Notes under the pieces: model-generated | The model's input: only the letters and a program-made list of their open reading frames with translations | Databases searched by the model: none | What the model was told of the DNA's origin: nothing | Part shown: in pieces, positions 1-64,000 of the stretch | How positions within the stretch are numbered: the first letter of the stretch is position 1 | Layout of the letters: every line of letters starts with the position of its first letter | Virus record (IMG/VR): IMGVR_UViG_3300043425_001539 | Location: 1-64,000 of that record | Length of the DNA stretch: 64,000 nucleotides | Direction: 5' to 3' (one strand) | Position numbers and translations under genes: made by a program

Positions 1-360
1 CTGATGTACCGTCTACACCCGAAGTTCCACTTGTGCCTGATGTGCCATCTATACCACTTGTGCCTGATGTGCCATCTATACCACTTGTGCCTGATGTGCC
101 ATCTATACCACTTGTGCCTGATGTGCCATCTATACCACTTGTGCCGTCTGTACCACTTGTACCTGAAGTGCCTGATGTACCATCTATACCTGAAGTTCCA
201 CTTGTGCCGTCTATACCTGAAGTTCCACTTGTGCCGTCTGTACCACTTGTACCTGAAGTGCCTGATGTACCATCTATACCTGAAGTTCCACTTGTGCCGT
301 CTGTACCACTTGTACCTGAAGTGCCGCTTGAACCTGATGAACTACTTGATCCACCGCTTC
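1..360. repeat. Coding tandem repeat with 9/18/27-nt units encoding G-x-x triplets (GTS, GID, GTD)
   Basis: Unit tgtgcctgatgtgccatctataccact is repeated directly, with variants. Confidence 0.9.
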
Positions 361-1687
361 CAGTATTACCACCTGATATAGGAATCATATCACCGTTTAA
401 AACCGACGCGGTTAACGATGTACTATAATGGTTTCTAACTACCTGATAAATCTTATGTGAAAAACGATCTATAATTATTTGGTCAGATACATAAGAAGCG
501 TCTGATAAATAATAAGAAACGCTTTGTCGTAATGTTTCTAAAATGTCTGAAACATTTTGAGACATTATTCCAAATGTTTTCCATATTTGACTTACACTAA
601 AAGGTCTTAAATTATTTGCAGCACTTGAGCCAGTATAATTTGCTGGAACAAAAACAGCCGCTAATACTAATTCATTAGAAGGAATTGCAATTTGATTATA
701 AATTGCTTCATCAGCCGCATCACCTATACCAAATATATTATTACCACCTACAGTTGAACTATTAGAAAGGGTTATAGTGTTTCCTGATACGTTTGTAACT
801 TTAGTACCAAAATCAAATCCATATCCATATATTAAATCGCCTGAGTTAACAACACCTCCACCTATTCTTGTTAAAACGTTTGATCCTGTTGAACTAGTTG
901 CATATAAACCAACATTTAAACCCAATGAATTTACAGAAATGGCAAATGATACATCAGTTGCTGATGATGCAAAAGTTGTATTGATTTGTATACCTGAAGC
1001 AGAAACAGACATTACGGTTGCCTGTGATGCAATACCGTTTCCTACTATAATATCACCAGGATTTATTCCGTACACTGATCCTGTTCCTCCTGCAAAAGTT
1101 ATAATATTTGAACCTCCTGTAACGTTTCCTATAAATGAAATAGGGCGCCCTGGAGGAGCTTCATTTCCTTGATGATAATTTATTTGTGCTGCATATTCTG
1201 TTGCATTAGAAGGCATTCCAGTAACTCCAGTGGCTGGCACAGGGTAATTTCCTGATATTGTAATAATATCAATCCTTCCATTTATTAAACTAGTGTTGGG
1301 AGCAATTTGAATATCTCCACTTGCAGATGATTGAGTGTGCCAATAAGTTCTTCCGTCAATTCTTGCTGCACCTGAATCAACAGATATCCATAAAGATCCA
1401 CCCGAAATGCCTGTACTCGGCTCTTTAACAGCAAGTCCTGAAAGAATGGAATTATTGGAATTTAATTCAATTATTTCTGAGCCATCTTGTGTGAATAATT
1501 TACCTTTACTTAGGTCAATTATTTCTTCTCCTTTATAAATTGTCTTTTCGTCAAAAGACAGCGGATCATCAATATGATTCAATCCGGGTTCAATGCTACG
1601 TGGTCTGTACCATGTAGCTGTGTCAGAAAGAAAATATTTACTTATTCTTCTAACGAATGATGTTATCAAATTAGTTTGCGTAGCCAC
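1..1687 (-). CDS. Virion fibre-like protein with Gly-Thr-Ser collagen-like repeats; runs off the left window edge; absent from the ORF track
   Basis: GTG at 1687 opens [22 protein letters not shown]...; the same frame reads (GIDGTSGTS)n at 1-360. Frame spot-checked by hand, not at every codon. Confidence 0.75.
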
Positions 1688-1807
1688 CTAAGATATTTTC
1701 ATTTTTTTTAATTTCATCACAAAGCTTATATTTTTAAAAATATTAAAAAAGCATGTTTGCGTATGTTTAATGCGCTTTAAAAAAACGCAAATTGAACGAT
1801 AACAATG

Positions 1808-1894
1808 TTACCGTTCAATTATTAAACCTCTAATTATTAATTTGGCTTTTTTTCTATTCTTTAAATTAATTAATCTAACTTTACAATTACACAT
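1808..1894 (-). CDS. Possible 28-aa basic peptide MCNCKVRLINLKNRKKAKLIIRGLIIER
   Basis: ATG lies about 16 nt downstream of the late-promoter motif at 1911-1924; the stop codon lies inside a hairpin. Confidence 0.35.
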   Translation of the reverse strand: MCNCKVRLINLKNRKKAKLIIRGLIIER

Positions 1895-1910
1895 GTCTTT
1901 GTCTCTTGAT

Positions 1911-1924
1911 TTTATTTATATATC
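1911..1924 (-). promoter_or_regulatory. Late-type promoter GATATATAAATAAA
   Basis: Motif recurs upstream of virion genes and contains the T4 late consensus TATAAATA. Confidence 0.65.
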
Positions 1925-1948
1925 AATAAGATAAAGACAAAAAATTCT

Positions 1949-2257
1949 TTAAACAGTTTTAAATGTGGAAATTATACCGTGTACTTCAGTATTTTCAGGT
2001 GAGCCTTTTACTTCAATAACTTCTGAAACTCCTACCCAATATACGGCGCCTTCAACTAATGCATTTCCGCTAAAAGTCACAACTGATCCTCCTGATGTTT
2101 TAACTTTTAAAACTGATATGTTAGGATCCCATTTAAAAATATGCAAACCTATAATAGGGCGGCGTCCATCAGGCTTATGAACATACGATTTTTTTTCAGA
2201 AAAATACGTAGCTGTTATCGGAAAATAATTTGTTGCGAAAAAAGACATATTAAACAC
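1949..2257 (-). CDS. Hypothetical protein (ATG at 2248 is an alternative start)
   Basis: ORF in the operon on the coding strand. Confidence 0.6.
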   Translation of the reverse strand: MFNMSFFATNYFPITATYFSEKKSYVHKPDGRRPIIGLHIFKWDPNISVLKVKTSGGSVVTFSGNALVEGAVYWVGVSEVIEVKGSPENTEVHGIISTFKTV

Positions 2258-3356
2258 CTATTAATATCCGCATAGGAATATCAAATGAATGCGGATTTTT
2301 TAAATATACGGATTCTATAAATAAGTTATCTGTTTCAGTCACATCTTGCCCGCCTGATATAAGCATCATTTCTCCGCCAGTAATCCACTTAACAGAACTA
2401 GGACTCCAAACGTGATTAAGAATACCTTCGGTATTATTGCCTATATTAGTGTCAGTTGTAATTTGATAACCTTGAATTGATTGAATTAATGCTCTTTTAA
2501 AAGTATCCGTTGATATGTTAACTAAATCATTAGTATAAAAATGATAACCTATATGATCTTTGCTATTTCCATTCCAAGTATATAAATTATCATTACCATT
2601 TATCGAAATAGGAGAAACTTTTTGAAATTTCTCATATTCAGAAATTGATGTGTATTGAAAATATTTGACATTTGAAAGAATAATTCCTGATGAATCGGCG
2701 CAACCACATGAATCAGTATTTACTTTGTTAAATTCAGGTATTATTAGTATAATCTTTACTGCACCGTCAATATACTTGCGATACTTTTGAATTAAATTAC
2801 CAGGGTGTATATACGGAAAAGGTTCTGACCCACCAAATCCATCAATGTCAAAATAAAAAATGTGCCGATATTTAACACCTTTTTGAATAGCAGAAACAAC
2901 AAAACTTCCAACGGAAATATTTTGTGTATCAAAATTAACTAACGAATAGAGAGCGGAGTTTTGACCTACAGCGGAAGAAAGAGAGGAAGAAAAATTACCG
3001 TTTACTGTAAATTCGGTTGAACTTATTAAGTTTAATGAATCATCATATAATTCATATTTGTGTTTAGTTCCATTCCCGATTATATTAGGGGTATTAGTTA
3101 GATCAACAGAAAATTGATATTGCTCAGACAGTTCACCATATTCGGCAATCCCGCTAATATCAATTTTCTGCGTTGATCCTGCTCTAAGTATTAGTCGTTT
3201 GTCGTCATACCTATTCACAGGAATACATATTCCTTTTGTTGGAATAGCAATTTCTGTTTGTGCACCTTTTACAATTCCGTAGGACATCGGATCAATCAGT
3301 CTAAAACAACGTATTGAATAATCAGGTGGACATTTTATTTTGGGTACAACAGACAT
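2250..3356 (-). CDS. Hypothetical, probably virion protein
   Basis: 368 aa, beta-rich composition; late-like ATATATA motif just upstream. Confidence 0.6.
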   Translation of the reverse strand: MSVVPKIKCPPDYSIRCFRLIDPMSYGIVKGAQTEIAIPTKGICIPVNRYDDKRLILRAGSTQKIDISGIAEYGELSEQYQFSVDLTNTPNIIGNGTKHKYELYDDSLNLISSTEFTVNGNFSSSLSSAVGQNSALYSLVNFDTQNISVGSFVVSAIQKGVKYRHIFYFDIDGFGGSEPFPYIHPGNLIQKYRKYIDGAVKIILIIPEFNKVNTDSCGCADSSGIILSNVKYFQYTSISEYEKFQKVSPISINGNDNLYTWNGNSKDHIGYHFYTNDLVNISTDTFKRALIQSIQGYQITTDTNIGNNTEGILNHVWSPSSVKWITGGEMMLISGGQDVTETDNLFIESVYLKNPHSFDIPMRILIGV

Positions 3357-3372
3357 TTTTATATATGTAATT

Positions 3373-4332
3373 TTATTCTAAAACTCCGGGCATAATTTGC
3401 GGGTGCATTCTTGCCTTATTTTTAGATTCATTGCTTTGCAAATCAATATTATTTATCTCTTCTTTTATAAGAGACTCTTGAGTTGCGGGTGCATTTTGCT
3501 GGGCGGGCTCCTCAAAAGTGTTAACATTGCTGTTATTATCAGGTTCTTGATTAAAAGATTCCTCAGCAATTTTAATTTCATTTTTAAGTTTTGAATCGCC
3601 AGCATCTTCAATAATTTCAGATACTTGAGATTTTTCAGAATCGTTGGATTGAGTTAAAGGTTTAGAAATTTCAGTTATAGAATCAGTTACGTCGCTCCAA
3701 GTAGGTTTAACAGGCTCTTCAATTATTTCAGCATTTTCAGTAGGTTTAAGACTGTCTTTAGATTTATCTTTATTTTTTAACTTTCTATTAGCGGGTTTAC
3801 CTCGCTTAGCTTTCTTAGTTTTTTTTGGACTTACTTCAGGAGAATTATCAGATATTGGTTCAGATGTTGTTAATTCGGTAATCTTTGTCTCTTCATCTTT
3901 ATCCGGACGAATATAATCAACCAATGATTTAATAAAACCTAAAGCAACTACCGGCAAAATACCTCCACTAATGATTGATAAAATTCTTTTTTGATAAATT
4001 GTCTCTTCTTCAATTAGTCCAAAAAGCTCTACCCAACTTTGATAATTTTCCAAATGAGTAAATGCATAAAACGTATTACCCATCATCTGCATCATAGTTA
4101 AAATAATAAATAAAAACCAAACAAGGGTCTTATTCATTTTATCCATTGCTATGATAGAGGCTAAAGATGCGGTTGCTCCTATTTCAAAAGCAACGGCAAG
4201 AGAAATTGCAAGCCATTCAGGATTGGATAATTTAAAAAAGTCAATTACGTGAATAGTTGAAATTATACTTACTACTAAATAAAGCGATATGAAAGTCGTA
4301 ACAATAAAGCCTTTTAGAAGTTTTTGTCTCAT
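3373..4332 (-). CDS. Membrane protein with about 4 N-terminal TM helices and a disordered charged C-terminus
   Basis: Hydrophobic segments in aa 8-140. Confidence 0.7.
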   Translation of the reverse strand: MRQKLLKGFIVTTFISLYLVVSIISTIHVIDFFKLSNPEWLAISLAVAFEIGATASLASIIAMDKMNKTLVWFLFIILTMMQMMGNTFYAFTHLENYQSWVELFGLIEEETIYQKRILSIISGGILPVVALGFIKSLVDYIRPDKDEETKITELTTSEPISDNSPEVSPKKTKKAKRGKPANRKLKNKDKSKDSLKPTENAEIIEEPVKPTWSDVTDSITEISKPLTQSNDSEKSQVSEIIEDAGDSKLKNEIKIAEESFNQEPDNNSNVNTFEEPAQQNAPATQESLIKEEINNIDLQSNESKNKARMHPQIMPGVLE

Positions 4333-4622
4333 TTATTCTCAAGTATTTTAATTTCTTTGTCAATTTCAGATTGACGGTCGACGTCTAACAAACGTCTGTC
4401 GGTTGATTGAATCATACGTTTTTCTGATCGTAATCCTTCGATTTGAAGATCTTTTTGCGTTGCTACTACAGTACTTAGTGAATCAATTTTTTCTGTTAAA
4501 ACAATAAGTTTTTTATTTACTGTCTTATTTGGATTCCCGCAAGTATTAATAAAAATAACTAATAGGAATCCCAAAAAAATCAATTTAAAATTTTTGTCTA
4601 AAAATTCATTAAACTTGTTCAT
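4329..4622 (-). CDS. Small membrane-anchored coiled-coil protein
   Basis: N-terminal TM segment LIFLGFLLVIFINTC; ATGA overlap with the next gene. Confidence 0.65.
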   Translation of the reverse strand: MNKFNEFLDKNFKLIFLGFLLVIFINTCGNPNKTVNKKLIVLTEKIDSLSTVVATQKDLQIEGLRSEKRMIQSTDRRLLDVDRQSEIDKEIKILENK

Positions 4623-4625
4623 ATT

Positions 4626-5195
4626 TTATTGATTATTTTTAATTTCTTCAGATAGTTCTTGTTCAATTTCTTTTAGAAATTCATCCTCTCCTTCAAATGA
4701 AATACGATTCATAATAGCATCTTGAAGAGTTCCTAAGTCTCTTTCCATTTGATTAACTTCAGTCCATTCAGTTTTGTATGCAGTAAGTGCCTCATTAATT
4801 GGGCGCAATAAATTATTAATAAAAGATTCCGCTTTTTCTAAACCTTTTCCTTCTTCTTTGGTTAAAAAATAATAAAGTGCTTCAATAGTTACTGGGCCTA
4901 ATTCCAATTCATGATCAGATGTTGCAGATGTCAACTTAAAAATCTCTTCGTTTAAAACTCGGCAACCTTCAATAATACCAAGAGCTTCATTAAACTTCCA
5001 TTGTGCTTCATTCTTCAAAAAATTATGAAGAGCACGCGCGGTATCTAATCCTCCGCTGATGACATACTTTTTTTCCATCAACTCTCCGCGTTTTTTATTT
5101 AATTTGTTTTCTAAAAATTCTGCAAGTTTCTTACGATGCTCTTGCTTTTCATTGTTGGTTGATAATACAACCTTCATTTTTGTTTCTTTTCTCAT
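4626..5195 (-). CDS. Hypothetical helical protein
   Basis: 189-aa ORF; late-type motif at 5211-5222. Confidence 0.65.
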   Translation of the reverse strand: MRKETKMKVVLSTNNEKQEHRKKLAEFLENKLNKKRGELMEKKYVISGGLDTARALHNFLKNEAQWKFNEALGIIEGCRVLNEEIFKLTSATSDHELELGPVTIEALYYFLTKEEGKGLEKAESFINNLLRPINEALTAYKTEWTEVNQMERDLGTLQDAIMNRISFEGEDEFLKEIEQELSEEIKNNQ

Positions 5196-5226
5196 GTTTT
5201 TAAAATTATAAATTTATATATTTAAG

Positions 5227-5646
5227 TTAAAAAAATTTAAAAAATAAATAAGAGATAATAGCACTGCTTGCTATGAATCCTATTATAATCCAAGTTGTTA
5301 ATATTCTGAAAATTGGATAATAAACTAATAAATACGAATCAGTAATTTTTGTAGGATCTTCAGCATCAGGTATTTGCTCCACTGAAACCGTCACAAATTC
5401 GCTTAGACCTATTTTATCCATATACTTATGGATAGGCAACATTTTGTTTTGCGCTTTAATGCGCAACACTTCAGGTGAATCTCCTTTATCTTCGGGTGAT
5501 GGATTAATTACAGTATAAACTCTGCATATCCAATCTACTCTTAAACCATGTTTATTAAAATCCACGGTATTTTTATGTTTTTTAATTATGTTTCTAGCAA
5601 TTAGAAAACCTTTAATGTCATACCAAATAAGTTTTAATCTTAACAT
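5227..5646 (-). CDS. Hypothetical protein with a C-terminal TM helix
   Basis: Overlaps the stop of the sigma gene; hydrophobic C-terminus. Confidence 0.6.
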   Translation of the reverse strand: MLRLKLIWYDIKGFLIARNIIKKHKNTVDFNKHGLRVDWICRVYTVINPSPEDKGDSPEVLRIKAQNKMLPIHKYMDKIGLSEFVTVSVEQIPDAEDPTKITDSYLLVYYPIFRILTTWIIIGFIASSAIISYLFFKFF

Positions 5647-6251
5647 GTTTCTTGATATCTTTTTACTAAATCAGAATTTTTTTGAATTAAATTTTGCCGA
5701 ACCAATTCACGGGCTTTGCGAATACGAGTCCTAACGGTGTTATGTTTCCAGCCAAGCTCTTCGGCTATATCTTCGTACTTTTTCTTTTGAACTTCTCTTA
5801 ATGTTAATACGATTTTATAAATATCTGGAAGTTCTTCAATAGCACTAAGTGCTTCACTGTACAATAAATCAATTGGATTTTCTTCTTGTTCGTAAACATC
5901 TTCGTGGTGTGGAGATTTCTTTTCCATATTAATTCCTTGCTCCTCCATACCTTCGTAGGAATAAATCCGTTTACGGCCACGGTGAAATAAAAGAGCTTCA
6001 TTTCGAGCAATTCGGTAAACCCATGTACTGAAGTTCCAATAAGGATCGTATTGTTCGATTTTACTCCATACCTTTGCAAAGGTTGTAGCAATTACCTCAT
6101 TGCGGTCATCTTGATTTGGTACCAATTCTCTAAGGTAATATGAGATGCTAGGCTTAAGTCTTGCATACACTCGAGAAAAATCCATTTCGGTGCGAGTATT
6201 AAAGAAAGACATACCCATTTCTTGTAATGATAATTCTTTTTCCTTTTTCAT
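5640..6251 (-). CDS. RNA polymerase sigma-70 factor, ECF subfamily
   Basis: Region 2 (TFAKVWSKIEQYDP..FSTWVYRIARNEAL) and region 4 (AIEELPDIYKIVLTLRE..KYEDIAEELG..NTVRTRIRKAR). Confidence 0.9.
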   Translation of the reverse strand: MKKEKELSLQEMGMSFFNTRTEMDFSRVYARLKPSISYYLRELVPNQDDRNEVIATTFAKVWSKIEQYDPYWNFSTWVYRIARNEALLFHRGRKRIYSYEGMEEQGINMEKKSPHHEDVYEQEENPIDLLYSEALSAIEELPDIYKIVLTLREVQKKKYEDIAEELGWKHNTVRTRIRKARELVRQNLIQKNSDLVKRYQETC

Positions 6252-6277
6252 ATAATCAGTTGTTTAATTAATTACAA

Positions 6278-6337
6278 TACAAATATACAACTAATTATTG
6301 AAATAAAAAAATTTTTTTCACAAAAGTTATTAACAAT
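6278..6337 (-). promoter_or_regulatory. Early (host-sigma) promoter, Bacteroidota TAnnTTTG type, upstream of the ECF sigma gene
   Basis: TATATTTG at 6280-6287 (minus); the 60-bp block is 52/60 identical to 22988-23047. Confidence 0.75.
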
Positions 6338-6793
6338 TTAAAAATTTTTTTCGAGGTTATTAATATTACATCCGATAATTCCAGCATGACTAAAAATTTC
6401 GGATAGGTGGGAAACTTCTCTGTATTCGTTAAGCCAATAGATGTGTTTAAAACCAGCATTAACCAAAACTTTTGCACACATTTTACATGGAGAATGTGAA
6501 ATTATAATTATGTAATTTTCAGGATCAGTTTCTCGGAATTTTGCAACCAAATTAATTTCAGCATGAATCATTCCGCTTTTTCCAGGCTCAAGGCTATCTT
6601 CCTCTGTTCCAGTTGCAGGATTAATTGGAGCATTTGAATAACTTCCATTATATCCAAATGCTCCAATTTTAGAAAAATCTTTTTTTAGTGCAATGGCTCC
6701 TACTTTAAGGGAAGAAGAAACAGATAAATTTGCTATCTGATTAACTATTTCCTTAAATGATTCAATTTTCTGTAGAAACCTCTTGTCCTTCAT
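6338..6793 (-). CDS. dCMP deaminase
   Basis: HAE..SPCKMC zinc motif; KVGA and GYNG motifs. Confidence 0.9.
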   Translation of the reverse strand: MKDKRFLQKIESFKEIVNQIANLSVSSSLKVGAIALKKDFSKIGAFGYNGSYSNAPINPATGTEEDSLEPGKSGMIHAEINLVAKFRETDPENYIIIISHSPCKMCAKVLVNAGFKHIYWLNEYREVSHLSEIFSHAGIIGCNINNLEKNF

Positions 6794-7019
6794 TAACTTC
6801 TATTACATTTTGTTTAATTGTTGCAAAGAATTCGGCTACTTCTGCGTAAGGAAATTCTGATAATAGAGCAATAAAAGAATTTAATTCATCTTCAGTATAA
6901 ATAAATCCTTCGCGATTAATTAAATTCATATACGGAAAAATTGTGCCGTATTTTAATTTTTGTAACAATTCCGTTATTCTTTCTTTAAATTCTGGAGTGA
7001 CTTGAAAAGTTTTTTGCAT
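6762..7019 (-). CDS. Hypothetical protein
   Basis: 85-aa ORF directly behind a middle-type promoter. Confidence 0.65.
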   Translation of the reverse strand: MQKTFQVTPEFKERITELLQKLKYGTIFPYMNLINREGFIYTEDELNSFIALLSEFPYAEVAEFFATIKQNVIEVNEGQEVSTEN

Positions 7020-7036
7020 TGTTTAAATTTTTAATA

Positions 7037-7064
7037 TTATATTACAAAATGATGAATAGTTCTT
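7037..7064 (-). promoter_or_regulatory. Middle-type (ECF-like) promoter GAACT-N14-AATATAA
   Basis: Motif recurs upstream of replication and nucleotide genes. Confidence 0.65.
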
Positions 7065-7071
7065 GAAATTA

Positions 7072-7266
7072 TCAGTCTTCTAAATCCTTGTTTGTACTAC
7101 GAATAAACGGTGTAAAAAATACTTTTTGATCCTGAAATGCTTTATGAAACATTTCAAAACCTTTATCACCTTCAGCAGGCTGTGCCACATATTTAGGCGG
7201 TTCGTAGTTGCTGGTTAACCCTTCTTCAAAGTCAACAAATTTTTGTGTTTTTTTATTCTTGGTCAT
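7072..7266 (-). CDS. Hypothetical protein
   Basis: 64-aa ORF overlapping the end of the upstream gene. Confidence 0.5.
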   Translation of the reverse strand: MTKNKKTQKFVDFEEGLTSNYEPPKYVAQPAEGDKGFEMFHKAFQDQKVFFTPFIRSTNKDLED

Positions 7267-7573
7267 GGCTTATTCCTTCTATATTTTTCTTTTTGGCAAT
7301 ATCTTTAGCTTCTGATAAATCTTGTTTCTTTTTAACAAGTTCAGCTTTTTCAATATCTAATTTTTTTAGTTTAATATCTAATTCCAAAATTTGAGCATCA
7401 TAAGATTTTTTTTCTCTAACCGCCTTTTTTCTTAATTCTATTAAATCTTCAAGCTCAGCAATTAATTGCGCCGTCGACGGTTCTTTTTCTAATTTTGTTT
7501 CCGCCTTTTCTTTATTTTCAGTAATTTCATATTTGGTTTTTTCCCAATCGGTGAATTTAACAAAATTGCTCAT
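7253..7573 (-). CDS. Hypothetical coiled-coil protein
   Basis: K/E-rich; late-type motif at 7591-7603. Confidence 0.6.
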   Translation of the reverse strand: MSNFVKFTDWEKTKYEITENKEKAETKLEKEPSTAQLIAELEDLIELRKKAVREKKSYDAQILELDIKLKKLDIEKAELVKKKQDLSEAKDIAKKKNIEGISHDQE

Positions 7574-7607
7574 TGCAAATATTTTTTTTATAGTTTATAT
7601 ATTATAA

Positions 7608-10600
7608 TTAGGTTTTGTCAATATTCCCAGATACAAATATATTTCCGTTAACCTGTATTTTAGGAGTAGAAATTATTCCCCCTTCAGATGATAAACCTTC
7701 TGATGTTGTTTCTCCTCCGCCAACAAATGAATCTAACAAATTATTAAGTTTATCAAATACGCTACTTGAAGAACCGTCAGCTCCACTTTCTTTAATCATT
7801 TTTGCCTTTTCTATTTCTACTTGAAGTTTTTGCTGCTCATATACTATTAATGCATTAAGCGCTTCTTTTAATTTTCCTACGTCAACCTTAGATATTTTTT
7901 CCGTTACATCCCCATATATTTTAAAGGATGCCGCATCTTTTTCGGTAAAGTTTTTCCAATTTTTTGTAAAAGTTCCAACATCTTTAGAAAAAGTTCCAAA
8001 CGCCTTTACGAATTTTTCAAATGGGGATACAACTGTTGTCAATCTTTCAATAACTTTAGTTAAATTTTCAAATTTTAGAATGTCCGCAGGATTTAGTTTT
8101 TCTAATCCAGGTTGTACAGCGTTTAGTGAATTGCCTAAATCAGTAAATAACGGTGTTAATGAATACTGTTTTTTAAATAAACCTCCGCCGTCATTAGAAG
8201 AGATAAGAGATTGCATTTCAATATAACTTTTGATAACCATCATCATGCTATTTGAAGCAGGAACCAACATTGATGCAACATTTGCCGCGTTATCCAATTC
8301 GGTTTTTCTTTCGGTTATCATTTTTCCTATATTAGCTATTTCAAAAATTCCATTCCCAACATTTTTAATACCTGATATACTTTCGTTAATAATATCTTTT
8401 TGCGCTATGTAAAAATTTCCAAATGATGTTAAAACATTAGGTAAAGTTGTTAATAAATTGCTAATTGATTCTATTGCTTTAGGAACCGCCTGCGCAAAAG
8501 AAATAGTTTCTACAGGAACAAGCTTACCGTTTCTTAATTCATTAATAGTTGCTTTTCCAGCGGCTAATTCCGTTATCATTTTGGCAAGTTTGGAAATTGG
8601 ATCAGTAATTTCTGAAATTCCTTCGATGCCTTTTTCAATATTACCTTTACTAAACCATCCTCCACCTTCAGCCCAACTTTTTCCAAACATTTCAAGAGGT
8701 TGTGTTAATGCTGTTAACAAAGCATTAACATTATTTCCTGCATTAACAAAATCAGCTGGCCCTAATTTAACAACATCATAAGGTACAAGTTGATTATTTT
8801 TAACTTTATACATAACCACATTTAGATTGGCCATGTCTGATACTCCTTTTGCTAAAGATCCTATAATATCGCCTACTTTAGCCGAAGCGTCAATACCTTT
8901 TTCTAAATAACCACTTTTAAATAGTCCTGAACCTTCCGCTGCAGATTTGCCAAAATCTGTTAAAGGAGCCACAAGTGCTTCTAATACTGATTTAACACCT
9001 TCGCCCGCTTTTACAAAATCAGGTGAAGATAATTTAACAATGTCATAAGGTACAAGTTGATTATTCTTAACCTTGTATTTTATGACACTTAAGTTAGCCA
9101 TCTCGGATACACCTTTTGCTATTGAACCAATTATGTTGCCAACTTTAGCTGATGCATCAATTCCTTTTTCTAAATATCCATTTTTAAATAATCCTGAACC
9201 TTCCGCAGCTGCTTGTCCAAAATCAGTTAGTGGCTGAATCAGCGCATTTAATATAGAAGCTACATTTGGCCCTACTGCTTTAATTTCTTCAGGTGTTAAT
9301 TTAACTTGTCCTTTTGCAACTAATTTTTTTTGCGAATCATCCCATTCCATTTGTGTGAATGTTAACGAAGCCATACTTTTAATTCCCATTGCGATTGATG
9401 ACAATGAAAAACCTAACATTCCAATTATAGGAATTGCCGCAACTAATTTAAGCATTCCTTGTATACCTACTCCATCTAAAGCGTTTGAAAATGCTTGTAC
9501 GGTACTTTGAACGGCATTTTTAAGTAAGACGCCATCCGTTTCTGTCCAACCTATTGTTTTAAATATCGCAAGCGATCCTGTTAATGGAATTAATGCAACT
9601 GTAGCTGGAATTAATGCTGCTGCACCTAATGCAATAAGAGGTGACATTAAACCCAATAAAGAAAGCGATTTTCCTAATTCAAGTATAGTATAAGCAAGAT
9701 TATCTGCTTGTTCTTTAGTAAAATTAGTTTTAAATAAAATAAATAAAGCTCCTGCAAAGATTACTAAGCTTCCTGCTAAAAGTGTTAAAATTCCTGCTCC
9801 TATTGCTGTAACAGGCGCAACTAATCCTAAAGCATATGCAGCTAATCCTAATACTACAATAGATGCTCCGATTACAGCTATTTTTAATGCAAGGTCCATG
9901 GGATCACCAGGAATTAAGGATAATATTAATAATGCAGCAGAAAAACCTATTAAAGGCAAAATTAAAGCGGCTAATGTAGCGCTTCCTTTGGTAATATCTC
10001 CTTTGGAATTAAGTTTTCCTATTAAATATAAAGCCCCACCGACCGCAAGTATAGATAAAGAAACCGTAATTGCCCCTAATGCAATTTTAGGAGCGAAGCT
10101 TCCTATAAATAACATGGTCAACGAAAATAAAACTGTTGTTAAACTTATCGATCTGATTGCTTTTGCACCGATCATAACTTCAGGTGTTGCCGTTTTAGCC
10201 AATACTTTTAATATAGCATTAATTGATAATATAAAAACCATAACTCCTAATGCATATAGAGGAGCGGTTATTCCAATTAATACCATTGCTAATGAAAAAG
10301 AATTAATATTGGATAAAACATATGATAATAAAGCAAGACCTAACATTGTTTTAACACTAACACTGGCAGCATTTGAAAGTATTTTTAGTAATGCTGTTAC
10401 TCCCAATGCAAATACCAATACGCCTAATGCAAATAAAGGTGCAACTAATCCTACTAATGTCATTGTTAATACAAATTTAGCCACATTTTTTGCTAAATAG
10501 TTTATTAAAACAACACCAAGAAATACTTTAGGTGACACCGCAACAGCATTAGATAATATTTTTAACATTGTGATGACTCCTAATGAAAATACCAATATTC

Positions 10601-11018
10601 CAAATGCAAATAAAGGTGCTGTGACAGCAACCAATACCATTGCTCCTACAAATTGTAAAATATTTTGACTAATTGCTGTATAAAAATTAATCATTTTTGC
10701 AGATAAATCATCGGTATCAATTCCTTCAATATTTTTTGCTGTATCTTTAATCCCTTCGGATAATGTAATAACAAATCCTTTAAGTTTATCCCCTGCTTTA
10801 GGATTAAGTTTTTCAGTTTGCTTAATTAATGTAGAAAGTGACGATGCCATTCCTCCTACTGCTGCGGCATCTTTTCCATTTTCTTTGCTTTCGTTACTTT
10901 CAACTTGTGCTTGTCCGCCGCCAACACCTTTTTTATTGGGGTTTAAATAACTTTCAATCTTGGCCGTTAAAGATACGAGTTGAGTTAGTTTATTATTTGC
11001 TTGTATGGCAACGGACAT
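7608..11018 (-). CDS. Tail tape measure protein
   Basis: 1136 aa, Ala/Gly/Leu-rich with a long hydrophobic block and internal repeats; follows the tube and chaperone genes. Confidence 0.75.
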   Translation of the reverse strand: MSVAIQANNKLTQLVSLTAKIESYLNPNKKGVGGGQAQVESNESKENGKDAAAVGGMASSLSTLIKQTEKLNPKAGDKLKGFVITLSEGIKDTAKNIEGIDTDDLSAKMINFYTAISQNILQFVGAMVLVAVTAPLFAFGILVFSLGVITMLKILSNAVAVSPKVFLGVVLINYLAKNVAKFVLTMTLVGLVAPLFALGVLVFALGVTALLKILSNAASVSVKTMLGLALLSYVLSNINSFSLAMVLIGITAPLYALGVMVFILSINAILKVLAKTATPEVMIGAKAIRSISLTTVLFSLTMLFIGSFAPKIALGAITVSLSILAVGGALYLIGKLNSKGDITKGSATLAALILPLIGFSAALLILSLIPGDPMDLALKIAVIGASIVVLGLAAYALGLVAPVTAIGAGILTLLAGSLVIFAGALFILFKTNFTKEQADNLAYTILELGKSLSLLGLMSPLIALGAAALIPATVALIPLTGSLAIFKTIGWTETDGVLLKNAVQSTVQAFSNALDGVGIQGMLKLVAAIPIIGMLGFSLSSIAMGIKSMASLTFTQMEWDDSQKKLVAKGQVKLTPEEIKAVGPNVASILNALIQPLTDFGQAAAEGSGLFKNGYLEKGIDASAKVGNIIGSIAKGVSEMANLSVIKYKVKNNQLVPYDIVKLSSPDFVKAGEGVKSVLEALVAPLTDFGKSAAEGSGLFKSGYLEKGIDASAKVGDIIGSLAKGVSDMANLNVVMYKVKNNQLVPYDVVKLGPADFVNAGNNVNALLTALTQPLEMFGKSWAEGGGWFSKGNIEKGIEGISEITDPISKLAKMITELAAGKATINELRNGKLVPVETISFAQAVPKAIESISNLLTTLPNVLTSFGNFYIAQKDIINESISGIKNVGNGIFEIANIGKMITERKTELDNAANVASMLVPASNSMMMVIKSYIEMQSLISSNDGGGLFKKQYSLTPLFTDLGNSLNAVQPGLEKLNPADILKFENLTKVIERLTTVVSPFEKFVKAFGTFSKDVGTFTKNWKNFTEKDAASFKIYGDVTEKISKVDVGKLKEALNALIVYEQQKLQVEIEKAKMIKESGADGSSSSVFDKLNNLLDSFVGGGETTSEGLSSEGGIISTPKIQVNGNIFVSGNIDKT

Positions 11019-11033
11019 TTCACAAGTTTATTT

Positions 11034-11321
11034 TTACATTAATTTACCTAAACTTCCCAATCCGCCTGAAGGCATTTTAAACGATGTTTTAGGTAAACTT
11101 CTTTGTGCATCATTCATCATTTTTGAAGCGCTGAATGACTGCGGCATATTTTTATCATACTCTTCTTCTTGCGCTTTTCTTTGTTTATTTTCATCTTCAG
11201 CATGTTTTTTCAAATTTTCAATTAAAAATTCTGCTCTATAAAATTCCATTAGTTCAAGCTCAGATGGCTGAAGCCGCACTATTTTAAGAAGAAGAAATTC
11301 CAACTCAAACCAATTCTCCAA
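11034..11321 (-). CDS. Tail/baseplate assembly chaperone C-part (T4 gp51-like or lambda T-like); possibly made by frameshift
   Basis: LENWFELEFLLLKIVRLQPSELELMEFYRAEFLIENL resembles gp51-like proteins; only a TTG start, overlapping the upstream gene. Confidence 0.55.
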   Translation of the reverse strand: MENWFELEFLLLKIVRLQPSELELMEFYRAEFLIENLKKHAEDENKQRKAQEEEYDKNMPQSFSASKMMNDAQRSLPKTSFKMPSGGLGSLGKLM

Positions 11322-12306
11322 AGATATCTGAAATAAGGAAAATAGACTTGAATCCTCCTGGAAAGTTCAAAGGACTAACCTTTTCGCCTCCCCCCGAGCT
11401 AATATATTTTATTTGCGGATTAATATAAGAAGTTAAAATCTCAATTAGTTTGTCAAGAACAGAAATTCTTTGTATGCTCCAAGTCAAGCTATCTTGCATT
11501 GCTTTATCGTAAGCAGCTTGTGTTAATGTTTTCCATTCAGGAAATAAAAATGGAGCATATTTTACAAATGCTTTATCAAAATTCTTATTTGCTTGTTGCT
11601 TTTGTTTAATATAGCTCTTAATGAAATTCATAGTTCCTAATGTAGGTAAATATAAATTAAAAGATTCACCGTTTTTCATTCTAATTTTAAAACACTTTTC
11701 AGTAGAATCATAATAATTCATTAATCGCTCATCAGGATTAAAATAATCTAAAAGATCTTTGGTTACTTCAATTTTTTCTTCAAAACCGTCATTATCCGTA
11801 ACATTAATCATTAGTTTATTTTCTCCATTTTTAAATGTAAAGTCTCTGATGGCAAAAATTAAATAAAATCTATCTATTTCTAATAAATCTCTATAATTGC
11901 CTGGTTTCCCTGGAACTTTAATCCTGCAACATTTTTCAATAATAAAATTTAACATATCATCGGTGGATAACAAGTCATTATCATCCATTGTTGACCAATG
12001 ACGAATTTCAGCAACGCTAGCAGCACGGATAGCTACTTGTGTTGTGTCTTGATAAAATAATCCTTTAGATGGCAATGATTCCATTGGAATATTTTTCCAA
12101 CCAATCTCTGCTGCTAATAATGTATCATCTTCAATATGCAAAAACTTTTGCGCTTTGCCAATAGATGTTGGTTTTTCTTGTTGGCTTTCTTGATTTTTTG
12201 CATTTAAATCAATTTCATTTTGTTCATTTTGTTGCGCGAATAATGCAGCTTCTCGTTCAATTTTATTCTGAAGCTCATCACCGTCCATAAATTCTTTTTC
12301 GTTCAT
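11305..12306 (-). CDS. Baseplate hub/tail assembly chaperone (T4 gp26-like)
   Basis: LPSKGLFY and LLEIDRFYLIFAIRDFTF motifs; lies between tube and tape measure genes. Confidence 0.6.
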   Translation of the reverse strand: MNEKEFMDGDELQNKIEREAALFAQQNEQNEIDLNAKNQESQQEKPTSIGKAQKFLHIEDDTLLAAEIGWKNIPMESLPSKGLFYQDTTQVAIRAASVAEIRHWSTMDDNDLLSTDDMLNFIIEKCCRIKVPGKPGNYRDLLEIDRFYLIFAIRDFTFKNGENKLMINVTDNDGFEEKIEVTKDLLDYFNPDERLMNYYDSTEKCFKIRMKNGESFNLYLPTLGTMNFIKSYIKQKQQANKNFDKAFVKYAPFLFPEWKTLTQAAYDKAMQDSLTWSIQRISVLDKLIEILTSYINPQIKYISSGGGEKVSPLNFPGGFKSIFLISDIFGELV

Positions 12307-12368
12307 ATTGATAAAATTTTATTAATAATAGTATATATCTATGTTACATTTATAAGTAAGATTAAACC

Positions 12369-12399
12369 AAAAAAGGAAAGGCACCTTTGTGCCTTTCCT
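12369..12399 (-). terminator. Intrinsic terminator after the tail tube gene
   Basis: AGGAAAGGCAC/GTGCCTTTCCT stem with a U tract on the minus strand. Confidence 0.8.
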
Positions 12400-12437
12400 C
12401 TATTAAAAATACAATTTGTTTTATACAATTTGTTTTA

Positions 12438-13001
12438 TTAAAGAATAGTTTCTTCCCAGTAGTCTGCTCTAAGAGTGAATCCAGAAATTTTATAAATACC
12501 TGGTTCAGTAAAGTTTGCTTCATTTCCAAAACCTGCTATTGCAGTTGTTGGGAATACTGTTGGGAATGTTAATTGACGATAAATATCACCATTTTTATTA
12601 AAGTAATTTATTATCATTGGTCCACCTGAATAATCTCGTTTAAGACCCATACGTCCAGTAAGAGGATCATAAATAATATCACACCATTGCCGCAATGCTT
12701 TGTAAACATATGCACTATTTGCATCGTCAAGATTTACTTCAAAATCAAGAGTAATATCAACAGTTGTGCTATCAGGTGCTCCACCAGCAAACGATCTTCT
12801 TGCAAATTTATATGTTTGCTCTTGAACACCAGGAAGTTTATTTACCTCAATACCTCCAATGTTTGTAACATTTTCCATCACAAGCTGCCAATTCGATACA
12901 GCAGGTGGCGGAGTTAACAAAACTTCAAACTGTGATTGATACACAGGTTCAAATTTGTTCATCGAGGCAACCGAATTTCTATAATGTGGTAATCCTGCCA
13001 T
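12438..13001 (-). CDS. Tail tube protein (T4 gp19-like)
   Basis: 187 aa directly after the sheath gene; VYKALRQWCDIIYDPLTG..KRDY and VFPT motifs. Confidence 0.85.
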   Translation of the reverse strand: MAGLPHYRNSVASMNKFEPVYQSQFEVLLTPPPAVSNWQLVMENVTNIGGIEVNKLPGVQEQTYKFARRSFAGGAPDSTTVDITLDFEVNLDDANSAYVYKALRQWCDIIYDPLTGRMGLKRDYSGGPMIINYFNKNGDIYRQLTFPTVFPTTAIAGFGNEANFTEPGIYKISGFTLRADYWEETIL

Positions 13002-13031
13002 TTTATACTTTTATTTTTTTATTTTTTATAA

Positions 13032-16000
13032 TTATGCTGCGCTAAAACCGCCTGAACTAATTCCGCCTGTTTTTAGTACAGTAATTCTGTTAATGAATTT
13101 TTGTAATCCGCGAGAAGGCTCTATAGCAATATCAATTACGCCAAAGTTTTGGTCTATGATTTCTGCAGTATTATTGGTTTCATCCATGATAACAGAGTAT
13201 GCAAAAATTCCTCCACCGTTTCTGACTACATCCAAATAATTTTCAACGATTGTTTTAATTTCAAGTCGAGTAGTTGCATCATTAAATTCAAACAAATATT
13301 GTTGTAAAATTTCGATAACAGCTGTTTCGATAGTAATTAACAAGTCTCTTACGTGCAAATTATTAAATGCTGATAAAGTTCTTTGATATGCTGTTTGATT
13401 TGCAAAAATCATTGGACCAACATTTTTGACGTTGGTTATTGGGTTTAAGCCAAACGGCTCAAGATTTTCTCTATCAGACAACAGATAATCATATTCCATC
13501 CCAACAAATCTAGGGTTAGAAATTACACCTCTTCTTGGACCAGCTACGATTGCATAAGGAGTTCCATTAATAAATTTGCGAACAAAGTTATTTGAAACAT
13601 CAGCAGCGGGTGGAATACTCTTGTTTTTAGCATTCTCACGAATTATAAGATTTGGTGTAAATACGCCTATAAATTTTGCTCCTTGCTCTTCATCAGGTAA
13701 ACCCCAAACAAAAGATGGACCTAATGAAAGATTTCCTCCTGTTGAAATATAAAATGTATTTAATACAGGTGCAGGATTACCAGCCTGTGGGTCAGGCAAT
13801 TCAGTAAATCTTGGATCAGTACTTGCTTGAAATTCTGCAATTGACGGAGCATTAATAATTGCTAAACATTGCTGACGATTCTTTGCAAGGCGGCTAAGAA
13901 TTTGTTTAGACCCCATGTTTGGCTGAAGACCAAGATTGAAAGTATCAACAATATATCTAAATGTTATTACATCATCCGATGCAAGCGTTTTTGCAAGATT
14001 TGTGTTTTCAAGAACACCGTATATTTTATCAAGTTGCGCGTCGGTATTATTAGGCAAATGATAGTCGGTTAACGTAAATCCTGACAATGCAGTAAATTGG
14101 AAACGATCAGCAAATTTTTGAATTGATTGATAGCATGTAACATAAGTTAAACCGCTCGTTACCGTAGTTTTTGGCGTAACAAGTGTAGAATATTCAAAAT
14201 AAGGTACACCCGTAACAGGATCGGTTTTCTTAACTTTAGAAACTATCCGTGTCAAGAAAGTTTCAGTGTTATCCACTAAATAATCGCCAACCTCAATTTT
14301 AGCGCCGTTTGTTGAAGAAAGCTTAAACTTTTTACCTCCATCATAAAGACCCGGCGCTTCAATTTTGACGTTCTCGGATATGTTCTTTGCAATTGACGAG
14401 TAAAAAGCAACATAATTTAACGATCCGCCATCATCATATATGTTTGCATCTACGTAAGTTTCATTAACATCAGCAAATGTAGAATTTGCGGGCGTTAAAA
14501 GAGAACTGTCTGTAAACTGTTTAACGGATGCTCCTTTTAAGCCATAAGCAATACCGCTATATGCATCTACTATTCTGCTATAATTTGGTGTAGCAGCTAC
14601 ATAGTTAAATGATGAAGATCCTGATCCGTACTTAATTCTATCGCCGTCAATAACCAATTGATTATTAATATTATTAGCAAGAATTGCTCCTGGGTATGCT
14701 TCAATAATTGCATACTCAGCAATATTAGTATTATCTAAGTTAAATGCACCTGATACAACCGTTGCTGAAGTAGCCAATACTTCACCAGTAATTACCTTTC
14801 CATTTAAAAGAGTTACTTCAATAACATCGCCTAAAGTACCGCCATTAAAAGGATTACCTGTCGTTGTATCCACAACTCGTATTTTACCAAAATCAGCATC
14901 TGTTGTGTTGATTTCCCATCCTTTCAAATACCAAGAACCAGATATTGCGGTTGATGTTGTTACGTTATACAAGGTTACAAGATTTCCATTATCATCAGCA
15001 ACAGTTCCAGCAGGATTTAACAATGATACACCGTCAATTTTGCTGTAAGTATATGTAGGATTTAGGATATATGTAATTTCATCGGTTGTTGCAAGATCAG
15101 GTACTAAAAAATCTGCTTCATCAACGCTGACGTCAAGTAAAGTAATTGCTAAATCTGATGGCTGCAAGAATGAAGAAAATTCATCAGCAGCAAACCCAGC
15201 TGTACAAAATTTATCTCGATAAAAAGGAGCGCCTGTTGTTAACGTTGTTGCTACCGTAAGTTGAAACCCTCCTGTTATGCCAGTTACTGCATCAATTTCA
15301 AAATACTTAGCATATCCAGCTGCTTCAATTAAAATAATGTCGCCTGCCGCGGGAGTAAAAGATGGGAAGTTAACATTAATCTGATTTGCAATAGTTGGAA
15401 TTGTTAAAACTTCGCCTTCTTCTATATAGTTTGCAATATATGACGCATCGCTATTTAACGGATTACTCAACGGAGCAATGAAAAAATCTCCTGAATCAAT
15501 TATGTTATCTACTTTAACATAATCGCTTGGCGCTGCTGAATTGAACAAAGTATTTGTTCCATAAGTAGCAATTAATGAATTTGTATTTAATCCTCTCAAA
15601 AGAGCGTCATACATGGAAGGAGTAAATACCGTATCTGTAGGAACTGGTTTATAAACAACAAGTTGATTTAAGAATTTACCATTATTGCCTCCATAAGGAT
15701 ATGATGTTACATAAGGTTCTACAGAATCACCTGCAGTATCAAAAGGTTGAGCTAATTCATCGCCTGCTAAAGAATCTTGTCCATTGTACGAAAGAATGTT
15801 TTTAAGTGGCGTATTATATGAAAGAAAATCCAACACTTCATCAGTTGAATTTATTAATGAGTGACCTACCATATCTACTTTATAAGTAGAGTTTGCATAG
15901 TCATCAAGAGCCTTTTCATTAATGTTTAAAAACAATCCAGTAAGCGCGGTTGCTTGATTAACAATTACATCAATTGATTGATTAACGCCATTGTTATCAA

Positions 16001-16814
16001 TAAAGTTTGGTATTACACAACCTGTAAAAGTTCCAAGCAATGTTACGCCGTCAAGACTTAAAAAGTTTTCTAATTGGTTTGATTTAATGCCTCTTGCATC
16101 AAAATACTTAGACCAAACAGGATCTTTTGACAGCGAAGGTAAATCTGACCAATTTCCTTTGACTACAAATACATCAACAAAATAATCCGATACGTAATCA
16201 GTTGGATTAACGTATTCTGGAACATCGTCAGTTCCAAAATAATCTTGTGCTGTAATATTATACAACGAAGCATTTACAGATTTACGAATAATAATACTCG
16301 TTTCTTGTTGGCTTAAATTAACCAGGTTAAACAGTCTTCCTCTGTTTGCTGGTTTGCTATCAACAGTTGCCTGTAAATAATTTGTATCAGCAAACCAAAA
16401 TCTTTCTTTATTATAAAAAGAAGAAAGAAGGGCTTCTGTTACTGTTCCGTTTTCTCCAGCAGCTTCGAGTGAAAAAGACCTGTATTGAACAGCGTCTCCG
16501 CCTTCGTTTGCTGGAATGTTGTTAAGCGGAAGAAGATTGAGAGCAAATATTGGTGCTGATTGTAAGCACGTTTCAATCGCACGGTGAAAAAATGATCCAC
16601 GTTTTTCCAAGTATGCATCAATTGGTCCAAACACTCTTCGTGCTGTTGCAACGTCTCTTAAAAATACTGGAGCATTAAAAGGTCCTATACGAGAAAAACC
16701 TACCACAAGACGAACCGTTTGTGACGTAACCACTATTCTCTCAGACGCATCAAATTCTACGGTATAAACACCTGATGCCTTAAATTGGTTTAGATCAAGC
16801 GTGATTTTTGCCAT
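13032..16814 (-). CDS. Contractile tail sheath protein (gp18-like) with a large central insertion
   Basis: N-terminal ASGVYTVEFDAS..GPFNAP; C-terminal AGPRRG, LHVRDLLI, LFEFND..TR, DETNNT.EIIDQN. Confidence 0.9.
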   Translation of the reverse strand: MAKITLDLNQFKASGVYTVEFDASERIVVTSQTVRLVVGFSRIGPFNAPVFLRDVATARRVFGPIDAYLEKRGSFFHRAIETCLQSAPIFALNLLPLNNIPANEGGDAVQYRSFSLEAAGENGTVTEALLSSFYNKERFWFADTNYLQATVDSKPANRGRLFNLVNLSQQETSIIIRKSVNASLYNITAQDYFGTDDVPEYVNPTDYVSDYFVDVFVVKGNWSDLPSLSKDPVWSKYFDARGIKSNQLENFLSLDGVTLLGTFTGCVIPNFIDNNGVNQSIDVIVNQATALTGLFLNINEKALDDYANSTYKVDMVGHSLINSTDEVLDFLSYNTPLKNILSYNGQDSLAGDELAQPFDTAGDSVEPYVTSYPYGGNNGKFLNQLVVYKPVPTDTVFTPSMYDALLRGLNTNSLIATYGTNTLFNSAAPSDYVKVDNIIDSGDFFIAPLSNPLNSDASYIANYIEEGEVLTIPTIANQINVNFPSFTPAAGDIILIEAAGYAKYFEIDAVTGITGGFQLTVATTLTTGAPFYRDKFCTAGFAADEFSSFLQPSDLAITLLDVSVDEADFLVPDLATTDEITYILNPTYTYSKIDGVSLLNPAGTVADDNGNLVTLYNVTTSTAISGSWYLKGWEINTTDADFGKIRVVDTTTGNPFNGGTLGDVIEVTLLNGKVITGEVLATSATVVSGAFNLDNTNIAEYAIIEAYPGAILANNINNQLVIDGDRIKYGSGSSSFNYVAATPNYSRIVDAYSGIAYGLKGASVKQFTDSSLLTPANSTFADVNETYVDANIYDDGGSLNYVAFYSSIAKNISENVKIEAPGLYDGGKKFKLSSTNGAKIEVGDYLVDNTETFLTRIVSKVKKTDPVTGVPYFEYSTLVTPKTTVTSGLTYVTCYQSIQKFADRFQFTALSGFTLTDYHLPNNTDAQLDKIYGVLENTNLAKTLASDDVITFRYIVDTFNLGLQPNMGSKQILSRLAKNRQQCLAIINAPSIAEFQASTDPRFTELPDPQAGNPAPVLNTFYISTGGNLSLGPSFVWGLPDEEQGAKFIGVFTPNLIIRENAKNKSIPPAADVSNNFVRKFINGTPYAIVAGPRRGVISNPRFVGMEYDYLLSDRENLEPFGLNPITNVKNVGPMIFANQTAYQRTLSAFNNLHVRDLLITIETAVIEILQQYLFEFNDATTRLEIKTIVENYLDVVRNGGGIFAYSVIMDETNNTAEIIDQNFGVIDIAIEPSRGLQKFINRITVLKTGGISSGGFSAA

Positions 16815-16864
16815 TCTGCTTTATTTGTTATTTTTCTATTTATTTCTTTCATAAATAAATTTAA

Positions 16865-16874
16865 TCTATATATC
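16865..16874 (-). promoter_or_regulatory. Late-type promoter GATATATAGA upstream of sheath/tube
   Basis: Shared ATATATA motif. Confidence 0.55.
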
Positions 16875-16895
16875 TTTTAGATACCCACCTTTTTT

Positions 16896-18722
16896 TCATC
16901 TTCTTCGTTTTTCATATGCATTATTTATTAATTGTTGAGTCATCTGAAAAGGATCATCGCTGAATTGTTTAACTATTCTAAATGCATCTAAGAAATCATC
17001 AGCAGCTTTGTCACCTAGCGCCATTCGTTGGTCTATTGCTTGGATTGTTTTACTCGGTATTGTATCATACATATCTTCAACCATTTCAAAATAATCAATA
17101 GAATCAAATAATGCAACCATATTAACTACTGATAACGCAACATCATCATGCGCTATCTGTGATTCATATCTGCCAACATTATTTACACCAAATGCTGAAA
17201 GTTCTTCAAAAGTTCGAGGCTCATTAATAATAATTCTTCTGTCTTTTGCATAATTTCTCATTTCTCGGAAATAAGATTCTCGATTATCTTTTTGTAGCTT
17301 TATCCCAATTTTTAATTGGTCATTTGCCATTGACTGCTTTGTGTGTAAGAATATTTCTGGGTAATAATCTTTATTTTTAGCAATCCTATCAATAATTGCA
17401 TGCCCTTTAAAGTTTATTTCCAATATTATCTTTACACTTTCATAATGGAATAGTTCAAATGTTAAAATTTCTAAAACTTTTGCAACTTCTTCAACAGAAT
17501 GTGCATTTGATCTAAATAGTCCCACTTGCAAAAGTCTAAAAAACGAAGATTCATCAGCCCAATCTTTAGTTTTTCTAATTTTTGCCGGTGATTTAGGAAT
17601 AAGCTTAAATATATTAATGATTGAGTAATCTCTGCCTACGCCATCTCCTAAATCGACAGACAAAACAAATTTATCCCCGCGTTCATCAAAATCAACAGCA
17701 GGATCAAAGTTAGGGTGCCATTTAAGCATTGCACTTAAATCCGGGTAATCTAATAAAGCATCTAATTCCACCCACCGATATTCTTTGCATGTTTTTTTCA
17801 TTAACATCAAAGTATTATGATCAAATAATAATCTAGATGACGCTAAGAATTGATTACCATATTCTTGATTAAATAATTCTTCTGAACCTAAATTGGCAAT
17901 TTCGCGTTTCTTCCAGTCTTCGTCTCTCCCAGGTACTTGCCACCAATCAACTCTAATAGGCTTAAAGTTATTATTTCCTTCAATTGCGGATTGATAAATT
18001 TCATAAAATAAATTCATACCATTTGGTGTTGATGATATGATCATTCTTGAAACTTGTGAAGATGATAGTGTTGGGTAAATTGACCTATAAAAAGGCGATA
18101 AGAAATTGCTATGAATATGAGCAAACTCATCCGCATACAGTAAGTGAATTGTAAATCCAATCGCCGCGGTTTTGGTAGTTGCTTGAGAAAATAAACGATT
18201 CCCATTATCAAATCGCATACCTGTTATACCACCTGATACTACACCAGGCTTCATAAAATATGGAAGATTTTTTAAAATCGTTTTAATTTTATCTACTATC
18301 TCATTGGTAGTTGCCAATTTATTTGCAACTACTAATATATTTCTATCAGAGTGAAATGTTACATACCAGGCAATAAAAATTGAAGACGTAACGGTTTTAC
18401 CGATCTGTCGGCTGGCAAGCATAATTACAAAACGGTTATCTTGAAATGATTCAAGCATATCTTCTTGATATGGGCGCAACGTAATTTGCCGAATTCCTTC
18501 ATCGGTCATAGAGTGACAATACTTGTTACCAAAATAAACCACATCTGATGCGCATCTTGCTAATTCTGTCATTTCTTCTCGCGTATACTCAAATACCACA
18601 TCAGCAGCTTTTGTATCAATTTTACCGTCAAAAAAAGGAGACGTATCAGCTGTTAGACCGTTTTCAATACGTTCAATTTCTTCATTAATTCTTTTAGTGT
18701 TCCATATCTTCCCTTTCGCCAT
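16896..18722 (-). CDS. terL: Terminase large subunit (T4 gp17-like)
   Basis: LRPYQ, ASRQIGKT Walker A, LLYADEFAH Walker B, SSTPNG, nuclease DLGDG..DYS..HDD. Confidence 0.95.
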   Translation of the reverse strand: MAKGKIWNTKRINEEIERIENGLTADTSPFFDGKIDTKAADVVFEYTREEMTELARCASDVVYFGNKYCHSMTDEGIRQITLRPYQEDMLESFQDNRFVIMLASRQIGKTVTSSIFIAWYVTFHSDRNILVVANKLATTNEIVDKIKTILKNLPYFMKPGVVSGGITGMRFDNGNRLFSQATTKTAAIGFTIHLLYADEFAHIHSNFLSPFYRSIYPTLSSSQVSRMIISSTPNGMNLFYEIYQSAIEGNNNFKPIRVDWWQVPGRDEDWKKREIANLGSEELFNQEYGNQFLASSRLLFDHNTLMLMKKTCKEYRWVELDALLDYPDLSAMLKWHPNFDPAVDFDERGDKFVLSVDLGDGVGRDYSIINIFKLIPKSPAKIRKTKDWADESSFFRLLQVGLFRSNAHSVEEVAKVLEILTFELFHYESVKIILEINFKGHAIIDRIAKNKDYYPEIFLHTKQSMANDQLKIGIKLQKDNRESYFREMRNYAKDRRIIINEPRTFEELSAFGVNNVGRYESQIAHDDVALSVVNMVALFDSIDYFEMVEDMYDTIPSKTIQAIDQRMALGDKAADDFLDAFRIVKQFSDDPFQMTQQLINNAYEKRRR

Positions 18723-19371
18723 CTTTTAAGTTTTCTTTTGGTTTTGATGATGCTTTTCTTTCTGGTATTGCTTCACGCAATGTTTCAATCAAATGTCGGC
18801 TTCCTCTTATTTGAAATGTATTTTTATTTTCATTATGCGTTTCTTCGCCAGAATCAATTAAAGTAGGTTCTTCGGCTTTTTTGATGCGATAGTCCTCTTT
18901 AAGATTTTTATAATTATTTTCCATAATAACCATAAATTGCGCAAGATGTTTAACAATTTCCATTTTTGATCTCTGTAATGAAGACAGCACTTCAAATGTT
19001 CTTGGATGTAAATTCCCATTATCAATTTCCTCTAACAATTTGGTTATTGCATGTTCAGCGGTTTTCATTTGGAATAATAAATTTGAAACTGTAATTTTAT
19101 CAACTACATTTTTTTGCTGAATGTATGGGATTTCATTAATAATATACTTGTCCAAATAAAATTCGGCTATTGAATCTATAATATCATTAGCCTTTGTGTC
19201 CGTATCTATTTTTACACTTTCATAATTCATAAAGTTTGTAACGCGAGCAGGTAAAATACCTCTTGCTTCATCGACAAGATTAGTCATATCCTTTATATCG
19301 GAATTGACTAACTTTTCTAATTCATCTCGCAAATCAAGCTCTTTTCTTCGTTCTTCTGTTGGTTTTCTCAT
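18694..19371 (-). CDS. Putative terminase small subunit
   Basis: Helical; HPRTFEVL motif; overlaps the terL start. Confidence 0.5.
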   Translation of the reverse strand: MRKPTEERRKELDLRDELEKLVNSDIKDMTNLVDEARGILPARVTNFMNYESVKIDTDTKANDIIDSIAEFYLDKYIINEIPYIQQKNVVDKITVSNLLFQMKTAEHAITKLLEEIDNGNLHPRTFEVLSSLQRSKMEIVKHLAQFMVIMENNYKNLKEDYRIKKAEEPTLIDSGEETHNENKNTFQIRGSRHLIETLREAIPERKASSKPKENLKDGEREDMEH

Positions 19372-19372
19372 A

Positions 19373-21364
19373 TTATTTAGATTTTGCTATCCATGGTAAG
19401 CTTAATCGAGGAATTGCATTATCTATGATGATGCTGAATTGCGCATCTTGTACAATTGCCTGGTTAAGCATATTTATCTGTTTAATTTGCTCAGTTTCTA
19501 TTTTATCATATAACCTAACATTGGTAATAACTAAGTTTGACGCTAATAAATTATAATTCATATCAGCTGACGCATCAAGTTTATTAATTGTTTCTACAGC
19601 GCTATATATATTTTCCAAATCTGTTGTTTGTATTGGATTTGGATTTGATTCATTCCATTTTCTAACCCATAAATCAACTGACAGCTGGCGATAAAAATTA
19701 GATATATTTATAAACAAGCCATACCAATAATCTTGTACCAAATTGTTTTTAAATATAAACATTGAGGCTGTTTCGTTTCTTTGAACTATCAAATATCTAC
19801 TTGCATAAATACTAATTTTAATTCCTTTTGAATTTTCTTGTTTAAAACCATTAAACAAAATGTTTTCAAACGTCTTTTCAGCAATATATCCGCTACCAGA
19901 AGGTCCTGACCAATTAGGATAATATAAATTTAAAAATTCAATAATATTTTTTGAGACGGAAATTGTATAATTAAATCCACCAGAAACAGCGGTTGTACTT
20001 TTCCATGCCCCATATAAAGATAATCCATTAAATTTTGATATTTTAATTAAATCGCCTGCCACATATTTCCTGGTTGCAGCAAGTTTAAATGTAATATCTT
20101 GTAGATCATTATTAATTTGTCCTAATATTAATCCACCTTTAATATTATCTTTTGGAATAACTATATTTGGATTAATTTCTTTAAACCAACAACTAAAAGA
20201 CCTTTCAGCGGATTCGGGTAAATCCACATTTGCTCTATACTTAACAGCTTCAATTCGAGAGTTAACATTAAAAATTGAACGTAAATCATATTGTGATTCG
20301 GATAATAATAAAGAATAATTATTAACTTTCTGTTGTGTTATTATAAGATCATTATTTACCACTTCTCTTATTGGGTCATAATTTCTTGAACCTATCTTTG
20401 GGTCAAATTGCTGTGGATCAGTTGTTTTAATTTCAAGCAAATCTAATTCTTCTTGGAACTCTTCTTGATAACTTGTTGTAAGAACGTCAAATTCTTCTCT
20501 AAGATTTTGGGTTTCTTTGCGGTTTGCCTTGGGTTGATATTTTGTTAAACTTACTTTCCAATAAATTTCTGTTCGCATTAAATCTTTATAAAGATATGAA
20601 CTATCAACTTCATATATTCTATTTTCAAGAGGCATATAAATAATATCCCTCTTTTGCGGAGCAGTTCCTACTCCAAATAATTCCTCAAAATAATTTTTAG
20701 TAATGTGAACCTCAAATGGCATTTCAAAGTCAATGCCCATAGGGTTAAAATTTAATTTGCTATCGGGAAATTCATTTTGCGGAACAACTACTTTAATACA
20801 TTTAGGTTCATCAACATCATAGAGCGTCCATTCATTAAGAATTATGTCTTTACCTATTTCCATAGGTACGGCCCTTGCATACATTACATCAATTCCAAAC
20901 AATTGATTAATGGTAAAAGATAATTCTTTATATAAGATAACAAGAGGATTAACTTGATATGGTTTAAAAGTAAAATTTTCAATTTTTGTGATATTGCTAA
21001 TGTTACCTTTATCTGAAACTGTATAAACAGGTACAAATCCTATATAAGGATCTTGTGCTATAGGATCTTGTTCGTATGTAATTTCTATGTTATTAATAGT
21101 TATAGGACCGCCAGCAATTAATGTTATTTTAAAATCAACAAACAAATCATCATTAGGATCAAGTATAATACTATTTAAAGAACTTTGGGTAAGGTCAACC
21201 CAAGAAGACCTTACCCTATTTGTTGTGCCCCAACGCACCTCTTTTTTATATGTTCCGCTGCCCGCTATATCTTCTAACCATCCTGTAAGTTTGGTAACAT
21301 ATAAAAAAGGTGCGTCTTGCGTAAATTTAACAAAATCACCTGGGCTTGTTAGTATAGCTTGCAT
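19373..21364 (-). CDS. Neck/head-completion protein (gp14-like core) with extra beta-rich domains
   Basis: INQLFGIDVMY..PQKRDIIYMPLENRIYEV resembles gp14; late motif at 21381-21395. Confidence 0.55.
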   Translation of the reverse strand: MQAILTSPGDFVKFTQDAPFLYVTKLTGWLEDIAGSGTYKKEVRWGTTNRVRSSWVDLTQSSLNSIILDPNDDLFVDFKITLIAGGPITINNIEITYEQDPIAQDPYIGFVPVYTVSDKGNISNITKIENFTFKPYQVNPLVILYKELSFTINQLFGIDVMYARAVPMEIGKDIILNEWTLYDVDEPKCIKVVVPQNEFPDSKLNFNPMGIDFEMPFEVHITKNYFEELFGVGTAPQKRDIIYMPLENRIYEVDSSYLYKDLMRTEIYWKVSLTKYQPKANRKETQNLREEFDVLTTSYQEEFQEELDLLEIKTTDPQQFDPKIGSRNYDPIREVVNNDLIITQQKVNNYSLLLSESQYDLRSIFNVNSRIEAVKYRANVDLPESAERSFSCWFKEINPNIVIPKDNIKGGLILGQINNDLQDITFKLAATRKYVAGDLIKISKFNGLSLYGAWKSTTAVSGGFNYTISVSKNIIEFLNLYYPNWSGPSGSGYIAEKTFENILFNGFKQENSKGIKISIYASRYLIVQRNETASMFIFKNNLVQDYWYGLFINISNFYRQLSVDLWVRKWNESNPNPIQTTDLENIYSAVETINKLDASADMNYNLLASNLVITNVRLYDKIETEQIKQINMLNQAIVQDAQFSIIIDNAIPRLSLPWIAKSK

Positions 21365-21412
21365 TTAAAATGGGATACTATTTTTTCTATATATCCCATA
21401 AAGAAAATCAAT

Positions 21413-21829
21413 TTACTGAGTAACCATTTTTTCAAAATTGCGTAGCTCTTCTTCAAATGCATTACCTAAAAGTTTTAATGCATCATCAACATCTTTACGG
21501 GAAATTTTATTATATTCACAATACAGCTGAATTGCTTGGTCGGATATAGGTTGTTCAGCTTTCTTTTTTGCTTCTTTAGCCTTTGCAGTTTTTACATACA
21601 TCCAGCCAGGAGTTTTATTATAAATCTTGCTTAGGTTTTCTTGCCAATAAGTTACCGTTTGTCCAGGATTAATTTTAATATGATTAAAGTACCCTGCTTG
21701 AACAGGGTACTTGATACTCATAAAGCGATTAATCATAAAAAAATGTTTGGCCCTATCATTCAATTTGGTTTTGTGAAATTCAGCCGGCTTAGAAAACATT
21801 GTATTAATAAATCCAAATAAATCGCTCAT
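21413..21829 (-). CDS. Putative clamp loader small subunit (gp62-like)
   Basis: MSDLFGFIN..FMINRFMS pattern; middle promoter at 21835-21860. Confidence 0.55.
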   Translation of the reverse strand: MSDLFGFINTMFSKPAEFHKTKLNDRAKHFFMINRFMSIKYPVQAGYFNHIKINPGQTVTYWQENLSKIYNKTPGWMYVKTAKAKEAKKKAEQPISDQAIQLYCEYNKISRKDVDDALKLLGNAFEEELRNFEKMVTQ

Positions 21830-21859
21830 GTATATTATATTCTTTTGATTAAAAAGGTT

Positions 21860-22966
21860 TTAAAAATTGAATTGGGAAAAGATATCTGCCTCAATAGGTT
21901 TGCCGTTACTAACAAAACGTGTTCCTTCTAGCAAAGAGTTCATATCATAGGAGCGTGAACCCAAATCTTTATATTCTTGATTTATCGAAATTTTAAATTT
22001 TTCTTGAATATCTGAAGGGATTATACGTTCATCAAGAAATACCAATTGTAAATTTCTTACTAATCTTGATTTAATAACTTCAGAAGGAGCTGAATGTTTA
22101 CAAGTAGTTTCAATTGCCTTTGCAACTTCAGTTGCACGATTAGGTAAATCAAATACGTCATCAACATTTTTTGACATATTTAAAATATCATACATTCTTT
22201 TTGCTTTTGATGCAGTCACTCGATAAGTTTTGTTATCTTTAGTCCAAGACCAAATAGGAGGAACTGCATCACCAGCATCTCCTGTAATAACCTTTTCAAA
22301 TATAATGTATTTGTGATCAATTTCTTCAAGTGGCATTGAACCAAGCGCATCTGAAATGATATCTTTGGAGCGATTCATATATGTGTTTGCATCAAAAAGA
22401 TTATATTCTTCGGATTGCAGCCAGGATTGAAAACCCAATGATGAAGTTATTTTGCGACTTTTGGAATTTGGGTTATACACAACCACAAAATTTTTGTCAT
22501 TATGTTTAACACATTGTGTTAAATCCCGATCGCCAGTAATAATTACTGCGTCTGATCCTTCGTTAAAAAAATGATTAGCCCACAAAAACATTAAATCATC
22601 GCCTTCAGCGCGTTCTTCTCGGGAAATAATAATATTTTTAGATTTTAGAATTTCTGCAAATTCATTCATGCAGCCATAAAAAGCATCCCAATCTATAGAT
22701 GAAGATTTTTCTTCTCGATGTCCTTTATATGCGCCATCTTCAATTTCAATATCCTTACGCCAAGATTTTGAATCAATTGTAAAAACTATTTTATTTGGAT
22801 TACCAAAAACACGAACAGCGTGTGAAAAATCAGTTGCAACTTTTCGAACAAACATTTCTTGCTCTTTCTTGCTTTCCAAAACCTTTCCTTTTGAAGCGTA
22901 CCCACCAAATATGAATAGCGTTTTATAAAAGAGGTAATTTCCGTCTATAATTAAATTTAATGCCAT
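21860..22966 (-). CDS. RNase H / 5'-3' flap exonuclease (T4 rnh-like)
   Basis: LIIDGN, YKGHR, AEGDD, TGDRDL.Q, GDAGDAVP motifs. Confidence 0.88.
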   Translation of the reverse strand: MALNLIIDGNYLFYKTLFIFGGYASKGKVLESKKEQEMFVRKVATDFSHAVRVFGNPNKIVFTIDSKSWRKDIEIEDGAYKGHREEKSSSIDWDAFYGCMNEFAEILKSKNIIISREERAEGDDLMFLWANHFFNEGSDAVIITGDRDLTQCVKHNDKNFVVVYNPNSKSRKITSSLGFQSWLQSEEYNLFDANTYMNRSKDIISDALGSMPLEEIDHKYIIFEKVITGDAGDAVPPIWSWTKDNKTYRVTASKAKRMYDILNMSKNVDDVFDLPNRATEVAKAIETTCKHSAPSEVIKSRLVRNLQLVFLDERIIPSDIQEKFKISINQEYKDLGSRSYDMNSLLEGTRFVSNGKPIEADIFSQFNF

Positions 22967-22987
22967 TATTTATATTTTTTTTATTAT

Positions 22988-23047
22988 TACAAATATACAA
23001 ACTTTAATTGAAATAAAAAAATTTTTTCAAAAAAAGTTATTAACAAT
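22988..23047 (-). promoter_or_regulatory. Early (host-sigma) promoter block, TAnnTTTG type
   Basis: TATATTTG at 22990-22997; repeat of 6278-6337. Confidence 0.75.
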
Positions 23048-23282
23048 AGTTCCACTTTTTCATAACATTCCTGATTGTGGATTCAAGATGTTTTTTTAAG
23101 ACTGGCATTTCATTTACTGCAGGCAAAGAACCTCGAAATATTAGTTCTCTTTGTAAAGAGCCGTTGCGATCCACTAAATAAATATAAATTCTTGCGCCTA
23201 TTTTTGCAATATCAAATTTATTTTTTGAAAGAGCTGGGTATACTTCTGTTATGTATTTTTTAACATCTGATACTCTATTCAT
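23040..23282 (-). CDS. Hypothetical protein
   Basis: 80-aa ORF coupled to the upstream gene. Confidence 0.55.
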   Translation of the reverse strand: MNRVSDVKKYITEVYPALSKNKFDIAKIGARIYIYLVDRNGSLQRELIFRGSLPAVNEMPVLKKHLESTIRNVMKKWNYC

Positions 23283-23593
23283 AATTTTTCGACATTTTCA
23301 CCTTTTGGATATTTGTTTCTAATATTTGACACGAAAAAATTACCTTTTGATTCGGAATTTAAAAAATCCAAATATAATTCTTTATTAAATTTTTTATATT
23401 TATATCGAGCATCATTACTAAATGTTATAATAAATTCTTCAAGTTCTTCAGAATATTCGGTTGTCTTAAGCAATGAAGATTCCCATGTACATTTTTCAAA
23501 TCCATTGATAAATTCAGTTGAATGAGCTGAATTAGGAATAGCATTAGTGTCAGCTTTTTGCATAATATTTATTGGTTTAAAATTATTTGACAT
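23279..23593 (-). CDS. KTSC-domain protein
   Basis: SSLLKTTEY..ITF....RYKY..Y..FLNSESKGNFFVSNIR. Confidence 0.75.
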   Translation of the reverse strand: MSNNFKPINIMQKADTNAIPNSAHSTEFINGFEKCTWESSLLKTTEYSEELEEFIITFSNDARYKYKKFNKELYLDFLNSESKGNFFVSNIRNKYPKGENVEKL

Positions 23594-24519
23594 TCATAAA
23601 CGGCAGCAAGCATAGAAATTGCAGGATCAATGACATGTACTCGCTGTGATTGATAGTGAGCAACTTTAATTAAAATTTGGGGTATTCTTGCAGATTTTCC
23701 TGGGTGGTTATCACGTATAAAATCAGGCAATTCATTTCCTAAAGCAAACAAGACATCATCAACTTTTGACGAATAATTTGTCATTAAGAATTTATAATTT
23801 TCTTGCGGATCACCTGTTTTACAGACGAGTTCAAAAACATCACGGAAAGAGTAATTTAATTTTTTAACATCAGTAACTTCAATTTTTTTAACTCCTTGAA
23901 TTACAAATGATTGTATCTTATTTATAATCGAACGCATATCAGGAAAATTTCTTTTGACAAATTCCACAATAGCATCCTTTTCAATCTCAATTCCACAAGA
24001 TTTAAAAATTGTCCATGATCGTTTAATAAATTCGACCATTACTTCTTTTTCTTCCTCTTTGGAAATAAAATCAAAATTTACACATGTAAAACGGGATTGC
24101 ACTGGATCAGGAACTTTATTAATATAATTACAAGTACCAATAAAGCGAGCGGTTGTTGCAAATTTTTCAATAGTTGCTCTCAATGCTTTATAAAATTGAT
24201 CCGATGCACCATCCATCTCATCAAGAATCACAACTTTGTATAATTCTCCGCCATCAAGCAAACTTATAGTTGAACACCAATTTGTAATTTTTTCGCGAAT
24301 GATGTCAACCGAACTTTCATCTGAGACATTAATGTATAAATACGGATACTTATCGGCTAGTACTTTTGCCAAAGACGTTTTTCCTAAACCTGGTGATCCG
24401 TAAAATAAATAGTTTTGATGTAAAACTCCATCGCCGATTGATTTTCTAATCCTTGCAGGCAAAATCATTTGTTCCAATGATTTTGGCCTGTACTTTTCTG
24501 TGAATAATTCTCCAATCAT
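23569..24519 (-). CDS. Clamp loader large subunit (gp44/RFC AAA+)
   Basis: EKYRP, GSPGLGKT, VVILDEMD, QSRF, FPDMR. Confidence 0.93.
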   Translation of the reverse strand: MIGELFTEKYRPKSLEQMILPARIRKSIGDGVLHQNYLFYGSPGLGKTSLAKVLADKYPYLYINVSDESSVDIIREKITNWCSTISLLDGGELYKVVILDEMDGASDQFYKALRATIEKFATTARFIGTCNYINKVPDPVQSRFTCVNFDFISKEEEKEVMVEFIKRSWTIFKSCGIEIEKDAIVEFVKRNFPDMRSIINKIQSFVIQGVKKIEVTDVKKLNYSFRDVFELVCKTGDPQENYKFLMTNYSSKVDDVLFALGNELPDFIRDNHPGKSARIPQILIKVAHYQSQRVHVIDPAISMLAAVYECQIILNQ

Positions 24520-24540
24520 TTTTTTATTTATTTTTGATAA

Positions 24541-24568
24541 TTATATTCTAAATAGTATACTTAGTTCT
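24541..24568 (-). promoter_or_regulatory. Middle-type promoter GAACT-N15-AATATAA
   Basis: Shared motif, upstream of the clamp loader. Confidence 0.65.
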
Positions 24569-24573
24569 TATTG

Positions 24574-24615
24574 AATAAAAAAAACGTATGAATTTATATC
24601 CATACGTTTTTTATT
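24574..24615 (-). terminator. Terminator after the portal gene (probably bidirectional)
   Basis: AAAAAACGTATG/CATACGTTTTTT inverted repeat. Confidence 0.7.
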
Positions 24616-24630
24616 AATAATTAACTAATA

Positions 24631-26244
24631 TTAGAAGCCCATATCATCGCCTGCCTGGCTTTGTAAATCTTGTTGTTTTTTCATATATTCAAGATCCTCA
24701 ATATCTTTTTGTTTTTTGAGTCTTTCATTTTCGTCAATATCTGATTTATCTAATTTCATATATTTTTCAATAATAAATTTAGGAACAAAATAAGGAACAT
24801 CAACATCCATACCTGTGGCATCTTTTCTCTTATCCATAATTTGCATCAGAGAATTTGCAAAATCAACTCTCTTAGTCATAATTTCCATTTCTTTAAGTTC
24901 CTCAAACAAGTTATCTTTGTTAAACTTAATACCAAGCGCTGACTTAAATAACTCATCTTCTGCTAATTCAGGATATAATAAACCCATTTGTATAAATAAA
25001 GGCTTTAGCAAAATCTCTTGATAAATTGATCTTAACCTATTAACAAATCTTCCAAACCTAATTTCTTCGCGATCGATTGCATCAGCTGAAAAATTTACGT
25101 TGCCTGAATTTCCTTTGTCAAATCTAGACACTGGAACTTTAGAATCTTCTATTAATTTATCTTTAAAATACTTGAGAGCATCAGTATCACTTAAATCATA
25201 ACCGTCTCCGCCGATAGTTTCAATTTCAGGTTGTTCGCCATTTTTTGATGGAAACAAATAATTTTTATAAAATTGCATCGATGGCTGTCCATTAACCGAA
25301 AGTTCACCTGAATCAAAATTTAAGGAAATGTCCTCTTTGTACATTGACATTAATTCAGCCAAAGATTCTTTTGCTTTTTGAGGAGATTTGGTGCCAATTG
25401 GAATAACCATTTTTAATCTAAACGAACTATTCATTATATTCCAAATAATTCGGCTATTTTCCATTATGCGCAAAAGATTAAATGATCGAACCATTCTTTC
25501 CACATATGAAACCCTACTTACAAAATTTCCTTTTGCGTAAGAAATGTAAATTATTTGCGAATCAAGCAAAACTCTTTTCATTGAAGGGATATCTTCATAC
25601 TGTACCCATATTTTTTTATATGAGCCATCTCCACCTTTTTCAACGCCTGGTCTTAATGAAATTGGGTCAAGTTCTTTAAAGCCTATAATATTTTTTCCTT
25701 CAGGATCATATATAATTTCAAATGCAACGAATCCATCTATTAAAAGTTGACGAAAATACGACCAGGAATCATGACCTTGATTAAAATTAAAATGTGCATA
25801 TATTTTTTTAAACTGTGACCAAATTTCATTAATAATATCTTCCATATTATCAGGTGACACAATTTCTTTAACCTTTGCAACATCAGGTTGGCAAAAATAA
25901 TTTCCCGAATCAAATACAATTGCTTCATCTGATACGGTATCAAGAATAAATTCTATTTCAGGATTCATTGCAAATTTTCTAAGATACTCTCTTCTTGATT
26001 TATAATCTTTATCAAAAAAGGCAATAAATTTTTTCTGACCTACGTCAGATAATGCAAGAGAGTATAAAAATTCTTCTGGTAAATATCCTTGATTTCCAAA
26101 TTCAGCTTCTGTTACACCAATTGCTCTGGATTGCCTAATGACCATGTCGTCATACTGCATACCAAGATTTGCCAATTTTCTTAAACTTTTTGATAGCTGA
26201 CCAAAAACAGGATTAACGCCCGCGCGATCTATAAAACCCGCCAT
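24631..26244 (-). CDS. Portal protein (T4 gp20-like)
   Basis: PEIEFILD..DEAIV, FNLLRIME, SKVPVSRF, IDREEIRFGRFVNRLR. Confidence 0.92.
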   Translation of the reverse strand: MAGFIDRAGVNPVFGQLSKSLRKLANLGMQYDDMVIRQSRAIGVTEAEFGNQGYLPEEFLYSLALSDVGQKKFIAFFDKDYKSRREYLRKFAMNPEIEFILDTVSDEAIVFDSGNYFCQPDVAKVKEIVSPDNMEDIINEIWSQFKKIYAHFNFNQGHDSWSYFRQLLIDGFVAFEIIYDPEGKNIIGFKELDPISLRPGVEKGGDGSYKKIWVQYEDIPSMKRVLLDSQIIYISYAKGNFVSRVSYVERMVRSFNLLRIMENSRIIWNIMNSSFRLKMVIPIGTKSPQKAKESLAELMSMYKEDISLNFDSGELSVNGQPSMQFYKNYLFPSKNGEQPEIETIGGDGYDLSDTDALKYFKDKLIEDSKVPVSRFDKGNSGNVNFSADAIDREEIRFGRFVNRLRSIYQEILLKPLFIQMGLLYPELAEDELFKSALGIKFNKDNLFEELKEMEIMTKRVDFANSLMQIMDKRKDATGMDVDVPYFVPKFIIEKYMKLDKSDIDENERLKKQKDIEDLEYMKKQQDLQSQAGDDMGF

Positions 26245-26287
26245 ATTTTTTGTTTAGTTTTGTTTTATTTATTTCTAAAAAATAATA

Positions 26288-26980
26288 TTATTTTTTGTTC
26301 TTATTTAATGTTTGATTTTTAAATACAGTGTAATCTGCATAAATTTGAGCAGGACTTTTTCCTTCTATTTCGCGAGGAACATAAAATGGTATCATACTCC
26401 AATCTTCAATTTCAATTAATACTGGGTTTAAAATTCCTGTTATATCATAATTTCTAATAATAAATGTCAATGGAATTTTTCCTTGATTTACAAAAACTTT
26501 GGTCATAAATGTCCAATCGCTTAAATAACGAGCAATATTTTTTGCTTGCCCTATCAATCCTTTATCAGAATCTCGTTCAGCGTTCAATAAGTTGTTTTTA
26601 AAAACTTTATAATATGTATCAAGCAATTCAACTTTTTGAAGTTCAGGCACAAAATTAAGATTAATCCCTTGAAGAATAACTCTATTTGTTGTTTTTGCTA
26701 AAAATGTATTCATTACTAAAAGCATTGGTCTTGTATCATAATAACTTAAAACATCCTTTGTAATAGGATCAGGATATCTAAATGTATAAATTGAGCCTGG
26801 TAAGAAAAAATTAATTTTTCTTGCTATGAATCGAGATTCTTCTTCTATAATCCAATAATTCTCAAACGGATTTTTTACATACTTGTCTTCAAAAAACTGA
26901 AATGCTTCTTTTCTTATACCAGTTTTTTGATTTGAGATATAAAAATTTTTAATATCTATATGTTCATCGTTTTCTATCAC
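26288..26980 (-). CDS. DNA end protector (T4 gp2-like)
   Basis: PGSIYTF.Y..YYDTRP, GINLNFVP, IEDW motifs. Confidence 0.7.
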   Translation of the reverse strand: MIENDEHIDIKNFYISNQKTGIRKEAFQFFEDKYVKNPFENYWIIEEESRFIARKINFFLPGSIYTFRYPDPITKDVLSYYDTRPMLLVMNTFLAKTTNRVILQGINLNFVPELQKVELLDTYYKVFKNNLLNAERDSDKGLIGQAKNIARYLSDWTFMTKVFVNQGKIPLTFIIRNYDITGILNPVLIEIEDWSMIPFYVPREIEGKSPAQIYADYTVFKNQTLNKNKK

Positions 26981-27465
26981 TGTTGTTCAAACAAGAATTT
27001 TTCTGTTACTATTACAAATTTATACCCCACTGATTCTGCATACTTTTTTGCATATTGAAATTTGGCACGATTAGTTATCCAAGTCTGTAAAGAATAATTG
27101 TAATTTTTTAGTCTTTTTATTGTTTGACTCCCGCTTTCCATAACAGGTTTAGCAAGACTTGCTTCAGGTTTAACTTCAACTAAATAATCTTCTTCTTTAT
27201 CTCCTTTTTTAACCTTTGCATAAAAATCAATATAATAAGTATGCTCTTTGTTATCTATTGGACTAATGTATTTAATCCCTAAAGGTTCTGAAGACCACTT
27301 AATAATATTTTCGCTATCATCACAATACTTACAAAATCTATATTCCCAGGATGACCTGTAAATAATTTTAGTGGGGTCTCCAATATATTTGTCCGGGTTA
27401 TTTAAAACATAATAACCTTGACGATATGTACTTTTTTTTGATGGCTTATTATTTTTAATGCTCAT
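26977..27465 (-). CDS. Head completion nuclease (T4 gp4-like)
   Basis: NPDKYIGD..IIYRSSWE..WSSE..YYIDF..LVEVKP. Confidence 0.9.
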   Translation of the reverse strand: MSIKNNKPSKKSTYRQGYYVLNNPDKYIGDPTKIIYRSSWEYRFCKYCDDSENIIKWSSEPLGIKYISPIDNKEHTYYIDFYAKVKKGDKEEDYLVEVKPEASLAKPVMESGSQTIKRLKNYNYSLQTWITNRAKFQYAKKYAESVGYKFVIVTEKFLFEQQ

Positions 27466-27472
27466 TATTGCC

Positions 27473-27817
27473 TTATAGACTATAAAGGTTTTCGTTACTT
27501 AATGAAAGTTTATCAACGTCTCTAATAGGATGTAATTTTTTCCAACCTTTTGCAAAACCATTTTTAATTATTTGAGTGTAATAAGCAAAAGGATAATTTG
27601 ATTTAGCTGGGTCAAAACTTCGCCAATATTTAATTACATCCATAAGAGCAAACGCAATAACATCTTTGCGGTCTTCTTCGTTTTTGTATTTTAATTTTTT
27701 GGACGACTCTTTTGCCATTAATTGAAGCATTTCAATCGCACGAGGTGTTAATTCATCTTTTTCTTTTGATAAAAGAATTTCTTTTTTAAATTCTTCCGGG
27801 TCTACATAATTTGCCAT
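27473..27817 (-). CDS. Late-transcription sigma factor (T4 gp55-like)
   Basis: NYVD..EF, FDPAKSNYPFAYYTQIIKNGF. Confidence 0.85.
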   Translation of the reverse strand: MANYVDPEEFKKEILLSKEKDELTPRAIEMLQLMAKESSKKLKYKNEEDRKDVIAFALMDVIKYWRSFDPAKSNYPFAYYTQIIKNGFAKGWKKLHPIRDVDKLSLSNENLYSL

Positions 27818-27823
27818 AGTTAG

Positions 27824-28423
27824 TTAGTTTATTGAACCGCTTGCTAATGTTTCGGATTCAGAGTCTATTGATGATAAAAATGATTTAAAATCTGATATTG
27901 ATTTATCAATAAAATCATGTGAAATATCAGAGTTATCTTTAATAAATGTTTTTAATTCTTCCAATGAAAAAAGAACTTCTCCAGCTTTGTCTCCGACAGC
28001 AGCAAGTAATGCGCCTGATTTATCAGGTTTATTTTCTGAAGTTTTTGGATTGGATTTAACATCCGTTTCAGAATTATATACTCCAGTTTCATAAAGGTTC
28101 TTTTTCTCTAATATATTAATTGGTTGTAAAAAGCTCTTTTTAATTAACTTTTTTTTTCCTGCACCATAAACTATTTCCACATCGTCATTATCTCCACGGC
28201 TAGTAAAATCAAGAGCTTTCATTTTTACTTCTTCCCCATACCCGGGAATTAATATTTTAGCTCTTACATAATCATCAGCCTCCCTAATCCCAACTGAGGC
28301 GCCGTCAACTTGAGTGGTTATTTCAAGATCGTTTCCTGGTTGGGATTGGGAGGCTGGTTTATGATTTTTTAAATCAGCAGGTTTAACATCATACGTTCTG
28401 CCAGACTCGTCTTCAACTGTCAC
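27824..28423 (-). CDS. Hypothetical protein; probably the -1 frameshift extension of 28456-30018
   Basis: Only a GTG start; the frame is open back to the A9 slippery run at 28460-28468. Confidence 0.6.
   Translation of the reverse strand: MTVEDESGRTYDVKPADLKNHKPASQSQPGNDLEITTQVDGASVGIREADDYVRAKILIPGYGEEVKMKALDFTSRGDNDDVEIVYGAGKKKLIKKSFLQPINILEKKNLYETGVYNSETDVKSNPKTSENKPDKSGALLAAVGDKAGEVLFSLEELKTFIKDNSDISHDFIDKSISDFKSFLSSIDSESETLASGSIN
27827..27852 (-). promoter_or_regulatory. Middle-type promoter variant AAACA-N14-AATAAAC just upstream of the gp55-like gene
   Basis: Same spacing as the other copies but a weaker match. Confidence 0.4.
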
Positions 28424-28455
28424 AGTTCTATTTGCCTGTGTTGCTCCAATTACTG

Positions 28456-30018
28456 TTACTTTTTTTTTAAATATTCTGCGGTATCTCCAACGGAATAACC
28501 TACGCCTTCAGATATTTTTGTAATAGAATTAATTTTGGACTGATTATTATAATATTCTTTCTTAAGAATATCTATCTCTTCTTCGATTGCTTCTATTAAT
28601 TCCTTAATCTCAGGTGAACTTAAAATGCTTTCATTTTGTCCTTCAAGCATTTTTTTACGTTTTTCTAAAAATTGAATTGCTTCAGAATATTCAGACTTCT
28701 TGTTTTCTAATACTGAAAGCTGTCTTTTTTCGGGCGACATCATTTCATTAAATGTCAAAGATAAATCATAATTAACAAATTCAAGAATATGATTACGCGA
28801 TTGGTGTGCTGTGCAGTTTGGGTGAAACAGATTTTCGTTCATTAAAGTATCAACCGTGTTTATGTGCATTGTATTGCCACACTTAAACACATCTGCTCTG
28901 CGATTTGGGTATGCCTTTGAATAAATTGATTTAACATAATCAATCTCAAAGATGTTATTCCAATTTTCAACAATTGCATGGACAGAACGAAGAATACCTA
29001 TCTCTGCAGAATTAAACATACCAGAAGTCAAATAAATTTTACTAAATTCAGCAGGAGACGTAGTCTTCTCATTAACCGAAATTGTAAGATCACCTGTTTC
29101 GGATTCGGATATAACTAATTTTTTGTCCTTTGAAAAAATCTTAATGTTATTTTCACTAACCTCAACATTAGACTGATTGATGAAATTAGCAAGCCCAATA
29201 AACTCTTCAGGTAAATGCGCAACTTCGTTTTCTGTAAGAGGAGTTATATCATTTCCTCTTTTTCTGAAAGCTTTTCCTTGTACTGCAAAAATTTCTGATT
29301 CGTTGGTTATAATAACCGGCGAATAAACTTTTTTAACAACAGCATCATTACTTGTTGCCTTAATTTCAAAAGTTTTTGCTGATTCAACTATAATATTATA
29401 AAGTTTTTTAATAGTTGGATCAAAAAGATATTTATTTAGCTTTTCTAATAATACTGATCTTGCTGAAGCTGTTCTTTTTGCCAAATAATCATCTATTTCA
29501 GGCTGAACTGTAGGTAAAATATAATTTGACTTGGATATCTTTGCTTCATATATAGATTTATGAATTTTGATATCTTCCGCATATTTATTTGCATTTGTTT
29601 TAATTGAGTTAATGGATTCAAGAACAGATGGTTCAAAATCAAATGGTTTTAATGCAGAAATAAATTGTTCATACACCAGCCATTCGGGTTGATTTCCTAA
29701 TGAAGATACTTTTTCAAGAACATACCGCAAAGGCATATTTTGAGATGTATTAATTTTTCCCAATTCAGCTATTGCATTTCTTACTCCTAGATTATTAATT
29801 GCAATATCTGAAAATTCAAATATAGCGCCTTCATCATTAAGTTTACTAATAAATTCTTCGGCAATAACACTTTCCATTTTTTCCATTACGGATGCTGGCA
29901 ATTCAAGTGCAGCGTATTCATTGAATTTACTAATTGCTGCCTTGCAGGACTCTAACACAGATGTTGATTCTGTTCGCTCCATTAGGCTTTCTATTCTTTT
30001 CTTCAAATTTTTTGACAT
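28456..30018 (-). CDS. Probable head-associated protein with a coiled-coil C-terminus (ATG at 30018)
   Basis: Late motif at 30041-30054; ends TTA AAA AAA AAG TAA. Confidence 0.65.
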   Translation of the reverse strand: MSKNLKKRIESLMERTESTSVLESCKAAISKFNEYAALELPASVMEKMESVIAEEFISKLNDEGAIFEFSDIAINNLGVRNAIAELGKINTSQNMPLRYVLEKVSSLGNQPEWLVYEQFISALKPFDFEPSVLESINSIKTNANKYAEDIKIHKSIYEAKISKSNYILPTVQPEIDDYLAKRTASARSVLLEKLNKYLFDPTIKKLYNIIVESAKTFEIKATSNDAVVKKVYSPVIITNESEIFAVQGKAFRKRGNDITPLTENEVAHLPEEFIGLANFINQSNVEVSENNIKIFSKDKKLVISESETGDLTISVNEKTTSPAEFSKIYLTSGMFNSAEIGILRSVHAIVENWNNIFEIDYVKSIYSKAYPNRRADVFKCGNTMHINTVDTLMNENLFHPNCTAHQSRNHILEFVNYDLSLTFNEMMSPEKRQLSVLENKKSEYSEAIQFLEKRKKMLEGQNESILSSPEIKELIEAIEEEIDILKKEYYNNQSKINSITKISEGVGYSVGDTAEYLKKK

Positions 30019-30085
30019 GTTTATAAAGATTTTTTTCTCTGTATTTATATATTTCAACTTTTTTAGGCAAACCTTCACATAGGCG

Positions 30086-31711
30086 CTATTTTATAATTAT
30101 TTCAGCGTCTATATGAGAAAGTTGAAATTTAATATTTGTATTTTTTAATGTTACTTGATTGTTTAATTTTAATCTATTATTTACGATATCTATTTCTTCA
30201 ATAATAGTATCATCTGGGATTCCTAATCCTGTTACCCCCAAACCTATTTTTATATAACCTTGGATATTTAATTCAAAAACCGTTGGGTTAATATTAGATA
30301 TGTAGTAAGTATCCTCGACAATAGTTGTGTTATCTATATCACCAATAAAATCTATATTTTTGGATAAAACATCATATACAGACGTATTAAAGGCATCTTC
30401 TATTTTAATATAAATTCTAGTCTCTGGTGTCACAGGAAAACCTCCGCCTGGATTTATAATTTCAAATCCGATTATACCACCATTTCCATCTACATTTGCG
30501 GATATTAATGGATCATCAGTTAAAATTGGTTGGGAAAAAGGTTTTGAAACAATTGACACATTTATGTTATCTTCTCCAATATAAGCAAGTCCTGGATTAA
30601 ATATTATTATATTTTCTACTTCGCCAAGTCCTCCTATGATTGCTCGCAAACGAGAATCATAGCCAGTGTCTGATATTACATTTACCGCTAAATTATCTGA
30701 TTCTATTTGTTGTCCACTTTCATCAAAATATGGCAAAACCCATTCAAAAAAACCTGTATTTTTAAGATTAGTAACTATAGGAATCCATTCTTCGGTATTG
30801 CTAAGTTTATAATACAAATTAACAATAGGTATTGAACCTGTATTAACCCAAGATAATGGTAAAGTGCCTGCTGAAAAAAATGTATCCTTTGCAGCTGGCG
30901 CAGTAAACTCTAAATAATACGGCGGATTATCTTTTTCTCTTGCTGGATATATTCTTAAACCAATTCCGTTTGACGCAGAATTTAATGATTTTTGTCCAAG
31001 AATAAGTTTTCCGCCTTCGGATGGTTGCGGATTAATTTGTGTCATTCTGTTAGAATCTAAACGTTCTGTAGTAGGATCAGTAACAGGATAATAAGTTTCA
31101 ACAGAAACGGCAAAAATAAATTTTACTTTATTTTCATCTTGATAAGAAAATTCAAAAGTTTTGTCTATACCTAAATCATCAGAAAATCCAGCTTGACAAG
31201 GCACTCTAAAACCTTTAAATAAAATAGAAAAAACTTGTGTATTATAAAAAGTTTCTAAAATTGCTTGTTGTATTTTATATGCATCTAATACTGTATCAGT
31301 TGTAACTTCTATTTCAAATTCTAAATTAAGAGGCAAAGAATTTAAAAAAGCATTAAATCTTTGCAATTTTCCATTAACCTCTTTTACATAAGTACCACGG
31401 ACAAATCTATGTGTCATTGCTGTTGTGACAATGCTATTACTTTTGAGAGTAACAGATCCTCTTGGTATAACATCATAATTGCCGTCAGCCATTCTTGGGT
31501 GTTTGCAGTCATTCCAATGAGTAAAAAAATCTTGTAAAAATCTTTCATCTCCACCCATATTAGGCAAAAAAGGAACACCTATAATTTCTGCAACAGTATC
31601 CGATAACACATTTTCATATTGGATGCGCGAATTAAGTAGATTTATTAATCCTACTATAACTGCTCTCGTATGAACATTATCCGTGTTGTACTTATGTAAA
31701 AATTGACCCAT
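30086..31711 (-). CDS. Tail terminator/sheath stabiliser (gp15-like N-terminus) with a C-terminal extension
   Basis: IPRG, LPLNLEFEIEV..DAYKIQQAILETF pattern; late motif at 31714-31724. Confidence 0.55.
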   Translation of the reverse strand: MGQFLHKYNTDNVHTRAVIVGLINLLNSRIQYENVLSDTVAEIIGVPFLPNMGGDERFLQDFFTHWNDCKHPRMADGNYDVIPRGSVTLKSNSIVTTAMTHRFVRGTYVKEVNGKLQRFNAFLNSLPLNLEFEIEVTTDTVLDAYKIQQAILETFYNTQVFSILFKGFRVPCQAGFSDDLGIDKTFEFSYQDENKVKFIFAVSVETYYPVTDPTTERLDSNRMTQINPQPSEGGKLILGQKSLNSASNGIGLRIYPAREKDNPPYYLEFTAPAAKDTFFSAGTLPLSWVNTGSIPIVNLYYKLSNTEEWIPIVTNLKNTGFFEWVLPYFDESGQQIESDNLAVNVISDTGYDSRLRAIIGGLGEVENIIIFNPGLAYIGEDNINVSIVSKPFSQPILTDDPLISANVDGNGGIIGFEIINPGGGFPVTPETRIYIKIEDAFNTSVYDVLSKNIDFIGDIDNTTIVEDTYYISNINPTVFELNIQGYIKIGLGVTGLGIPDDTIIEEIDIVNNRLKLNNQVTLKNTNIKFQLSHIDAEIIIK

Positions 31712-31722
31712 TTAATTATATA

Positions 31723-33642
31723 TCATCCAATCTTTTCTATGTTTAAGTTGGAAAAACCGTTATTTTTAATAATATCCACCTTATAATCAAATATTTCCGT
31801 AGGTAATTGTGAGTGATTAATTACAAATATGTTTAAATTTAATTCTCTGCATGTTTTATGTAAAACTTTTAAAATGTGATATATCCCATCTGAGTCTATT
31901 GAAGAAAATATTTCATCTAAATAAATTAAGTTTAAACCTGCAAATTTAGTTTTCATTAGTCGTATTAAAGCAATTAAAACCGCAAAATCAACTTTTTTGC
32001 GTTCACCTGTGCTTAATTGTTCCGCTGAAACTTTAAATCCTAGATGTTGAATATCAACGTCAAATTCTTCATTAAAACTTACTCTATAGTCCATGTTTAA
32101 ATCATTTAATACTTTTTTGATCTCAACATTTAATACAGGTAAAATTCTTTTTAATGCTGATACTTTTACTCCTTTGTCTCCAAAGATGTCTTCTATAATT
32201 TTGTAAAAATTTGCCTTTTTTTCATCAACAGTTTTTCTTTGTATTGCTTCATTTTTTTTATTTGAATTGTCATTAATTATATTCTTTAATGATTGCGTTT
32301 GTTCATCAACTGCATGATTTTCTTTTAATAAATTAATTTCATTGGTATAAGAATATAATTGGGATGATGCATTTATTTTTTTATTATTTAATTCTGAATA
32401 CGCAGATTTAATTTTTTCTTTGCGTTCAGATAATTCTTTTATTTTTTCTCGAGTTTCCTCTATAATTTTTCTAGAACTTTCATCTCTTTTGATATATTCA
32501 TGCAATAAAAATTTGTGATGCTCGGTTGTTAAATCCGACTCGCAAGTGGGACATTTACCATTTTCATATAATCTTATTTTTTCAGTACATATGTGAATTT
32601 CCGTTTTATGACCATTTATGATATTTTCCCATTCTTTTAAAGTTGCTTCTACATCGTTATTCTTTTCTTTTATTTGTTTTAAATTTTCATCGGCATTCTT
32701 TATAAACTCATTTAGTTTTTGTATTTTCTCTAATAGGATAGTTTTCTTTTCTTCGCTTGCTTCTTTAATTTTTTGATTTAATAATTCAAGTTCATTTACT
32801 GATGCCGTTATATTGCGTTCTATCACCGAAATTTCTGTGTCTATCAAATCTATTTGTTCTTTCATTGTTTTGATTTGATACTTAACTTTCCATTTAATAC
32901 TTCCTAAAACCTCTAATCCAAACAACCTGTCTATAATCATTCGTTTATCGTGTACACCCATACTGATAAAACTCTTAAAATCATTAATGGACAAAGATAC
33001 CATATTATTAAATACATAGTACGGAACCCCTAAAATTTCGTCTTCTAAAAAATCTTGAACATTCTTTTTTCCTGCTTGGTCATATTCAATACCATTAACA
33101 TAAACCTTAAAAATACTTGGTGCAATTCCTCTTTCTATAACAACATGTGTACTTGAATTTTTTTCTACTTCTATTTTAACATATAAAGCATTATTAAACC
33201 TATTAGGTAATTCTTTTAATTTTTTGCCATCAACTTTTCCGTACAATCCAAATTTAATAACATCCGAAAGAGTAGAATTGTGTGATACAATATTATTTGC
33301 AAAAAATTCATGAACAGTATCAACTTCTATGTCATACAAATCATCTTTGTAATTTAATATATCGTTTGCAACTATTTCTTCTAATCCATGCTCTGTTTCT
33401 ATATAATCTCCTATTTTTAAATGTTTTACTTTAACCCATTCATTTTTCCAAAGTAAATGATCAGGTGAAGTTTTAATAAATTTTCCAGAAACTAATTTAA
33501 CACAATGAACTTCAGAATTTCTTGCTGTTATATCAATAGCTTTAATATCACGTTTCCCATATCGAGTTTTAACTTTAATACCTTCTATTTTTTCATTTTC
33601 AAAATGAATAAAATCGTATAAATCTTTTAGCGTGCAATTCAT
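31723..33642 (-). CDS. gp46/SbcC (Rad50-like) C-part preceded by a 122-aa split-intein C-fragment
   Basis: TSPDH (block B) and YDIEV..FFANNIVSHN|S; then zinc hook CPTC, LSTGE signature, YLDE, INH. Confidence 0.92.
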   Translation of the reverse strand: MNCTLKDLYDFIHFENEKIEGIKVKTRYGKRDIKAIDITARNSEVHCVKLVSGKFIKTSPDHLLWKNEWVKVKHLKIGDYIETEHGLEEIVANDILNYKDDLYDIEVDTVHEFFANNIVSHNSTLSDVIKFGLYGKVDGKKLKELPNRFNNALYVKIEVEKNSSTHVVIERGIAPSIFKVYVNGIEYDQAGKKNVQDFLEDEILGVPYYVFNNMVSLSINDFKSFISMGVHDKRMIIDRLFGLEVLGSIKWKVKYQIKTMKEQIDLIDTEISVIERNITASVNELELLNQKIKEASEEKKTILLEKIQKLNEFIKNADENLKQIKEKNNDVEATLKEWENIINGHKTEIHICTEKIRLYENGKCPTCESDLTTEHHKFLLHEYIKRDESSRKIIEETREKIKELSERKEKIKSAYSELNNKKINASSQLYSYTNEINLLKENHAVDEQTQSLKNIINDNSNKKNEAIQRKTVDEKKANFYKIIEDIFGDKGVKVSALKRILPVLNVEIKKVLNDLNMDYRVSFNEEFDVDIQHLGFKVSAEQLSTGERKKVDFAVLIALIRLMKTKFAGLNLIYLDEIFSSIDSDGIYHILKVLHKTCRELNLNIFVINHSQLPTEIFDYKVDIIKNNGFSNLNIEKIG

Positions 33643-33979
33643 AAATATTTTTTAAATTGTTTAAAAATTCATCAACATCGTCAGTATCCCAAACATATAA
33701 TAAAATAAAACCATTTTGTTCGGCTAATATTTTTTTACTATTATCATATAACATAGATTCTTCAGGAGTTTGATTGGAATAAAGTGATCGCCAAGAATCG
33801 TTATGTTTTTCTTTATTAAAATGAAATTTAGAACCTTGAAATTCTATTATAATTTTTTTAGACCTAATACAAAAATCGTAAAAAAATATTTTATTTTTTA
33901 ATTCTGCCCAAATATACCATTCTCTCTTGTCATTATATCCAAAAAAAATTTCATCATCAGAAATTCCGCTGTTTAACAA
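33599..33979 (-). pseudogene. N-terminally truncated Vsr/DUF559-like homing endonuclease between the gp46 halves
   Basis: FYDF..IIIEFQGSKFH..D..K..LAEQNGF....VWD matches the C-domain of 40420-41562; no DNA-binding part and no ATG. Confidence 0.65.
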
Positions 33980-34198
33980 TTAAACGGGTTCTCTATTTTT
34001 AAGAAATTTTTTAAACCTTTCTTCTTTATCTTTATCATCAAAGAAAATTTCTATATTAGTTTCTTTATCTAAACATTTACCTGCTCCATTACTTCCTAAA
34101 ACTATATAAAAATTTCCTTGGTTTTCATCAAATACTATTTGCTGTGCATTATTTCCATAACTACCAAAATTTTTCCAGGAAATGCTTTTAATTTTCAT
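33980..34198 (-). CDS. gp46/SbcC N-part (41 aa) plus a 31-aa split-intein N-fragment
   Basis: KNFGSYGN..GSNGAGK|CLDKETNIEI; Walker A is interrupted between K and S. Confidence 0.9.
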   Translation of the reverse strand: MKIKSISWKNFGSYGNNAQQIVFDENQGNFYIVLGSNGAGKCLDKETNIEIFFDDKDKEERFKKFLKNREPV

Positions 34199-34209
34199 AT
34201 TTAATATTT

Positions 34210-35316
34210 TTAGTTTTCATTACTTCGCTTTTCTTCCAATTCAAGAAGCGCATCGTAATATAATTTTTTACTTACTTTAATTAATTTTTCTTTGATTACA
34301 TCTGAATATTGTAAATTTTCTATATGTCTTTCGATTAAAAACGGCAAATTAATTTCACCCGTCTCAATATTTTCTGTGTTATTGCCATCTTCTATTCTTT
34401 GTTCTTCTTCAGTTACTATATTATGATTAATTTTTCTATAACCGCTAAATTTTTCTGTAAATGCTGCAAATGGGAATTTTAATGACCATTGCGGAGTTAC
34501 CATAATATCAATAAAATTATTTTTAAAAAGTCCTCTGAGGTCATCTAATGTTTGTTCAAGGAGCCATTCAAGTTTGTAACGCAAAAATTTTGGAGAATAA
34601 TCATTAATGAATTGTATTTCTTCATCATTTTCCAAATCATACAGCCAAATACTTTTAGTGTTTCCCGAATCTGAACGAGTAAGTTCATAAGGGCAACCAA
34701 GCATTCTTATGTTGTTTGTTTTTTGCGCGTAGTGAATATGCCCTGAGTAGACTTTTTTGAACGATTTAAAAATTTCGGCTTCGTTTCCTTCATCAATTTT
34801 TGTGAAACGATTAAAAGATAAACCGCGAATATCAGTATGGCAAAAGAGGATGTCTGATGCATTTTCAGGATTTTGGATTATTTCTTTAATATCTTCATGC
34901 TTTTCAACCCACGGCAAGAAAAACACTTTTTTCTTGCCAAACATCATATGCTCAGGTTTTTCAATTACGGTTATGTTATCAACATTACGAAATACTTTTA
35001 ATGAATTAATTTCATTTGAGTATTTCATAAAAATATCATGGTTACCTATAATCATATAGACCGGCATAATTTTTGCTATATCCTCAAAAATTGAAATACC
35101 TTTGTTTAATACATATAGGTTAATTGACTGCCGCGAATCAAATACGTCTCCACAATGTACAACCACATCTCCCGGTTTTCCTTCTTTTTGTAAAAGTGGA
35201 ATAAAAAAATTTTTAAAATAATCATCTATGATATCCATCCATTCTCGCGAATTTGAACGAACACCTAAATGCGTATCCGATATTAAAAAAATCCGTTTTA
35301 CGTCTTTTTTTATCAT
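34210..35316 (-). CDS. gp47/SbcD (Mre11-like) nuclease
   Basis: SDTHLG, GDVFD, GNHD, SGHIH motifs. Confidence 0.93.
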   Translation of the reverse strand: MIKKDVKRIFLISDTHLGVRSNSREWMDIIDDYFKNFFIPLLQKEGKPGDVVVHCGDVFDSRQSINLYVLNKGISIFEDIAKIMPVYMIIGNHDIFMKYSNEINSLKVFRNVDNITVIEKPEHMMFGKKKVFFLPWVEKHEDIKEIIQNPENASDILFCHTDIRGLSFNRFTKIDEGNEAEIFKSFKKVYSGHIHYAQKTNNIRMLGCPYELTRSDSGNTKSIWLYDLENDEEIQFINDYSPKFLRYKLEWLLEQTLDDLRGLFKNNFIDIMVTPQWSLKFPFAAFTEKFSGYRKINHNIVTEEEQRIEDGNNTENIETGEINLPFLIERHIENLQYSDVIKEKLIKVSKKLYYDALLELEEKRSNEN

Positions 35317-35317
35317 A

Positions 35318-35743
35318 TTAAAATAATCTATAAATTTTTCGTTTTTTAAAAATTCCGTATTTAAGGTCCAATTCTTTTAAAAGTTTTTCTTTATATGCGG
35401 GAGATAGCTCATCATATAAAACATCATAAGATATACTCATAAATTCCGCAATATTAATAAATCTTTCAATTGCCGTAATTGCTTCGGTTTCCTTTAATCT
35501 TTCATCAAAATAATAATAAATTTGCGCAACTTCACTTCTTGGTACTTTTTTACTTTTATTATATTCATCGTAAAATTCAGAAGATATAAAGATTTGGTAT
35601 AAATCTTTTTGTAGCTGATTTTCTATGTATTCTTCAAAAAAATCTTTAGGCCTATGAATATCATTTACTTCAATTTTTCCAAATTGTTCAAATTCTAAAT
35701 CGCCTGTATTATAACGGTTATTAAATATTTTATCTTCTTTCAT
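35318..35743 (-). CDS. Hypothetical protein
   Basis: 141-aa ORF coupled between the helicase and gp47. Confidence 0.7.
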   Translation of the reverse strand: MKEDKIFNNRYNTGDLEFEQFGKIEVNDIHRPKDFFEEYIENQLQKDLYQIFISSEFYDEYNKSKKVPRSEVAQIYYYFDERLKETEAITAIERFINIAEFMSISYDVLYDELSPAYKEKLLKELDLKYGIFKKRKIYRLF

Positions 35744-37044
35744 TATTCTGTGATTATTGTTGAGTCTGGATCTTCTACAATTCGCATGTAGTCATAATTA
35801 ATTAAAAATTTTCTACGTGAATTTTTATATCCATCATCACGATTTGCAATAAGTTTTAAAATGTATTCACGATTAGCGTGCATAATCTCATCTTGTATGA
35901 TACCAAACATTGCATCAACTGTATGCCCAAGTGCAGCTGACTCCGAAATGTTTGTTGCATTTAAATCAGTGCTGCCAAAGCCTGATCTATTAATCTGTGT
36001 TGCTGTGATAATTGCCCAATCATTTCGCATTGCCATTGCTCGTAAGTCTTCAGCAATTTGTTTGATTTTCATATACATATTTTCTGAATTGGGATTTCTC
36101 CAATTCTTTAAGATATTAATATAGTCAAGGACAATTACTTTAAATTTTATTCCTTTGGTTTCTTCCATTTTTTGGAGATACATTTCAATATCAGGAACGC
36201 CAGCCGATGAAGTAGGAAATTCTTTTACGTATAATTTACCAGGAACTTGTAAACTATCATAACCTATCTGTGTTAGCTTTTTCTTCATCATAACTTTGTC
36301 TTCAGCAGCCTTAGCATATTCCTTCATGTTTACATTCAGTAAATTTGCACCCAGACGTTTAACCAATTTACGATCACGCATTTCTAATGAAAGAACCGCT
36401 GTGTTATATCCAAGTCTTACGCAATTAGCTGCAATATTTGCCAGCCAAATAGATTTTCCGATTTTCATTTCACCGATATAGCAAAATAACGCTTTTGAAT
36501 AAAATCCACCGCCAAGGACAAGATCAATATATGAAAACCCAGAACTAAAAGTATCTGATGTAGGCTGAATATGTGAATCGGGATTAAAGAAATCAAGTCC
36601 TTCATCAAATCCAAATTGAATATTATTTCTTTCTGTGATAATATTCTTTGCATTTTGCACAACATCCTTGACATTATCAACAGAAACTTTTGTTGTTTTT
36701 AAATATGTTATTAAGTCAAGAACGGAAATGTCAAGATTTTTATATTCAATCCACGATTCAGCTGTTTGCTGCAGCCAATCGTCATCATATTCTTTAAGAT
36801 TAACGTCAAATAAAGATTCGATTTTTGAAGGCACCAAATCTCCGTCGATGCCTTTTACTTTAGTTAATTCAACTATTTGAGACTTAGTTGGAATAGAATT
36901 ATACTTTTCAGTAAATTCTTTGGTTATATCATATATTTTTTTAATATCATCAGTTTCAAAAAATCTATTATTAACAACAGATATTAATTCTTTTCTTGAA
37001 AGAAGATAATGAAAAAATATTTTTTCTAAATGTACAGCTACCAT
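35743..37044 (-). CDS. Replicative helicase (gp41/DnaB-like)
   Basis: GEMKIGKS, SLEM, VLDYI, TATQINR, ISES; middle-like motif at 37051-37077. Confidence 0.93.
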   Translation of the reverse strand: MVAVHLEKIFFHYLLSRKELISVVNNRFFETDDIKKIYDITKEFTEKYNSIPTKSQIVELTKVKGIDGDLVPSKIESLFDVNLKEYDDDWLQQTAESWIEYKNLDISVLDLITYLKTTKVSVDNVKDVVQNAKNIITERNNIQFGFDEGLDFFNPDSHIQPTSDTFSSGFSYIDLVLGGGFYSKALFCYIGEMKIGKSIWLANIAANCVRLGYNTAVLSLEMRDRKLVKRLGANLLNVNMKEYAKAAEDKVMMKKKLTQIGYDSLQVPGKLYVKEFPTSSAGVPDIEMYLQKMEETKGIKFKVIVLDYINILKNWRNPNSENMYMKIKQIAEDLRAMAMRNDWAIITATQINRSGFGSTDLNATNISESAALGHTVDAMFGIIQDEIMHANREYILKLIANRDDGYKNSRRKFLINYDYMRIVEDPDSTIITE

Positions 37045-37077
37045 ATTAATTTATATACATTGAATAACTAATTGTTT

Positions 37078-37407
37078 TTAGGACCAAGGATTATTAATAA
37101 CTTGATATTGCATTTCAGGTTTTTTACCTGACGTCAAACCTATTCTTTGTAAAAAAGCGCCTGGGCAATCTTCCGGATCAGCTGCATAATCCAAAAATCC
37201 TGAAAGCTCACTAATAGTGCCTACACCGTCTTTCATGTAAGGCCACACTTGAGACGGTGTAAAAGGACTATTTAGTTCTTCTTTGTCTGATAAGTTACTA
37301 AGAAGCATATATGTTAAATCAGTGTGTGATGGAAAGCTTTCCATCTCTTTATACACATTTAACAAATATTTAATAGGTAATTTGTTTTGATTAATCTTCA
37401 TTTTCAT
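37078..37407 (-). CDS. Hypothetical protein (likely start 37407 or 37401)
   Basis: ORF coupled to the end of UvsX part 3. Confidence 0.55.
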   Translation of the reverse strand: MKMKINQNKLPIKYLLNVYKEMESFPSHTDLTYMLLSNLSDKEELNSPFTPSQVWPYMKDGVGTISELSGFLDYAADPEDCPGAFLQRIGLTSGKKPEMQYQVINNPWS

Positions 37408-38140
37408 CTTCAAAAATATCTCCAATAATTTCGTCGTCTTCAATTTGATTAACGTCGCCAATATTTGGAAGCATAAACATTTTTTTGATAATTTTTTCGT
37501 CAAGCTCTTCTAATACTTCTTTAGTAATAACTCTTGAAGTAAATAAATCCTGTGGTTTAATTTCTTCGCACAAATGTCTGACTGCAATGGTACGTGCCGT
37601 TGGCTTATCTTCAAAATAAAAAACTGTTTCTGTTCCGTCTTCGTTAGTTTTGACGAATCTTGTTGACTCAATTATATCTTTTTTCTCATGTCCTTTTGCA
37701 TACGTTTTTTCAAATTCTTTTTGTGTAATTAGTTTACCTTTTTGAATCCCGCAATTTTCCCAATTTATGTATTCTTCTAATCCAACATAAGGATTCATTC
37801 CTTTATAAAAGGAAATATGGAATTTAATAGGTAAAGGACGAGCAAATCTATTTTTAGCTGGTTTTGAAGTTACGATAATTCCAGTTTTCATGGCAAAACC
37901 GTTAGAACCAACTGCTCCTTCTTTAAGGCCAGCTTTTGATAATTGAACTATGATTGATGCATTGTATATAGCTCCGCCGCCACCTGAAATTGTTTGTCCT
38001 GGAATAAAAGAACCGATTGAATTATGCATAATGACACCTTCTTTAGAAATATAATGGTGCTCATCTGCAACTTCAATATCATATACTGTGTTCAAGTTGC
38101 CTTGTTCTTTTTTAAGAAGTTTTAGTTTTTTCATATTCAT
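37391..38140 (-). CDS. uvsX: UvsX/RecA part 3: 38-40-aa split-intein C-fragment plus 209-aa C-extein
   Basis: VYDIEVADEHHYI..IMHN|SIGSFIPGQTISGGGGAIYNAS..KNRF. Confidence 0.9.
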   Translation of the reverse strand: MNMKKLKLLKKEQGNLNTVYDIEVADEHHYISKEGVIMHNSIGSFIPGQTISGGGGAIYNASIIVQLSKAGLKEGAVGSNGFAMKTGIIVTSKPAKNRFARPLPIKFHISFYKGMNPYVGLEEYINWENCGIQKGKLITQKEFEKTYAKGHEKKDIIESTRFVKTNEDGTETVFYFEDKPTARTIAVRHLCEEIKPQDLFTSRVITKEVLEELDEKIIKKMFMLPNIGDVNQIEDDEIIGDIFEDENED

Positions 38141-39149
38141 TTATTTTTAATTGTAATTCTTCATATGTTATGGAATTAGTTGCGCCTTTTGATAAATTTT
38201 CCACGAATGGAATAAATTCAAGATTTGCAATATGGGAAGCTATTAAAGGGTCTATACACATCTCAAAACAAGATCTGATTGACAAGCTATGATCTATGTG
38301 ATACATCATTTTTCCTCTTTTTATTTCCCAATTATTGCCAAATTTTGCGTTTCCATGGTTGATTAAAGTTTCTTCTGTTAATATTCTAACTAATTTTATA
38401 TATTCATTAAGAGTTAATATTTCTTGATTTATGAGTTTTTCAGATATAAATTTAACATCTTCAATGTCTATACCAAGTTTGGATGCCAACATTTTTCTTT
38501 TAAAAATGTCTACATGCATAGGATTACTTGTGTTATATTTTTGATTAAATGATGATAACCATTTTTCTTTAACATTTTTGTCTGACAGCGGATTTGGACC
38601 ACCGTATTTTTCTTTACATGTATTTTTTGCTTTTTCCTTAACAATGTCACTTTTTTGTGCTATTTCATTTCCGTACTTTATTTTCCAAGTTTTTGCTCTA
38701 GACTCTTTAAATCCTTCTATTTTAAAATTATGATTTACGCCGTATTTTTCTTGTAAGGTATTTTTTCGCTTCGTTTTAATTTCATTTTTTTCCGTCTCGC
38801 TAAGCATTGAATAAGTATTTGAATAAGATTCAGATCGTTTTCTTTTTATTTCTAAATCTTTAGCTTGATTAAATGCTCGACAAGAATGACTACAAAACAT
38901 TTTTTTCCCGCCGTCATTTATCAGAGTATTACATTCTTTACATATATTCATTTCTGTTAATTCATTAAGAATATACGTTATCCTAATTTTAATATCGGTG
39001 TCAGAATTACAAAAAGATGTATTTTCTATTATTAGATTATGTAAATCTTTTCTTTTATATAATTCTTTTTTAACATTTCCTAAATTAGAAGTATTTTTGT
39101 TTTTTTCTAATACAATTTTCCAATTATTTTCTGTAATGTGAAGTTTCAT
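38112..39149 (-). mobile_element. Free-standing HNH-like homing endonuclease between UvsX parts 2 and 3
   Basis: CKEC/CSHSC zinc motifs, T..EKYG repeats, C-terminal HIDH..NL..ENLSKG. Confidence 0.8.
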
Positions 39150-39184
39150 AAGTTTTTATTTATATATCTCCATGAAACTTCACA
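39137..39184 (-). promoter_or_regulatory. 13-bp hairpin sequestering the HEG AUG, with a late promoter in the loop
   Basis: TGTGAAGTTTCAT..GATATATAAATAAAAA..ATGAAACTTCACA. Confidence 0.8.
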
Positions 39185-39203
39185 AATCATACATTTAGTT
39201 TCT

Positions 39204-40409
39204 TTATTGAGTTTGCTGCAAAATAAAATCACCTTCATTTAATTCATCTGCAGTTTTCCAGGAAGTCTCTTTATTCGGATCTTCATCCACAAGAAATTTA
39301 TGTAAAGGAGAACACTCAATTTCAATATTGTCTTCAAAAAATAATTTAACTGTTCTTGTTTTATCATATTTAAAAGTGTTTAACACCTCTTTACCGCCGT
39401 AAACAGTCATAACGGTATCACCTATTTTAATTTCATTAAGTTGTTTAATTTCGCCATTACCCATCATAATTTCTGTATCGCCTAAGGCACAAGCATATGT
39501 GTGATTTGTGAATATAAACGGGATTTTAAATTCTGCAAGATCTGTAGTAATCACACGGAAAAGTGATCTTAGATCTTGTTGTTTTGTCATATCCTTTTTT
39601 TCACTTCCTGATGCTGCATCTGCTTTTTCTTTGGTTGTTGCAAGATTTCCTAAAGAATCAAGAACCAATAAAATTTTAGGTAATTCTGCTCCTTTATCTT
39701 TTGCTTTTTTAAGTTGGTCACAAAGATTAGAAACAAAATGTCGTACTTCAAGTGATGTACTTACAGGTTGATACCGAACTCCTTCAGGGTCTATTCCAAA
39801 GTTACGCATAGTAGTTTCATCAACCGCAGCTTCTGAGTCACAGTATATAATATGATATCCCATTTTTTGGGCTTCACGGCAAGCATTCAAGGTTAAGAAT
39901 GTTTTTCCTGTGTTATGTGAAGATATACCGTCGCCGGCCCAATACCTATGATTTTCATGAAGCACCTCCCAGTCATATACTTCTTCTGTTCTTGTTGCAG
40001 AACATTTTTTTACATTATAAAAGCCATCTTTAGTTAAAACAGAATCCTTTGTTGTTAAATCTTCTGCTTTTTTCCAGCCATTTAATGTTTCATAAAGATG
40101 ATCTTGTGAAGATTCGCATACATAATTATTTTCTAATTCTAATTTGTATATTTTTCTTGGTTTCTTAATATAAAAGTTTCCAATAGGTTGATAACCGTCT
40201 GGTGTATCAATAAAAATTGCCGAATCTTTTAAAGATACTAATTCTCCAGCTGTAATTTCTATTGAATTTTCTTCAGCATGTAAATTAAATCTCTGTATAA
40301 TTTCATTATCCGATAAATGATCAAAATTTTCTTTAGGATAACAAAATTTTAATTCTTCGCGTAAAATTTCAGGGTCATAAATTGCTTTTTCTGTTTCAAG
40401 ATTTTGCAT
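39204..40409 (-). CDS. uvsX: UvsX/RecA part 2: 166-aa IntC, 140-aa extein, 95-aa IntN of a second intein
   Basis: SQDH..VYDWEV..SSHN|TGKT..DSE..VLDSLGNL..FTNHTYA|CALGDT..CSPLHKF..LNEGDFI. Confidence 0.92.
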   Translation of the reverse strand: MQNLETEKAIYDPEILREELKFCYPKENFDHLSDNEIIQRFNLHAEENSIEITAGELVSLKDSAIFIDTPDGYQPIGNFYIKKPRKIYKLELENNYVCESSQDHLYETLNGWKKAEDLTTKDSVLTKDGFYNVKKCSATRTEEVYDWEVLHENHRYWAGDGISSHNTGKTFLTLNACREAQKMGYHIIYCDSEAAVDETTMRNFGIDPEGVRYQPVSTSLEVRHFVSNLCDQLKKAKDKGAELPKILLVLDSLGNLATTKEKADAASGSEKKDMTKQQDLRSLFRVITTDLAEFKIPFIFTNHTYACALGDTEIMMGNGEIKQLNEIKIGDTVMTVYGGKEVLNTFKYDKTRTVKLFFEDNIEIECSPLHKFLVDEDPNKETSWKTADELNEGDFILQQTQ

Positions 40410-40419
40410 ATAGTGTATT

Positions 40420-41562
40420 TTATTTTAAATTTATATTCAATAAGTTTTTGATAGTTTCTTGATTATTTCTTTGATAATCCCAAACTACAAAATATAAAAA
40501 TCCAGCTTCTTCTGCAATACGTTTTTTTTCTTTATCTTTTTGCAATGATTCTTCATAAGTATAAATAGGATTTTTCCAATTTTCTTTTGACTTGTTAGAA
40601 TCAGCGTGCCAAAAACTTCCGTGATATTCAATAATTATCTTTTTTTCAGGAATGACAAAGTCATAAAAATAAATCTTTTTATTTACGTTATCATATAAAA
40701 AATATTCATTTTTTCCGTATAAACAATTAAGATTTATAAAGTAATTTTTTTCTATTTCTTTAAAGAAAATATATGATTCAGTTGAAAAAAATTTGTTTCT
40801 TTTTATTCTTTTACAAATTATTTCTAATTTTTCATCATCTGGTTTATTTGCCCAATTCTTTTTAAATAAGTCTATTCTTTTTTCATATCTTTTTATACCT
40901 TCGTCATAACCGTATTTTTTTACATATGCTTGAAGAGATGTTGTAGTTTGTCTTTCTTTTAATGCATTTTTTGCATCTTCAAGTGTTAAACCGCGTTCCA
41001 AATAAAAACTTAACTGTCTATCAGAAACAGCTTTCCCAAGTTTTTTATACAAAGTATTTTTTATTTTACCTGCGCGTGAACATCTATTAAAAATTTTTTG
41101 TTTAGCCTCTTCTTGCGTTAGACCCTGATTTTTTACAAGCCAATCTGCATTTAAACCATTACCTTTTCTTTTGTTTATTTCTGCTTTTTCTTCTTTTGTT
41201 TTTTTGGAAAGCGTTGCTTGTATTTTTGCAGCAATCTCAGGCGTACAGGTTGATTGTCTTTTCTTAATTTTTTCAATTGCTTGAGCTTTACTCCATCCTC
41301 TGTCTATCCAATAATTAATATTTAATTGGGTTGCAGAAAAAAAACCAATCATTGATAAACAAATTCTGCTTGCCTGTTTTTTTTCGATCTGAACATAATT
41401 ATCAAGATAACGTTGATACATTTTCTCAAATTCGTTTGTGTCTGCATCATAATTAAAATTTGAAACAAGCTGTCTTACATACTTGATATAATCATCGTAA
41501 GACAGCTTGTTTTTAAAAATGCTCAACGGATTTTTACTCTTCGATTGTGTACCTTTCATCAA
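40420..41562 (-). mobile_element. Free-standing Vsr/DUF559-like homing endonuclease between UvsX parts 1 and 2
   Basis: Helical repeats (YW..RG.S..EA), then FYDF..IIIEYHGSFWHA..KD..K..IA...GF....VWD. Confidence 0.8.
40431..40457 (-). promoter_or_regulatory. Middle-type promoter AAACT-N15-AATATAA inside the last HEG codons, upstream of UvsX part 2
   Basis: Minus strand reads AAGAAACTATCAAAAACTTATTGAATATAA. Confidence 0.6.
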
Positions 41563-41818
41563 ATGTGCGGGTTTTCAGTATATATACTTTAACCTTTTCA
41601 TTTTTTGGCAAACATCCTGATTCACCCGCAAAACATATTGATCTTGAGTTTGGGATGCCTCCAAAGAGAGAGCCAGTTAATTGCGCATTTAACATAAAAT
41701 TGCCCGTAGGAATATATTCATCAATTTTAGAAAAAGTGTTGTGAGTGATGATCGATCCTTTAGGATTAATTTTTGACAGCGCTGAATCTAATTCAGAAAA
41801 AGAAAATGATTTAGCCAT
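41534..41818 (-). CDS. uvsX: UvsX/RecA part 1: 68-aa N-extein plus 26-aa split-intein N-fragment
   Basis: IPTGNFMLNAQLTGSLFGGIP..FAGESG|CLPKNEKVKV. Confidence 0.9.
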   Translation of the reverse strand: MAKSFSFSELDSALSKINPKGSIITHNTFSKIDEYIPTGNFMLNAQLTGSLFGGIPNSRSICFAGESGCLPKNEKVKVYILKTRTFDERYTIEE

Positions 41819-41820
41819 TT

Positions 41821-42084
41821 TTAGTTTATAGTATTTTTAAATTCTTGTAATGTTTTTTGTAGATTTGTATGTGAACTTGTTAAAGTTTGTTTGATTGATA
41901 AATATTCACTTTCAGGTAAAACGCTGGTATTAATAGTTTCAATGTATGAATCTCCTATTTCAATTGGTATGATATAGGACTCGGTATAAATATCAGGTTT
42001 TGAATGTAAATCTATATAGTTTACCAATTCATAATTTGAAAGATTATTAACATTTACATAGTGTATAAGAATTTCTTTTCTCAT
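41821..42084 (-). CDS. Hypothetical protein
   Basis: 87-aa ORF coupled to the PolB C-subunit gene. Confidence 0.55.
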   Translation of the reverse strand: MRKEILIHYVNVNNLSNYELVNYIDLHSKPDIYTESYIIPIEIGDSYIETINTSVLPESEYLSIKQTLTSSHTNLQKTLQEFKNTIN

Positions 42085-43262
42085 TAAAACAATTGTGTTC
42101 TGACAATTAATTCCGGTGAAAGCGCAGGTAAACCCATTGCAACTATAAAGCGATTAATAGGATCAATAATACATCGTGCAAATTGCGCATCATAATCAAC
42201 CGGTGGTGCAATTTCTACAGGATAATTACCAGGCAAATATCCAAATACGTTTTCCCCGCCATCATTATTTTTTGCATAATAGAATCTAACCTTGTCGCCG
42301 CTTTTAATTAATTGATACTTATTTTTCCATTTACTATTATTGATTAAAAAATTATGATATCCTGAAGCACGAACGTGCATTGGACAATGGTCATTAATTA
42401 CTAATTTTTTTCTATCATCAGCAATTCCTTTTTCATAATCTCCTATGCTTGAAGACATAGAAATATTTTCAATGTTATCCAACATAAATGTTTCTTTTTC
42501 CCGTTTAAGAATTTCTGTAAATTTGCGTAAATTTAATGATTTACGTTCTCTTAGGATAACTTCAAGCAATTCTTTTAACTTTTTTCTTGCAAATGCTGGT
42601 GTTGAAGATTGAGCAATCTCCACGCCTGTTGCTTTAATTTTTTGTTGTGAATTATAAAAAATTCCGCCATTTGCACCACCTTTCCAAGCAAGATCTAATA
42701 CATATTTCTTTTTCTTTAAAAAGATTCCTGAATATGAAAGGGTTTCCATTTCCAAATCTTGAATATTTTCTGTGCCTGATTTTTTAGCCATAGATTCAAA
42801 ATTTTTCTCAAGATATTCTTTAAGACGATTTTCATAAATCATCATAATTAGTTTTCTTGTATCTTCTTTCCAATCACAGCCATTGACAATTTCTTGTAAA
42901 GTTATATAACAAGAATCCGTGTCTCCATAAACAGCAACCTCATCTTTTACCGGGTTTACTGTGTTTAATCCTAGTAATTCATGAAGCTTTTTATCTTTAT
43001 GCCAAAATTCTAAAAAATAACGATTAATAATTCTGCTTGTAAATTTAATCATTTCTTGTCCTTGTAAAGTAATAGCTTCAGCTACTTTTACGTTATAACC
43101 AACAAAATAAGTTGATGCTAATGCTCCATAACAACTATTAATAAAGATTTTTACAGATTGTTCCTCATTTTTTTTAAGATTCATTAAATATGTTAACCTT
43201 TCTATTTCCGATAAAATTTCTTCTCTAGTTGCAGAAGAAGGATCAATTTTACAGTATTTCAT
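42084..43262 (-). CDS. polB: Family B DNA polymerase, C-terminal subunit (gp43B-like)
   Basis: Motif B QSVKIFINSCYG, AITLQGQ, motif C YGDTDS, KKKY, GVEIAQSSTP. Confidence 0.92.
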   Translation of the reverse strand: MKYCKIDPSSATREEILSEIERLTYLMNLKKNEEQSVKIFINSCYGALASTYFVGYNVKVAEAITLQGQEMIKFTSRIINRYFLEFWHKDKKLHELLGLNTVNPVKDEVAVYGDTDSCYITLQEIVNGCDWKEDTRKLIMMIYENRLKEYLEKNFESMAKKSGTENIQDLEMETLSYSGIFLKKKKYVLDLAWKGGANGGIFYNSQQKIKATGVEIAQSSTPAFARKKLKELLEVILRERKSLNLRKFTEILKREKETFMLDNIENISMSSSIGDYEKGIADDRKKLVINDHCPMHVRASGYHNFLINNSKWKNKYQLIKSGDKVRFYYAKNNDGGENVFGYLPGNYPVEIAPPVDYDAQFARCIIDPINRFIVAMGLPALSPELIVRTQLF

Positions 43263-43278
43263 TAAAAATTGTTTAAAT

Positions 43279-43305
43279 TTATATTCATTATTTATTAAAT
43301 AGTTT
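43279..43305 (-). promoter_or_regulatory. Middle-type promoter AAACT-N15-AATATAA for the PolB C-subunit
   Basis: Shared motif. Confidence 0.55.
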
Positions 43306-43389
43306 TTTTTAAAAATATCACCAAATTAATGTTTTTTTCATTTGTGTGTTTTATGTTTTTTATATATAAACAAAAATAATATCATAGAA

Positions 43390-44463
43390 ATGTTTAAAGA
43401 ACTTATTACAAATCACTTAAAAGAATTCGGCACGCTAAAAGGATTTCAGCAAAAATATAAAGATTTAATTAAAACCGAAATTATAAACTACCATTCATTT
43501 CAAGAATTTGCTTATTTTCAATATTATGAATTAACAGAACGACCTAAATGTAATTGTGGTTCAAGCGTTTCTTTTCGTGGCTTTGCAAACGGTTATTTAA
43601 AATTTTGTAAACCATGTGGGTTAAAACAAAAATGGATAAACTATGAAAAACCAAACATCAAAGAAGTTAAAAAATGTTTAAATTGCAATAATGAATATGA
43701 ATTCAAGCCAAGAAAAAAAGAACGTTTATTCTGTTCAACTAAATGTTCAGCAAAATATATGCACGAAAATATGAGTAAAGAAAATAAAGAAATGCGTGTA
43801 TCAAAAATTAAAAAAACCAATTTATTAAAATATGGCAGTGAGTGGGTAGTTAATTCAGAATACACAAAAAATAAAACATTTGAAAAACATGGATATTACT
43901 ATCCATTCCAATCGGAAAAAATTTTAAATAAATGTACTGAAACACACAAAAAACTTACAGGATATACAAATCCTTTACATAATCCGTTGACTGTAAAAAA
44001 AATGATTGATACTAAAATGGATAAATATGGAGATTTGCTTAAACCAATATATTCATATAAAGATTTTATTTTACCGTCTGGGACTACAATTAAAGTACAA
44101 GGATATGAAGATCTTGCTATTAATTATTTACTTAAATATTATAAAGAATCGGATATCATAATAGGGCGCGCCCAAATTGAAAAATACACAGGTCCTTTAA
44201 CATATACATCAGGTAATAAAATTCATAGGTATTATCCTGATATTTATATTGCATCAAAAAACTTAGTAATTGAAGTAAAATCCAAATATACTTTTAATTT
44301 GCATAAAGAAAAACTCAATTTTGTATATGACAATTTAAAAAAAGGCCCATTAACATTTCATATATTTATTTTTAATAGTAGAAATGCCAATGAACCTATT
44401 ATTATAGAATCAATTGATGAATTGTGTGTTAGATCTTTACCGCCTGCTCCTCATTTTTTTTAA
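43390..44463 (+). mobile_element. Free-standing PD-(D/E)xK homing endonuclease on the opposite strand (likely ATG at 43390)
   Basis: Zinc ribbons, KT...KYG repeats, VQGYE..YYPDIYI..VIEVKS; late motif TATATATAAAC at 43361-43371. Confidence 0.75.
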
Positions 44464-44548
44464 GATTCATTAAATTGGTTAATCTTGATATTTCAGCTTT
44501 TATTTCATCAATGCTGGAATTATTAGGATCTATTTGGCAATATTTCAT
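44429..44548 (-). pseudogene. 39-aa duplicate of the PolB C-subunit N-terminus
   Basis: MKYCQIDPNNSSIDEIKAEISRLTNLMNLKKNEEQAVKI* is 27/39 identical to the start of 42084-43262. Confidence 0.9.
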
Positions 44549-44569
44549 ATTTATAATTTTTATAAACTT

Positions 44570-44600
44570 AGCGGTTCTTGTTTATTTGACAAGAACCGCT
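44570..44600. terminator. 12-bp hairpin after the clamp gene (no clear U tract)
   Basis: AGCGGTTCTTGT/ACAAGAACCGCT. Confidence 0.5.
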
Positions 44601-44607
44601 GTTTAAA

Positions 44608-45351
44608 TTATTCTGCTTTACCAATAATCATTTTGGTGTCAGATTCTATTGAGTGAAAAATTAAGCGGTCCTCGGAAAGATAAACCATTGTATCTTCTTT
44701 ATCCAAAAAAGCAAATTGGTTTTTATAAACCGACACAGATATGTCTGCTGATTTATTTTCAATTTGACCAATATTAAGATTAAAGCTTTTACCTGATACT
44801 ATTACATTTCCTTTTTTTACTCCAAGAGTTAAAAGCTTTTGGTCGGAATCAATACCAGCTAAGCTATTAATTTTGGATTGAATTTCTTTAGTAAGAACAA
44901 ATGAAATTTCTGAAGATGAAGAATCGGCAATTTTGTCCATCATTTCATCCGTGATATAGGTAAAAAGCCTTAAACTTGCACATTGAAAGTTGATGTCCAA
45001 TGATTCATTTTTAAGATTAATATCTGTTCCTACATTTCCGTCTGATGTTGATTCTTGGTGTAGCTCAAAGTTAATTGCGCTGTTACCAAAATGCGAAAAA
45101 GCTTTCATCATTCGTTCAACAGAAAATAGACCAAATTTGACATCTTCGTCAAATGCATCATCATTGCTAAACATTCGCCCAATTGGTATCTTTGAAGATT
45201 TAACAACTGATCTTTCAGGTGTATGCGTTTTTGCTTTTAAATAACCGTCTTCAACTTCAAGTAAAAGGTTTGATGAAACGGGTGAAAATCTTTTTAAGAA
45301 ATTTGTTAGCTCTTCGGTTGAAGTAAGTTGTAAAGATTTAGTACTTTTCAT
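44608..45351 (-). CDS. Sliding clamp (gp45/PCNA-like)
   Basis: 247 aa, two-domain alpha/beta pattern; next to PolB; middle-like motif upstream. Confidence 0.6.
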   Translation of the reverse strand: MKSTKSLQLTSTEELTNFLKRFSPVSSNLLLEVEDGYLKAKTHTPERSVVKSSKIPIGRMFSNDDAFDEDVKFGLFSVERMMKAFSHFGNSAINFELHQESTSDGNVGTDINLKNESLDINFQCASLRLFTYITDEMMDKIADSSSSEISFVLTKEIQSKINSLAGIDSDQKLLTLGVKKGNVIVSGKSFNLNIGQIENKSADISVSVYKNQFAFLDKEDTMVYLSEDRLIFHSIESDTKMIIGKAE

Positions 45352-45395
45352 TGCGTATAATTTTAATTATTTTATTCATATTTAAACATATAGTT

Positions 45396-46013
45396 TTAAA
45401 TTATCTGATCTATTAATCCGTATTTTAAACATTGTTTAGAGTTCCACCAAATATCATGTGAAAGTATTTTATCTAAATCTTTAGCAGGAATTTTTGTTTT
45501 TGCTGTATACCATTCCTTTATGGTTTTCATAATGTTATCATTGCTTGTCATCTGATCTTTAAGTCTACTATATTTTCCCCAATGTACATCACTTAATTCA
45601 TGAATTAACATATATGAATTTTTTCTCATTAATCTTTTTGCTCCTGCTGTTGATATAATAGTTGCACCAGATGCTGCAGCTCCTTCAATTACTGTTATAA
45701 CTGGCGTTAATGAAGAAATGCGTTCAATCGTATCCGCAATTGCAAATGATGAAAAAACTTCGCCACCCATAGAATTTATATGTAAAAATATAGGCGCGGG
45801 TGATCCTACTTCTTGCATTGATGAAAATGCGGTGGGCGCTAATCTCATTGATAGTTCATGCAAGGCGCGATTAAGAGCCATTGCTGATGATTCATCCACT
45901 CCGCCATAAAACCAAACGTGGTCACCTATAACCGAAACTGCTTGATGCGTAGATAAGTCTGAATCATAATCATTCTTTTTTAAATTTAATAAATTTGTGT
46001 TTTGTGTAATCAT
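45396..46013 (-). CDS. ClpP-family serine protease
   Basis: IFLHINSMGG, AASGAT, MLIHE, CLKYGLIDQII. Confidence 0.85.
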   Translation of the reverse strand: MITQNTNLLNLKKNDYDSDLSTHQAVSVIGDHVWFYGGVDESSAMALNRALHELSMRLAPTAFSSMQEVGSPAPIFLHINSMGGEVFSSFAIADTIERISSLTPVITVIEGAAASGATIISTAGAKRLMRKNSYMLIHELSDVHWGKYSRLKDQMTSNDNIMKTIKEWYTAKTKIPAKDLDKILSHDIWWNSKQCLKYGLIDQII

Positions 46014-47404
46014 AGTTCGTCTTCTTCTTCATTTTGCTGGAATATTTCAATACCATCAATTTCGTCTTCTTCAGACTCAAATAAATTTACTGATGATATT
46101 GATCTATTAGTTGTTGCTCTGCTTAATGCTGTGTCTTCAGCTTTTTCAAAATCTTTAATTGCTTCAGATAATTCTTTTTCTTGTTTTTTAATTTCCTCTT
46201 TTAGGAATGCAATTCTTTCTCGCGTTCTTGTAAGTTCTTCTTCGGTTAATGTTTTTAACAAAATTGAATCAAGACGACGTCTAATATGAGAATGATTAAC
46301 TGTTAACTCGGTTAAAAAATCATTTACTTCTGAATCTGAACGCATTTTATTTTTGTTATTTAACATAAAGATAAAATACTTTTCTTTGAATGTCAAAAAT
46401 AATAATTCATCATCATTCAGATTTTTGTAATGTTGAATCCGTTTAACTCGTAAATCCGCTAATCTATAACGATAGTCATTGATATAATCTTCAATTCTAT
46501 CATATTCAATAACTAAGCCATCTTTAACAAAGACGGGTGTTTCTGTGATAAGCATTTTAACACTTTTATCTACAGCTTCTAAAAATACTGGCCACTCTTC
46601 TTTGTTACCCGTAAAATTTAAAATAACATCAATATTTGTGGAAGAATTATTAATCATTTTTACAGAATGTTTTTCAAGAATTGTTTCCAATTTCTTTAAA
46701 AAACTGCTATACTTCATCAATGGAGGCAATTCTAAAATCCTGATTGATTTTACGTCTTCATTTACTTGAAGACTTCCTTCAATCAACCAAGTTTTGTTCA
46801 TCCCTTTATACCTCTTGATTTTGCCTTTAAAGTTTTTAAACTTAGGAATAATTTCTTTGGATTTGCCTTCAAGAAATTTTTGAACATCTTCCAAATCCCT
46901 GGGCAACACTGTTGTTTTATACCCGACGGCTATACCAATAATCATATTAGTGATACCGATTGGCATATCTAACCATAAAGGATCCCAAGATCCTTCTTCA
47001 TTTTTAACATTTAAAAATTCACTCTTACGAATTAATTCTGCAATTCTTGGATTGATTTTAATTGAAGTGTAACGCGCAGCGGATGCTTCGTGATTAATAG
47101 GTGTACCAAAAAAACCATCACCTAACAAAAGTTGTTCGCTATTTCCAAATGGACGAGCTAATTTATTAATTGCGCCTGTTAATGACTTATCACCGTGGTG
47201 ATATCCATCAGATATACAAGATCCGACCAGTGATATAGTTTTATTATAATTATGAGGTGCATTAATTAGGATAAATCGTTGTACGTTTGTTAAAGCGTCG
47301 TAAAAGGAAGGGATTCCTCGATTTTCTAATACATATAAAGCATAATTTCTAAAATTAACATCAATTTGCTTTGATATGTTTAATGGATATGATTTAGTTT
47401 TCAA
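46010..47404 (-). CDS. Type II topoisomerase, gp52/GyrA-like subunit
   Basis: RGIPSFYDAL..VQR, YHHGDKS, SAARYT catalytic Tyr; middle motif at 47433-47460. Confidence 0.92.
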   Translation of the reverse strand: MKTKSYPLNISKQIDVNFRNYALYVLENRGIPSFYDALTNVQRFILINAPHNYNKTISLVGSCISDGYHHGDKSLTGAINKLARPFGNSEQLLLGDGFFGTPINHEASAARYTSIKINPRIAELIRKSEFLNVKNEEGSWDPLWLDMPIGITNMIIGIAVGYKTTVLPRDLEDVQKFLEGKSKEIIPKFKNFKGKIKRYKGMNKTWLIEGSLQVNEDVKSIRILELPPLMKYSSFLKKLETILEKHSVKMINNSSTNIDVILNFTGNKEEWPVFLEAVDKSVKMLITETPVFVKDGLVIEYDRIEDYINDYRYRLADLRVKRIQHYKNLNDDELLFLTFKEKYFIFMLNNKNKMRSDSEVNDFLTELTVNHSHIRRRLDSILLKTLTEEELTRTRERIAFLKEEIKKQEKELSEAIKDFEKAEDTALSRATTNRSISSVNLFESEEDEIDGIEIFQQNEEEDEL

Positions 47405-47462
47405 AATATTGATAAGTTTAATATTGTTAAATTTATATTCAATAATTTTTTAAAGTTCTTAC

Positions 47463-47495
47463 AAAAAAACAGAGGAATTTAAAATTCCTCTGTTT
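47463..47495 (-). terminator. Intrinsic terminator
   Basis: AAACAGAGGAATTT/AAATTCCTCTGTTT with a U tract. Confidence 0.8.
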
Positions 47496-47508
47496 AGACG
47501 AGATATAT

Positions 47509-47835
47509 TTAGATTGAATCCAATCCCAAATCTTCAACCTCTTTTTCTTTTTTGTTTTTCTTTTTTACTTTTTTAGAATCTTCCTCTTCAGAATCTTCTT
47601 CCTCTTCAGAATCTTCTTCCTCTTCAGAATCTTCTTCCTCTTTAGAATCTTCTTCCTCTTTAGAATCTTCTTCCTCTTTAGAATCTTCTTCCTCTTCAGA
47701 ATCTTCTTCCTTTTCAGAATCTTCTTCCTCTTCAGAATCTTCTACGTTTTTTTTCACAAGGTCTTCTTCCTCTTCAGACAATTTATTTTTCTCAAACTCT
47801 GTTATAAAGTCGCCGAAGCTTTTTAAATGTTTCAT
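47509..47835 (-). CDS. Acidic repeat protein with a capsid-targeting-like N-terminus
   Basis: MKHLKSFGDFITE followed by about 9 copies of S(E/K)EEED. Confidence 0.7.
   Translation of the reverse strand: MKHLKSFGDFITEFEKNKLSEEEEDLVKKNVEDSEEEEDSEKEEDSEEEEDSKEEEDSKEEEDSKEEEDSEEEEDSEEEEDSEEEDSKKVKKKNKKEKEVEDLGLDSI
47575..47742. repeat. 18-nt coding tandem repeat, about 9 copies
   Basis: Variants of agaatcttcttcctcttc. Confidence 0.9.
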
Positions 47836-47866
47836 ATTTATTATTTTTGTTTTTAATTAAAGCATC

Positions 47867-48226
47867 TTATTTTAAAGACAGTAAGTACTTTAGTTTTTGA
47901 ATATCCGCAATAACTTCATCTTTAATATTTGCTAATTCTGAATCTTGTTGCGCCATAAAAGTATTATTCATAAAATCTTCAAACGATTCAATAAATGCAT
48001 CAATTTTAAGATTATCATAATCTGCAAGGGTTATTTGCCTAACTCCATCAAACTTAGGTCTCTTATACTTTCCGCTATAAACTTCAACTATTCTGTCAAA
48101 TTTATCGCTTAAGCTTTCATAGGTTTCACCAAATGCTTTATGTTCTGCATACGAAGTAGTTTGCCAATGTAAAATTTTAAGCTGTCCTTGAATTTGGACA
48201 ATATTTGCAAGTAAGTCCTTTTCCAT
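47867..48226 (-). CDS. Ferritin/Dps-like four-helix protein (DUF5856-like)
   Basis: LHWQT.SYAEHKAF...Y......D..VE..G..KLKYLL; late motif at 48241-48254. Confidence 0.7.
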   Translation of the reverse strand: MEKDLLANIVQIQGQLKILHWQTTSYAEHKAFGETYESLSDKFDRIVEVYSGKYKRPKFDGVRQITLADYDNLKIDAFIESFEDFMNNTFMAQQDSELANIKDEVIADIQKLKYLLSLK

Positions 48227-48283
48227 TTTATTTTTGTATTTTTATTTATATATCATTTTTGTGGCAAAGCTTATTAATAATTA

Positions 48284-50125
48284 TTAAATTCTTCCTTCAA
48301 GCCACTTTTTTCTTTTGTCTGATGATACACCAAATGCAATGTCAATAAATTTTCCAGCTGACCTATCTTGTCTTACTTTGAACATTTTTCTTTCAGCCAT
48401 AATTACTTGCCAATCTTCAATGCTTAAAGATCCTAAACCTTTTAAATATCGAACTCCTTTATAAGCTTGTCCGCTTTTTTCAAATTCACCCCATTCTTGC
48501 AATGAATAAAAATATTTGCGTTTATTATTTACTTCGGCTGAAACAAGAGGAGTTATTAAAATATTTAATTTGCCTTGCTCAATTACTTGAGGAAACCATT
48601 TATAAAAAAGATTAATTACCAAAGATGCAATATGTCCAATTCCATCAGGATCCCAATCAGTTGCAATTGCAATGTTGGCAAAAGAACATTTACTTCCGTC
48701 TTTAGGTTCAAGATTTAAGATATTCATTAAATCAATAATTTCATTGTTTGTACTTAAATCTGATAGACTCCTTGCATTTTTAATTTTTCCTTTTAATGAA
48801 TAAACAGCATCAACTCGCGGATCTCTTTTTTGTAAAATTGAACCCATAGCCGAAGACCCTTCTACAATAAATAAAGTTCCTTTACTTCCTGACGGCGGAA
48901 AATACTTGTCGCTGATTTTCTTTGCTGCTGCTCTCTTTTTACTTTTGATTGCATTTAAATCTTGTTTAAGATTACGCTCGTCAATTTTCTTCTTTACATT
49001 TTCATAAAATTCTGATCTTAATACTCCATTTTTTAGTTTTTTATAAAATTCTTTTTCAAGTAAAGGTTGAATTTCCCACCGGCCTGCAGCATATTTAGTT
49101 TTATTTTGATCCGCAAATCTAACCAATTTAGGAGGTACATTTAAAACTAAAAATGTATCATAAAAGTGATGGCCTAATTGATAGTCAAGCATTTCGTTGA
49201 TCCAATCAATAAATATTTTTTGATGAATGCCTGTGCAGATAGCGCCATTCACAAAAGATGCGCTTGCGCCGTTTTCATATTTTTCCCAAGCAAAAAATAT
49301 TCCCAATTTGGTTTTAAACATAAGTGCATTATCAGGCAAAAAAGGCAAATTAAGATCAAGCTTCTCGCCATCAAACACAAATTCAATTTCCAAATTGGAA
49401 ATTACCGGGTCTTCCTTTTTAAGGAATTGCCGAAAAATAAACATTGTATGCAAATACTCTTTATCCCATGTGCAATTTTTAAAAACATCTTTTCTTGGAA
49501 TATAAGTTACTGTTGTTCCTGTAACAGCATTCTTTTTCTTTTCGGTTTTCTCTTCTTTGTCTTTGACAAATTTTGTCCAATGAACTTCAAAATGAACCTC
49601 ATTATTTGTGGTTGATACACTAAATTCATCAGACAACATATTAACCAATGCAGCGCCTACGCCGTTTGTTCCGATAAGAGAGTCTGATGAATTTTCGTTA
49701 TAAAAATTTGAACCTGCTCGCAACATTGACATTGCTGTCTCAACATTTGATTGTCCTGTTTTAGGATTAGGCTTTTCTGCATTTATAAATCCGCTTCCAG
49801 TATCTGTTACGGTTACCTGATTTGTTTTGGAATTTATTTCTACCGTAATCTTCGGCATTGTGCCTTTCATTCTTTTTGCTTCGTCAAAAGCATTGTCTAC
49901 AATCTCATTGAGCATTTTGTAGAATCCAACTGAAACAATTTTATTTTTTTCTACAAGTTTGCCATTTTCCACAATTTGAACTTTTTCTTCTGTCTTTTCT
50001 ACACTTCCTATATACATAGTTGGTCTAGCAAGACAGTGTTCAAAATCGCTTAATGCAACTATGGTTTTATTGTCATATTTTGACCTTTTTTCTTTTTCTA
50101 AATCCTTCGGATCTTTATTTGCCAT
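48284..50125 (-). CDS. Type II topoisomerase, ATPase/TOPRIM subunit (gp39+60/GyrB-like)
   Basis: RPTMYIGS, EIVDNAFDE, DTGSG, GTNGVG, EGSSA, LKGK, TDWDPDG, YLKGLGS. Confidence 0.93.
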   Translation of the reverse strand: MANKDPKDLEKEKRSKYDNKTIVALSDFEHCLARPTMYIGSVEKTEEKVQIVENGKLVEKNKIVSVGFYKMLNEIVDNAFDEAKRMKGTMPKITVEINSKTNQVTVTDTGSGFINAEKPNPKTGQSNVETAMSMLRAGSNFYNENSSDSLIGTNGVGAALVNMLSDEFSVSTTNNEVHFEVHWTKFVKDKEEKTEKKKNAVTGTTVTYIPRKDVFKNCTWDKEYLHTMFIFRQFLKKEDPVISNLEIEFVFDGEKLDLNLPFLPDNALMFKTKLGIFFAWEKYENGASASFVNGAICTGIHQKIFIDWINEMLDYQLGHHFYDTFLVLNVPPKLVRFADQNKTKYAAGRWEIQPLLEKEFYKKLKNGVLRSEFYENVKKKIDERNLKQDLNAIKSKKRAAAKKISDKYFPPSGSKGTLFIVEGSSAMGSILQKRDPRVDAVYSLKGKIKNARSLSDLSTNNEIIDLMNILNLEPKDGSKCSFANIAIATDWDPDGIGHIASLVINLFYKWFPQVIEQGKLNILITPLVSAEVNNKRKYFYSLQEWGEFEKSGQAYKGVRYLKGLGSLSIEDWQVIMAERKMFKVRQDRSAGKFIDIAFGVSSDKRKKWLEGRI

Positions 50126-50173
50126 AATTTATTTTTTTGTTATTTTTAAGATGCTATTTTCTTGTTGTTATAA

Positions 50174-50223
50174 TTATATCACACAAAAGAAAAAAGTTCT
50201 GTAGAAGTCATCTACAGAACTTT
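50174..50223 (-). terminator. Terminator hairpin overlapping the middle-type promoter GAACT-N14-GATATAA
   Basis: AAAGTTCTGTAGA/TCTACAGAACTTT inverted repeat. Confidence 0.7.
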
Positions 50224-50246
50224 GTATCTTAAATATTTTAAATATT

Positions 50247-50702
50247 TTAATTTTCAGAAAGAGTAACCATGTATCTATACATAAATCCTTTAATCTCCAT
50301 TGATTTACCTATTTGACTGGATTTAAAACCCATTGCTTTTAATCGGCTAATAACACCATCCCTGCCTCTGTTAGTCTCACAACGATAAATCAATCTACGT
50401 TCTCCATTATATTCTACCAATTCTTGAGTGTTTGCACCTATTTCCCAAGCATCTTTTGTAAGTAATTCTTCAAATTTGGGGTCTTTGGCAAATTTGTTGC
50501 TTTCATTGATAAATTTATCATATTCCTGTCCGTAGCCATTACTTGTTAGAATATCTTCAACATCTTCTAATGAATAATTGTTTGGCAATTCTTTTTTAAG
50601 CCAAGATAAGCTTGGATTTGCTTTAATGATTTTATTTACCAATTTTTCTGGTGTAATTTTTCCTTCGTTGATAAAACTGTCAAAATCTTTAATGGGTTTC
50701 AT
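50247..50702 (-). CDS. Hypothetical protein with a capsid-targeting-like N-terminus (ATG at 50702)
   Basis: MKPIKDFDSFINE; internal DKFINE. Confidence 0.65.
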   Translation of the reverse strand: MKPIKDFDSFINEGKITPEKLVNKIIKANPSLSWLKKELPNNYSLEDVEDILTSNGYGQEYDKFINESNKFAKDPKFEELLTKDAWEIGANTQELVEYNGERRLIYRCETNRGRDGVISRLKAMGFKSSQIGKSMEIKGFMYRYMVTLSEN

Positions 50703-50718
50703 GCTTGTGTTTTTTTTA

Positions 50719-51288
50719 TTAAACATTTCTTTTTCTAAAGGTCCAAGGACTAACTTTAATTCCTTTTTGACCCCATAGACCAAGTTTTTGTTTTTTTGCA
50801 TTTTTTTGTAATTCTTTAAGTTTCTCTCTTTCTTCTTTAGGCATTTCTTTACCCGGATCATAAAACCAAGCATACCCATTTTCAATTAAGTACTCCGATA
50901 AATCTTTACCGTTTACATAAATTTTTGCAACCATTCTGTCATAAATATCAGCATACATAGGAACTACATAAACGCATTCTCCTTTAATTTTTTCTCTTAC
51001 ATGATCGCCAGCTTCCCTGCCAAAAATTTGGGTTTTTCTTACATAAGGAGAATAAACTTCTGGGCAATCTGCTGCATACAATCTTACCCAAACAAATGTA
51101 TTTGTGGTAGAAGTATCAAACTTAATTTTGTAACTGTCACCATCATGGACAGCAAAAACTTTTGCATTAGTTGCTATGCTGTCGGATTGAGTGTAGACTG
51201 TTGTGTCGGTTGCTATACTGTCAGTTTGTGCATAAGCTGTTACAGTTGAAAAAATAGATAATAATAAAATTTTTAGTAAGTTTTTCAT
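50719..51288 (-). CDS. Thermonuclease (staphylococcal nuclease family) with signal peptide
   Basis: HDGDS, VRL..ADCPE, DIYDR, LIENGYAW, AK..KLGLW. Confidence 0.88.
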   Translation of the reverse strand: MKNLLKILLLSIFSTVTAYAQTDSIATDTTVYTQSDSIATNAKVFAVHDGDSYKIKFDTSTTNTFVWVRLYAADCPEVYSPYVRKTQIFGREAGDHVREKIKGECVYVVPMYADIYDRMVAKIYVNGKDLSEYLIENGYAWFYDPGKEMPKEEREKLKELQKNAKKQKLGLWGQKGIKVSPWTFRKRNV

Positions 51289-51309
51289 AAATGTTTTTTT
51301 TTTTTATTT

Positions 51310-51600
51310 TTAATCGACTACAAATACTAAGTAAACTTTGCCATCTGTATTACGCCATCCAATGTAAGGAATATCAGCGTTTTCAAGTTCTTTTGCCATT
51401 CTATTTGATTGAGTCTGAATTTTTACATCAACGAATGCAAGATCCTCAGGAAATGCATTATTATCTTCCATAAAATTATTAAGTAAATTATCAACGCCTG
51501 TTATATTCATATCTGAGTATTCATTGGCATTCCACTTATTTTTGAATTGCTGGCCTTTTCCTTCATTCAAGAAGGCTTCACATTCTTTGATGTGTTTCAT
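51310..51600 (-). CDS. Small acidic protein, paralog 2, capsid-targeting-like N-terminus
   Basis: MKHIKECEAFLNE; similar to 51614-51916. Confidence 0.75.
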   Translation of the reverse strand: MKHIKECEAFLNEGKGQQFKNKWNANEYSDMNITGVDNLLNNFMEDNNAFPEDLAFVDVKIQTQSNRMAKELENADIPYIGWRNTDGKVYLVFVVD

Positions 51601-51613
51601 AATTTTTTTATTT

Positions 51614-51916
51614 TTAATCGACTACAAATACCAAATAATCTTCATCGTCATCAGCATTATGCCAATCAATATAAGGAAGATTAGCTGTTTCGAGCTCTTT
51701 TGTCATTTGCTTAACCTGAGATTGAGATTTCATTGTTACATTAACAAATGCAACGTCATCAGGTGAAGCATTGTTATCTTCCATAAAAGTATTAAGTAGG
51801 TCAACATCATCACCTATTATGCTCATGTCCCAATACTCATCGGCATCCCATTTATTTTTTAAATGTTCGCCTTTTCCTTCGTTCAAGAAGGATTCAAATT
51901 CTTTGATATGTTTCAT
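51614..51916 (-). CDS. Small acidic protein, paralog 1 (ATG at 51916)
   Basis: MKHIKEFESFLNE; late motif at 51931-51941. Confidence 0.75.
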   Translation of the reverse strand: MKHIKEFESFLNEGKGEHLKNKWDADEYWDMSIIGDDVDLLNTFMEDNNASPDDVAFVNVTMKSQSQVKQMTKELETANLPYIDWHNADDDEDYLVFVVD

Positions 51917-51939
51917 ATTTTTTAATTTTATTTTATATA

Positions 51940-53766
51940 TCATTTTATTTCTGAATATAACATAATTTTCATACCTTTTTTGTTTGCCGTTGACATTTTT
52001 GAGCTTGAGGATGCCAAATCATCGGTAAACAAAACTTTTGCATCTTTTATACCTGCGTGGTAATAACCTTTTGATTTTGCAAATTCTAAAAATTCTTCTT
52101 TTGTTTTAAATCCAGCTGATTTAGGAGAACCTGTAAATTCACAAGGAATCATATCATCTGCAATTTTTTCAGGCATAACTATTTCCAAAAACTTTGAAAG
52201 ATTTTGAACTGCACTTTCATATTTCTCTCTCTTTTTTTCACCTTGGCCAAATCCTGATATTACTGTTTTTTCCAAACCTGCAAAATTATATTTTACACCT
52301 GAGAGCATATTTCCAATTTGCTTTGCTGATGAATATCCCATTCCAGGAAATCCTAACATTAATACAACATCAGCAGGTTTAAGTGTTTTGATTTTGGCAA
52401 TTTCGTTAAACATATTATCAACAGTTTTACCAGGCTTGAGATCACTGTTTGCATATAAATGTTGTTTGGTAAATTTAGTAGGATCAAGTATTTCAACAGC
52501 TGATCTATATCCTGCTTTCCAAAGTTGTTTAATCATTGCTCCACCGACGCCATCAATTCCTAATTGTTGAACTCCTTGAGCAAACATATTATAAGCAATG
52601 TTTTCACAAGTAGGATTAACACACATTAAGTGAATTCCTTGTGTGTGTAATTCTGAGCCACATTTGCAAGTTTTAGGAACAATTAGATTATTGCGAGATC
52701 CTTGAACAACAACCCGAGTAATTTGAGGAATAATGTCTCCGGATTTTGCGATCGCAACAGTTGCACCCGGAAAAGCTCCTTTAGATAATAAATATCCGTA
52801 ATTAAATAAAGCGGCGCGGGAAACGGTTGTTCCGTCAAGTTCAACAGGTTCCATTACAGCAACCGGTGTTACTTCACCTGTTTTGCCGTATTGCCAAGAT
52901 ATTCCAGTTATTTTGGTTATTGCTTCTTTAGGTGGGAATTTAATTGCAACCGCCCAATTTGGATCATGTGAATTTTCTCCCCACACAGGACGAATTTCTT
53001 CGGGCGCCTTAATTACAAATCCGTCTAATTGATATTCACAAGTATTACGGTATTTTAACATTTTTTCATACACATCAGCAAAGTTTGTTGCCTGATTTTT
53101 AAATGTGTATGGTTGATATTTAAAATTCAAAGAAGATGTATCAGTATAAATAACATTCTCGTTTTCGTGGATTTTAACCTCGACAGGAATAAAATCCAAA
53201 TCAGCAATAACACTTGTAGGATTTTCGTCGCGGTTTAAAACACCAGCAACATAATTTCTTGGATTTTTAAAATCGGAATATTTTTGATTAAATGTAGCAA
53301 TTTTAATTACAACCTCACCGCGTACCTCCACAATACCTTTTACATCGATGCTGTCTGGAACATTGTGCTTTACCTTTTCTGTAATATCTCTGCCTTTATT
53401 GCCATTTCCTCGTGACAATATTTGTATCAACTTACCATCTTGATATATGACGTTTGCGGCGTTGCCGTCATATTTTGGAGAAAACTCAAATTCAACTTTA
53501 CCAAATTGTTTCATCCAATTGGACGCTGATTCAATTGGCGGTTTTCCCGACAAAGATGCTTGATATTTTGATAATGAAAGCATCGGAGATGGGTGGGAAT
53601 ATTTTGCCTTACGATCTGATGCTCCTACTTTATGTGGAGCATCAGATCCAAGTAATAGCAATTGTTTTTCTATGTGGTCAAATTCATCGTCAGAAACAAT
53701 AGGCGTCCCAGCATAATAGGCATCTTTTGCTTCAAAGTAAAGTTGTTCTAATTGAAACCTTTCCAT
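51940..53766 (-). CDS. ligA: NAD-dependent DNA ligase (ATG at 53766)
   Basis: YYAG.P..SDDEFD, PMLSL, KYDG, RGNG..G.DIT, EVRGE, NPRN, AIKF, GDIIP, zinc finger, BRCT-like end. Confidence 0.93.
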   Translation of the reverse strand: MERFQLEQLYFEAKDAYYAGTPIVSDDEFDHIEKQLLLLGSDAPHKVGASDRKAKYSHPSPMLSLSKYQASLSGKPPIESASNWMKQFGKVEFEFSPKYDGNAANVIYQDGKLIQILSRGNGNKGRDITEKVKHNVPDSIDVKGIVEVRGEVVIKIATFNQKYSDFKNPRNYVAGVLNRDENPTSVIADLDFIPVEVKIHENENVIYTDTSSLNFKYQPYTFKNQATNFADVYEKMLKYRNTCEYQLDGFVIKAPEEIRPVWGENSHDPNWAVAIKFPPKEAITKITGISWQYGKTGEVTPVAVMEPVELDGTTVSRAALFNYGYLLSKGAFPGATVAIAKSGDIIPQITRVVVQGSRNNLIVPKTCKCGSELHTQGIHLMCVNPTCENIAYNMFAQGVQQLGIDGVGGAMIKQLWKAGYRSAVEILDPTKFTKQHLYANSDLKPGKTVDNMFNEIAKIKTLKPADVVLMLGFPGMGYSSAKQIGNMLSGVKYNFAGLEKTVISGFGQGEKKREKYESAVQNLSKFLEIVMPEKIADDMIPCEFTGSPKSAGFKTKEEFLEFAKSKGYYHAGIKDAKVLFTDDLASSSSKMSTANKKGMKIMLYSEIK

Positions 53767-53786
53767 ATTTGTTTGAATAATTATAT

Positions 53787-53820
53787 TACAAATATACAAC
53801 TATTTGTTGAATAAAAAAAA
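53787..53820 (-). promoter_or_regulatory. Early (host-sigma) promoter, TAnnTTTG type
   Basis: TATATTTG at 53789-53796 in the same context as the other two copies. Confidence 0.7.
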
Positions 53821-53869
53821 TTTTTAGGTAACTTTTTTTCTTAAAAAGTGTTAAAATTTTCTATAAGAT

Positions 53870-54544
53870 TTAATCTAATTTAAGAATAATATTTTTTAGC
53901 TTAGCACAGTTTTCATATTCTTCGCTTTCAACATACATATCTATCATTTGATTCAATGTAAGAATCATATCATTTATATTTTTGACAGTTACTAATATGT
54001 CTTCATCTTCATATAAAATTAAATCTTTTAATATGTCAATTTCCGATGTTGTAATAAATTCAAATATTGACCTAAAAAAATCTTTTATTTCTTTTTCCTG
54101 CTCGTTAAGATTAGGATCATATATCCATTCTTCTTTAATACTTATGGAATTTAAAATATCATCAACTTCATATGAATTTTCGATGTCCGATTCTTGCATA
54201 AGTTGTTTAAGTATTAATACAGATTGTACGGTTAATAAAAAACTATTGTCTATTTCTGATGATGAATGGCTTAATTCTGTATCTTTGCACAAACCCCATT
54301 CAATAGGTAATTGCTGTGAAGGTATAACCAAAACTTCTCCACGTAAAGACATATTAAAAACGTCAGATGCAATTTTATTAATAGGGCCTTCTTTTAATGA
54401 TTCATTATAAATTATCCAAACAGGCCCAATTTTGATTGGAGCAACCCATCCTTTAATTAATTCATTTAATCCACCAACGTCAAAACAGTCTGATGGCGGA
54501 TTGACTGTTTTGACGATGGATTCAGTTGTTATTAAAACTGCCAT
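53870..54544 (-). CDS. Hypothetical protein with a C-terminal UvrB/C-like motif
   Basis: ESEEYENCAKLKNII. Confidence 0.6.
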   Translation of the reverse strand: MAVLITTESIVKTVNPPSDCFDVGGLNELIKGWVAPIKIGPVWIIYNESLKEGPINKIASDVFNMSLRGEVLVIPSQQLPIEWGLCKDTELSHSSSEIDNSFLLTVQSVLILKQLMQESDIENSYEVDDILNSISIKEEWIYDPNLNEQEKEIKDFFRSIFEFITTSEIDILKDLILYEDEDILVTVKNINDMILTLNQMIDMYVESEEYENCAKLKNIILKLD

Positions 54545-54566
54545 AAATTATTTGTTATTTTCGTAA

Positions 54567-55646
54567 TCATCCTTCACAACTTACGCAATCTGGGTCAGTT
54601 GCTCTTGCTGCTATATCACCTCGTAATACACTTTCTGTCCTTGTATAATATAAAGTTTTAATACCTTGTCGCCAAGCTTCCATATGTACTTGGTTAATCC
54701 ATTTAGGTTCAGCGCTTGAAGGGAAGGCAAGATTTAAAGAGACAGATTGATCTATGTATTGTTGTCGTATCCCAGCTTGCTTGACTAAATCCAATTGATT
54801 AATTTCTTTAAATGTCTTAAATACATCTTTAACCATATTGCATCTGTTTTGCTCATCTTGAGTTAATTCGTTAAAATTACACACCTTTCCGTCAAGAAAA
54901 CACCAGGAATCCAAAAAGTCCAGTCCTTGAATAGAACCGCCGTCCACAAAAATTTGATCCCAAACTTCTTTGGTATTTTTACCAATTCCTTCAAGTACTT
55001 TTTCAAGTTCGTGGTTTTTTCTAATAAAAGTTCCTTTTGCAGTTTGCTCAGTAAAAACATTGGCAGCCCAAGGCTCAATACCTGAAGATACGTTTCCACT
55101 TAATTTGGAATTTGACACAGTTGGAGCAACAGCACGTAAATGTGTATTTCTAAATCCTGTGTCTTTGCACCATAAAGGTTCACCGTATTCGTTTGCCAAA
55201 TCTCTACTTGCTCTTTCGCTTTCAATTTTTAATTGTGAAAAAATTCTGCGAGTTTCAAACTGAGCCTGTAGGCCTTCAAAAGGAATTCCGTTTTGTTGCA
55301 AATATGTATGCCATCCAAGTACGCCTAATCCTAATGCTCTTCCTTTTTCAGCTGATCTTACAGCATTTTCAAAGCCTTTCATATTTTTGGCTTTTTGTAT
55401 AAATTCCTCTAAAACTCCATCCAAAAACCAAGTAGCTGTATACATCAAATCCGTATCTTTCCACTCGTTGTATTTAGCAAGATTGAGAGAACTTAAACAA
55501 CAAACAAAAGAGTGCGATTCATCAGTGAAAAGCACAATTTCACTACAATTATGGACTAATATATCATTAGCATAAAAGTTTTTATTTTCAGCAACTGTTA
55601 TATCATAAACCGGTTCACGTTTTGTTGTTTTTTTAATTTTTAACAT
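54567..55646 (-). CDS. nrdA: Ribonucleotide reductase alpha C-part preceded by a 33-aa split-intein C-fragment
   Basis: VYDITV..NFYANDILVHN|CSEI..CCLSSLNL, APT, DQSVS.NL, KTLYY, CVSCEG. Confidence 0.93.
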   Translation of the reverse strand: MLKIKKTTKREPVYDITVAENKNFYANDILVHNCSEIVLFTDESHSFVCCLSSLNLAKYNEWKDTDLMYTATWFLDGVLEEFIQKAKNMKGFENAVRSAEKGRALGLGVLGWHTYLQQNGIPFEGLQAQFETRRIFSQLKIESERASRDLANEYGEPLWCKDTGFRNTHLRAVAPTVSNSKLSGNVSSGIEPWAANVFTEQTAKGTFIRKNHELEKVLEGIGKNTKEVWDQIFVDGGSIQGLDFLDSWCFLDGKVCNFNELTQDEQNRCNMVKDVFKTFKEINQLDLVKQAGIRQQYIDQSVSLNLAFPSSAEPKWINQVHMEAWRQGIKTLYYTRTESVLRGDIAARATDPDCVSCEG

Positions 55647-57055
55647 GTTTCAACTTTATTTTTTATTTTTATAAATTCAAATTGATCTAAATGAGTTTCT
55701 AAATTTTCTTTTAATTTTTGTGAAAATCTAGAAGAATTTGAATTTTCTTCAATTATCCTAGATTCATTTATATTATACTTTATCTCTGCAATACATTTAT
55801 CGTTTATTATTAAATAAAACATTACTTCACCCCAGTCTGGTTCAACTGTATAAAAGAACAAACCGTTACTAATAAAATAGCTTTTGGTTGGCAAATTCTT
55901 TATTATTTCATTTCTAGTAAGTCCTATAGAAATTCCCTTATTAGGTTCTATATTTTCCATTTCATGTGTTTTTTGATATATTTCCATTTCTTTCATTTTT
56001 TTAAAGTCTTTTATTGATAAGCCTTCTATGTTTGTTAGAAAAATATAATTATGATACTTTGCAGAAAACATAACACAATCTTGTATTTTTTCAAAATTTG
56101 ATTCATCTCTAATATATCCTTTTAATTCTATTAAATATTCTTCGTTATCAATATTAATAATAAAATCTGGCGTATATAATTTAGAGCCAATGCAAATAGT
56201 TACATTTTCATAAGACCAACTTTCTAATATATTTTCATTTGGTTTAATTATTTTTTCTATAAACTCAGATTCTAAAGAAGATCTAGTAATAAAAGGTTCT
56301 GTATTAAGGCATTTTTTAAAATCTGCGTTGTTAAATTCTGTTCTTTTAAATATTGGATTACCCATTGAATTTGAACCCATTATTGAATGATATGTCCCTA
56401 TTATAGAATTTATAATTTTATATGCCTCATCTAAATTACTGTCGGTTAAGTTTTTTAAGATATCTTTATCATAATATTTTTTATAAGCTTCTTTATTCCA
56501 AAAGTTTTGTATTTTAGATAATTTATATTCATCGCTATTAACTATCTTTCGTCGAAACTGCGAATAAATTTTATCTACATTTTCATTGGAGACGCCATCC
56601 AAGAAATATCCTTTATTTGATAAAACCAATCTTTTCCAATCTGTAGTATTAAATTCTTTATCGTAAGATTTTCGTTTATCTGTCCAATTATCCTTCTTAT
56701 TTTTTAAATTAGGTCTACCTTTAAGTTTTTTAGAGTGATCTGGTCTTCTTTTACCTCTAAATGAATGTCCCCTATTATAATTAGCATCTTTTACATCATG
56801 TCTAAATGTTATATTATCAAAAATTTTGTATTTGTTATCATCAACTTCAGATTTACAAACTTTTAAGAAATCATCTAATGTTAAGATTTTATTTTTTATA
56901 ATATACTTTAGTACATAAAAATATTTATCTTTATAGACTTTCTTACAAATATGTATAATACTTGAATCTATTAAATCTTCAATTTTTTCAATATTTTTTT
57001 TGATAGTTAATACAGATAGTTTTTTATACCCTTGTAATACTTCTAAAGTGTTCAT
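55640..57055 (-). mobile_element. Free-standing PD-(D/E)xK homing endonuclease between the nrdA halves (likely ATG at 57055)
   Basis: GKRRPDHSKKLKG (NUMOD-like); RSSLE..WSYE..YTPDF..LIELKG. Confidence 0.75.
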
Positions 57056-57104
57056 GACCAATATAAATTTTATTTATGTTATATATTCAAGTCATGAACA
57101 CTTT
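57045..57104 (-). promoter_or_regulatory. 14-bp hairpin sequestering the HEG AUG, with a late-like promoter in the loop
   Basis: AAAGTGTTCATGAC..GAATATATAAC..GTCATGAACACTTT. Confidence 0.8.
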
Positions 57105-57109
57105 TTTAC

Positions 57110-58240
57110 TTAATTTGTAATTAAAATGTCATCTTCCAATAAATCTTTTGCCTCTACCCAACCTCTTTGTGTAAATAATTTATGATTAGCTGTGCATTTT
57201 ATTGTTTTATTATTATCTAAATCTTCAATTTCATATACTTCAGCTGAATCATCAGTCATACCAAAATCGGTTATTAATTTCCATTCATTTATGTTAGTAT
57301 CAATATTACGTGATAGCGTATAAATTTGATCTTCTAATTTAAGTATTTCACCAATTTCATCTATTCTTACTTTATGAATTTCATCACTTATTTTAATATC
57401 AATTATCGTATCACCTGTCACACAAATATTAGTCATAAATACTTTTAGACCGTTTTTCTTATATGATTCGGGGTTTTGTTTATTGACATTGCCTTTAAAC
57501 ATAATATAAGGTTCACCGGTCGCTTTTCTTTTTTGCAAAAGTTTGCCCCATTTACGGCGTGCTTCGGTATCACCATCTAATAATTTGCGCATAAATTTAT
57601 CACCAACAACTGCGCATTGATGCATATTTAATGATTGGCGATTAACATCACCTTTAGGTTCTCGTGTTTCCAACCAATCTTCAAAATCTTTATGCTCAAT
57701 ATTAATATTTGTACTTGCTGCGCCTCTTCTTACAGCACCTTGATTGGTTGCAAGAATTGTTGAATCATAAATTTTGCAAAAAGGAACCACTCCATCTGAT
57801 GTTCCATTACCCGTTATTTTTGATCCAGCAGGTCTGATTTGATTAATACCAATACCTACTCCACCTCCATGTTTTGCAAGCAACATTAGTTCCAAATTTT
57901 TAGAACCTATTTCATAAATACTATCGCCAACATCAATCCCAAAACAACTAATAGGTAATCCTCTATCTGTTCCCATATTTGACAAAACTGGTGATGCCAA
58001 GCCTAGCCAGCCTTTCCAAATATAATCAAAAAATTTAGTAGCAAGGTGTGGCTTTCCTAATCTTTTAGCAACAGTGGTAGAAACCCGCCAATAAGCATCT
58101 TTAGGTTTTTCTCCCGCTAAAAGATATCCTTTGGATATTGTGTTAACATAAATTTCTGTTGCGCCCCAATCAGGAATATCAACTCCAAGTTCCCAGCCCA
58201 ACATATCTAATAATTCTTGTACTTTTTCGTTATTCATCAT
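57110..58240 (-). CDS. nrdA: Ribonucleotide reductase alpha N-part (272 aa) plus a 104-aa split-intein N-fragment
   Basis: ASPVLSN, LPISCF, GGGVG, RRGA, TGEPY, MTNI|CVTGDT..CTANH..WVEAKDL...D. Confidence 0.93.
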   Translation of the reverse strand: MMNNEKVQELLDMLGWELGVDIPDWGATEIYVNTISKGYLLAGEKPKDAYWRVSTTVAKRLGKPHLATKFFDYIWKGWLGLASPVLSNMGTDRGLPISCFGIDVGDSIYEIGSKNLELMLLAKHGGGVGIGINQIRPAGSKITGNGTSDGVVPFCKIYDSTILATNQGAVRRGAASTNINIEHKDFEDWLETREPKGDVNRQSLNMHQCAVVGDKFMRKLLDGDTEARRKWGKLLQKRKATGEPYIMFKGNVNKQNPESYKKNGLKVFMTNICVTGDTIIDIKISDEIHKVRIDEIGEILKLEDQIYTLSRNIDTNINEWKLITDFGMTDDSAEVYEIEDLDNNKTIKCTANHKLFTQRGWVEAKDLLEDDILITN

Positions 58241-58256
58241 ATTTTATTTTTTCTTT

Positions 58257-59279
58257 TTAAAACCAATCATCTGCATTCCAATTTTCATTTTCGTTTGCTT
58301 TACTATAATCGGTAGATCTTAAAGCAAAGAAATCCGTCCAAGTAACGCCTCCTGTCAAATGATAAAACCAATCCAAATTAGAGGCTTTTTCTTCGTCAAA
58401 TTCAAAATAATCAGCACTGCCTTTAACAGAATTATATCCCAATTCGTTAAGTTTTTCGTTAACTCTTTTAGTGATAAATTCTTTTAAATCACTTGCCTTA
58501 AGATTTTCCAAATCGCCCATCTCAAAAATTTTATCAATAAATTTATGTTCCAATTCTCTGATTAACTTAGCTGCTTTAAAAACATCTTCTTTAGCTTCGT
58601 CCAATAATTCAGGATATTCTTCACACATATGTCTAAATAATTGACAGCCCATTCTTGAATGTAAAGATTCATCTCTAACACTCCATTTCATTTGCTGTCC
58701 GATTCCTTTTAGCATATCTCCTCTCATTTGGAATGAGTATAAAACCGCAAATGAAGAATATAACGCAACCCCTTCTGCAAAAGCTGAAAAAATAGCTAAA
58801 CTGCGAGCAACTTCAACTCTTGCTTGTGGGTTCGTTGCTAAATCATTAGGAGTCCAATCAGCTGTTGTGCTGGTTAATAATTCAAACCTTTCTTTCATTG
58901 TTTCATCATGTAGAAAGCCTTCAAAATTGTCTAATCCCAATGTTTCATTTAAGTATGAATAAGCTCGGGCATGAATAGTTTCAAAATATCCAAATGCCAT
59001 TGCCATTTCTTTAATTTCATGTTTAGGAAACCACCTAGTTACCATTCCAGTCCAATAATCTGATACCGCGCATTCAGTTTGCGCAAAGCCTAATAGAATA
59101 TTCCCGACTAAATGTTTTTCTTCTTTGGTCAATTTTTCATTCCAATCCTTAATATCTGCGCCCATTGGAATTTCGGTGTGCATCCAAAATGCTTGACTTT
59201 GTGGCATCCAGCCGTTCAAATCATATTCAGGATATTCAAATGGTTTATAAGGAATTCTTTCTGTAAATAGCTTACTCAT
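58257..59279 (-). CDS. nrdB: Ribonucleotide reductase beta subunit, class Ia
   Basis: ETIHARAYS, EG..LYSSF, RDESLH, DFFA. Confidence 0.93.
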   Translation of the reverse strand: MSKLFTERIPYKPFEYPEYDLNGWMPQSQAFWMHTEIPMGADIKDWNEKLTKEEKHLVGNILLGFAQTECAVSDYWTGMVTRWFPKHEIKEMAMAFGYFETIHARAYSYLNETLGLDNFEGFLHDETMKERFELLTSTTADWTPNDLATNPQARVEVARSLAIFSAFAEGVALYSSFAVLYSFQMRGDMLKGIGQQMKWSVRDESLHSRMGCQLFRHMCEEYPELLDEAKEDVFKAAKLIRELEHKFIDKIFEMGDLENLKASDLKEFITKRVNEKLNELGYNSVKGSADYFEFDEEKASNLDWFYHLTGGVTWTDFFALRSTDYSKANENENWNADDWF

Positions 59280-59280
59280 A

Positions 59281-60657
59281 TTATTTTATATATTTTTTAA
59301 GTTGTTCAATTTCATCTTCAATATCCATATATTCTTTTTTTGCCTTTTTTCTTTTACCGTAGTAATTTGCAAGAATCGTTCTAAACACCGAGTCCTCTTC
59401 CTTTTTAAACAAAGCTCCTGACGACGTTTTAATATATTTATCTACGTCAACTTCTTCATTTTTATCGACGTTGTATAGATATGATTCCGGAGATATATTC
59501 CATTGCCTCATTATTGAAGGATAAAGAGACGCAAAGTCAAACGATGCAACCCATTCATATATTCCTGTTTTGGGATCAACGACAAAAGCTCCTTCATAGT
59601 GTTCCTTCTTTTTAGTTATTTTATCCGTTTTAGGAAAAACCTTACCTCTTGACCAATTTTCGCGTGCCATTGCAGCTTCAGCCATCCAAATTGGGGAAAA
59701 TGCCCGATTTGCTTCAACTTGGGTAATATTTCCAAGCAGCAAAAAAGTTTGCATTGTGTTAATTTTTTCATCGATCATTTCAACCAATTTGGTATCAACC
59801 GCATTATAGAAAATATATGTTTCAAAATCATTTTCATACATATCTTGCAAAGTGCCTGGATATTTAATTTTATTTATTCCCAGCGCTGCTTTTGCTACAT
59901 AGTCCAATGTGTTATTTTCTTTGATATCAATAACCCGATCCCATTTTTTATATACATCAAGATAGTCAACAACAAGTCGGTGAACAGGAAACTGTAAATC
60001 ACCTGCTAATTTGTATGTTGGTGAACATGCTGAGATGTCAATGTTTAATCTTTTGCATCGAGTAATTAAATATGTCCAGTCAAAACCAATAAAATTCCAT
60101 CCAGTCAAAAGTGGCATTTTTGGAACTGCTTTCAAGAAAAAAGAAGAAAGCATATCATATTCGGTTTTAAAATATAGATAATTAAAATCTACTTTTTGAT
60201 TGATATGTTCCTCAATTTTTTTCTTGATGTTAAATATTTGTTCAGCAGTTAATTGCTTTGTTCCCATCGAGATTACTTTTTCTTTATGACAAAAGGTAAT
60301 TGCAGTGACAGGAGTTTTTGCCAATTCTGGTTTAGGCCATTCATCGCCTACAAAGACCTCAATATCAATAAAGAATTTTTTGGGAACATTATTTGAATAA
60401 ATGTTTTTGGTGCGTTCTTCAGGTAATGAAAGTAAAAATTCTTCAATTCTCCATTTACTTAAGAATTTAGTTTTTTTCTTCTTTACAGGTTTGCCGTCCC
60501 AGGACATAACTCCTGGGAACGGTTTATCATTTCCTGTGCAATATTCCCATTCAAACATTTCTTCCATTGGAACAGATATCCTATCAAGAGCAACATCACC
60601 ATTTTCATTAAAATAAGAAATTGTAAGTGTTGAATCTTTTTGTTCAATATCAATCAT
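59281..60657 (-). CDS. polB: Family B DNA polymerase, N-terminal subunit (exonuclease plus motif A; gp43A-like)
   Basis: DIE, GWN..GFD, YN..D, YEGAFV, DFASLYPSI...NISPE; ends in the fingers helix. Confidence 0.92.
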   Translation of the reverse strand: MIDIEQKDSTLTISYFNENGDVALDRISVPMEEMFEWEYCTGNDKPFPGVMSWDGKPVKKKKTKFLSKWRIEEFLLSLPEERTKNIYSNNVPKKFFIDIEVFVGDEWPKPELAKTPVTAITFCHKEKVISMGTKQLTAEQIFNIKKKIEEHINQKVDFNYLYFKTEYDMLSSFFLKAVPKMPLLTGWNFIGFDWTYLITRCKRLNIDISACSPTYKLAGDLQFPVHRLVVDYLDVYKKWDRVIDIKENNTLDYVAKAALGINKIKYPGTLQDMYENDFETYIFYNAVDTKLVEMIDEKINTMQTFLLLGNITQVEANRAFSPIWMAEAAMARENWSRGKVFPKTDKITKKKEHYEGAFVVDPKTGIYEWVASFDFASLYPSIMRQWNISPESYLYNVDKNEEVDVDKYIKTSSGALFKKEEDSVFRTILANYYGKRKKAKKEYMDIEDEIEQLKKYIK

Positions 60658-60688
60658 GGTTTATATTTTTAGATGTTAAAATGAAAAA

Positions 60689-61171
60689 TTAGTATCCGTT
60701 TTTTTGCCTTTCGCGATTATGCTCATTTTTGGACATATACATATTATACATTTCCTGCGAAGTCATTCCGATAGAAGCGGCATAATTCATAAAGAAATGC
60801 AACATATCCACAATCTCAAATTTGCATTCCAGTTGGTCATCAATAGACAAATCAGAAAATTTTAAATTGGCATATTTATTGTAATCTTTTTTCCAACGTT
60901 TCCAAACAGCTGACCCACCTGAAGAAACACCGCCCAAAGAATCTGTTGCTTCATGAATTTCATCGATCATTGCGTGATTATTCATGTGCCAAAAATTCAT
61001 TATATCCCTAAGAGACATATTTTCAAAGTCATAACCATAAACATTTTTTTGAGTTTCAGCTTGAAGATTTAAAATATCGCCCAAAGTATCTGTAAATTCG
61101 TTTGATTCAATTGCTTTGGACCAAAGGTCATCAATTTTTAAATGCGAACAAGTATTATCTGTATTTGCCAT
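60689..61171 (-). CDS. Dimeric dUTPase/dCTP pyrophosphatase (T4 gp56/MazG-like fold)
   Basis: EIHE, WKRWK, EIVDMLHFF, Y..KN..N..RQ..GY; middle motif at 61191-61217. Confidence 0.8.
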   Translation of the reverse strand: MANTDNTCSHLKIDDLWSKAIESNEFTDTLGDILNLQAETQKNVYGYDFENMSLRDIMNFWHMNNHAMIDEIHEATDSLGGVSSGGSAVWKRWKKDYNKYANLKFSDLSIDDQLECKFEIVDMLHFFMNYAASIGMTSQEMYNMYMSKNEHNRERQKNGY

Positions 61172-61241
61172 ATTATTATAGTGTTTGTTTTTATATTCAA
61201 TTATTATACTTAGTTCTTTTTTAAGAATAATGTTGGTTTGA

Positions 61242-61267
61242 AAACTTTTTTTTAAATGCGTATATAA
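61242..61267 (+). promoter_or_regulatory. Middle-type promoter AAACT-N14-TATATAA, divergent
   Basis: Same motif on the plus strand, facing a non-coding repeat region. Confidence 0.5.
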
Positions 61268-61325
61268 CCTATACGTTGTTTAGGTTGGTGAGATACTTAT
61301 ACTAAGCTACTTATTACAAGTTAAA

Positions 61326-61373
61326 CTTAAAGAATAACTTAATTAAGATCTTAAAGAAAGACTTAAAGTATTG
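61326..61373. repeat. Four 12-bp phased repeats beginning CTTAA
   Basis: CTTAA at 61326, 61338, 61350 and 61362. Confidence 0.6.
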
Positions 61374-61478
61374 ACATCTTGACATTACCATCTTTATGAT
61401 TTATGTCTTATTGTCATAAAAATAGGATTTGCACAATCTTTGCAGATAATAAATAAAAAAAAACAAATTTTATACATT

Positions 61479-61838
61479 ATGGCACATCATTTTCATTCAA
61501 CCAAACTTTACGATCCGTACTCGCTTTTCAGCGTTTCATCAAACACAACTACTTACCCTTCGCCAAAGGCAATGAAAACTGATGATGGGTGGGTGCAGGA
61601 AATTATTTTACCTGGTTTTACTAAAGAAGAAATTAAAATTACAGTTGAGCAAGATTACTTTGTAGTTGAGGCTGAAACCGAACGCGAATTACCTACAACA
61701 CTTAATCAAAAAGTAACCAAAACATTTTTAGCTGATGACATTGATCCTGAGTCTGTTATCGCTACTTTGGAAAACGGTATTCTTAAAATCATGTTTTCAT
61801 TGACAAAACAGCCAGGAAAAGTAATCACAGTTAGTTAA
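61479..61838 (+). CDS. Small heat-shock protein (Hsp20; ATG at 61479)
   Basis: LPGF.KEEI.I..A.LENGILKI. Confidence 0.88.
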   Translation: MAHHFHSTKLYDPYSLFSVSSNTTTYPSPKAMKTDDGWVQEIILPGFTKEEIKITVEQDYFVVEAETERELPTTLNQKVTKTFLADDIDPESVIATLENGILKIMFSLTKQPGKVITVS

Positions 61839-61857
61839 ACAATTTGTTTTAAAAAGT

Positions 61858-61895
61858 AAAGCCTCGAGAAACTTAAAGTTTCTCGAGGCTTTTTT
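61858..61895. terminator. Bidirectional terminator between convergent genes
   Basis: AAAGCCTCGAGAAACT/AGTTTCTCGAGGCTTT. Confidence 0.85.
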
Positions 61896-61913
61896 ATTGT
61901 TAATCTGATTATT

Positions 61914-63287
61914 TTATAGATATCTTTCAGCCATCCTTGCCCAGTTTTTCATACCCAAGCTCTTGAATCCGGCGGCTTTTACAAAGGTTCTCATTGAAAC
62001 ATCTTTTGCCCGTTTCATAAATTCATATACTTCCAATTTATCTTCAATAGACATATCACGTGGTTCCATGTGTGGGAGTAATAAACGAATTCTTTCCATC
62101 AGAGTTACGTCGTCTGGGTTTACGTCAACCAAAATTGATCTTGAACGAATTGCGCCATCGGGATCCGCTTTATCTTTTGGTAAATTTGATATAAATACAA
62201 CTCGTCCTGCAAACTCAAAATAAGCTGGGATCATACCACCTTCAACAGCATTCCATTCTGCCTCAGGATCATTTTCGTAATCTTTAGGATCAAATACTAT
62301 AGATGATTTTTTAAGATATGAAATTCTTCTAACCTTTTTAGTGTCAAGCGCAGCTTTTAGGATGTTACGTCCTGTTTCGTCTCTAAACACAGAATCACAA
62401 TCATCAAAAACCAAAACTTTATTGCGGTATTGGAACATCTTCTTATACATCATAATTACTGAAACCGCACCGGAAACAATAATGTAATCTTCATCCTCGA
62501 CAAGGCCTTCATCTTTTAATGCACGTTCAACACTGAAAGTTTTACCTGTACCTGCTCTACCAGAAATAAACAATGAATTAAATCCACCTGCAGCAAGTCT
62601 TCGCGTAATTTCGTAAATGTCTTCAAGAGTTTCGTCCAACAGTTTTACTTTATCTTCCAATAGCATTTCATTACGCTTTACCGCTGGAATTTTTTCTGTG
62701 GTTGATGTTACACCCTTTCTTACCTGCAAGATCATTCCGTATGAAATGCCCATACTTTTTGAAATGTCTGCAGCGCTCTCGCCTTGTTCCAATCTTGATT
62801 GGATTTCAGATTGTTCATCAGGTGACAAAGGTTTACGTGCTTCATACAAAGAAGATTCAACCAATTTATCAATTGATTTAGCGTAAGATGGATCATTAAT
62901 CAATCTTACAAATTCACTTAACAGAGAAACGATTGGAAAATTTTCACTTGATACAGAAAAATCTGCAACTCCAGAATTAGGCTTTGAAAGATATTCCAAA
63001 GTACCTATAATTCCTCTGCGTCCGCCACCATAAATTTTTACGCATGACAAATCCTTATCACTAAACAACATAACAACTGGTGTGTTATGATCATCATATC
63101 CAATAAACGGAAACAAAACGAATGCTTTGCCTGTCTTTTTGTTTAAAAAGGATTTTATAATTTCCGATGCTTGATTTAATTTAGGTTCTATATCAGTCTG
63201 AGACCTTCCTAAATTTTCGTTCATGCTATCAGAAGAATGCAAATCTCCGGAAATAAATTCCTCGAATAGTTGAATGTAATTCTTCAT
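61914..63287 (-). CDS. AAA+/P-loop ATPase with a central HTH-like segment
   Basis: GRAGTGKT, VLVFDDCD, FISN, AIRSR; late motif at 63305-63317. Confidence 0.75.
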   Translation of the reverse strand: MKNYIQLFEEFISGDLHSSDSMNENLGRSQTDIEPKLNQASEIIKSFLNKKTGKAFVLFPFIGYDDHNTPVVMLFSDKDLSCVKIYGGGRRGIIGTLEYLSKPNSGVADFSVSSENFPIVSLLSEFVRLINDPSYAKSIDKLVESSLYEARKPLSPDEQSEIQSRLEQGESAADISKSMGISYGMILQVRKGVTSTTEKIPAVKRNEMLLEDKVKLLDETLEDIYEITRRLAAGGFNSLFISGRAGTGKTFSVERALKDEGLVEDEDYIIVSGAVSVIMMYKKMFQYRNKVLVFDDCDSVFRDETGRNILKAALDTKKVRRISYLKKSSIVFDPKDYENDPEAEWNAVEGGMIPAYFEFAGRVVFISNLPKDKADPDGAIRSRSILVDVNPDDVTLMERIRLLLPHMEPRDMSIEDKLEVYEFMKRAKDVSMRTFVKAAGFKSLGMKNWARMAERYL

Positions 63288-63335
63288 TTAATTTTTTTTT
63301 ATTTTTATTATATATTTTGATTAAAATTTATTTTT

Positions 63336-63659
63336 TTATTTTTTTGGCTTAAACCCCGCGTCTCTTGCCTCTTTTGCTAAATCAGCATCAGCTTTACCCC
63401 AGGTACCTTCACCGCCAGTTAAAAAACTGTTTACTCGTGCATAACCCCATTGCTCCTGTCCTGCTCCAGGTCTATGCCCGCTTTTCCATGCTGCCATGCC
63501 TCTTCGCATAACTGCTCGAATTATTCCGATAGGAGCGCCTGATTCTTCGCTTTTCTTTTTGAGCGCTTTTTCGATATCGGGATTATCAATAGGACTTCTG
63601 TCAGTTGATTGTTGCTTTTCTTCAAGCAGCCAAGATTCATATGTTTTTGTGTATTCCAA
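63336..63659 (-). CDS. Conserved viral hypothetical protein (DUF5824-like)
   Basis: RRGMAAWKSGHRPG...QWGYARVNSF. Confidence 0.6.
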   Translation of the reverse strand: MEYTKTYESWLLEEKQQSTDRSPIDNPDIEKALKKKSEESGAPIGIIRAVMRRGMAAWKSGHRPGAGQEQWGYARVNSFLTGGEGTWGKADADLAKEARDAGFKPKK

Positions 63660-63673
63660 AACAATTATAATTT

Positions 63674-64000
63674 TTATTTGAATTTATGAATTAATCCTAG
63701 AACACCCGAAACGTAATTTGCAGTATCTCTTATTAATTCCTTTTCATCTTCTGTAAATTCGTGAATATCTTTGACAAATTCAACTCCCATTGCCCCGTGT
63801 AATTTGCCAGTTGGGGTTTTTAAAGAAACTATAAATAAAGATTGACAACCCGTTGACTCAGCTGTATCTCTTAATCCAAAGGATTTTTGATTTTCGTCGC
63901 TTATGTCATTTATACATAATTCCTCATTATCATGAATTTCTTTAAGTGCTCGACTAAAAAAACTTGTTGGCACATTTTGAAATTTATCTCTAATAGTAGA
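63674..64000 (-). CDS. GAF-like domain protein; 5' end lies outside the window
   Basis: Frame is open to the edge (STIRDKFQNVPTS..); SLFIVSLKTPTGKLHGAMGVEF..FTEDE. Confidence 0.6.
   Translation of the reverse strand, partial: STIRDKFQNVPTSFFSRALKEIHDNEELCINDISDENQKSFGLRDTAESTGCQSLFIVSLKTPTGKLHGAMGVEFVKDIHEFTEDEKELIRDTANYVSGVLGLIHKFK

What the first reader, a model, noticed from the sequence alone, without database searches (positions are those of the whole stretch)
39137..57104. Two unrelated HEGs share an AUG-burying hairpin with a late promoter in the loop
Seen: perfect stems at 39137-39149/39172-39184 (13 bp) and 57045-57058/57091-57104 (14 bp). The 3' arm of each covers the ATG and first codons, and each loop holds an ATATATA late motif. 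The two stems differ in sequence. Established: T4 I-TevI-type HEGs are silenced on early/middle mRNA by a hairpin over the ribosome-binding site and released by a late promoter. Inference: the same logic adapted to an SD-independent host by hiding the start codon itself, letting the fractured-gene mRNA be made early without making nuclease.
Basis: partly seen in the sequence, partly recalled or inferred. Interest (0 to 1): 0.7.

Follow-up and report, generated by a model that had tools for sequence, protein, structure and literature searches.

The report
Start-codon hairpins silencing two homing endonucleases
Two unrelated selfish nuclease genes, each lodged inside a split-intein "fractured" gene of a freshwater T4-like jumbo phage, have their start codons locked in conserved RNA hairpins with a late-promoter-like box in the loop; the feature is real, but this design was already shown in T4/Aeh1 and already predicted for fractured genes in 2009.

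Summary
Both perfect stems (13 and 14 bp) exist, lie on the coding (minus) strand, pair the ATG and first codons, and carry an ATATATA box in the loop. They are not chance: perfect hairpins of 13 bp or more number 14 in the genome against 1.0 in shuffles.

They are under selection. A 64%-identical HEG2 homologue keeps the stem through three base-pair swaps on both sides. HEG1 homologues at about 60% identity keep the non-coding 5' arm, freeze minority codons in the 3' arm, and absorb changes as G·U pairs.

The box GATATATA(A/G) is the phage's main upstream motif. It precedes sheath, baseplate, tail-fibre and head-closure genes, and the genome encodes a gp55-type late sigma factor. The host is Shine-Dalgarno-less, with Bacteroidota-type early promoters.

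The two ORFs are unrelated nucleases: an HNH/DUF7487 type in a triply split uvsX, and a Bax1-like PD-(D/E)xK type in nrdA.

The same device also sits on at least one non-nuclease gene. The design (hairpin plus late promoter at fractured-gene endonucleases) was described by Dassa et al. 2009 and demonstrated for T4 I-TevI and Aeh1 mobE. Verdict: a real, well-supported new member of a known kind. Transcription start sites and timing remain untested.

The parts
39137..39184 (-). Hairpin 1: 5' arm 39184->39172, loop 39171->39150, 3' arm 39149->39137, which holds the ATG (39149-39147) and codons 2-5 of HEG1. RNAfold adds two G·U/A-U closing pairs.
   Evidence: dG -16.6 kcal/mol, z -4.0. Conserved in L005, L006-8, L010, L013 and L033.
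39157..39168 (-). Promoter-like box GATATATAAATA in loop 1. It contains both the genome's GATATATA(A) box and the exact T4 late consensus TATAAATA, 8-19 nt upstream of the ATG.
   Evidence: The box is kept in all HEG1-family loops while other loop positions vary.
38112..39149 (-). HEG1: 345-aa free-standing HNH-type homing endonuclease (DUF7487; phrog_3339). Its 3' end overlaps the downstream intein-C gene by 29 nt.
   Evidence: (HIDH...HIENL...NENLSKG conserved).
39204..40409 (-). Middle piece of uvsX: Hint-like N-terminus (probable intein-C of the first split), RecA/UvsX core, then intein-N of the second split. It ends 54 nt before the HEG1 ATG.
   Evidence: L013 homologue shows ...SSHN|TGKTF and UvsX motifs.
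37391..38140 (-). Intein-C plus the UvsX C-terminal piece.
57045..57104 (-). Hairpin 2: 5' arm 57104->57091, loop 57090->57059, 3' arm 57058->57045, which holds 3 nt of leader, the ATG (57055-57053) and codons 2-4 of HEG2.
   Evidence: 3rd most stable TIR of 304; dG -22.3, z -6.7. L003 and L019 keep it with compensatory changes.
57071..57088 (-). Promoter-like box(es) in loop 2: GAATATATAAC (57088->57078), overlapping CATAAATA (57078->57071).
   Evidence: GATATATA is present at the aligned place in L003 and L019.
55640..57055 (-). HEG2: 471-aa free-standing PD-(D/E)xK nuclease with no Pfam or PHROG family. Its 3' end overlaps the downstream intein-C gene by 7 nt.
   Evidence: invariant E283, P296-D297, E310-x-K312; pLDDT 87; Bax1, TnsA, Card1, Cas4 folds.
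57110..58240 (-). RNR large subunit N-terminal part plus intein-N. It ends 54 nt before the HEG2 ATG.
54567..55646 (-). Intein-C plus the RNR large subunit C-terminal part.
27473..27817 (-). gp55-type late sigma factor, the presumed reader of the loop boxes.
   Evidence: T4 gp55, E 0.002; phrog_234 late sigma transcription factor, E 1.6e-13.

Best explanation
Each hairpin is an mRNA structure that keeps the endonuclease untranslated on read-through transcripts of the fractured host gene. Transcripts that begin upstream (nrdB/nrdA-N, or uvsX) contain both arms. The 13-15 bp stem then buries the AUG and the first codons. In a host that does not use Shine-Dalgarno pairing, an unstructured start region is the main thing the ribosome needs, so this blocks initiation. 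A gp55-type promoter box, GATATATA(A/G) (a relative of T4's TATAAATA), lies in the loop. Any transcript started from it lacks the 5' arm, so the AUG is free and the nuclease is made. That transcript would have a 10-20 nt leader for HEG2 and an almost leaderless one for HEG1. The phage uses the same device on other genes, such as the probable tail-type gene at genome 107101..107958, so it is a general late-gene switch that the two endonucleases have adopted. Shown here: the structure, its position, its conservation and covariation, the box and its genome-wide enrichment, the lack of SD, the gp55 homologue, and the absence of a terminator upstream. Inferred: promoter activity, late timing, and the translational effect.
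For: Structure and statistics. HEG2-family covariation: window AAAGTGTTCATGAC/GTCATGAACACTTT against L003 AAAGTACCCATGAC/GTCATGGGTACTTT gives three pairs changed on both sides, with 97.8% of cells paired against 29-40% when the partner is slid. L019 keeps a 17-position stem with one G·U and one mismatch. L021, which has a different N-terminus, still pairs its AUG (z -2.5). HEG1 family: the non-coding 5' arm is unchanged in four of six relatives at 54-63% protein identity (L033 has one A>G absorbed as G·U; L009 one mismatch and one G·U), while the loops drift. Codons 2-5 use the same codon in 50/55 same-residue pairs against 1702/3028 elsewhere, and the frozen codons are minority ones (CTT 21%, CAC 32%). 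G·U-compatible changes in L033, L019, L009 and the window fit a sense-strand RNA. Box: TATATAA lies within 60 nt upstream of 53/306 genes against 5.8 expected. It precedes sheath, head-closure, gp15-like, baseplate-wedge and tail-fibre genes. A gp55 homologue is present. No SD and Bacteroidota-type early promoters. No terminator-like site between the upstream gene and either HEG. Precedents: PMC2988022, PMC2677866.
Against: No 5' ends or timing data. The two metatranscriptome runs hold only short unoriented contigs inside the ORFs, and DNA carry-over cannot be excluded. The box also precedes some replication-type genes (nrdB, the DnaB-like helicase), sometimes only 13 nt from the ATG, so 'late-specific' is unproven. 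More distant HEG2 relatives lack the design: L004 has a TTG start 1 nt after the upstream stop, and L020 has AGGAGG in the loop with z -1.0. Only three sequences carry the covariation, and the shuffle control is not significant on its own (47/500). The three adjacent swaps could be one templated event. Leaving 1.0-1.4 kb of mRNA untranslated ahead of the intein-C half raises an unanswered question about polarity on the downstream extein gene. The genome also holds unexplained perfect inverted repeats inside ORFs.
Confidence: 0.7

Rival explanations
1. Constitutive attenuator: the hairpin lowers endonuclease translation at all times (limiting toxicity or host-gene damage) and no promoter fires in the loop. 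The TATATA run is just AT-rich loop sequence, or a box that is not used here.
For: No start site has been mapped. The L020 and L021 loops have no clear box. The box is common in this AT-rich genome and not restricted to late genes.
Against: The box is retained at the aligned loop position in nine close homologues of two unrelated families while neighbouring loop bases change. It is about 9-fold enriched upstream of genes. Stems enclosing it are about 10-fold or more enriched over random positions. A gp55 homologue exists. The established T4/Aeh1 cases work through the promoter.
Confidence: 0.15
2. DNA-level palindrome: the inverted repeat acts in DNA, as a cruciform, as a binding site for the endonuclease itself (autorepression, as I-TevI does at its late promoter), or as a quasi-palindrome kept perfect by template switching. 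It does not act as an mRNA structure.
For: The stems are perfect, which is unusual for RNA elements. The genome has many other perfect repeats, some inside ORFs. I-TevI binds an operator overlapping its own late promoter (PMC2988022). Three adjacent swaps on both arms could be a single templated event.
Against: Several homologues tolerate changes only as G·U on the sense strand, which would be C·A mismatches in DNA or antisense: L033, L019, L009 and the closing pair in the window. The arm spacing varies from 17 to 32 nt. The 3' arm is always placed on the start codon, which has no meaning for a DNA site.
Confidence: 0.07
3. Transcript-end element: the hairpin terminates, processes (for example by RNase III) or stabilises the 3' end of the upstream extein-N mRNA.
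For: It sits 5-19 nt after the upstream stop codon.
Against: There is no U-tract. The loops of 22-32 nt are far larger than those of intrinsic terminators. The terminator scan finds nothing there, while it does find the genuine short-loop terminators at 47467-47495 and 50193-50223. The 3' arm lies in coding sequence. Termination would uncouple the two extein halves.
Confidence: 0.05
4. Chance complementarity in AT-rich DNA.
For: The genome is 32% G+C.
Against: Shuffle expectations of 1.0 and 0.37 against 14 and 9 observed. 0 of 200 shuffles fold as well. Conservation and compensation in homologues.
Confidence: 0.01

Closest known systems
Hairpin-plus-late-promoter elements upstream of endonuclease ORFs in 'fractured genes' (Dassa et al. 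2009, NAR 37:2560, PMC2677866)
   Same: Split-intein halves flank a free-standing endonuclease. There is an RNA hairpin at the endonuclease 5' region (15 of 16 loci there), and a late-promoter element inside it (10 loci there). The endonuclease 3' end overlaps the downstream gene (6-69 bp there; 7 and 29 nt here). nrdA is a host gene, apparently split just before the radical cysteine (read on the 46%-identical relative L004, ...NI|CLSGD; not read in the window). An endonuclease-less allele also exists.
   Different: The endonucleases there were GIY-YIG or Vsr-like; here they are HNH/DUF7487 and a Bax1-like PD-(D/E)xK family. uvsX was not among their host genes. Their box was TATAAATA in cyanophage-like contigs; here the genome-wide box is GATATATA(A/G), in a phage with a Shine-Dalgarno-less, Bacteroidota-type host. 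Here the stem is shown to covary across homologues, which that paper did not test.
Aeh1 mobE within nrdA (Gibb & Edgell 2007, 2009; summarised in PMC2988022)
   Same: A free-standing HNH endonuclease splits the RNR large-subunit gene and is co-transcribed with the halves. A hairpin blocks its translation and a late promoter is embedded so that late transcripts escape.
   Different: No intein is involved in Aeh1. There the hairpin sequesters a Shine-Dalgarno site; here there is no SD and the AUG itself is paired. The Aeh1 case is experimentally demonstrated; this one is predicted.
T4 I-TevI / I-TevII / I-TevIII, segB, and the late genes e, soc, 49, 25, 26 (PMC2988022; PMC3014915)
   Same: Late genes carried on early or middle polycistronic RNA, silenced by a structure over the initiation region and freed by a gp55 late promoter placed inside the structure. 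In both phages the device is used on nucleases and on structural genes.
   Different: The T4 examples are intron-encoded or intergenic and SD-dependent. I-TevI adds autorepression at the promoter, which was not examined here.

Membership tests
T4-type late switch (translation-blocking hairpin with an internal late promoter) | A stable local structure that occludes the translation-initiation region | tested here: met
   AUG pairing probability 0.98-1.00. z -6.7 and -4.0, with 0 of 200 shuffles as stable.
T4-type late switch (translation-blocking hairpin with an internal late promoter) | A late promoter placed so that its transcripts lack the 5' arm | tested here: inconclusive
   A box matching the genome's enriched upstream motif (and, in loop 1, TATAAATA exactly) lies in both loops and is conserved in homologues. 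No transcription start has been mapped.
T4-type late switch (translation-blocking hairpin with an internal late promoter) | The gene is embedded in, and co-oriented with, an upstream transcription unit with no terminator | tested here: met
   Same strand, 54-nt spacers. No terminator-like site in either spacer.
T4-type late switch (translation-blocking hairpin with an internal late promoter) | A gp55-type late sigma factor is encoded by the phage | tested here: met
   ORF 27473..27817: phrog_234 at E 1.6e-13; T4 gp55 at E 0.002. T4 gp45 found no match.
T4-type late switch (translation-blocking hairpin with an internal late promoter) | Protein made only late; repression relieved by stem disruption | not testable with these tools
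   Needs an infection time course or reporter assays. The phage is uncultured (IMG/VR record).
Fractured gene (split intein with an intervening free-standing endonuclease) | Intein-N at the end of the upstream extein ORF and intein-C at the start of the downstream one | tested here: met
   PF14890 N-part hits at the ends of 57110..58240 and 39204..40409; C-part hits at the starts of 54567..55646 and 37391..38140.
Fractured gene (split intein with an intervening free-standing endonuclease) | A separate endonuclease ORF between the halves, overlapping the downstream gene | tested here: met
   HEG1 and HEG2 ORFs, with overlaps of 29 and 7 nt. Nuclease signatures.
Fractured gene (split intein with an intervening free-standing endonuclease) | Protein trans-splicing restores the host enzyme | not testable with these tools
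   Biochemical.
Homing endonuclease (mobile) | Presence/absence polymorphism and co-conversion of flanks | tested here: inconclusive
   One contig in run X4 joins 38204 to 39174, lacking 969 bp of HEG1. One contig in X5 is near-identical over the HEG1 5' end, hairpin and intein-N end, but 16% diverged upstream. L013 carries a decayed HEG1. L009 lacks the Vsr-like ORF. Each rests on a single contig.
HNH endonucleases (HEG1) | H-N-H catalytic motif | tested here: inconclusive
   Conserved HIDH...HIENL...NENLSKG in 7 sequences and homing-endonuclease PHROGs. However, Pfam HNH (PF01844) and HNH_3 do not hit it, and it was not folded.
PD-(D/E)xK nucleases (HEG2) | E...PD...ExK catalytic residues on a restriction-endonuclease-like fold | tested here: met
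   Invariant E283, P296-D297, E310, K312 in 50 sequences. Model pLDDT 87. Best PDB matches are Bax1 (prob 0.95-1.0), TnsA, Card1 and Cas4, with weak E-values (>=4e-3).

The most novel reading that the evidence does not exclude
In T4-like jumbo phages of Shine-Dalgarno-less (Bacteroidota-type) hosts, the T4 late switch has been rebuilt around the start codon alone. A diverged gp55 reads GATATATA(A/G) boxes, late mRNAs are short-leadered or nearly leaderless, and AUG occlusion is the sole means of silencing. The same genome's many perfect inverted repeats inside coding sequences would then be a further, undescribed layer of RNA-level control or a mutational (template-switch) signature.
Probability: 0.3. 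Interest if true: 0.45.

Novelty: new member of a known kind. Interest (0 to 1): 0.3.

Why it matters
It shows that the T4 rule 'transcribe early, translate late' for selfish nucleases holds in a very distant, uncultured T4-like jumbo phage whose host ignores Shine-Dalgarno sequences. It also supplies what the 2009 description lacked: comparative evidence (compensatory swaps, frozen synonymous sites, G·U tolerance) that these hairpins are under selection. In practice it gives a candidate late-promoter motif and a gp55 homologue for a poorly known group of freshwater phages. It adds two endonuclease types (HNH/DUF7487 and Bax1-like PD-(D/E)xK) and a new host gene (uvsX, split twice) to the catalogue of fractured genes, which are the source of the fast split inteins used in protein engineering. 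It does not open a new question.

Tried and rejected
1. Phage-collection BLAST of the locus gave only weak hits to unannotated huge-phage records.
2. Rfam scan of the window found no family, so the in-ORF stems are not known introns or riboswitches.
3. The 16-bp stem at 41463-41512 was considered as a third AUG-burying hairpin for the Vsr-like ORF. It was rejected because it lies in codons 16-32, 47 nt after the ATG. The 14-bp stem at 6623-6668 is likewise mid-gene in a deaminase-like ORF.
4. Single-protein scans of viral contigs returned only identical copies. The HEG2 profile scans of metagenome and viral contigs returned nothing new.
5. RNA evidence: two metatranscriptome runs hold only 150-244-nt unoriented contigs inside the HEG2 and nrdA-N ORFs. 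There is no contig across the hairpin and there are no 5' ends. The DNA runs carry hairpin 2 unchanged, so they give no population-level covariation.
6. A short upstream ORF ending in ATGA on the HEG1 start was considered as a coupling device. It was rejected because it is not conserved in L005, L006 or L010 (reading).
7. T4 gp45 and ribosomal protein bS21 found no match in the genome.
8. PDB sequence searches with both endonuclease profiles found nothing significant.
9. Sigma-70-type promoter matches are not enriched (95 against 104 in shuffles).
10. The 'helicase' label for the first fractured gene (from a weak RecA/DnaB-type Pfam hit) was replaced by uvsX.

Full report
**What is there**

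The window is the first 64 kb of a 238,475-bp uncultured virus record: IMG/VR, one contig, 84% complete by CheckV, 31.9% G+C. Of 306 crudely called ORFs, 289 are on the minus strand.

It is a distant T4-like myovirus, with a T4-type portal, large terminase, sheath, gp15-like protein and clamp loader. Near-identical DNA occurs in freshwater, wastewater and subsurface metagenomes.

Both claimed stems are exact. On the coding strand:

- Hairpin 1 is TGTGAAGTTTCAT, a 22-nt loop, then ATGAAACTTCACA.
- Hairpin 2 is AAAGTGTTCATGAC, a 32-nt loop, then GTCATGAACACTTT.

The ATGs at 39149 and 57055 are the starts of ORFs 38112..39149 (HEG1) and 55640..57055 (HEG2). All homologues begin at the same methionine.

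**Context**

Each ORF lies between an extein-N/intein-N ORF and an intein-C/extein-C ORF. This is the 'fractured gene' arrangement.

- HEG2 interrupts the class I RNR large subunit.
- HEG1 interrupts uvsX, not a helicase. The 94-aa ORF 41534..41818 is the UvsX N-terminus (phrog_97). The homologous contig L013 shows UvsX motifs and an ...SSHN|TGKTF junction.
- uvsX is therefore in three pieces. A Vsr-like ORF (40420..41559) sits in the first gap and HEG1 in the second.
- Both HEGs overlap the downstream gene, by 29 and 7 nt. Both are preceded by a 54-nt spacer with no terminator-like site.

**The two endonucleases are unrelated**

| | HEG1 | HEG2 |
|---|---|---|
| Family evidence | DUF7487; homing-endonuclease PHROGs; conserved HIDH...HIENL...NENLSKG signature | No Pfam or PHROG hit; about 100 relatives |
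| Catalytic residues | HNH-type motif | Invariant E283, P296-D297, E310-x-K312 |
| Fold | Not modelled | Confident model (pLDDT 87); best solved-structure matches are PD-(D/E)xK nucleases: Bax1, TnsA, Card1, Cas4 (weak E-values) |

Profile-profile comparison of the two families gives a probability of 0.4%.

**More than chance**

- Perfect hairpins with 3-60-nt loops: 14 of >=13 bp against 1.0 in dinucleotide shuffles, and 9 of >=14 bp against 0.37.
- Folding -65..+20 of all 304 usable starts ranks HEG2 third and HEG1 fourteenth. The AUG pairing probability is 1.00 and 0.98.
- With the tool's own shuffles, z = -6.7 and -4.0.

**Comparative evidence**

HEG2 family:

- L003 (64% identical protein, same nrdA context) has a 14-bp stem at the same place with three pairs changed on both sides: G-C to A-U, and U-A to C-G twice. 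Its loop still reads GATATATA.
- L019 keeps 17 stem positions with one G·U and one mismatch, and has GATATATAA in the loop.
- L021, whose N-terminus is different (MRKTV), still pairs its AUG in an imperfect 12-bp stem (z -2.5).
- L020 (AGGAGG in the loop) and L004 (TTG start 1 nt after the upstream stop) do not have the hairpin.
- The formal count on the three alignable sequences: 15 pairs, 97.8% of cells paired against 29-40% when the partner is slid, and 3 pairs with changes on both sides. With only three sequences the shuffle control is not significant on its own (47/500).

HEG1 family (proteins 54-63% identical):

- The non-coding 5' arm is unchanged in L005, L006-8, L010 and L013, while loop bases vary.
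- L033 carries an A-to-G change opposite the U of AUG that is absorbed as G·U, plus further G·U pairs.
- L009 has one mismatch and one G·U (z -0.6).
- Within the 3' arm, same-residue pairs share the same codon in 50 of 55 comparisons, against 1702 of 3028 in the rest of the ORF. The frozen codons are minority ones: Leu CTT at 21% and His CAC at 32%.
- L013 keeps the hairpin although its HEG1 has decayed to 82 residues.

G·U tolerance argues for a sense-strand RNA structure rather than a DNA palindrome.

**The loop box**

- There is essentially no Shine-Dalgarno signal: GGAG at -16..-6 in 2 of 306 genes.
- The dominant upstream motif is TATATAA, in 53 genes against 5.8 expected. It falls into two classes.
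- The first class is twelve near-identical cassettes of about 70 nt at 193-229 kb, in front of small ORFs. They have TTTG-N19-TATATTTG, which is the Bacteroidota sigma-A -33/-7 layout (consensus from my own knowledge). These are presumably early promoters and an indicator of the host.
- The second class is a short GATATATA(A/G) box, mostly 21-35 nt before the ATG. It precedes sheath, head-closure, gp15-like, baseplate-wedge and tail-fibre genes, but also some replication genes.
- The phage encodes a gp55-type late sigma factor at 27473..27817.
- Both loops carry the short box. Loop 1 also contains TATAAATA, the T4 late consensus.
- Because the 5' arm lies upstream of the box, any transcript initiated from the box cannot form the stem. 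That is a matter of geometry, not of the exact start site.

**Not specific to HEGs**

- Among 75 upstream boxes, three are enclosed by stems of >=13 Watson-Crick pairs (0.17% at random positions) and six by stems of >=10 (0.8%).
- The strongest (20 bp, ending 5 nt before the ATG, z -8.2) is at genome 107101..107958. This is a 285-aa protein whose nearest look-alikes are tail-fibre and gp9/10-type proteins (a lead only). It lies just downstream of an Fpg/Nei glycosylase gene.
- Weaker examples are at genome 177851 and at 21364, a head-closure gene.
- Conversely, the Vsr-like ORF, the plus-strand DUF7487 ORF at 43390..44463 and the GIY-YIG gene at genome 111599..112210 have no significant AUG hairpin.
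- So this is the phage's general late-gene device, used by the two endonucleases that sit inside essential, presumably early-expressed genes.

**Mobility**

- One contig in run X4 joins 38204 to 39174. It lacks 969 bp, which is most of HEG1 together with the loop and 3' arm.
- One 979-nt contig in X5 differs at 3 of 432 positions across the HEG1 5' end, hairpin and intein-N end, but at 49 of 313 positions just upstream.
- Both fit gain, loss and co-conversion, but each rests on a single contig.

**What is known**

- The review PMC2988022 states that I-TevI is silenced on early and middle transcripts by a structure over its RBS and freed by a late promoter placed inside it.
- It reports the same arrangement for I-TevII, I-TevIII, segB and Aeh1 mobE (an HNH gene splitting nrdA), and for T4 soc, e, 39, 25, 26 and 49.
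- Dassa et al. 2009 (PMC2677866) described fractured genes in ocean and lake metagenomes. They reported hairpins in 15 of 16 endonuclease 5' regions, ten of them with the TATAAATA element, and overlap with the downstream gene. They proposed exactly this regulation.
- New relative to that paper: the endonuclease types (HNH/DUF7487 and Bax1-like PD-(D/E)xK rather than GIY-YIG or Vsr-like), uvsX as a doubly fractured host gene, the SD-less Bacteroidota-type setting with a variant box, and the covariation evidence.

**Verdict**

Promoter firing, late timing and the translational effect remain untested. It is a new member of a known kind, so interest is modest.

Noticed in passing
window 37391-41818 (-): uvsX is split into three ORFs: 41534..41818, 39204..40409 and 37391..38140. 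The first split has a very short N-side piece and a long Hint-like C-side piece, which looks like an atypically split intein. A Vsr-like ORF (40420..41559) lies in that gap. A related contig (L009) has the same split without that ORF.
   Followed up: partly
window 41463-41512: A perfect 16-bp inverted repeat with an 18-nt loop lies inside the Vsr-like ORF (codons 16-32), 47 nt downstream of its ATG. It is not an AUG-burying hairpin and its function is unknown.
   Followed up: partly
window 3107-3170, 6623-6668, 21241-21309, 49622-49694, 53613-53648, 54478-54515; genome 135657-135716, 198938-199019: Perfect 13-16-bp inverted repeats with 10-50-nt loops lie inside apparent coding sequences (a deaminase-like gene, a GyrB-like gene, the ligase and others). 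15 of the genome's 25 perfect repeats of >=12 bp fall in this 64-kb window. There is no Rfam match. Unexplained.
   Followed up: partly
window 59281-60657 (-) and 42084-43262 (-); 43342-44463 (+): Family B DNA polymerase is encoded as two ORFs (exonuclease plus start of the polymerase domain; rest of the polymerase domain) about 16 kb apart. A second DUF7487 endonuclease-like gene, on the opposite strand, lies next to the C-terminal piece.
   Followed up: no
genome 193604-229438 (outside the window): Twelve near-identical promoter cassettes of about 70 nt (AAAAGTTG...TTTG-N19-TATATTTGTATATAA...) precede small ORFs. They are probably early promoters of Bacteroidota sigma-A type, which points to the host phylum.
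   Followed up: partly
genome 107963-108014 (locus L015): A 20-bp perfect hairpin with GATATATAG in its 12-nt loop ends 5 nt before the ATG of a 285-aa tail-fibre/gp9-10-like protein, just downstream of an Fpg/Nei glycosylase gene. It is the strongest example of the same device in the genome.
   Followed up: partly
window 33277-33633 (-); genome 76347-76757 (-): There are two contiguous mini-inteins. One is near the N-terminus of the SbcC/gp46-like ORF 31723..33642. The other is in a 600-aa ORF outside the window.
   Followed up: no
window 38204/39174 and 38907-39885 (runs X4, X5): A natural allele lacks 969 bp of HEG1. A mosaic contig is near-identical over the HEG1 start, hairpin and intein-N end but 16% diverged upstream. 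Both suggest endonuclease loss and homing-type co-conversion, each from a single contig.
   Followed up: partly
L004:420-440; L020:1470-1503: More distant HEG2 relatives use other start arrangements. L004 has a TTG start 1 nt after the upstream stop with no spacer. L020 has a canonical AGGAGG 9 nt before the ATG, inside a short 8-bp hairpin loop, presumably in a phage of an SD-using host.
   Followed up: partly
window 55969-56210, 56394-56553, 57197-57347: Two metatranscriptome runs contain short contigs identical to parts of the HEG2 ORF and the nrdA-N/intein-N ORF. This may reflect transcription in nature, but DNA carry-over cannot be excluded.
   Followed up: partly
genome 111599-112210 (-): A GIY-YIG homing endonuclease gene has a TATATA box 19 nt upstream. 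A 10-bp stem encloses both the box and the ATG, with the ATG in the loop rather than in the stem.
   Followed up: partly

What the first reader, a model, noticed from the sequence alone, without database searches (positions are those of the whole stretch)
42084..44600. HEG invasion of polB rescued by a replacement 5' end, leaving a 39-aa stub
Seen: on the minus strand the order is clamp, stub (44548-44429), antisense HEG, middle promoter, complete polB-C. The stub is 27/39 identical to the start of polB-C and stops inside motif B (..EEQAVKI* versus ..EEQSVKIFINSCYG). It keeps its ATG and a promoter-like GAACC-N15-ATTATAA, and overlaps the HEG 3' end. Inference: an intron-free, intein-free way to occupy a conserved catalytic motif, in which the element carries a diverged copy of the gene start plus a promoter. 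This is feasible because the split polymerase puts motif B only about 40 codons from a start codon. The stub is a fingers helix and could compete for the N-subunit.
Basis: partly seen in the sequence, partly recalled or inferred. Interest (0 to 1): 0.78.

Follow-up and report, generated by a model that had tools for sequence, protein, structure and literature searches.

The report
Homing-endonuclease scar beside split phage polymerase
A selfish endonuclease gene has entered an uncultured jumbo phage next to the second half of its split DNA polymerase, leaving a 39-codon duplicate of the gene's start that ends inside a catalytic motif and probably marks where the enzyme cut.

Summary
On the minus strand the order is: sliding clamp, hairpin, 39-codon stub, antisense endonuclease gene, 127-nt spacer, complete polB-C. 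The stub matches polB-C codons 1-39 (27/39 aa, 87/117 nt). Homology stops one base into codon 40, at the Lys-Ile of motif B.

About 35 relatives, including one with 90% identical polB-C, have the clamp directly before polB-C, with no endonuclease gene and no duplicate. The endonuclease (Pfam DUF7487, PD-(D/E)XK-like) belongs to a subfamily found immediately upstream of polB-C in six other phage lineages. None of those has a stub.

The best reading is a freestanding homing endonuclease acquired by one-sided, illegitimate break repair. The stub is the old gene start, severed at the cut. The working start and a promoter-like spacer came with the element.

Evidence on which copy is foreign is suggestive, not decisive. 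The spacer does carry a promoter-like motif shared with three other replication-gene upstream regions.

The closest precedent is the fungal mitochondrial mORF "gene hybrid", seen here in mirror image. I rate it a new variant of a known kind. Cleavage, expression and any role of the stub peptide are untested.

The parts
44608..45351 (-). Sliding clamp gene (gp45/PCNA-like, 247 aa). In relatives its stop abuts or overlaps the polB-C start.
   Evidence: No Pfam or PDB sequence hit. Predicted structure matches gp45-type clamps and PCNA at TM 0.77-0.79. Adjacency to polB-C in relatives.
44569..44601 (.). Perfect GC-containing hairpin in the 59-nt clamp-stub spacer. Terminator-like, scoring better on the + (endonuclease) strand.
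   Evidence: Terminator scan. Fold -21.4 kcal/mol, z = -6.1. Unique in the window. Absent from the 90% relative L015, where the spacer is 4 nt.
44429..44548 (-). Stub: 39-codon copy of the polB-C start plus a TAA created at the junction. Homology ends between 44431 and 44430.
43390..44463 (+). Freestanding endonuclease gene (357 aa from the ATG; the ORF is open from TTG 43342). It has paired CxxC zinc-ribbon-like motifs, repeated KYG modules, and a C-terminal PD-(D/E)XK-like domain (YYPDIY...IEVKS).
   Evidence: Pfam DUF7487, E = 1.6e-29. Family alignment with invariant D284 and K297 and near-invariant E295. Model pLDDT 79; the C-domain resembles endonuclease folds at Z 5-7.
44410..44463 (+). 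Non-native C-terminal tail of the endonuclease ORF (about 18 codons). It reads through the junction into the antisense of the stub.
   Evidence: Relatives end 18-25 residues earlier. Residues 344-357 are disordered in the model.
43361..43370 (+). TATATATAAA element 19 nt upstream of the endonuclease ATG. It is conserved next to the endonuclease start in five other lineages and is a candidate endonuclease promoter.
   Evidence: Spacer comparison. The related GATATATAR class has 7 hits on the coding strand against 1.4 expected.
43279..43304 (-). Promoter-like motif AACTA-N13-GAATATAA, ending 16 nt before the polB-C ATG.
   Evidence: Four hits in the window, all on the minus strand, none in 30 shuffles. 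The others lie before the polB-N operon, gp44 and recA piece B.
42084..43262 (-). polB-C: the complete C-terminal subunit of the split family B polymerase (392 aa). It covers the second finger helix with motif B, the palm with motif C, and the thumb.
   Evidence: Pfam DNA_pol_B, profile positions 152-416. PHROG 1918/262. Aligns to RB69 gp43 558-817.
43146..43262 (-). Working copy of codons 1-39, probably imported with the element.
   Evidence: Longest branch in the three-way comparison: 15 unique changes versus 8 (stub) and 7 (L015). 30/39 aa identity to P0002, against 35.8 +/- 2.0 expected for pairs 90-95% identical elsewhere.
43125..43151 (-). Motif B codons (KIFINSCYG) in the working gene. 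Ser43 is AGT, with unusual S36, C44 and L48 nearby. This is a possible immunity signature.
   Evidence: All 22 distinct endonuclease-free alleles use TCN for this Ser.
59281..60657 (-). polB-N: the N-terminal subunit (exonuclease, palm motif A, first finger helix), 16 kb away.
   Evidence: tblastn with S-SSM5 gp43 residues 101-473. Pfam exo1 plus DNA_pol_B profile positions 25-146. Aligns to RB69 111-489.

Best explanation
A freestanding homing endonuclease gene of a polB-C-associated DUF7487 subfamily invaded the clamp/polB-C operon of this jumbo phage.

Proposed sequence of events:
1. The enzyme cut the resident polB-C in the motif B codons, about 117 nt from the ATG.
2. The right-hand end was repaired by homologous copying from a related donor phage. 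That donor carried the endonuclease gene just upstream of its own polB-C.
3. Copying brought in the donor's polB-C 5' end, a promoter-bearing spacer and the endonuclease gene.
4. The left-hand end, still carrying resident codons 1-39 attached to the clamp gene, was joined illegitimately just beyond the endonuclease gene's 3' end.

Result: the old gene start survives as a 39-codon stub truncated at the break. The working gene is a hybrid with an imported start and its own promoter. The endonuclease ORF acquired a read-through tail.

Shown here: the anatomy, the link between endonuclease and duplication, the family's site preference, and the recurring promoter-like motif.
Inferred: the cut site, which copy is foreign, promoter activity, and that the stub is a functionless relic.
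For: 1. The duplicate is exact in register and ends one base into codon 40, in the most conserved DNA of the gene.
2. Thirty-five or so clade relatives lack both endonuclease and duplicate and have the clamp directly before polB-C. This includes L015 (90% aa, 81% nt).
3. Homologues of the endonuclease (38-49% identity) sit immediately 5' of polB-C in six other lineages with different upstream neighbours. That defines a site-specific freestanding element with one conserved flank only, the condition for one-sided repair.
4. Its catalytic-type residues are intact.
5. Stub to L015 is 22/117 differences, equal to the 18.5% gene-wide divergence. The working 5' end to L015 is 29. The working copy, although under selection, has the longest branch (15 versus 8 and 7 unique changes).
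6. The working N-terminus is 30/39 identical to P0002, at the bottom of the range (mean 35.8 +/- 2.0) for pairs that similar elsewhere.
7. The motif B Ser is AGT against TCN in 22 of 22 endonuclease-free alleles.
8. The spacer motif belongs to the same class as those before polB-N, gp44 and a recA fragment.
9. One-sided homing with illegitimate junctions is documented for T4 (PMC2988022).
Against: - No donor allele was found.
- With 24 taxa the 117-nt tree does not resolve stub, working 5' end and L015. The 15-versus-8 site count is not significant on its own.
- The terminator-like hairpin lies between clamp and stub, not between stub and endonuclease gene, and is absent from L015. The inserted block could therefore begin at the clamp stop.
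- None of the six other endonuclease-bearing lineages shows a stub, so the mechanism rests on one case.
- Cleavage specificity is unknown.
Confidence: 0.6

Rival explanations
1. Self-contained gene-end-carrying element, a mirror image of fungal mORF elements. The unit is endonuclease gene + promoter + diverged 5' copy. The stub serves as the left homology arm, so the unit homes as a block into its own cleavage site inside motif B of clamp/polB-C-type genomes. On this view the present phage received it by ordinary two-sided homing from a donor that already had the stub.
For: - The architecture mirrors the Allomyces and Glomus gene hybrids: foreign gene end, endonuclease ORF, displaced native end (PMC3630166).
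- The stub plus clamp would give homology left of the break, and polB-C beyond codon 40 would give homology right of it.
- The stub is an intact ORF with no sign of decay: 8 unique changes versus 7 in L015.
- The hairpin could be part of such a block.
Against: - Only one genome lineage carries the arrangement, seen in three identical contigs.
- The six other lineages with this endonuclease subfamily have it as a plain intergenic gene without a stub.
- No second, independently diverged stub was found among small ORFs.
Confidence: 0.2
2. Reverse polarity. The whole working polB-C is resident. The block hairpin + stub + endonuclease gene + spacer was inserted between the clamp stop and the polB-C ATG, and the stub is a fragment of a donor's polB-C carried on the endonuclease gene's 3' flank.
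For: - The hairpin and 59-nt spacer are absent from L015, whose clamp stop is 4 nt from the polB-C ATG.
- L024 also has a terminator hairpin just 3' of its endonuclease gene.
- The larger 5' tree weakly pairs the working copy with L015 (UFBoot 61).
Against: - The stub is closer to L015 (22 differences) than the working copy is (29), and closer than expected for a foreign piece.
- The working copy carries the unusual AGT Ser and the S36, C44 and L48 residues, which would then have to be resident peculiarities.
- It still needs an earlier event of the first kind to create the stub.
Confidence: 0.12
3. In-situ tandem duplication of the resident 5' end, by slippage or staggered repair. The two copies then diverged, and the endonuclease gene landed between them independently.
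For: Both copies fall in the same small subclade with L015 (UFBoot 81), and both share the phage's AT-rich codon style.
Against: - The copies differ at 30/117 sites, more than either differs from L015 (22 and 29). A duplication younger than the split from L015 should give the smallest distance.
- The selected copy would have had to evolve about twice as fast as the unselected one.
- The duplication boundary coincides with the endonuclease gene's 3' end to within about 25 nt.
Confidence: 0.06
4. Assembly or chimera artefact.
For: The source is a metagenome, and repeats can mislead assemblers.
Against: - Two IMG/VR contigs from different samples (49 kb and 238 kb) are identical to the window over 4513 nt across all junctions.
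- The stub protein is also on record from a further 4.1-kb contig.
- The two copies are only 74% identical, too diverged to cause mis-joining.
Confidence: 0.01

Closest known systems
Fungal mitochondrial mobile ORF (mORF) gene hybrids: Allomyces macrogynus atp6; Glomus atp6, atp9, cox2, nad3 (PMC3630166)
   Same: - An endonuclease ORF arrives together with a diverged copy of one end of an essential gene.
- The hybrid gene stays functional without intron or intein.
- The native end is displaced as a relic that resembles close relatives more than the inserted copy does.
   Different: - Here the 5' end is replaced, not the 3' end, so a promoter must come along rather than a stop codon.
- The endonuclease gene is antisense and not fused in frame.
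- The nuclease is DUF7487/PD-(D/E)XK-like, not LAGLIDADG or GIY-YIG.
- The host is a jumbo phage.
- The similarity contrast between native and inserted copies is weak (81% versus 75%) rather than stark (91-98% versus 64-81%).
Freestanding homing endonucleases of T4-like phages (seg and mob genes; mobE in Aeh1 nrdA; seg43 in Aeromonas phage 25 gene 43) (PMC2988022, PMC2677866)
   Same: - An intergenic endonuclease gene next to a conserved replication gene.
- Sporadic presence among relatives.
- A probable cut site some 200-250 bp away in the neighbouring gene.
- Promoters for the downstream host gene associated with the insert.
- One-sided illegitimate repair is known experimentally.
   Different: - No T4-type case that I found in this literature leaves a partial duplicate of the host gene.
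- The nuclease family differs.
- Antisense orientation is rare in T4 (segD only).
Naturally split PolB of T4-related phages (gp43A/gp43B, split in the fingertip) (PMC3061061, PMC2988022)
   Same: Two subunits divided between the two finger helices. Here that is about RB69 residues 500/523.
   Different: The halves lie 16 kb apart, against 2 bp to 3 kb in T4-like phages. The split is conserved across a large uncultured clade. It pre-dates the endonuclease event and is independent of it.
Fractured genes: split inteins with a freestanding endonuclease gene between the halves (Dassa et al. 2009, PMC2677866)
   Same: Same phage world, and the same window has two such loci in recA. [quoted passage not shown] The same promoter-like motif precedes recA piece B.
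   Different: No intein is involved at polB-C. The gene is kept whole by a duplicated 5' end rather than by protein splicing.

Membership tests
Freestanding homing endonuclease gene | Encodes a nuclease domain with catalytic residues intact | tested here: met
   DUF7487, E = 1.6e-29. Invariant D284 and K297 and near-invariant E295 in 12 homologues. The C-domain resembles endonuclease-like/PD-(D/E)XK folds, but only at Z 5-7.
Freestanding homing endonuclease gene | Presence/absence polymorphism among close relatives at one conserved site | tested here: met
   Absent from about 35 clade relatives. Present immediately 5' of polB-C in seven lineages.
Freestanding homing endonuclease gene | Not embedded in an intron or intein | tested here: met
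   No Rfam intron match in 41500-45500. No Hint/intein domain in polB-C or the stub. The gene is on the opposite strand.
Freestanding homing endonuclease gene | Cleaves the endonuclease-free allele site-specifically and drives gene conversion | not testable with these tools
   Needs an enzyme assay or phage crosses. The motif B cut site is inferred from the stub boundary only.
Freestanding homing endonuclease gene | Co-conversion of flanking host sequence | tested here: inconclusive
   The working 5' end is more diverged from L015 than expected and has the AGT Ser codon, but the trees are unresolved.
Fungal-type mORF gene hybrid | Endonuclease ORF flanked by an inserted copy and a displaced native copy of a gene end | tested here: met
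   Stub / endonuclease gene / working copy, in mirror image (5' end).
Fungal-type mORF gene hybrid | Native relic clearly more similar to close relatives than the inserted copy | tested here: inconclusive
   95 versus 88 of 117 nt to L015. UFBoot 81 in the small tree, lost in the larger one.
Fungal-type mORF gene hybrid | LAGLIDADG or GIY-YIG endonuclease fused to, or in phase with, the 3' end of a mitochondrial gene | tested here: not met
   DUF7487 nuclease, antisense, at the 5' end of a phage gene.
Split PolB (gp43A/gp43B type) | Two ORFs that together cover a complete family B polymerase, divided in the fingertip | tested here: met
   polB-N covers S-SSM5 gp43 101-473 and RB69 111-489. polB-C covers S-SSM5 467-830 and RB69 558-817.
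Split PolB (gp43A/gp43B type) | Cistrons adjacent (2 bp to 3 kb apart) | tested here: not met
   About 16 kb apart in the window.

The most novel reading that the evidence does not exclude
The arrangement may be a working mobile unit rather than a scar. It would be a 5'-end-carrying homing cassette: endonuclease gene, promoter, and a recoded, cleavage-immune gene start. It would insert at its own cut site inside polymerase motif B, using the stub as its left homology arm. That would be the first phage counterpart, and the first 5'-end counterpart, of fungal mORF elements. The stub, which encodes the second finger helix, might also be translated and modulate assembly of the split polymerase.
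Probability: 0.2. Interest if true: 0.75.

Novelty: new variant of a known kind. Interest (0 to 1): 0.55.

Why it matters
- It is a natural record of how a freestanding homing endonuclease can enter a genome that shares homology on only one side of the break. Until now that has been known mainly from engineered T4 crosses.
- The scar points to a testable cut site in polymerase motif B for an uncharacterised nuclease family (DUF7487).
- It shows that an essential gene can survive invasion of its catalytic core with neither intron nor intein, because the element supplies a replacement start and a promoter. The split polymerase makes this possible by placing motif B 38 codons from a start codon.
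- It extends the fungal mitochondrial "gene hybrid" principle to phages and to 5' ends.
- It identifies a polB-C-specific endonuclease lineage spread across uncultured jumbo phages.

Tried and rejected
- Near-identical DNA in GenBank phages: none. The best protein relatives there are Lak and other huge phages at 35-45%.
- Stub promoter GAACC-N15-ATTATAA: rejected, because the box lies in a hairpin stem. The generic sigma-70 scan was no better than shuffles.
- Hairpin as a repeated element: a single copy in the window.
- Clamp identity by sequence profile against PDB: no hit. Resolved through structure.
- Stubs in the six other endonuclease-bearing lineages: none.
A 45-aa N-terminal profile found only the stub itself plus three 67-75-aa ORFs that stop later, after TLQGQE, near contig ends.
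- Donor or parental alleles by degenerate DNA patterns: only the phage's own contigs in IMG/VR and nothing in the JGI metagenome set.
- Phylogeny of the 117-nt segment: too short to resolve.
- Intron or intein at the site: none.
- Foldseek on the whole endonuclease model: only weak hits, E >= 0.02.
Full report
**What is there**

The window comes from an AT-rich, uncultured jumbo phage with a T4-like replication module. One IMG/VR contig holding the same sequence is 238 kb long.

On the minus strand the genes run in this order:
- sliding clamp, 44608-45351
- a 59-nt spacer with a perfect hairpin
- a 39-codon ORF, the stub, 44548-44429
- an endonuclease gene on the opposite strand (43390-44463; the ORF is open from 43342)
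- a 127-nt spacer
- a 392-codon gene, polB-C, 43262-42084

polB-C is the C-terminal half of a family B DNA polymerase (Pfam profile positions 152-416). The N-terminal half, with the exonuclease and the first part of the polymerase domain, lies 16 kb away at 59281-60657.

Against RB69 gp43 the N-subunit ends near residue 500, and polB-C residue 36 aligns with residue 558. The split therefore falls in the fingertip, and K38 corresponds to the motif B lysine K560. Splits at the fingertip are known in T4-related phages and are tolerated in an engineered Pfu enzyme (PMC3061061). All relatives found share the split, so it pre-dates the event discussed here.

**The observation**

- The stub matches polB-C residues 1-39 at 27/39 positions without gaps, E = 5e-17, and at 87/117 bases.
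- Homology starts at the ATG and ends one base into codon 40. The stub reads ..AAG ATC TAA where the gene reads ..AAA ATC TTT ATT AAT.
- The stop codon is created by the junction.
- The endonuclease ORF runs 35 nt into the antisense of the stub. Its last 18-25 residues have no counterpart in relatives and are disordered in the model. The native end of the endonuclease gene therefore lies within about 25 nt of the breakpoint.
- Two contigs from other samples are identical across all junctions, so this is not an assembly artefact.
- The clamp assignment is supported by fold, though not by sequence.

**Relatives**

Ten IMG/VR or Logan loci and about 25 JGI metagenome loci of the same clade (polB-C 66-90% identical) have the clamp gene directly in front of polB-C, usually with overlapping or abutting stop and start. 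They have no endonuclease gene and no second copy of the start. Even relatives with only 41-44% identical polB-C keep a clamp gene just upstream.

The closest relative, L015 (90% aa, 81% nt), also has an uninterrupted recA. In the window recA is broken in three pieces.

**The endonuclease**

- It carries Pfam DUF7487.
- It has paired CxxC motifs, repeated KYG modules and a C-terminal YYPDIY...IEVKS block. The Asp and Lys are invariant, and the Glu nearly so, across 12 homologues.
- The C-terminal domain of the model resembles endonuclease-like and PD-(D/E)XK folds at modest Z of 5-7.
- Homologues 38-49% identical sit immediately upstream of polB-C in six other lineages: L011, L016-18, L019-20, L021-23, L024-26 and L029. 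Most are divergently oriented, with a 34-126-nt spacer. The gene on their far side differs from lineage to lineage.
- None of these lineages has a stub.

This is the signature of a freestanding homing endonuclease tied to polB-C, with conserved homology on one flank only.

**Which copy is the original?**

| Comparison over 117 nt | Differences |
|---|---|
| Stub vs L015 | 22 (18.8%, the same as the 18.5% over the rest of the gene) |
| Working 5' end vs L015 | 29 |
| Stub vs working 5' end | 30 |

- Unique changes are 8 in the stub, 15 in the working copy and 7 in L015.
- A copy under selection should not evolve faster than a relic, so a recent in-situ duplication is unlikely.
- At the protein level, pairs 90-95% identical over the rest of the protein share 35.8 +/- 2.0 of the first 39 residues. 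The working copy shares 30 with P0002 and the stub shares 32.
- The working gene also has AGT for the motif B serine, where all 22 distinct endonuclease-free alleles have TCN. It has unusual S36, C44 and L48 within 12 codons of the breakpoint.
- Trees of the 117-nt segment are inconclusive. An 8-taxon tree pairs the stub with L015 (UFBoot 81). A 24-taxon tree only groups the three sequences together and puts the working copy on a long branch.

I conclude that the stub is probably the resident start and the working start probably imported. This is the weakest link in the argument.

**Expression signals**

Its GAACC box lies in the stem of a hairpin (-21.4 kcal/mol, z = -6.1) that scores as a terminator, better on the endonuclease strand.

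The spacer before polB-C does hold AACTA-N13-GAATATAA, ending 16 nt before the ATG. The strict pattern occurs four times in 64 kb, always on the coding strand, and never in shuffles. The other three sites precede the polB-N operon, the gp44 clamp loader and recA piece B. A promoter that restores polB-C expression after separation from the clamp operon is therefore plausible. Its timing class is unknown.

A second conserved element (TATATATAAA on the endonuclease strand) lies next to the endonuclease start in six lineages.

**Mechanism**

The simplest account is homing with homology on one side.

1. The enzyme cuts an endonuclease-free polB-C in motif B.
2. The right end copies from a donor through the donor's gene start, spacer and endonuclease gene.
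3. The left end, still holding codons 1-39, is joined without homology just past the endonuclease gene.

Such one-sided, illegitimate repair has been shown for T4 intron homing (PMC2988022).

The outcome mirrors the fungal mitochondrial mORF gene hybrids. There an endonuclease ORF brings a foreign C-terminal gene end and the native end remains as a relic (PMC3630166). In those elements the relic can serve as a homology arm. The same could hold here, making the whole block mobile, but only one lineage shows the arrangement.

**Open points**

- The hairpin lies between clamp and stub and is absent from L015. The inserted block might therefore start at the clamp stop, which is the reverse-polarity rival.
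- L024 has a comparable terminator hairpin just 3' of its endonuclease gene.
- No donor allele was found.
- Cleavage, transcription and translation of the stub are untested.

**Verdict**

It needs three corrections: the stub promoter, the general nature of the element, and the strength of the evidence for direction. I rate it a new variant of a known kind and of moderate interest.

Noticed in passing
window 37391-41818 (-): recA/uvsX is fractured into three ORFs matching L015 RecA residues 1-68, 68-208 and 207-417 at 92-97% identity. The breaks are two split inteins: a 26-aa N-fragment with a 165-aa C-fragment, and a roughly 95-aa N-fragment with a 38-aa C-fragment. Each has a freestanding endonuclease gene between its halves: Vsr-like at 40420-41562 and HNH at 38112-39149. 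These are "fractured genes" in the sense of Dassa et al. 2009. L015 has the gene uninterrupted.
   Followed up: partly
window 61215-61191, 43304-43279, 40456-40432, 24566-24542 (-): The promoter-like motif AACTA-N11-14-GAATATAA occurs four times, only on the coding strand, with 0 expected. Each hit ends 16-22 nt before the ATG of a replication or recombination gene. One lies inside the 3' end of the Vsr-like endonuclease gene, before recA piece B.
   Followed up: partly
window 51941, 48254, 39168, 31724, 21395, 16874, 1924 (-): A second recurring upstream motif, GATATATAR (7 hits against 1.4 expected), lies shortly before start codons, including that of the HNH endonuclease gene. It may be a late-type promoter of this phage group.
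   Followed up: no
window 38112-39149 (-) versus 43390-44463 (+): The HNH endonuclease in recA matches the N-terminal part of the DUF7487 profile (the repeated KYG modules) but has an HNH catalytic end. The polB-C endonuclease has a PD-(D/E)XK-like end. This suggests one DNA-binding scaffold paired with different nuclease domains.
   Followed up: no
window 47509-47835 (-): A 108-aa ORF made almost entirely of acidic EEEDS/KEEDS repeats, between the two topoisomerase II genes. Function unknown.
   Followed up: no
L016 1054-4881; proteins P0100, P0109, P0114, P0119, P0071, P0115: In several relatives polB-C is itself interrupted near motif C by an intein or by split-intein halves. In L016 there is an intervening 384-aa ORF and a second DUF7487 gene. 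polB-C is a hotspot for mobile elements.
   Followed up: no
L030 1206-1433, L031 1259-1480 (P0236, P0237, P0238): Three short polB-C-like ORFs from different lineages stop at nearly the same place, after ..AEAVTLQGQE, close to contig ends. This may be another insertion site (intron or endonuclease gene) about 70 codons into polB-C.
   Followed up: no
L011 4824-4827, L016 6059-6062, L021 6059-6062: In three lineages the endonuclease gene's stop overlaps the stop of the convergent upstream gene by 4 nt, although the upstream genes are unrelated. The 3' boundary of the cassette is very tight.
   Followed up: no
L024 5376-6146 and 7371-9035: One relative has an additional SegE-like GIY-YIG gene between clamp and polB-C, and an intein in topoisomerase II. 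The clamp/polB-C interval accumulates insertions in endonuclease-bearing lineages.
   Followed up: no
L011 2672-4827: An array of five paralogous small genes (N-termini like MKLVRE..., shared SDPIxDMGIG motif) lies directly upstream of the endonuclease gene in that lineage.
   Followed up: no

What the first reader, a model, noticed from the sequence alone, without database searches (positions are those of the whole stretch)
47509..63659. Unrelated late proteins share a T4-like capsid-targeting N-terminus
Seen: MKHLKSFGDFITE (47835), MKPIKDFDSFINE (50702), MKHIKECEAFLNE (51600), MKHIKEFESFLNE (51916), MKNYIQLFEEFIS (63287), MEYTKTYESWLLE (63659), and more weakly MSNFVKFTDW (7573). Several follow late motifs. 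Established: T4 internal proteins carry MKTYQEFIAE, cleaved by gp21 after (I/L)xE. Inference: these proteins are packaged in the head and injected, making them candidates for anti-defence or host takeover.
Basis: partly seen in the sequence, partly recalled or inferred. Interest (0 to 1): 0.62.

Follow-up and report, generated by a model that had tools for sequence, protein, structure and literature searches.

The report
Shared capsid-address tag on phage proteins
About 30 unrelated proteins of this uncultured freshwater jumbo phage begin with the same 13-residue peptide, which closely matches phage T4's capsid-targeting, protease-cleaved signal; relatives use it too, so it probably marks proteins loaded into the phage head, though nothing here shows packaging directly.

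Summary
The shared N-termini are real and far beyond chance. The window is the first 64 kb of a 238-kb freshwater jumbo phage with a T4-type core.

- **Extent:** 26 ORFs start with M-[KR]-x-[ILV]-[KQ]-x-F-x-x-F-[IL]-N-E. They fall into 20 BLAST-unrelated groups. The rate is 26/314 at N-terminal Met against 2/1316 at internal Met.
- **Level of selection:** Conservation is in the peptide, not the DNA; synonymous codons vary.
- **Match to T4:** The four fixed positions (aromatic -6, aromatic -3, I/L -2, E 0) are the residues mapped in T4's capsid targeting sequence for targeting and for gp21 cleavage.
- **Protease and scaffold:** The genome encodes an S77 (gp21-type) protease fused to a scaffold. 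The scaffold carries nine tandem 14-residue repeats with the same core.
- **Relatives:** Related uncultured jumbo and huge phages carry 8-37 tagged ORFs each. Cultured phage PAU has its own dialect on proteins its depositors call internal capsid proteins.
- **Natural experiment:** In relatives, a homologue of the Thoeris inhibitor Tad3 occurs with and without the tag plus a pro-region.

Packaging, cleavage and injection remain untested. "Late" is not shown, 7573 is not a member, and 51600/51916 are paralogs. This is a new, large-scale variant of a known mechanism.

The parts
47509..47835 (-). Tagged gene, 108 aa. The tag MKHLKSFGDFITE spans 47797-47835. The mature part is a very acidic (SEEEED)n repeat with a basic tail (pI 4.1).
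   Evidence: No Pfam or PHROG hit. The composition resembles the acidic tail of the T4 prohead-core protein gp67 seen; this is a resemblance in composition only.
48247..48254 (-). Late-type promoter-like box GATATATA. It lies 28 nt upstream of gene 47867-48226 (DUF5856); the tagged gene 47835 follows 31 nt after that gene's stop.
   Evidence: The same box sits about 30 nt upstream of the large structural genes.
50247..50702 (-). Tagged gene, 151 aa. The tag MKPIKDFDSFINE spans 50664-50702. It starts 17 nt after the stop of the signal-peptide SNase gene.
   Evidence: It is an ORFan; only the identical protein was found and the atlas search was blank. The strain variant has P3H and K5Q, both within the consensus.
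50502..50522 (-). Second, internal copy of the core (YDKFINE, residues 61-67 of the 50702 protein). This is a predicted second cleavage site.
51310..51600 (-). Tagged gene, 96 aa. The tag MKHIKECEAFLNE spans 51562-51600. It is a paralog of the next gene.
   Evidence: 60% identity to 51916. The strain variant P0003 has F instead of C at tag position 7.
51614..51916 (-). Tagged gene, 100 aa. The tag MKHIKEFESFLNE spans 51878-51916.
   Evidence: In a strain variant, 8 changes fall in or next to the tag: 6 silent, E8D and G14E.
61914..63287 (-). AAA+/HTH protein, 457 aa. It has a degenerate 14-residue tag MKNYIQLFEEFISG (63246-63287) that lacks the Glu at the cleavage position.
   Evidence: phrog_1250, AAA_16. 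Canonical 14-residue versions MKQYIKLFEDFITE and MKLYIKLFEEFIAE occur at 198202 and 204040.
63309..63316 (-). AATATATA box 29 nt upstream of the 63287 start. It is a weaker relative of the late-type box.
63336..63659 (-). DUF5824 protein, 107 aa. The tag MEYTKTYESWLLE spans 63621-63659 and is read from a TTG start.
   Evidence: The register of the tag (Glu at residue 13) supports the TTG start.
7253..7573 (-). It is not a member of the tag family.
   Evidence: There is no [ILV]-x-E in register and it falls below the matrix threshold.
24631..26244 (-). T4-type portal protein (gp20 family). This is head-module context that lies inside the window.
   Evidence: Portal_T4, E = 1e-67.

Best explanation
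The 13-residue N-terminus (consensus here MKHIKxFExF[IL]NE) is a capsid-targeting propeptide of the T4 type. The proposed steps are as follows.

1. Its amphipathic first part, with aromatic residues at -6 and -3 from the Glu, docks the protein onto the scaffold core of the assembling prohead. The scaffold is fused to the protease and is built from 14-residue repeats with the same core, Y-x-x-Y-[LIV]-x-E.
2. After the shell closes, the S77 (gp21-type) prohead protease cuts after the Glu of [IL]-x-E. It often cuts again at a second [IL]-N-E a few to about 50 residues further on. This releases the mature protein inside the head and chops the scaffold into short peptides.
3. The cargo then travels with the DNA. 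Some of it is probably structural or core material, such as the acidic 47835 protein. Some is probably delivered into the host.

**Shown here:** the motif, its strict N-terminal position, peptide-level selection, its modularity, the protease, the scaffold repeats, and conservation across a clade.

**Inferred:** binding to the scaffold, cleavage, packaging and injection.
For: **The tag in this genome**
- 26 strict carriers fall into 20 unrelated clusters.
- N-terminal against internal Met: 26/314 against 2/1316, p = 3e-17. The top 19 six-frame matrix hits are all ATG starts.
- Codons for I, L and N vary synonymously at the conserved positions.
- A strain variant has 6 silent changes out of 8 in and next to one tag, and P3H/K5Q within the consensus in another.

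**Match to T4**
- T4 CTS residues 4 and 7 mediate targeting and residues 8 and 10 processing (PMC9026906). These are the four conserved positions here.
- One carrier reads MKSFQEWLSE, against T4 MKTYQEFIAE.
- T4 gp23 is cut after FGSFLTE-65, the same core.

**Protease, scaffold and predicted sites**
- The S77 protease domain lies in a 614-aa ORF, with nine Y-x-x-Y-[LIV]-x-E repeats and I-L-E at residues 9-11.
- The major capsid protein (MCP) has S-L-N-E-43|G before the HK97 core.
- The residue after the Glu is A, G, S or N in 21 of 26 carriers.
- A second [IL]NE is enriched 4-5 fold at residues 14-40 in 229 tagged ORFs of relatives.

**The tag is an add-on**
- The cytidylyltransferase domain starts at residue 21 and LicD at residue 44.
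- Tad3 homologues occur with the tag plus a pro-region ending SINE|G, and without it starting exactly there.

**Relatives**
- 8-37 tagged ORFs per relative genome.
- More than 119 IMG/VR stretches and 134 unrelated cargo clusters.
- Tagged relatives have 2-13 scaffold repeats; PTm1 and pT24 have neither tags nor repeats.
- PAU has 14 genes with its own dialect, among them gp142 and gp154 ("internal capsid protein") and gp152 ("scaffolding").

**Timing**
- Tagged genes are nearly absent from the early-promoter region: 1/82 against 25/232, p = 0.0045.
Against: - There are no virion proteome, N-terminal sequence or expression data for this phage or any phage with this dialect. No RNA run holds it.
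- The number (about 10% of ORFs) and kind of carriers is unusually broad for head cargo: cytidylyltransferase, LicD, PAP2, AAA+ ATPases, and RNA-ligase and kinase-like proteins in relatives.
- The window carriers lie among replication genes. Tagged genes are not enriched for the late-type promoter box.
- The similarity of tag and scaffold repeat is limited to the four-position core; the repeats do not score on the tag matrix.
- The PAU labels are the depositors' annotation, and their basis was not seen.
- The complex prediction could not be run.
Confidence: 0.62

Rival explanations
1. The tag is a substrate and assembly signal for the prohead core only. On this reading, tagged proteins are auxiliary scaffold or core components, or assembly-time enzymes. 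They are cut and largely expelled or degraded during maturation, and are not delivered into the next host.
For: - The scaffold repeats carry the same core and are presumably destroyed.
- The 47835 and 198202 proteins are acidic and low in complexity, like the T4 core protein gp67.
- PAU's annotated scaffolding protein carries PAU's tag.
- T4 core fragments and propeptides mostly leave the head (PMC9026906).
Against: - Many carriers are folded enzymes or known host-directed proteins, such as the Tad3 homologue. Their pro-region ends exactly at the native N-terminus, which points to release of an intact, functional protein.
- T4 internal proteins and Alt, which carry such tags, are ejected.
Confidence: 0.17
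2. The tag has nothing to do with the capsid. It would be an N-terminal amphipathic helix used for something else: localisation to another phage-made structure, recognition by a chaperone or AAA+ translocase, regulated turnover, or efficient translation initiation in an AT-rich genome.
For: - Carriers include many cytoplasmic-type enzymes and lie in replication and metabolism modules.
- MK- starts are common in AT-rich genomes.
- There is no direct virion evidence.
- Jumbo phages of this group encode AAA+ proteins proposed to move proteins (PMC7824862).
Against: - A translation effect would act on the RNA, yet synonymous positions vary freely.
- The invariant Glu preceded by I/L at -2 and followed by a small residue is the gp21 cleavage logo.
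- The same core recurs in the protease-scaffold protein of tagged phages only and in T4's own gp23 cleavage site.
- PAU's dialect marks proteins annotated as capsid-internal.
Confidence: 0.12
3. The shared start is a DNA-level module. It would be a recombination or gene-cassette junction, or a copied 5' end, that spreads by gene conversion. Alternatively it is simply the conserved first helix of one diverged protein family.
For: - A dense patch of changes confined to the tag of 51916 in a strain variant looks like gene conversion.
- There are several paralog sets: five DUF285 proteins, 51600/51916, and 140248/181320.
Against: - There are 20 BLAST-unrelated clusters here and 134 in relatives, with different Pfam folds.
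- Codon choice at conserved residues follows or exceeds genome-wide diversity.
- The peptide is conserved between phages whose capsid proteins share only about 45% identity.
- Conversion between tags would be a consequence of the shared peptide, not an explanation for its conservation.
Confidence: 0.04

Closest known systems
Capsid targeting sequence (CTS) of T4 internal proteins IPI, IPII, IPIII and Alt (Mullaney and Black 1996, as reviewed in PMC9026906 and PMC3012670)
   Same: - It is a short N-terminal peptide shared by otherwise unrelated proteins.
- It has an aromatic at -6, an aromatic at -3, I/L at -2 and Glu at 0, followed by a small residue.
- A gp21-family protease is encoded.
- The cargo set is diverse and poorly conserved.
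- One carrier (MKSFQEWLSE) matches T4's MKTYQEFIAE position by position.
   Different: - It is usually 13 residues rather than 10, with extra conserved positions: K2, [ILV]4, [KQ]5 and N at -1.
- It sits on about 30 proteins per genome, against a handful in T4.
- It is found in a distant clade of uncultured, probably Bacteroidota-infecting, jumbo and huge phages.
- The scaffold is fused to the protease and is built of repeats of the same core.
- Targeting and cleavage have not been demonstrated.
Propeptides of head and ejection proteins of phiKZ, 201phi2-1 and SPN3US (PMC5694885, PMC9026906)
   Same: - These are giant phages with many internal head proteins processed after Glu by a diverged gp21 homologue.
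- Propeptides contain multiple cleavage sites.
- Paralogs can have identical N-termini, for example SPN3US gp53 and gp54.
   Different: - Those propeptides are mostly 80-160 residues long.
- They share no single short consensus across unrelated proteins.
- The cleavage logo there is A/S-x-E rather than [IL]-x-E.
- Those cases rest on proteomics; this one does not.
Sphingomonas phage PAU gp142 and gp154 ("internal capsid protein") and gp152 ("scaffolding"), GenBank JQ362498
   Same: - It is a cultured jumbo phage of the same capsid-protein clade, with about 31% identity.
- 14 genes start with a shared peptide, MK[TS][IL][ST]xLYE[AS]KLNE, that also ends in LNE followed by A or S.
- Its MCP loses about 65 residues by N-terminal sequencing (PMC5646251). 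The nearest [LIV]-x-E ends at Glu-64.
   Different: - It uses a different dialect: L-Y-E instead of F-x-x-F. It gives no hit with this phage's tag profile.
- Its protease and scaffold are separate genes.
- The capsid labels are the depositors' and were not verified here.
T4 prohead core proteins gp67 and gp68
   Same: They are small proteins with an N-terminal [LI]-x-E site and a strongly acidic tail, like the 47835 and 198202 proteins.
   Different: There is no sequence homology, only a resemblance in composition and layout.
Encapsulin cargo-loading peptides (from general knowledge, not tested here)
   Same: A short portable peptide directs unrelated enzymes into an HK97-fold shell.
   Different: - They are usually C-terminal and are not removed by a protease.
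- They bind the shell protein itself rather than a scaffold.

Membership tests
T4-type capsid targeting sequence (functional class) | Located at the extreme N-terminus of the precursor | tested here: met
   The top 19 six-frame matrix hits all start at ATG at ORF starts. The rate is 26/314 at N-terminal Met against 2/1316 at internal Met.
T4-type capsid targeting sequence (functional class) | Length of 10-20 residues, ending in the gp21 cleavage motif L/I-x-E | tested here: met
   The tags are 10-14 residues long and end in [ILV]-x-E. The exception in the window is 63287, which ends in F-I-S-G.
T4-type capsid targeting sequence (functional class) | Targeting residues equivalent to T4 positions 4 and 7 (aromatic, three residues apart) just upstream of the cleavage motif | tested here: met
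   F, Y or W at -6 and -3 in 25 of 26 carriers. The T4 mapping comes from PMC9026906.
T4-type capsid targeting sequence (functional class) | Shared by proteins whose mature parts are unrelated | tested here: met
   20 BLASTP-unrelated clusters in this genome and 134 in relatives. The Pfam folds differ.
T4-type capsid targeting sequence (functional class) | Genome encodes a gp21-family (Peptidase S77) prohead protease and a gp23-type capsid protein | tested here: met
   PF03420 at E = 2.4e-13; PF07068 at E = 9.5e-35; Portal_T4.
T4-type capsid targeting sequence (functional class) | The propeptide is removed by the prohead protease in vivo | not testable with these tools
   The evidence is indirect only. 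The same core occurs in the scaffold repeats and at the T4 gp23 site. The Tad3 pro-region ends at the native N-terminus.
T4-type capsid targeting sequence (functional class) | The peptide is sufficient to load a foreign protein into the head, and the cargo is present in virions | not testable with these tools
   The phage is uncultured and no proteome exists. The PAU annotation is the only hint.
T4 internal proteins IPI, IPII and IPIII (homologous family) | Sequence homology of the mature protein to a T4 internal protein | tested here: not met
   The window proteins have no Pfam or PHROG hit. Homologue searches find only self or strain variants.
Late genes of this phage | A late-type promoter box (GATATATA, about 30 nt upstream, as before structural genes) in front of the gene or its operon | tested here: inconclusive
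   The box is present before the 48226/47835 unit, and a weaker box lies before 63287. It is absent before 50702, 51600, 51916 and 63659. Carriers are not enriched for it, but they are depleted from the early-promoter region.

The most novel reading that the evidence does not exclude
A whole clade of freshwater, wastewater and other environmental jumbo and huge phages uses one portable 13-residue address label, which is in essence one unit of their scaffold's own 14-residue repeat. With it they load a large, fast-changing arsenal into the capsid: 8-37 proteins per genome and more than 130 unrelated families in a small sample. The arsenal includes enzymes and ready-made anti-defence proteins such as a Tad3-type Thoeris inhibitor. 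The proteins would be injected with the DNA and act before any phage gene is expressed. The label would then be a sequence-only way to list injected effectors in uncultured phages.
Probability: 0.35. Interest if true: 0.85.

Novelty: new variant of a known kind. Interest (0 to 1): 0.72.

Why it matters
- **Reading cargo from sequence.** If the tag works as in T4, the cargo of the phage head can be read straight from the genome. That cargo is normally found only by virion proteomics of cultured phages. Here it could be listed for hundreds of uncultured jumbo phages.
- **Candidate early-acting proteins.** The list would give a ready set of pre-packaged, possibly injected proteins, mostly of unknown function. 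It includes a homologue of a known Thoeris inhibitor.
- **A mechanistic idea for targeting.** The matching core in the scaffold repeats suggests that the cargo imitates a scaffold unit. This could be tested in T4 as well.
- **A possible tool.** It also offers a candidate portable packaging tag for engineering phages of Bacteroidota-type hosts.

Tried and rejected
**Searches that gave nothing**
- Megablast of the region against cultured phages found no match.
- Pfam and PHROGs on the window's tagged proteins found nothing for 47835, 50702, 51600 and 51916.
- The word-based homologue search found only self or strain variants.
- The ESM Atlas gave no usable lead.
- No paper in the library contains the tag strings.
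- No RNA run holds the region, so expression and timing could not be examined.

**Tag profile on other phages**
- PTm1, pT24, Lak-A1, MaF61, PAU and T4 gave zero hits. The profile is specific to this dialect, so a blank does not exclude other dialects. PAU proved this.

**Ideas tested and dropped**
- Enrichment of the late-type promoter box before tagged genes was not seen: about 38% of carriers against about 30% of all genes.
- 7573 as a member was rejected.
- 209821 (MEFKAYQVFMCE) lies in the early region and is probably a chance match.
- DNA-level conservation, as a recombination cassette, was rejected on synonymous variation.

**Not run**
- Complex prediction of the protease domain with a tagged N-terminus failed first on a coordinate slip. 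There is therefore no verdict on binding.
Full report
**Context.** The window is the first 64 kb of a single 238,475-bp IMG/VR phage contig. It has 32% G+C, CheckV estimates 84% completeness, and 292 of 314 ORFs lie on the minus strand.
- It has a T4-type core: a gp23-family capsid protein at 187328-189199, a Peptidase_S77 (gp21-family) domain at the start of a 614-aa ORF at 189221-191065, and a gp20-type portal inside the window at 24631-26244.
- The capsid protein is closest to an uncultured 462-kb phage, LR756500 (45% identity). Next come the Lak megaphages of Prevotella (39-43%) and the cultured jumbo phages pT24, PTm1 (Tenacibaculum) and PAU (Sphingomonas) at 31-35%.
- Early-type promoters contain TAnnTTTG, the Bacteroidota -7 box. 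The DNA is found in freshwater metagenomes of at least two independent studies, and no RNA run holds it.

**Observation.**
- Four are canonical: 47835, 50702, 51600 and 51916.
- 63659 fits but needs a TTG start, which is the first canonical start codon after the in-frame stop.
- 63287 has the hydrophobic part but no Glu.
- 7573 does not fit.
- 51600 and 51916 are paralogs; the others are unrelated.

**Extent and statistics.** The motif is genome-wide.
- 26 ORFs match M-x(1-6)-[FYWLC]-x-x-[FYW]-[ILVM]-x-E at their start. A few more match with slightly longer leaders, and about eight are degenerate versions without the Glu.
- A position matrix scored without the Met column and run over all six frames gave 19 top hits. 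All begin with ATG within a few codons of an upstream stop.
- The motif follows 26 of 314 N-terminal Met and 2 of 1316 internal Met (p = 3e-17). The two internal cases lie in the scaffold repeats.
- The 26 carriers form 20 clusters with no BLASTP similarity at 1e-3.

**Peptide or DNA?** The conserved I, L and N positions use ATA/ATC/ATT, TTA/TTG/CTT and AAT/AAC freely.
- In a strain variant recovered from an independent run, the tag of 51916 and the two codons after it carry eight changes. Six are silent, one is E8D (allowed by the consensus) and one is at P1'.
- In the same variant, 50702 changes P3H and K5Q, both towards the consensus. The paralog 51600 has F where the window has C.
- Selection therefore acts on the peptide.

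**Anatomy compared with T4.**
- The fixed positions are an aromatic at -6, an aromatic at -3, I/L at -2 and Glu at 0, followed by A, G, S or N in 21 of 26 carriers.
- In T4's ten-residue CTS, MKTYQEFIAE, residues 4 and 7 are needed for targeting and residues 8 and 10 for processing (PMC9026906). These are exactly the same four positions. The T4 CTS coding sequence was confirmed twice in the T4 genome at the ipII/ipIII locus.
- One carrier here, MKSFQEWLSE, matches T4's peptide position by position.
- T4's capsid protein is cut after FGSFLTE-65, the same core. T4's scaffold gp22 begins MLKEQLIAE|A.

**Protease and scaffold.**
- The protease ORF of this phage continues into a scaffold-like region. 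It holds nine tandem 14-residue repeats, each Y-x-x-Y-[LIV]-x-E, plus F-V-K-F-L-G-E further on and I-L-E at residues 9-11.
- The capsid protein has S-L-N-E-43 followed by Gly, just before the conserved shell domain. The equivalent stretch in LR756500 and PTm1 also reads [IL]-x-E.
- In PAU, N-terminal sequencing showed loss of about 65 residues (PMC5646251). The nearest site is L-M-E-64.

**Relatives.**
- A profile of the tag finds 17 ORF starts in LR756500 (dialect MKYIKEYEEFLNE), 20 in LR756504, and 37, 20 and 8 in three complete IMG/VR genomes of 482, 256 and 430 kb.
Within the 119 loci, 229 distinct tagged ORFs of at least 100 aa fall into 134 unrelated clusters.
- The host contigs are fragments of jumbo phages. 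Every relative genome tested for the protease after the first screen, including untagged pT24, has an S77 domain in a 527-717-aa frame.
- The tagged relatives have 2-13 copies of the Y-x-x-Y-[LIV]-x-E repeat there. PTm1 and pT24 have no tags and no such repeats.
- PAU has no hit with this dialect, but 14 of its genes start MK[TS][IL][ST]xLYE, mostly continuing [AS]KLNE|[AS]. The count is 14 forward, 0 reverse and 0 in the control. Among them are gp142 and gp154, which the depositors call internal capsid proteins, and gp152, called scaffolding.

**Cargo.**
- The window's own tagged proteins are ORFans.
- Elsewhere in the genome the tag precedes a cytidylyltransferase domain that starts at residue 21, and LicD, PAP2, DUF285 repeat, DUF5824 and AAA+ proteins.
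- In relatives, most of the 134 clusters have no Pfam hit and about 110 have no PHROG hit. The rest include ATPases, kinases, an ATP-grasp, an RNA-ligase-like protein, a cREC domain and a Tad3 domain.

**The Tad3 case is a natural experiment.** Tad3 binds and blocks the Thoeris sensor ThsB through its N-terminal helices (PMC13728456).
- Five relatives encode Tad3 homologues (E of 1e-20 to 1e-25).
- Two of them begin directly at the domain.
- Three carry the tag plus a 28-residue pro-region that ends S-I-N-E|G, exactly where the untagged proteins begin.
- Second [IL]NE sites are 4-5 fold enriched at residues 14-40 of tagged ORFs. This parallels the multiple sites in propeptides of T4, phiKZ and SPN3US (PMC5694885).

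**Timing.**
- A box GATATATA about 30 nt upstream marks the large structural genes. The early region (206-238 kb) uses TGTATATTTGTATATAA.
- Tagged genes are almost absent from the early region: 1/82 against 25/232, p = 0.0045. They are not enriched for the late box, and the window carriers sit among topoisomerase, ligase and RNR genes.
- "Late" is therefore unproven.

**Mechanism and rivals.**
- The best reading is a T4-type capsid-targeting propeptide: docking on the scaffold core, cleavage after Glu by the S77 protease, and release of the mature protein inside the head (confidence about 0.6). All steps after the sequence features are inference.
- Main rival: the same signal, but for core or assembly proteins that are destroyed rather than injected. 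This is likely for the acidic 47835 protein, which resembles T4 gp67 in layout.
- Lesser rivals are a non-capsid role for the helix, and a DNA-level module. The synonymous variation speaks against the latter.

**Comparison and novelty.**
- It works like the T4 CTS and meets every sequence-level criterion of that class. The biochemical criteria could not be tested.
- It differs from T4 in length and consensus, in scale (about 10% of ORFs), in the fused repeat-built scaffold that carries the same core, and in the lineage. No paper in the searchable library contains the tag.
- I rate it a new variant of a known kind.

**Limits.**
- No proteome exists.
- The gene calls are my own greedy ORF calls.
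- The contig is incomplete, so counts are lower bounds.

Noticed in passing
window 54567-58240 (-): The ribonucleotide reductase large subunit is "fractured". An N-terminal ORF ends in an intein N-half. A 473-aa ORF with no family hit follows and is a candidate free-standing homing endonuclease. A third ORF begins with the intein C-half (…VHN|C) and continues as the rest of the RNR.
   Followed up: partly
window 59281-60657 (-): The family-B DNA polymerase ORF stops at position 146 of 453 of the polymerase profile. The polymerase seems to be split, and the C-terminal part was not located.
   Followed up: no
G000 206000-234000 (outside the window); examples in the window at about 22990 and 53800: About 20 small ORFs are preceded by TGTATATTTGTATATAA. 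This contains TAnnTTTG, the Bacteroidota sigma-A -7 box, so these are likely host-polymerase early promoters and a hint to the host phylum. A distinct GATATATA box lies about 30 nt before structural genes.
   Followed up: partly
window 51872-51899: In an independent freshwater run, the tag of gene 51916 carries eight changes within 28 nt, six of them silent. The rest of the gene differs little. This looks like gene conversion between tag copies.
   Followed up: partly
window 50719-51288 (-): A staphylococcal-nuclease homologue with a signal peptide, not the tag, lies directly upstream of tagged gene 50702.
   Followed up: no
L001:73-1917 (G000 189221-191065): Protease and scaffold are one ORF here and in all tagged relatives, and also in PTm1 as annotated. 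In PAU and T4 they are separate genes.
   Followed up: partly
L005:12820-13302 (G000 184820-185302): A SET-domain (lysine methyltransferase-type) protein is encoded next to the capsid genes. Its N-terminus, MDFKSFEEILE, is tag-like.
   Followed up: no
L003:11249-12988 (G000 75249-76988): A 579-aa protein with a degenerate tag (MTFLKYKEFLIQE) contains a Hint/intein domain at residues 66-214. Its LR756500 homologue has a canonical tag.
   Followed up: no
window 4-381 (+): The contig end carries a repetitive stretch that reads as HLCLMCHLY repeats. It is probably a tandem DNA repeat at the assembly end rather than a gene.
   Followed up: no
window 61440-61838 (+): An Hsp20/alpha-crystallin small heat-shock protein is encoded on the rare plus strand, between the tagged AAA+ gene and the pyrophosphohydrolase gene.
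   Followed up: no
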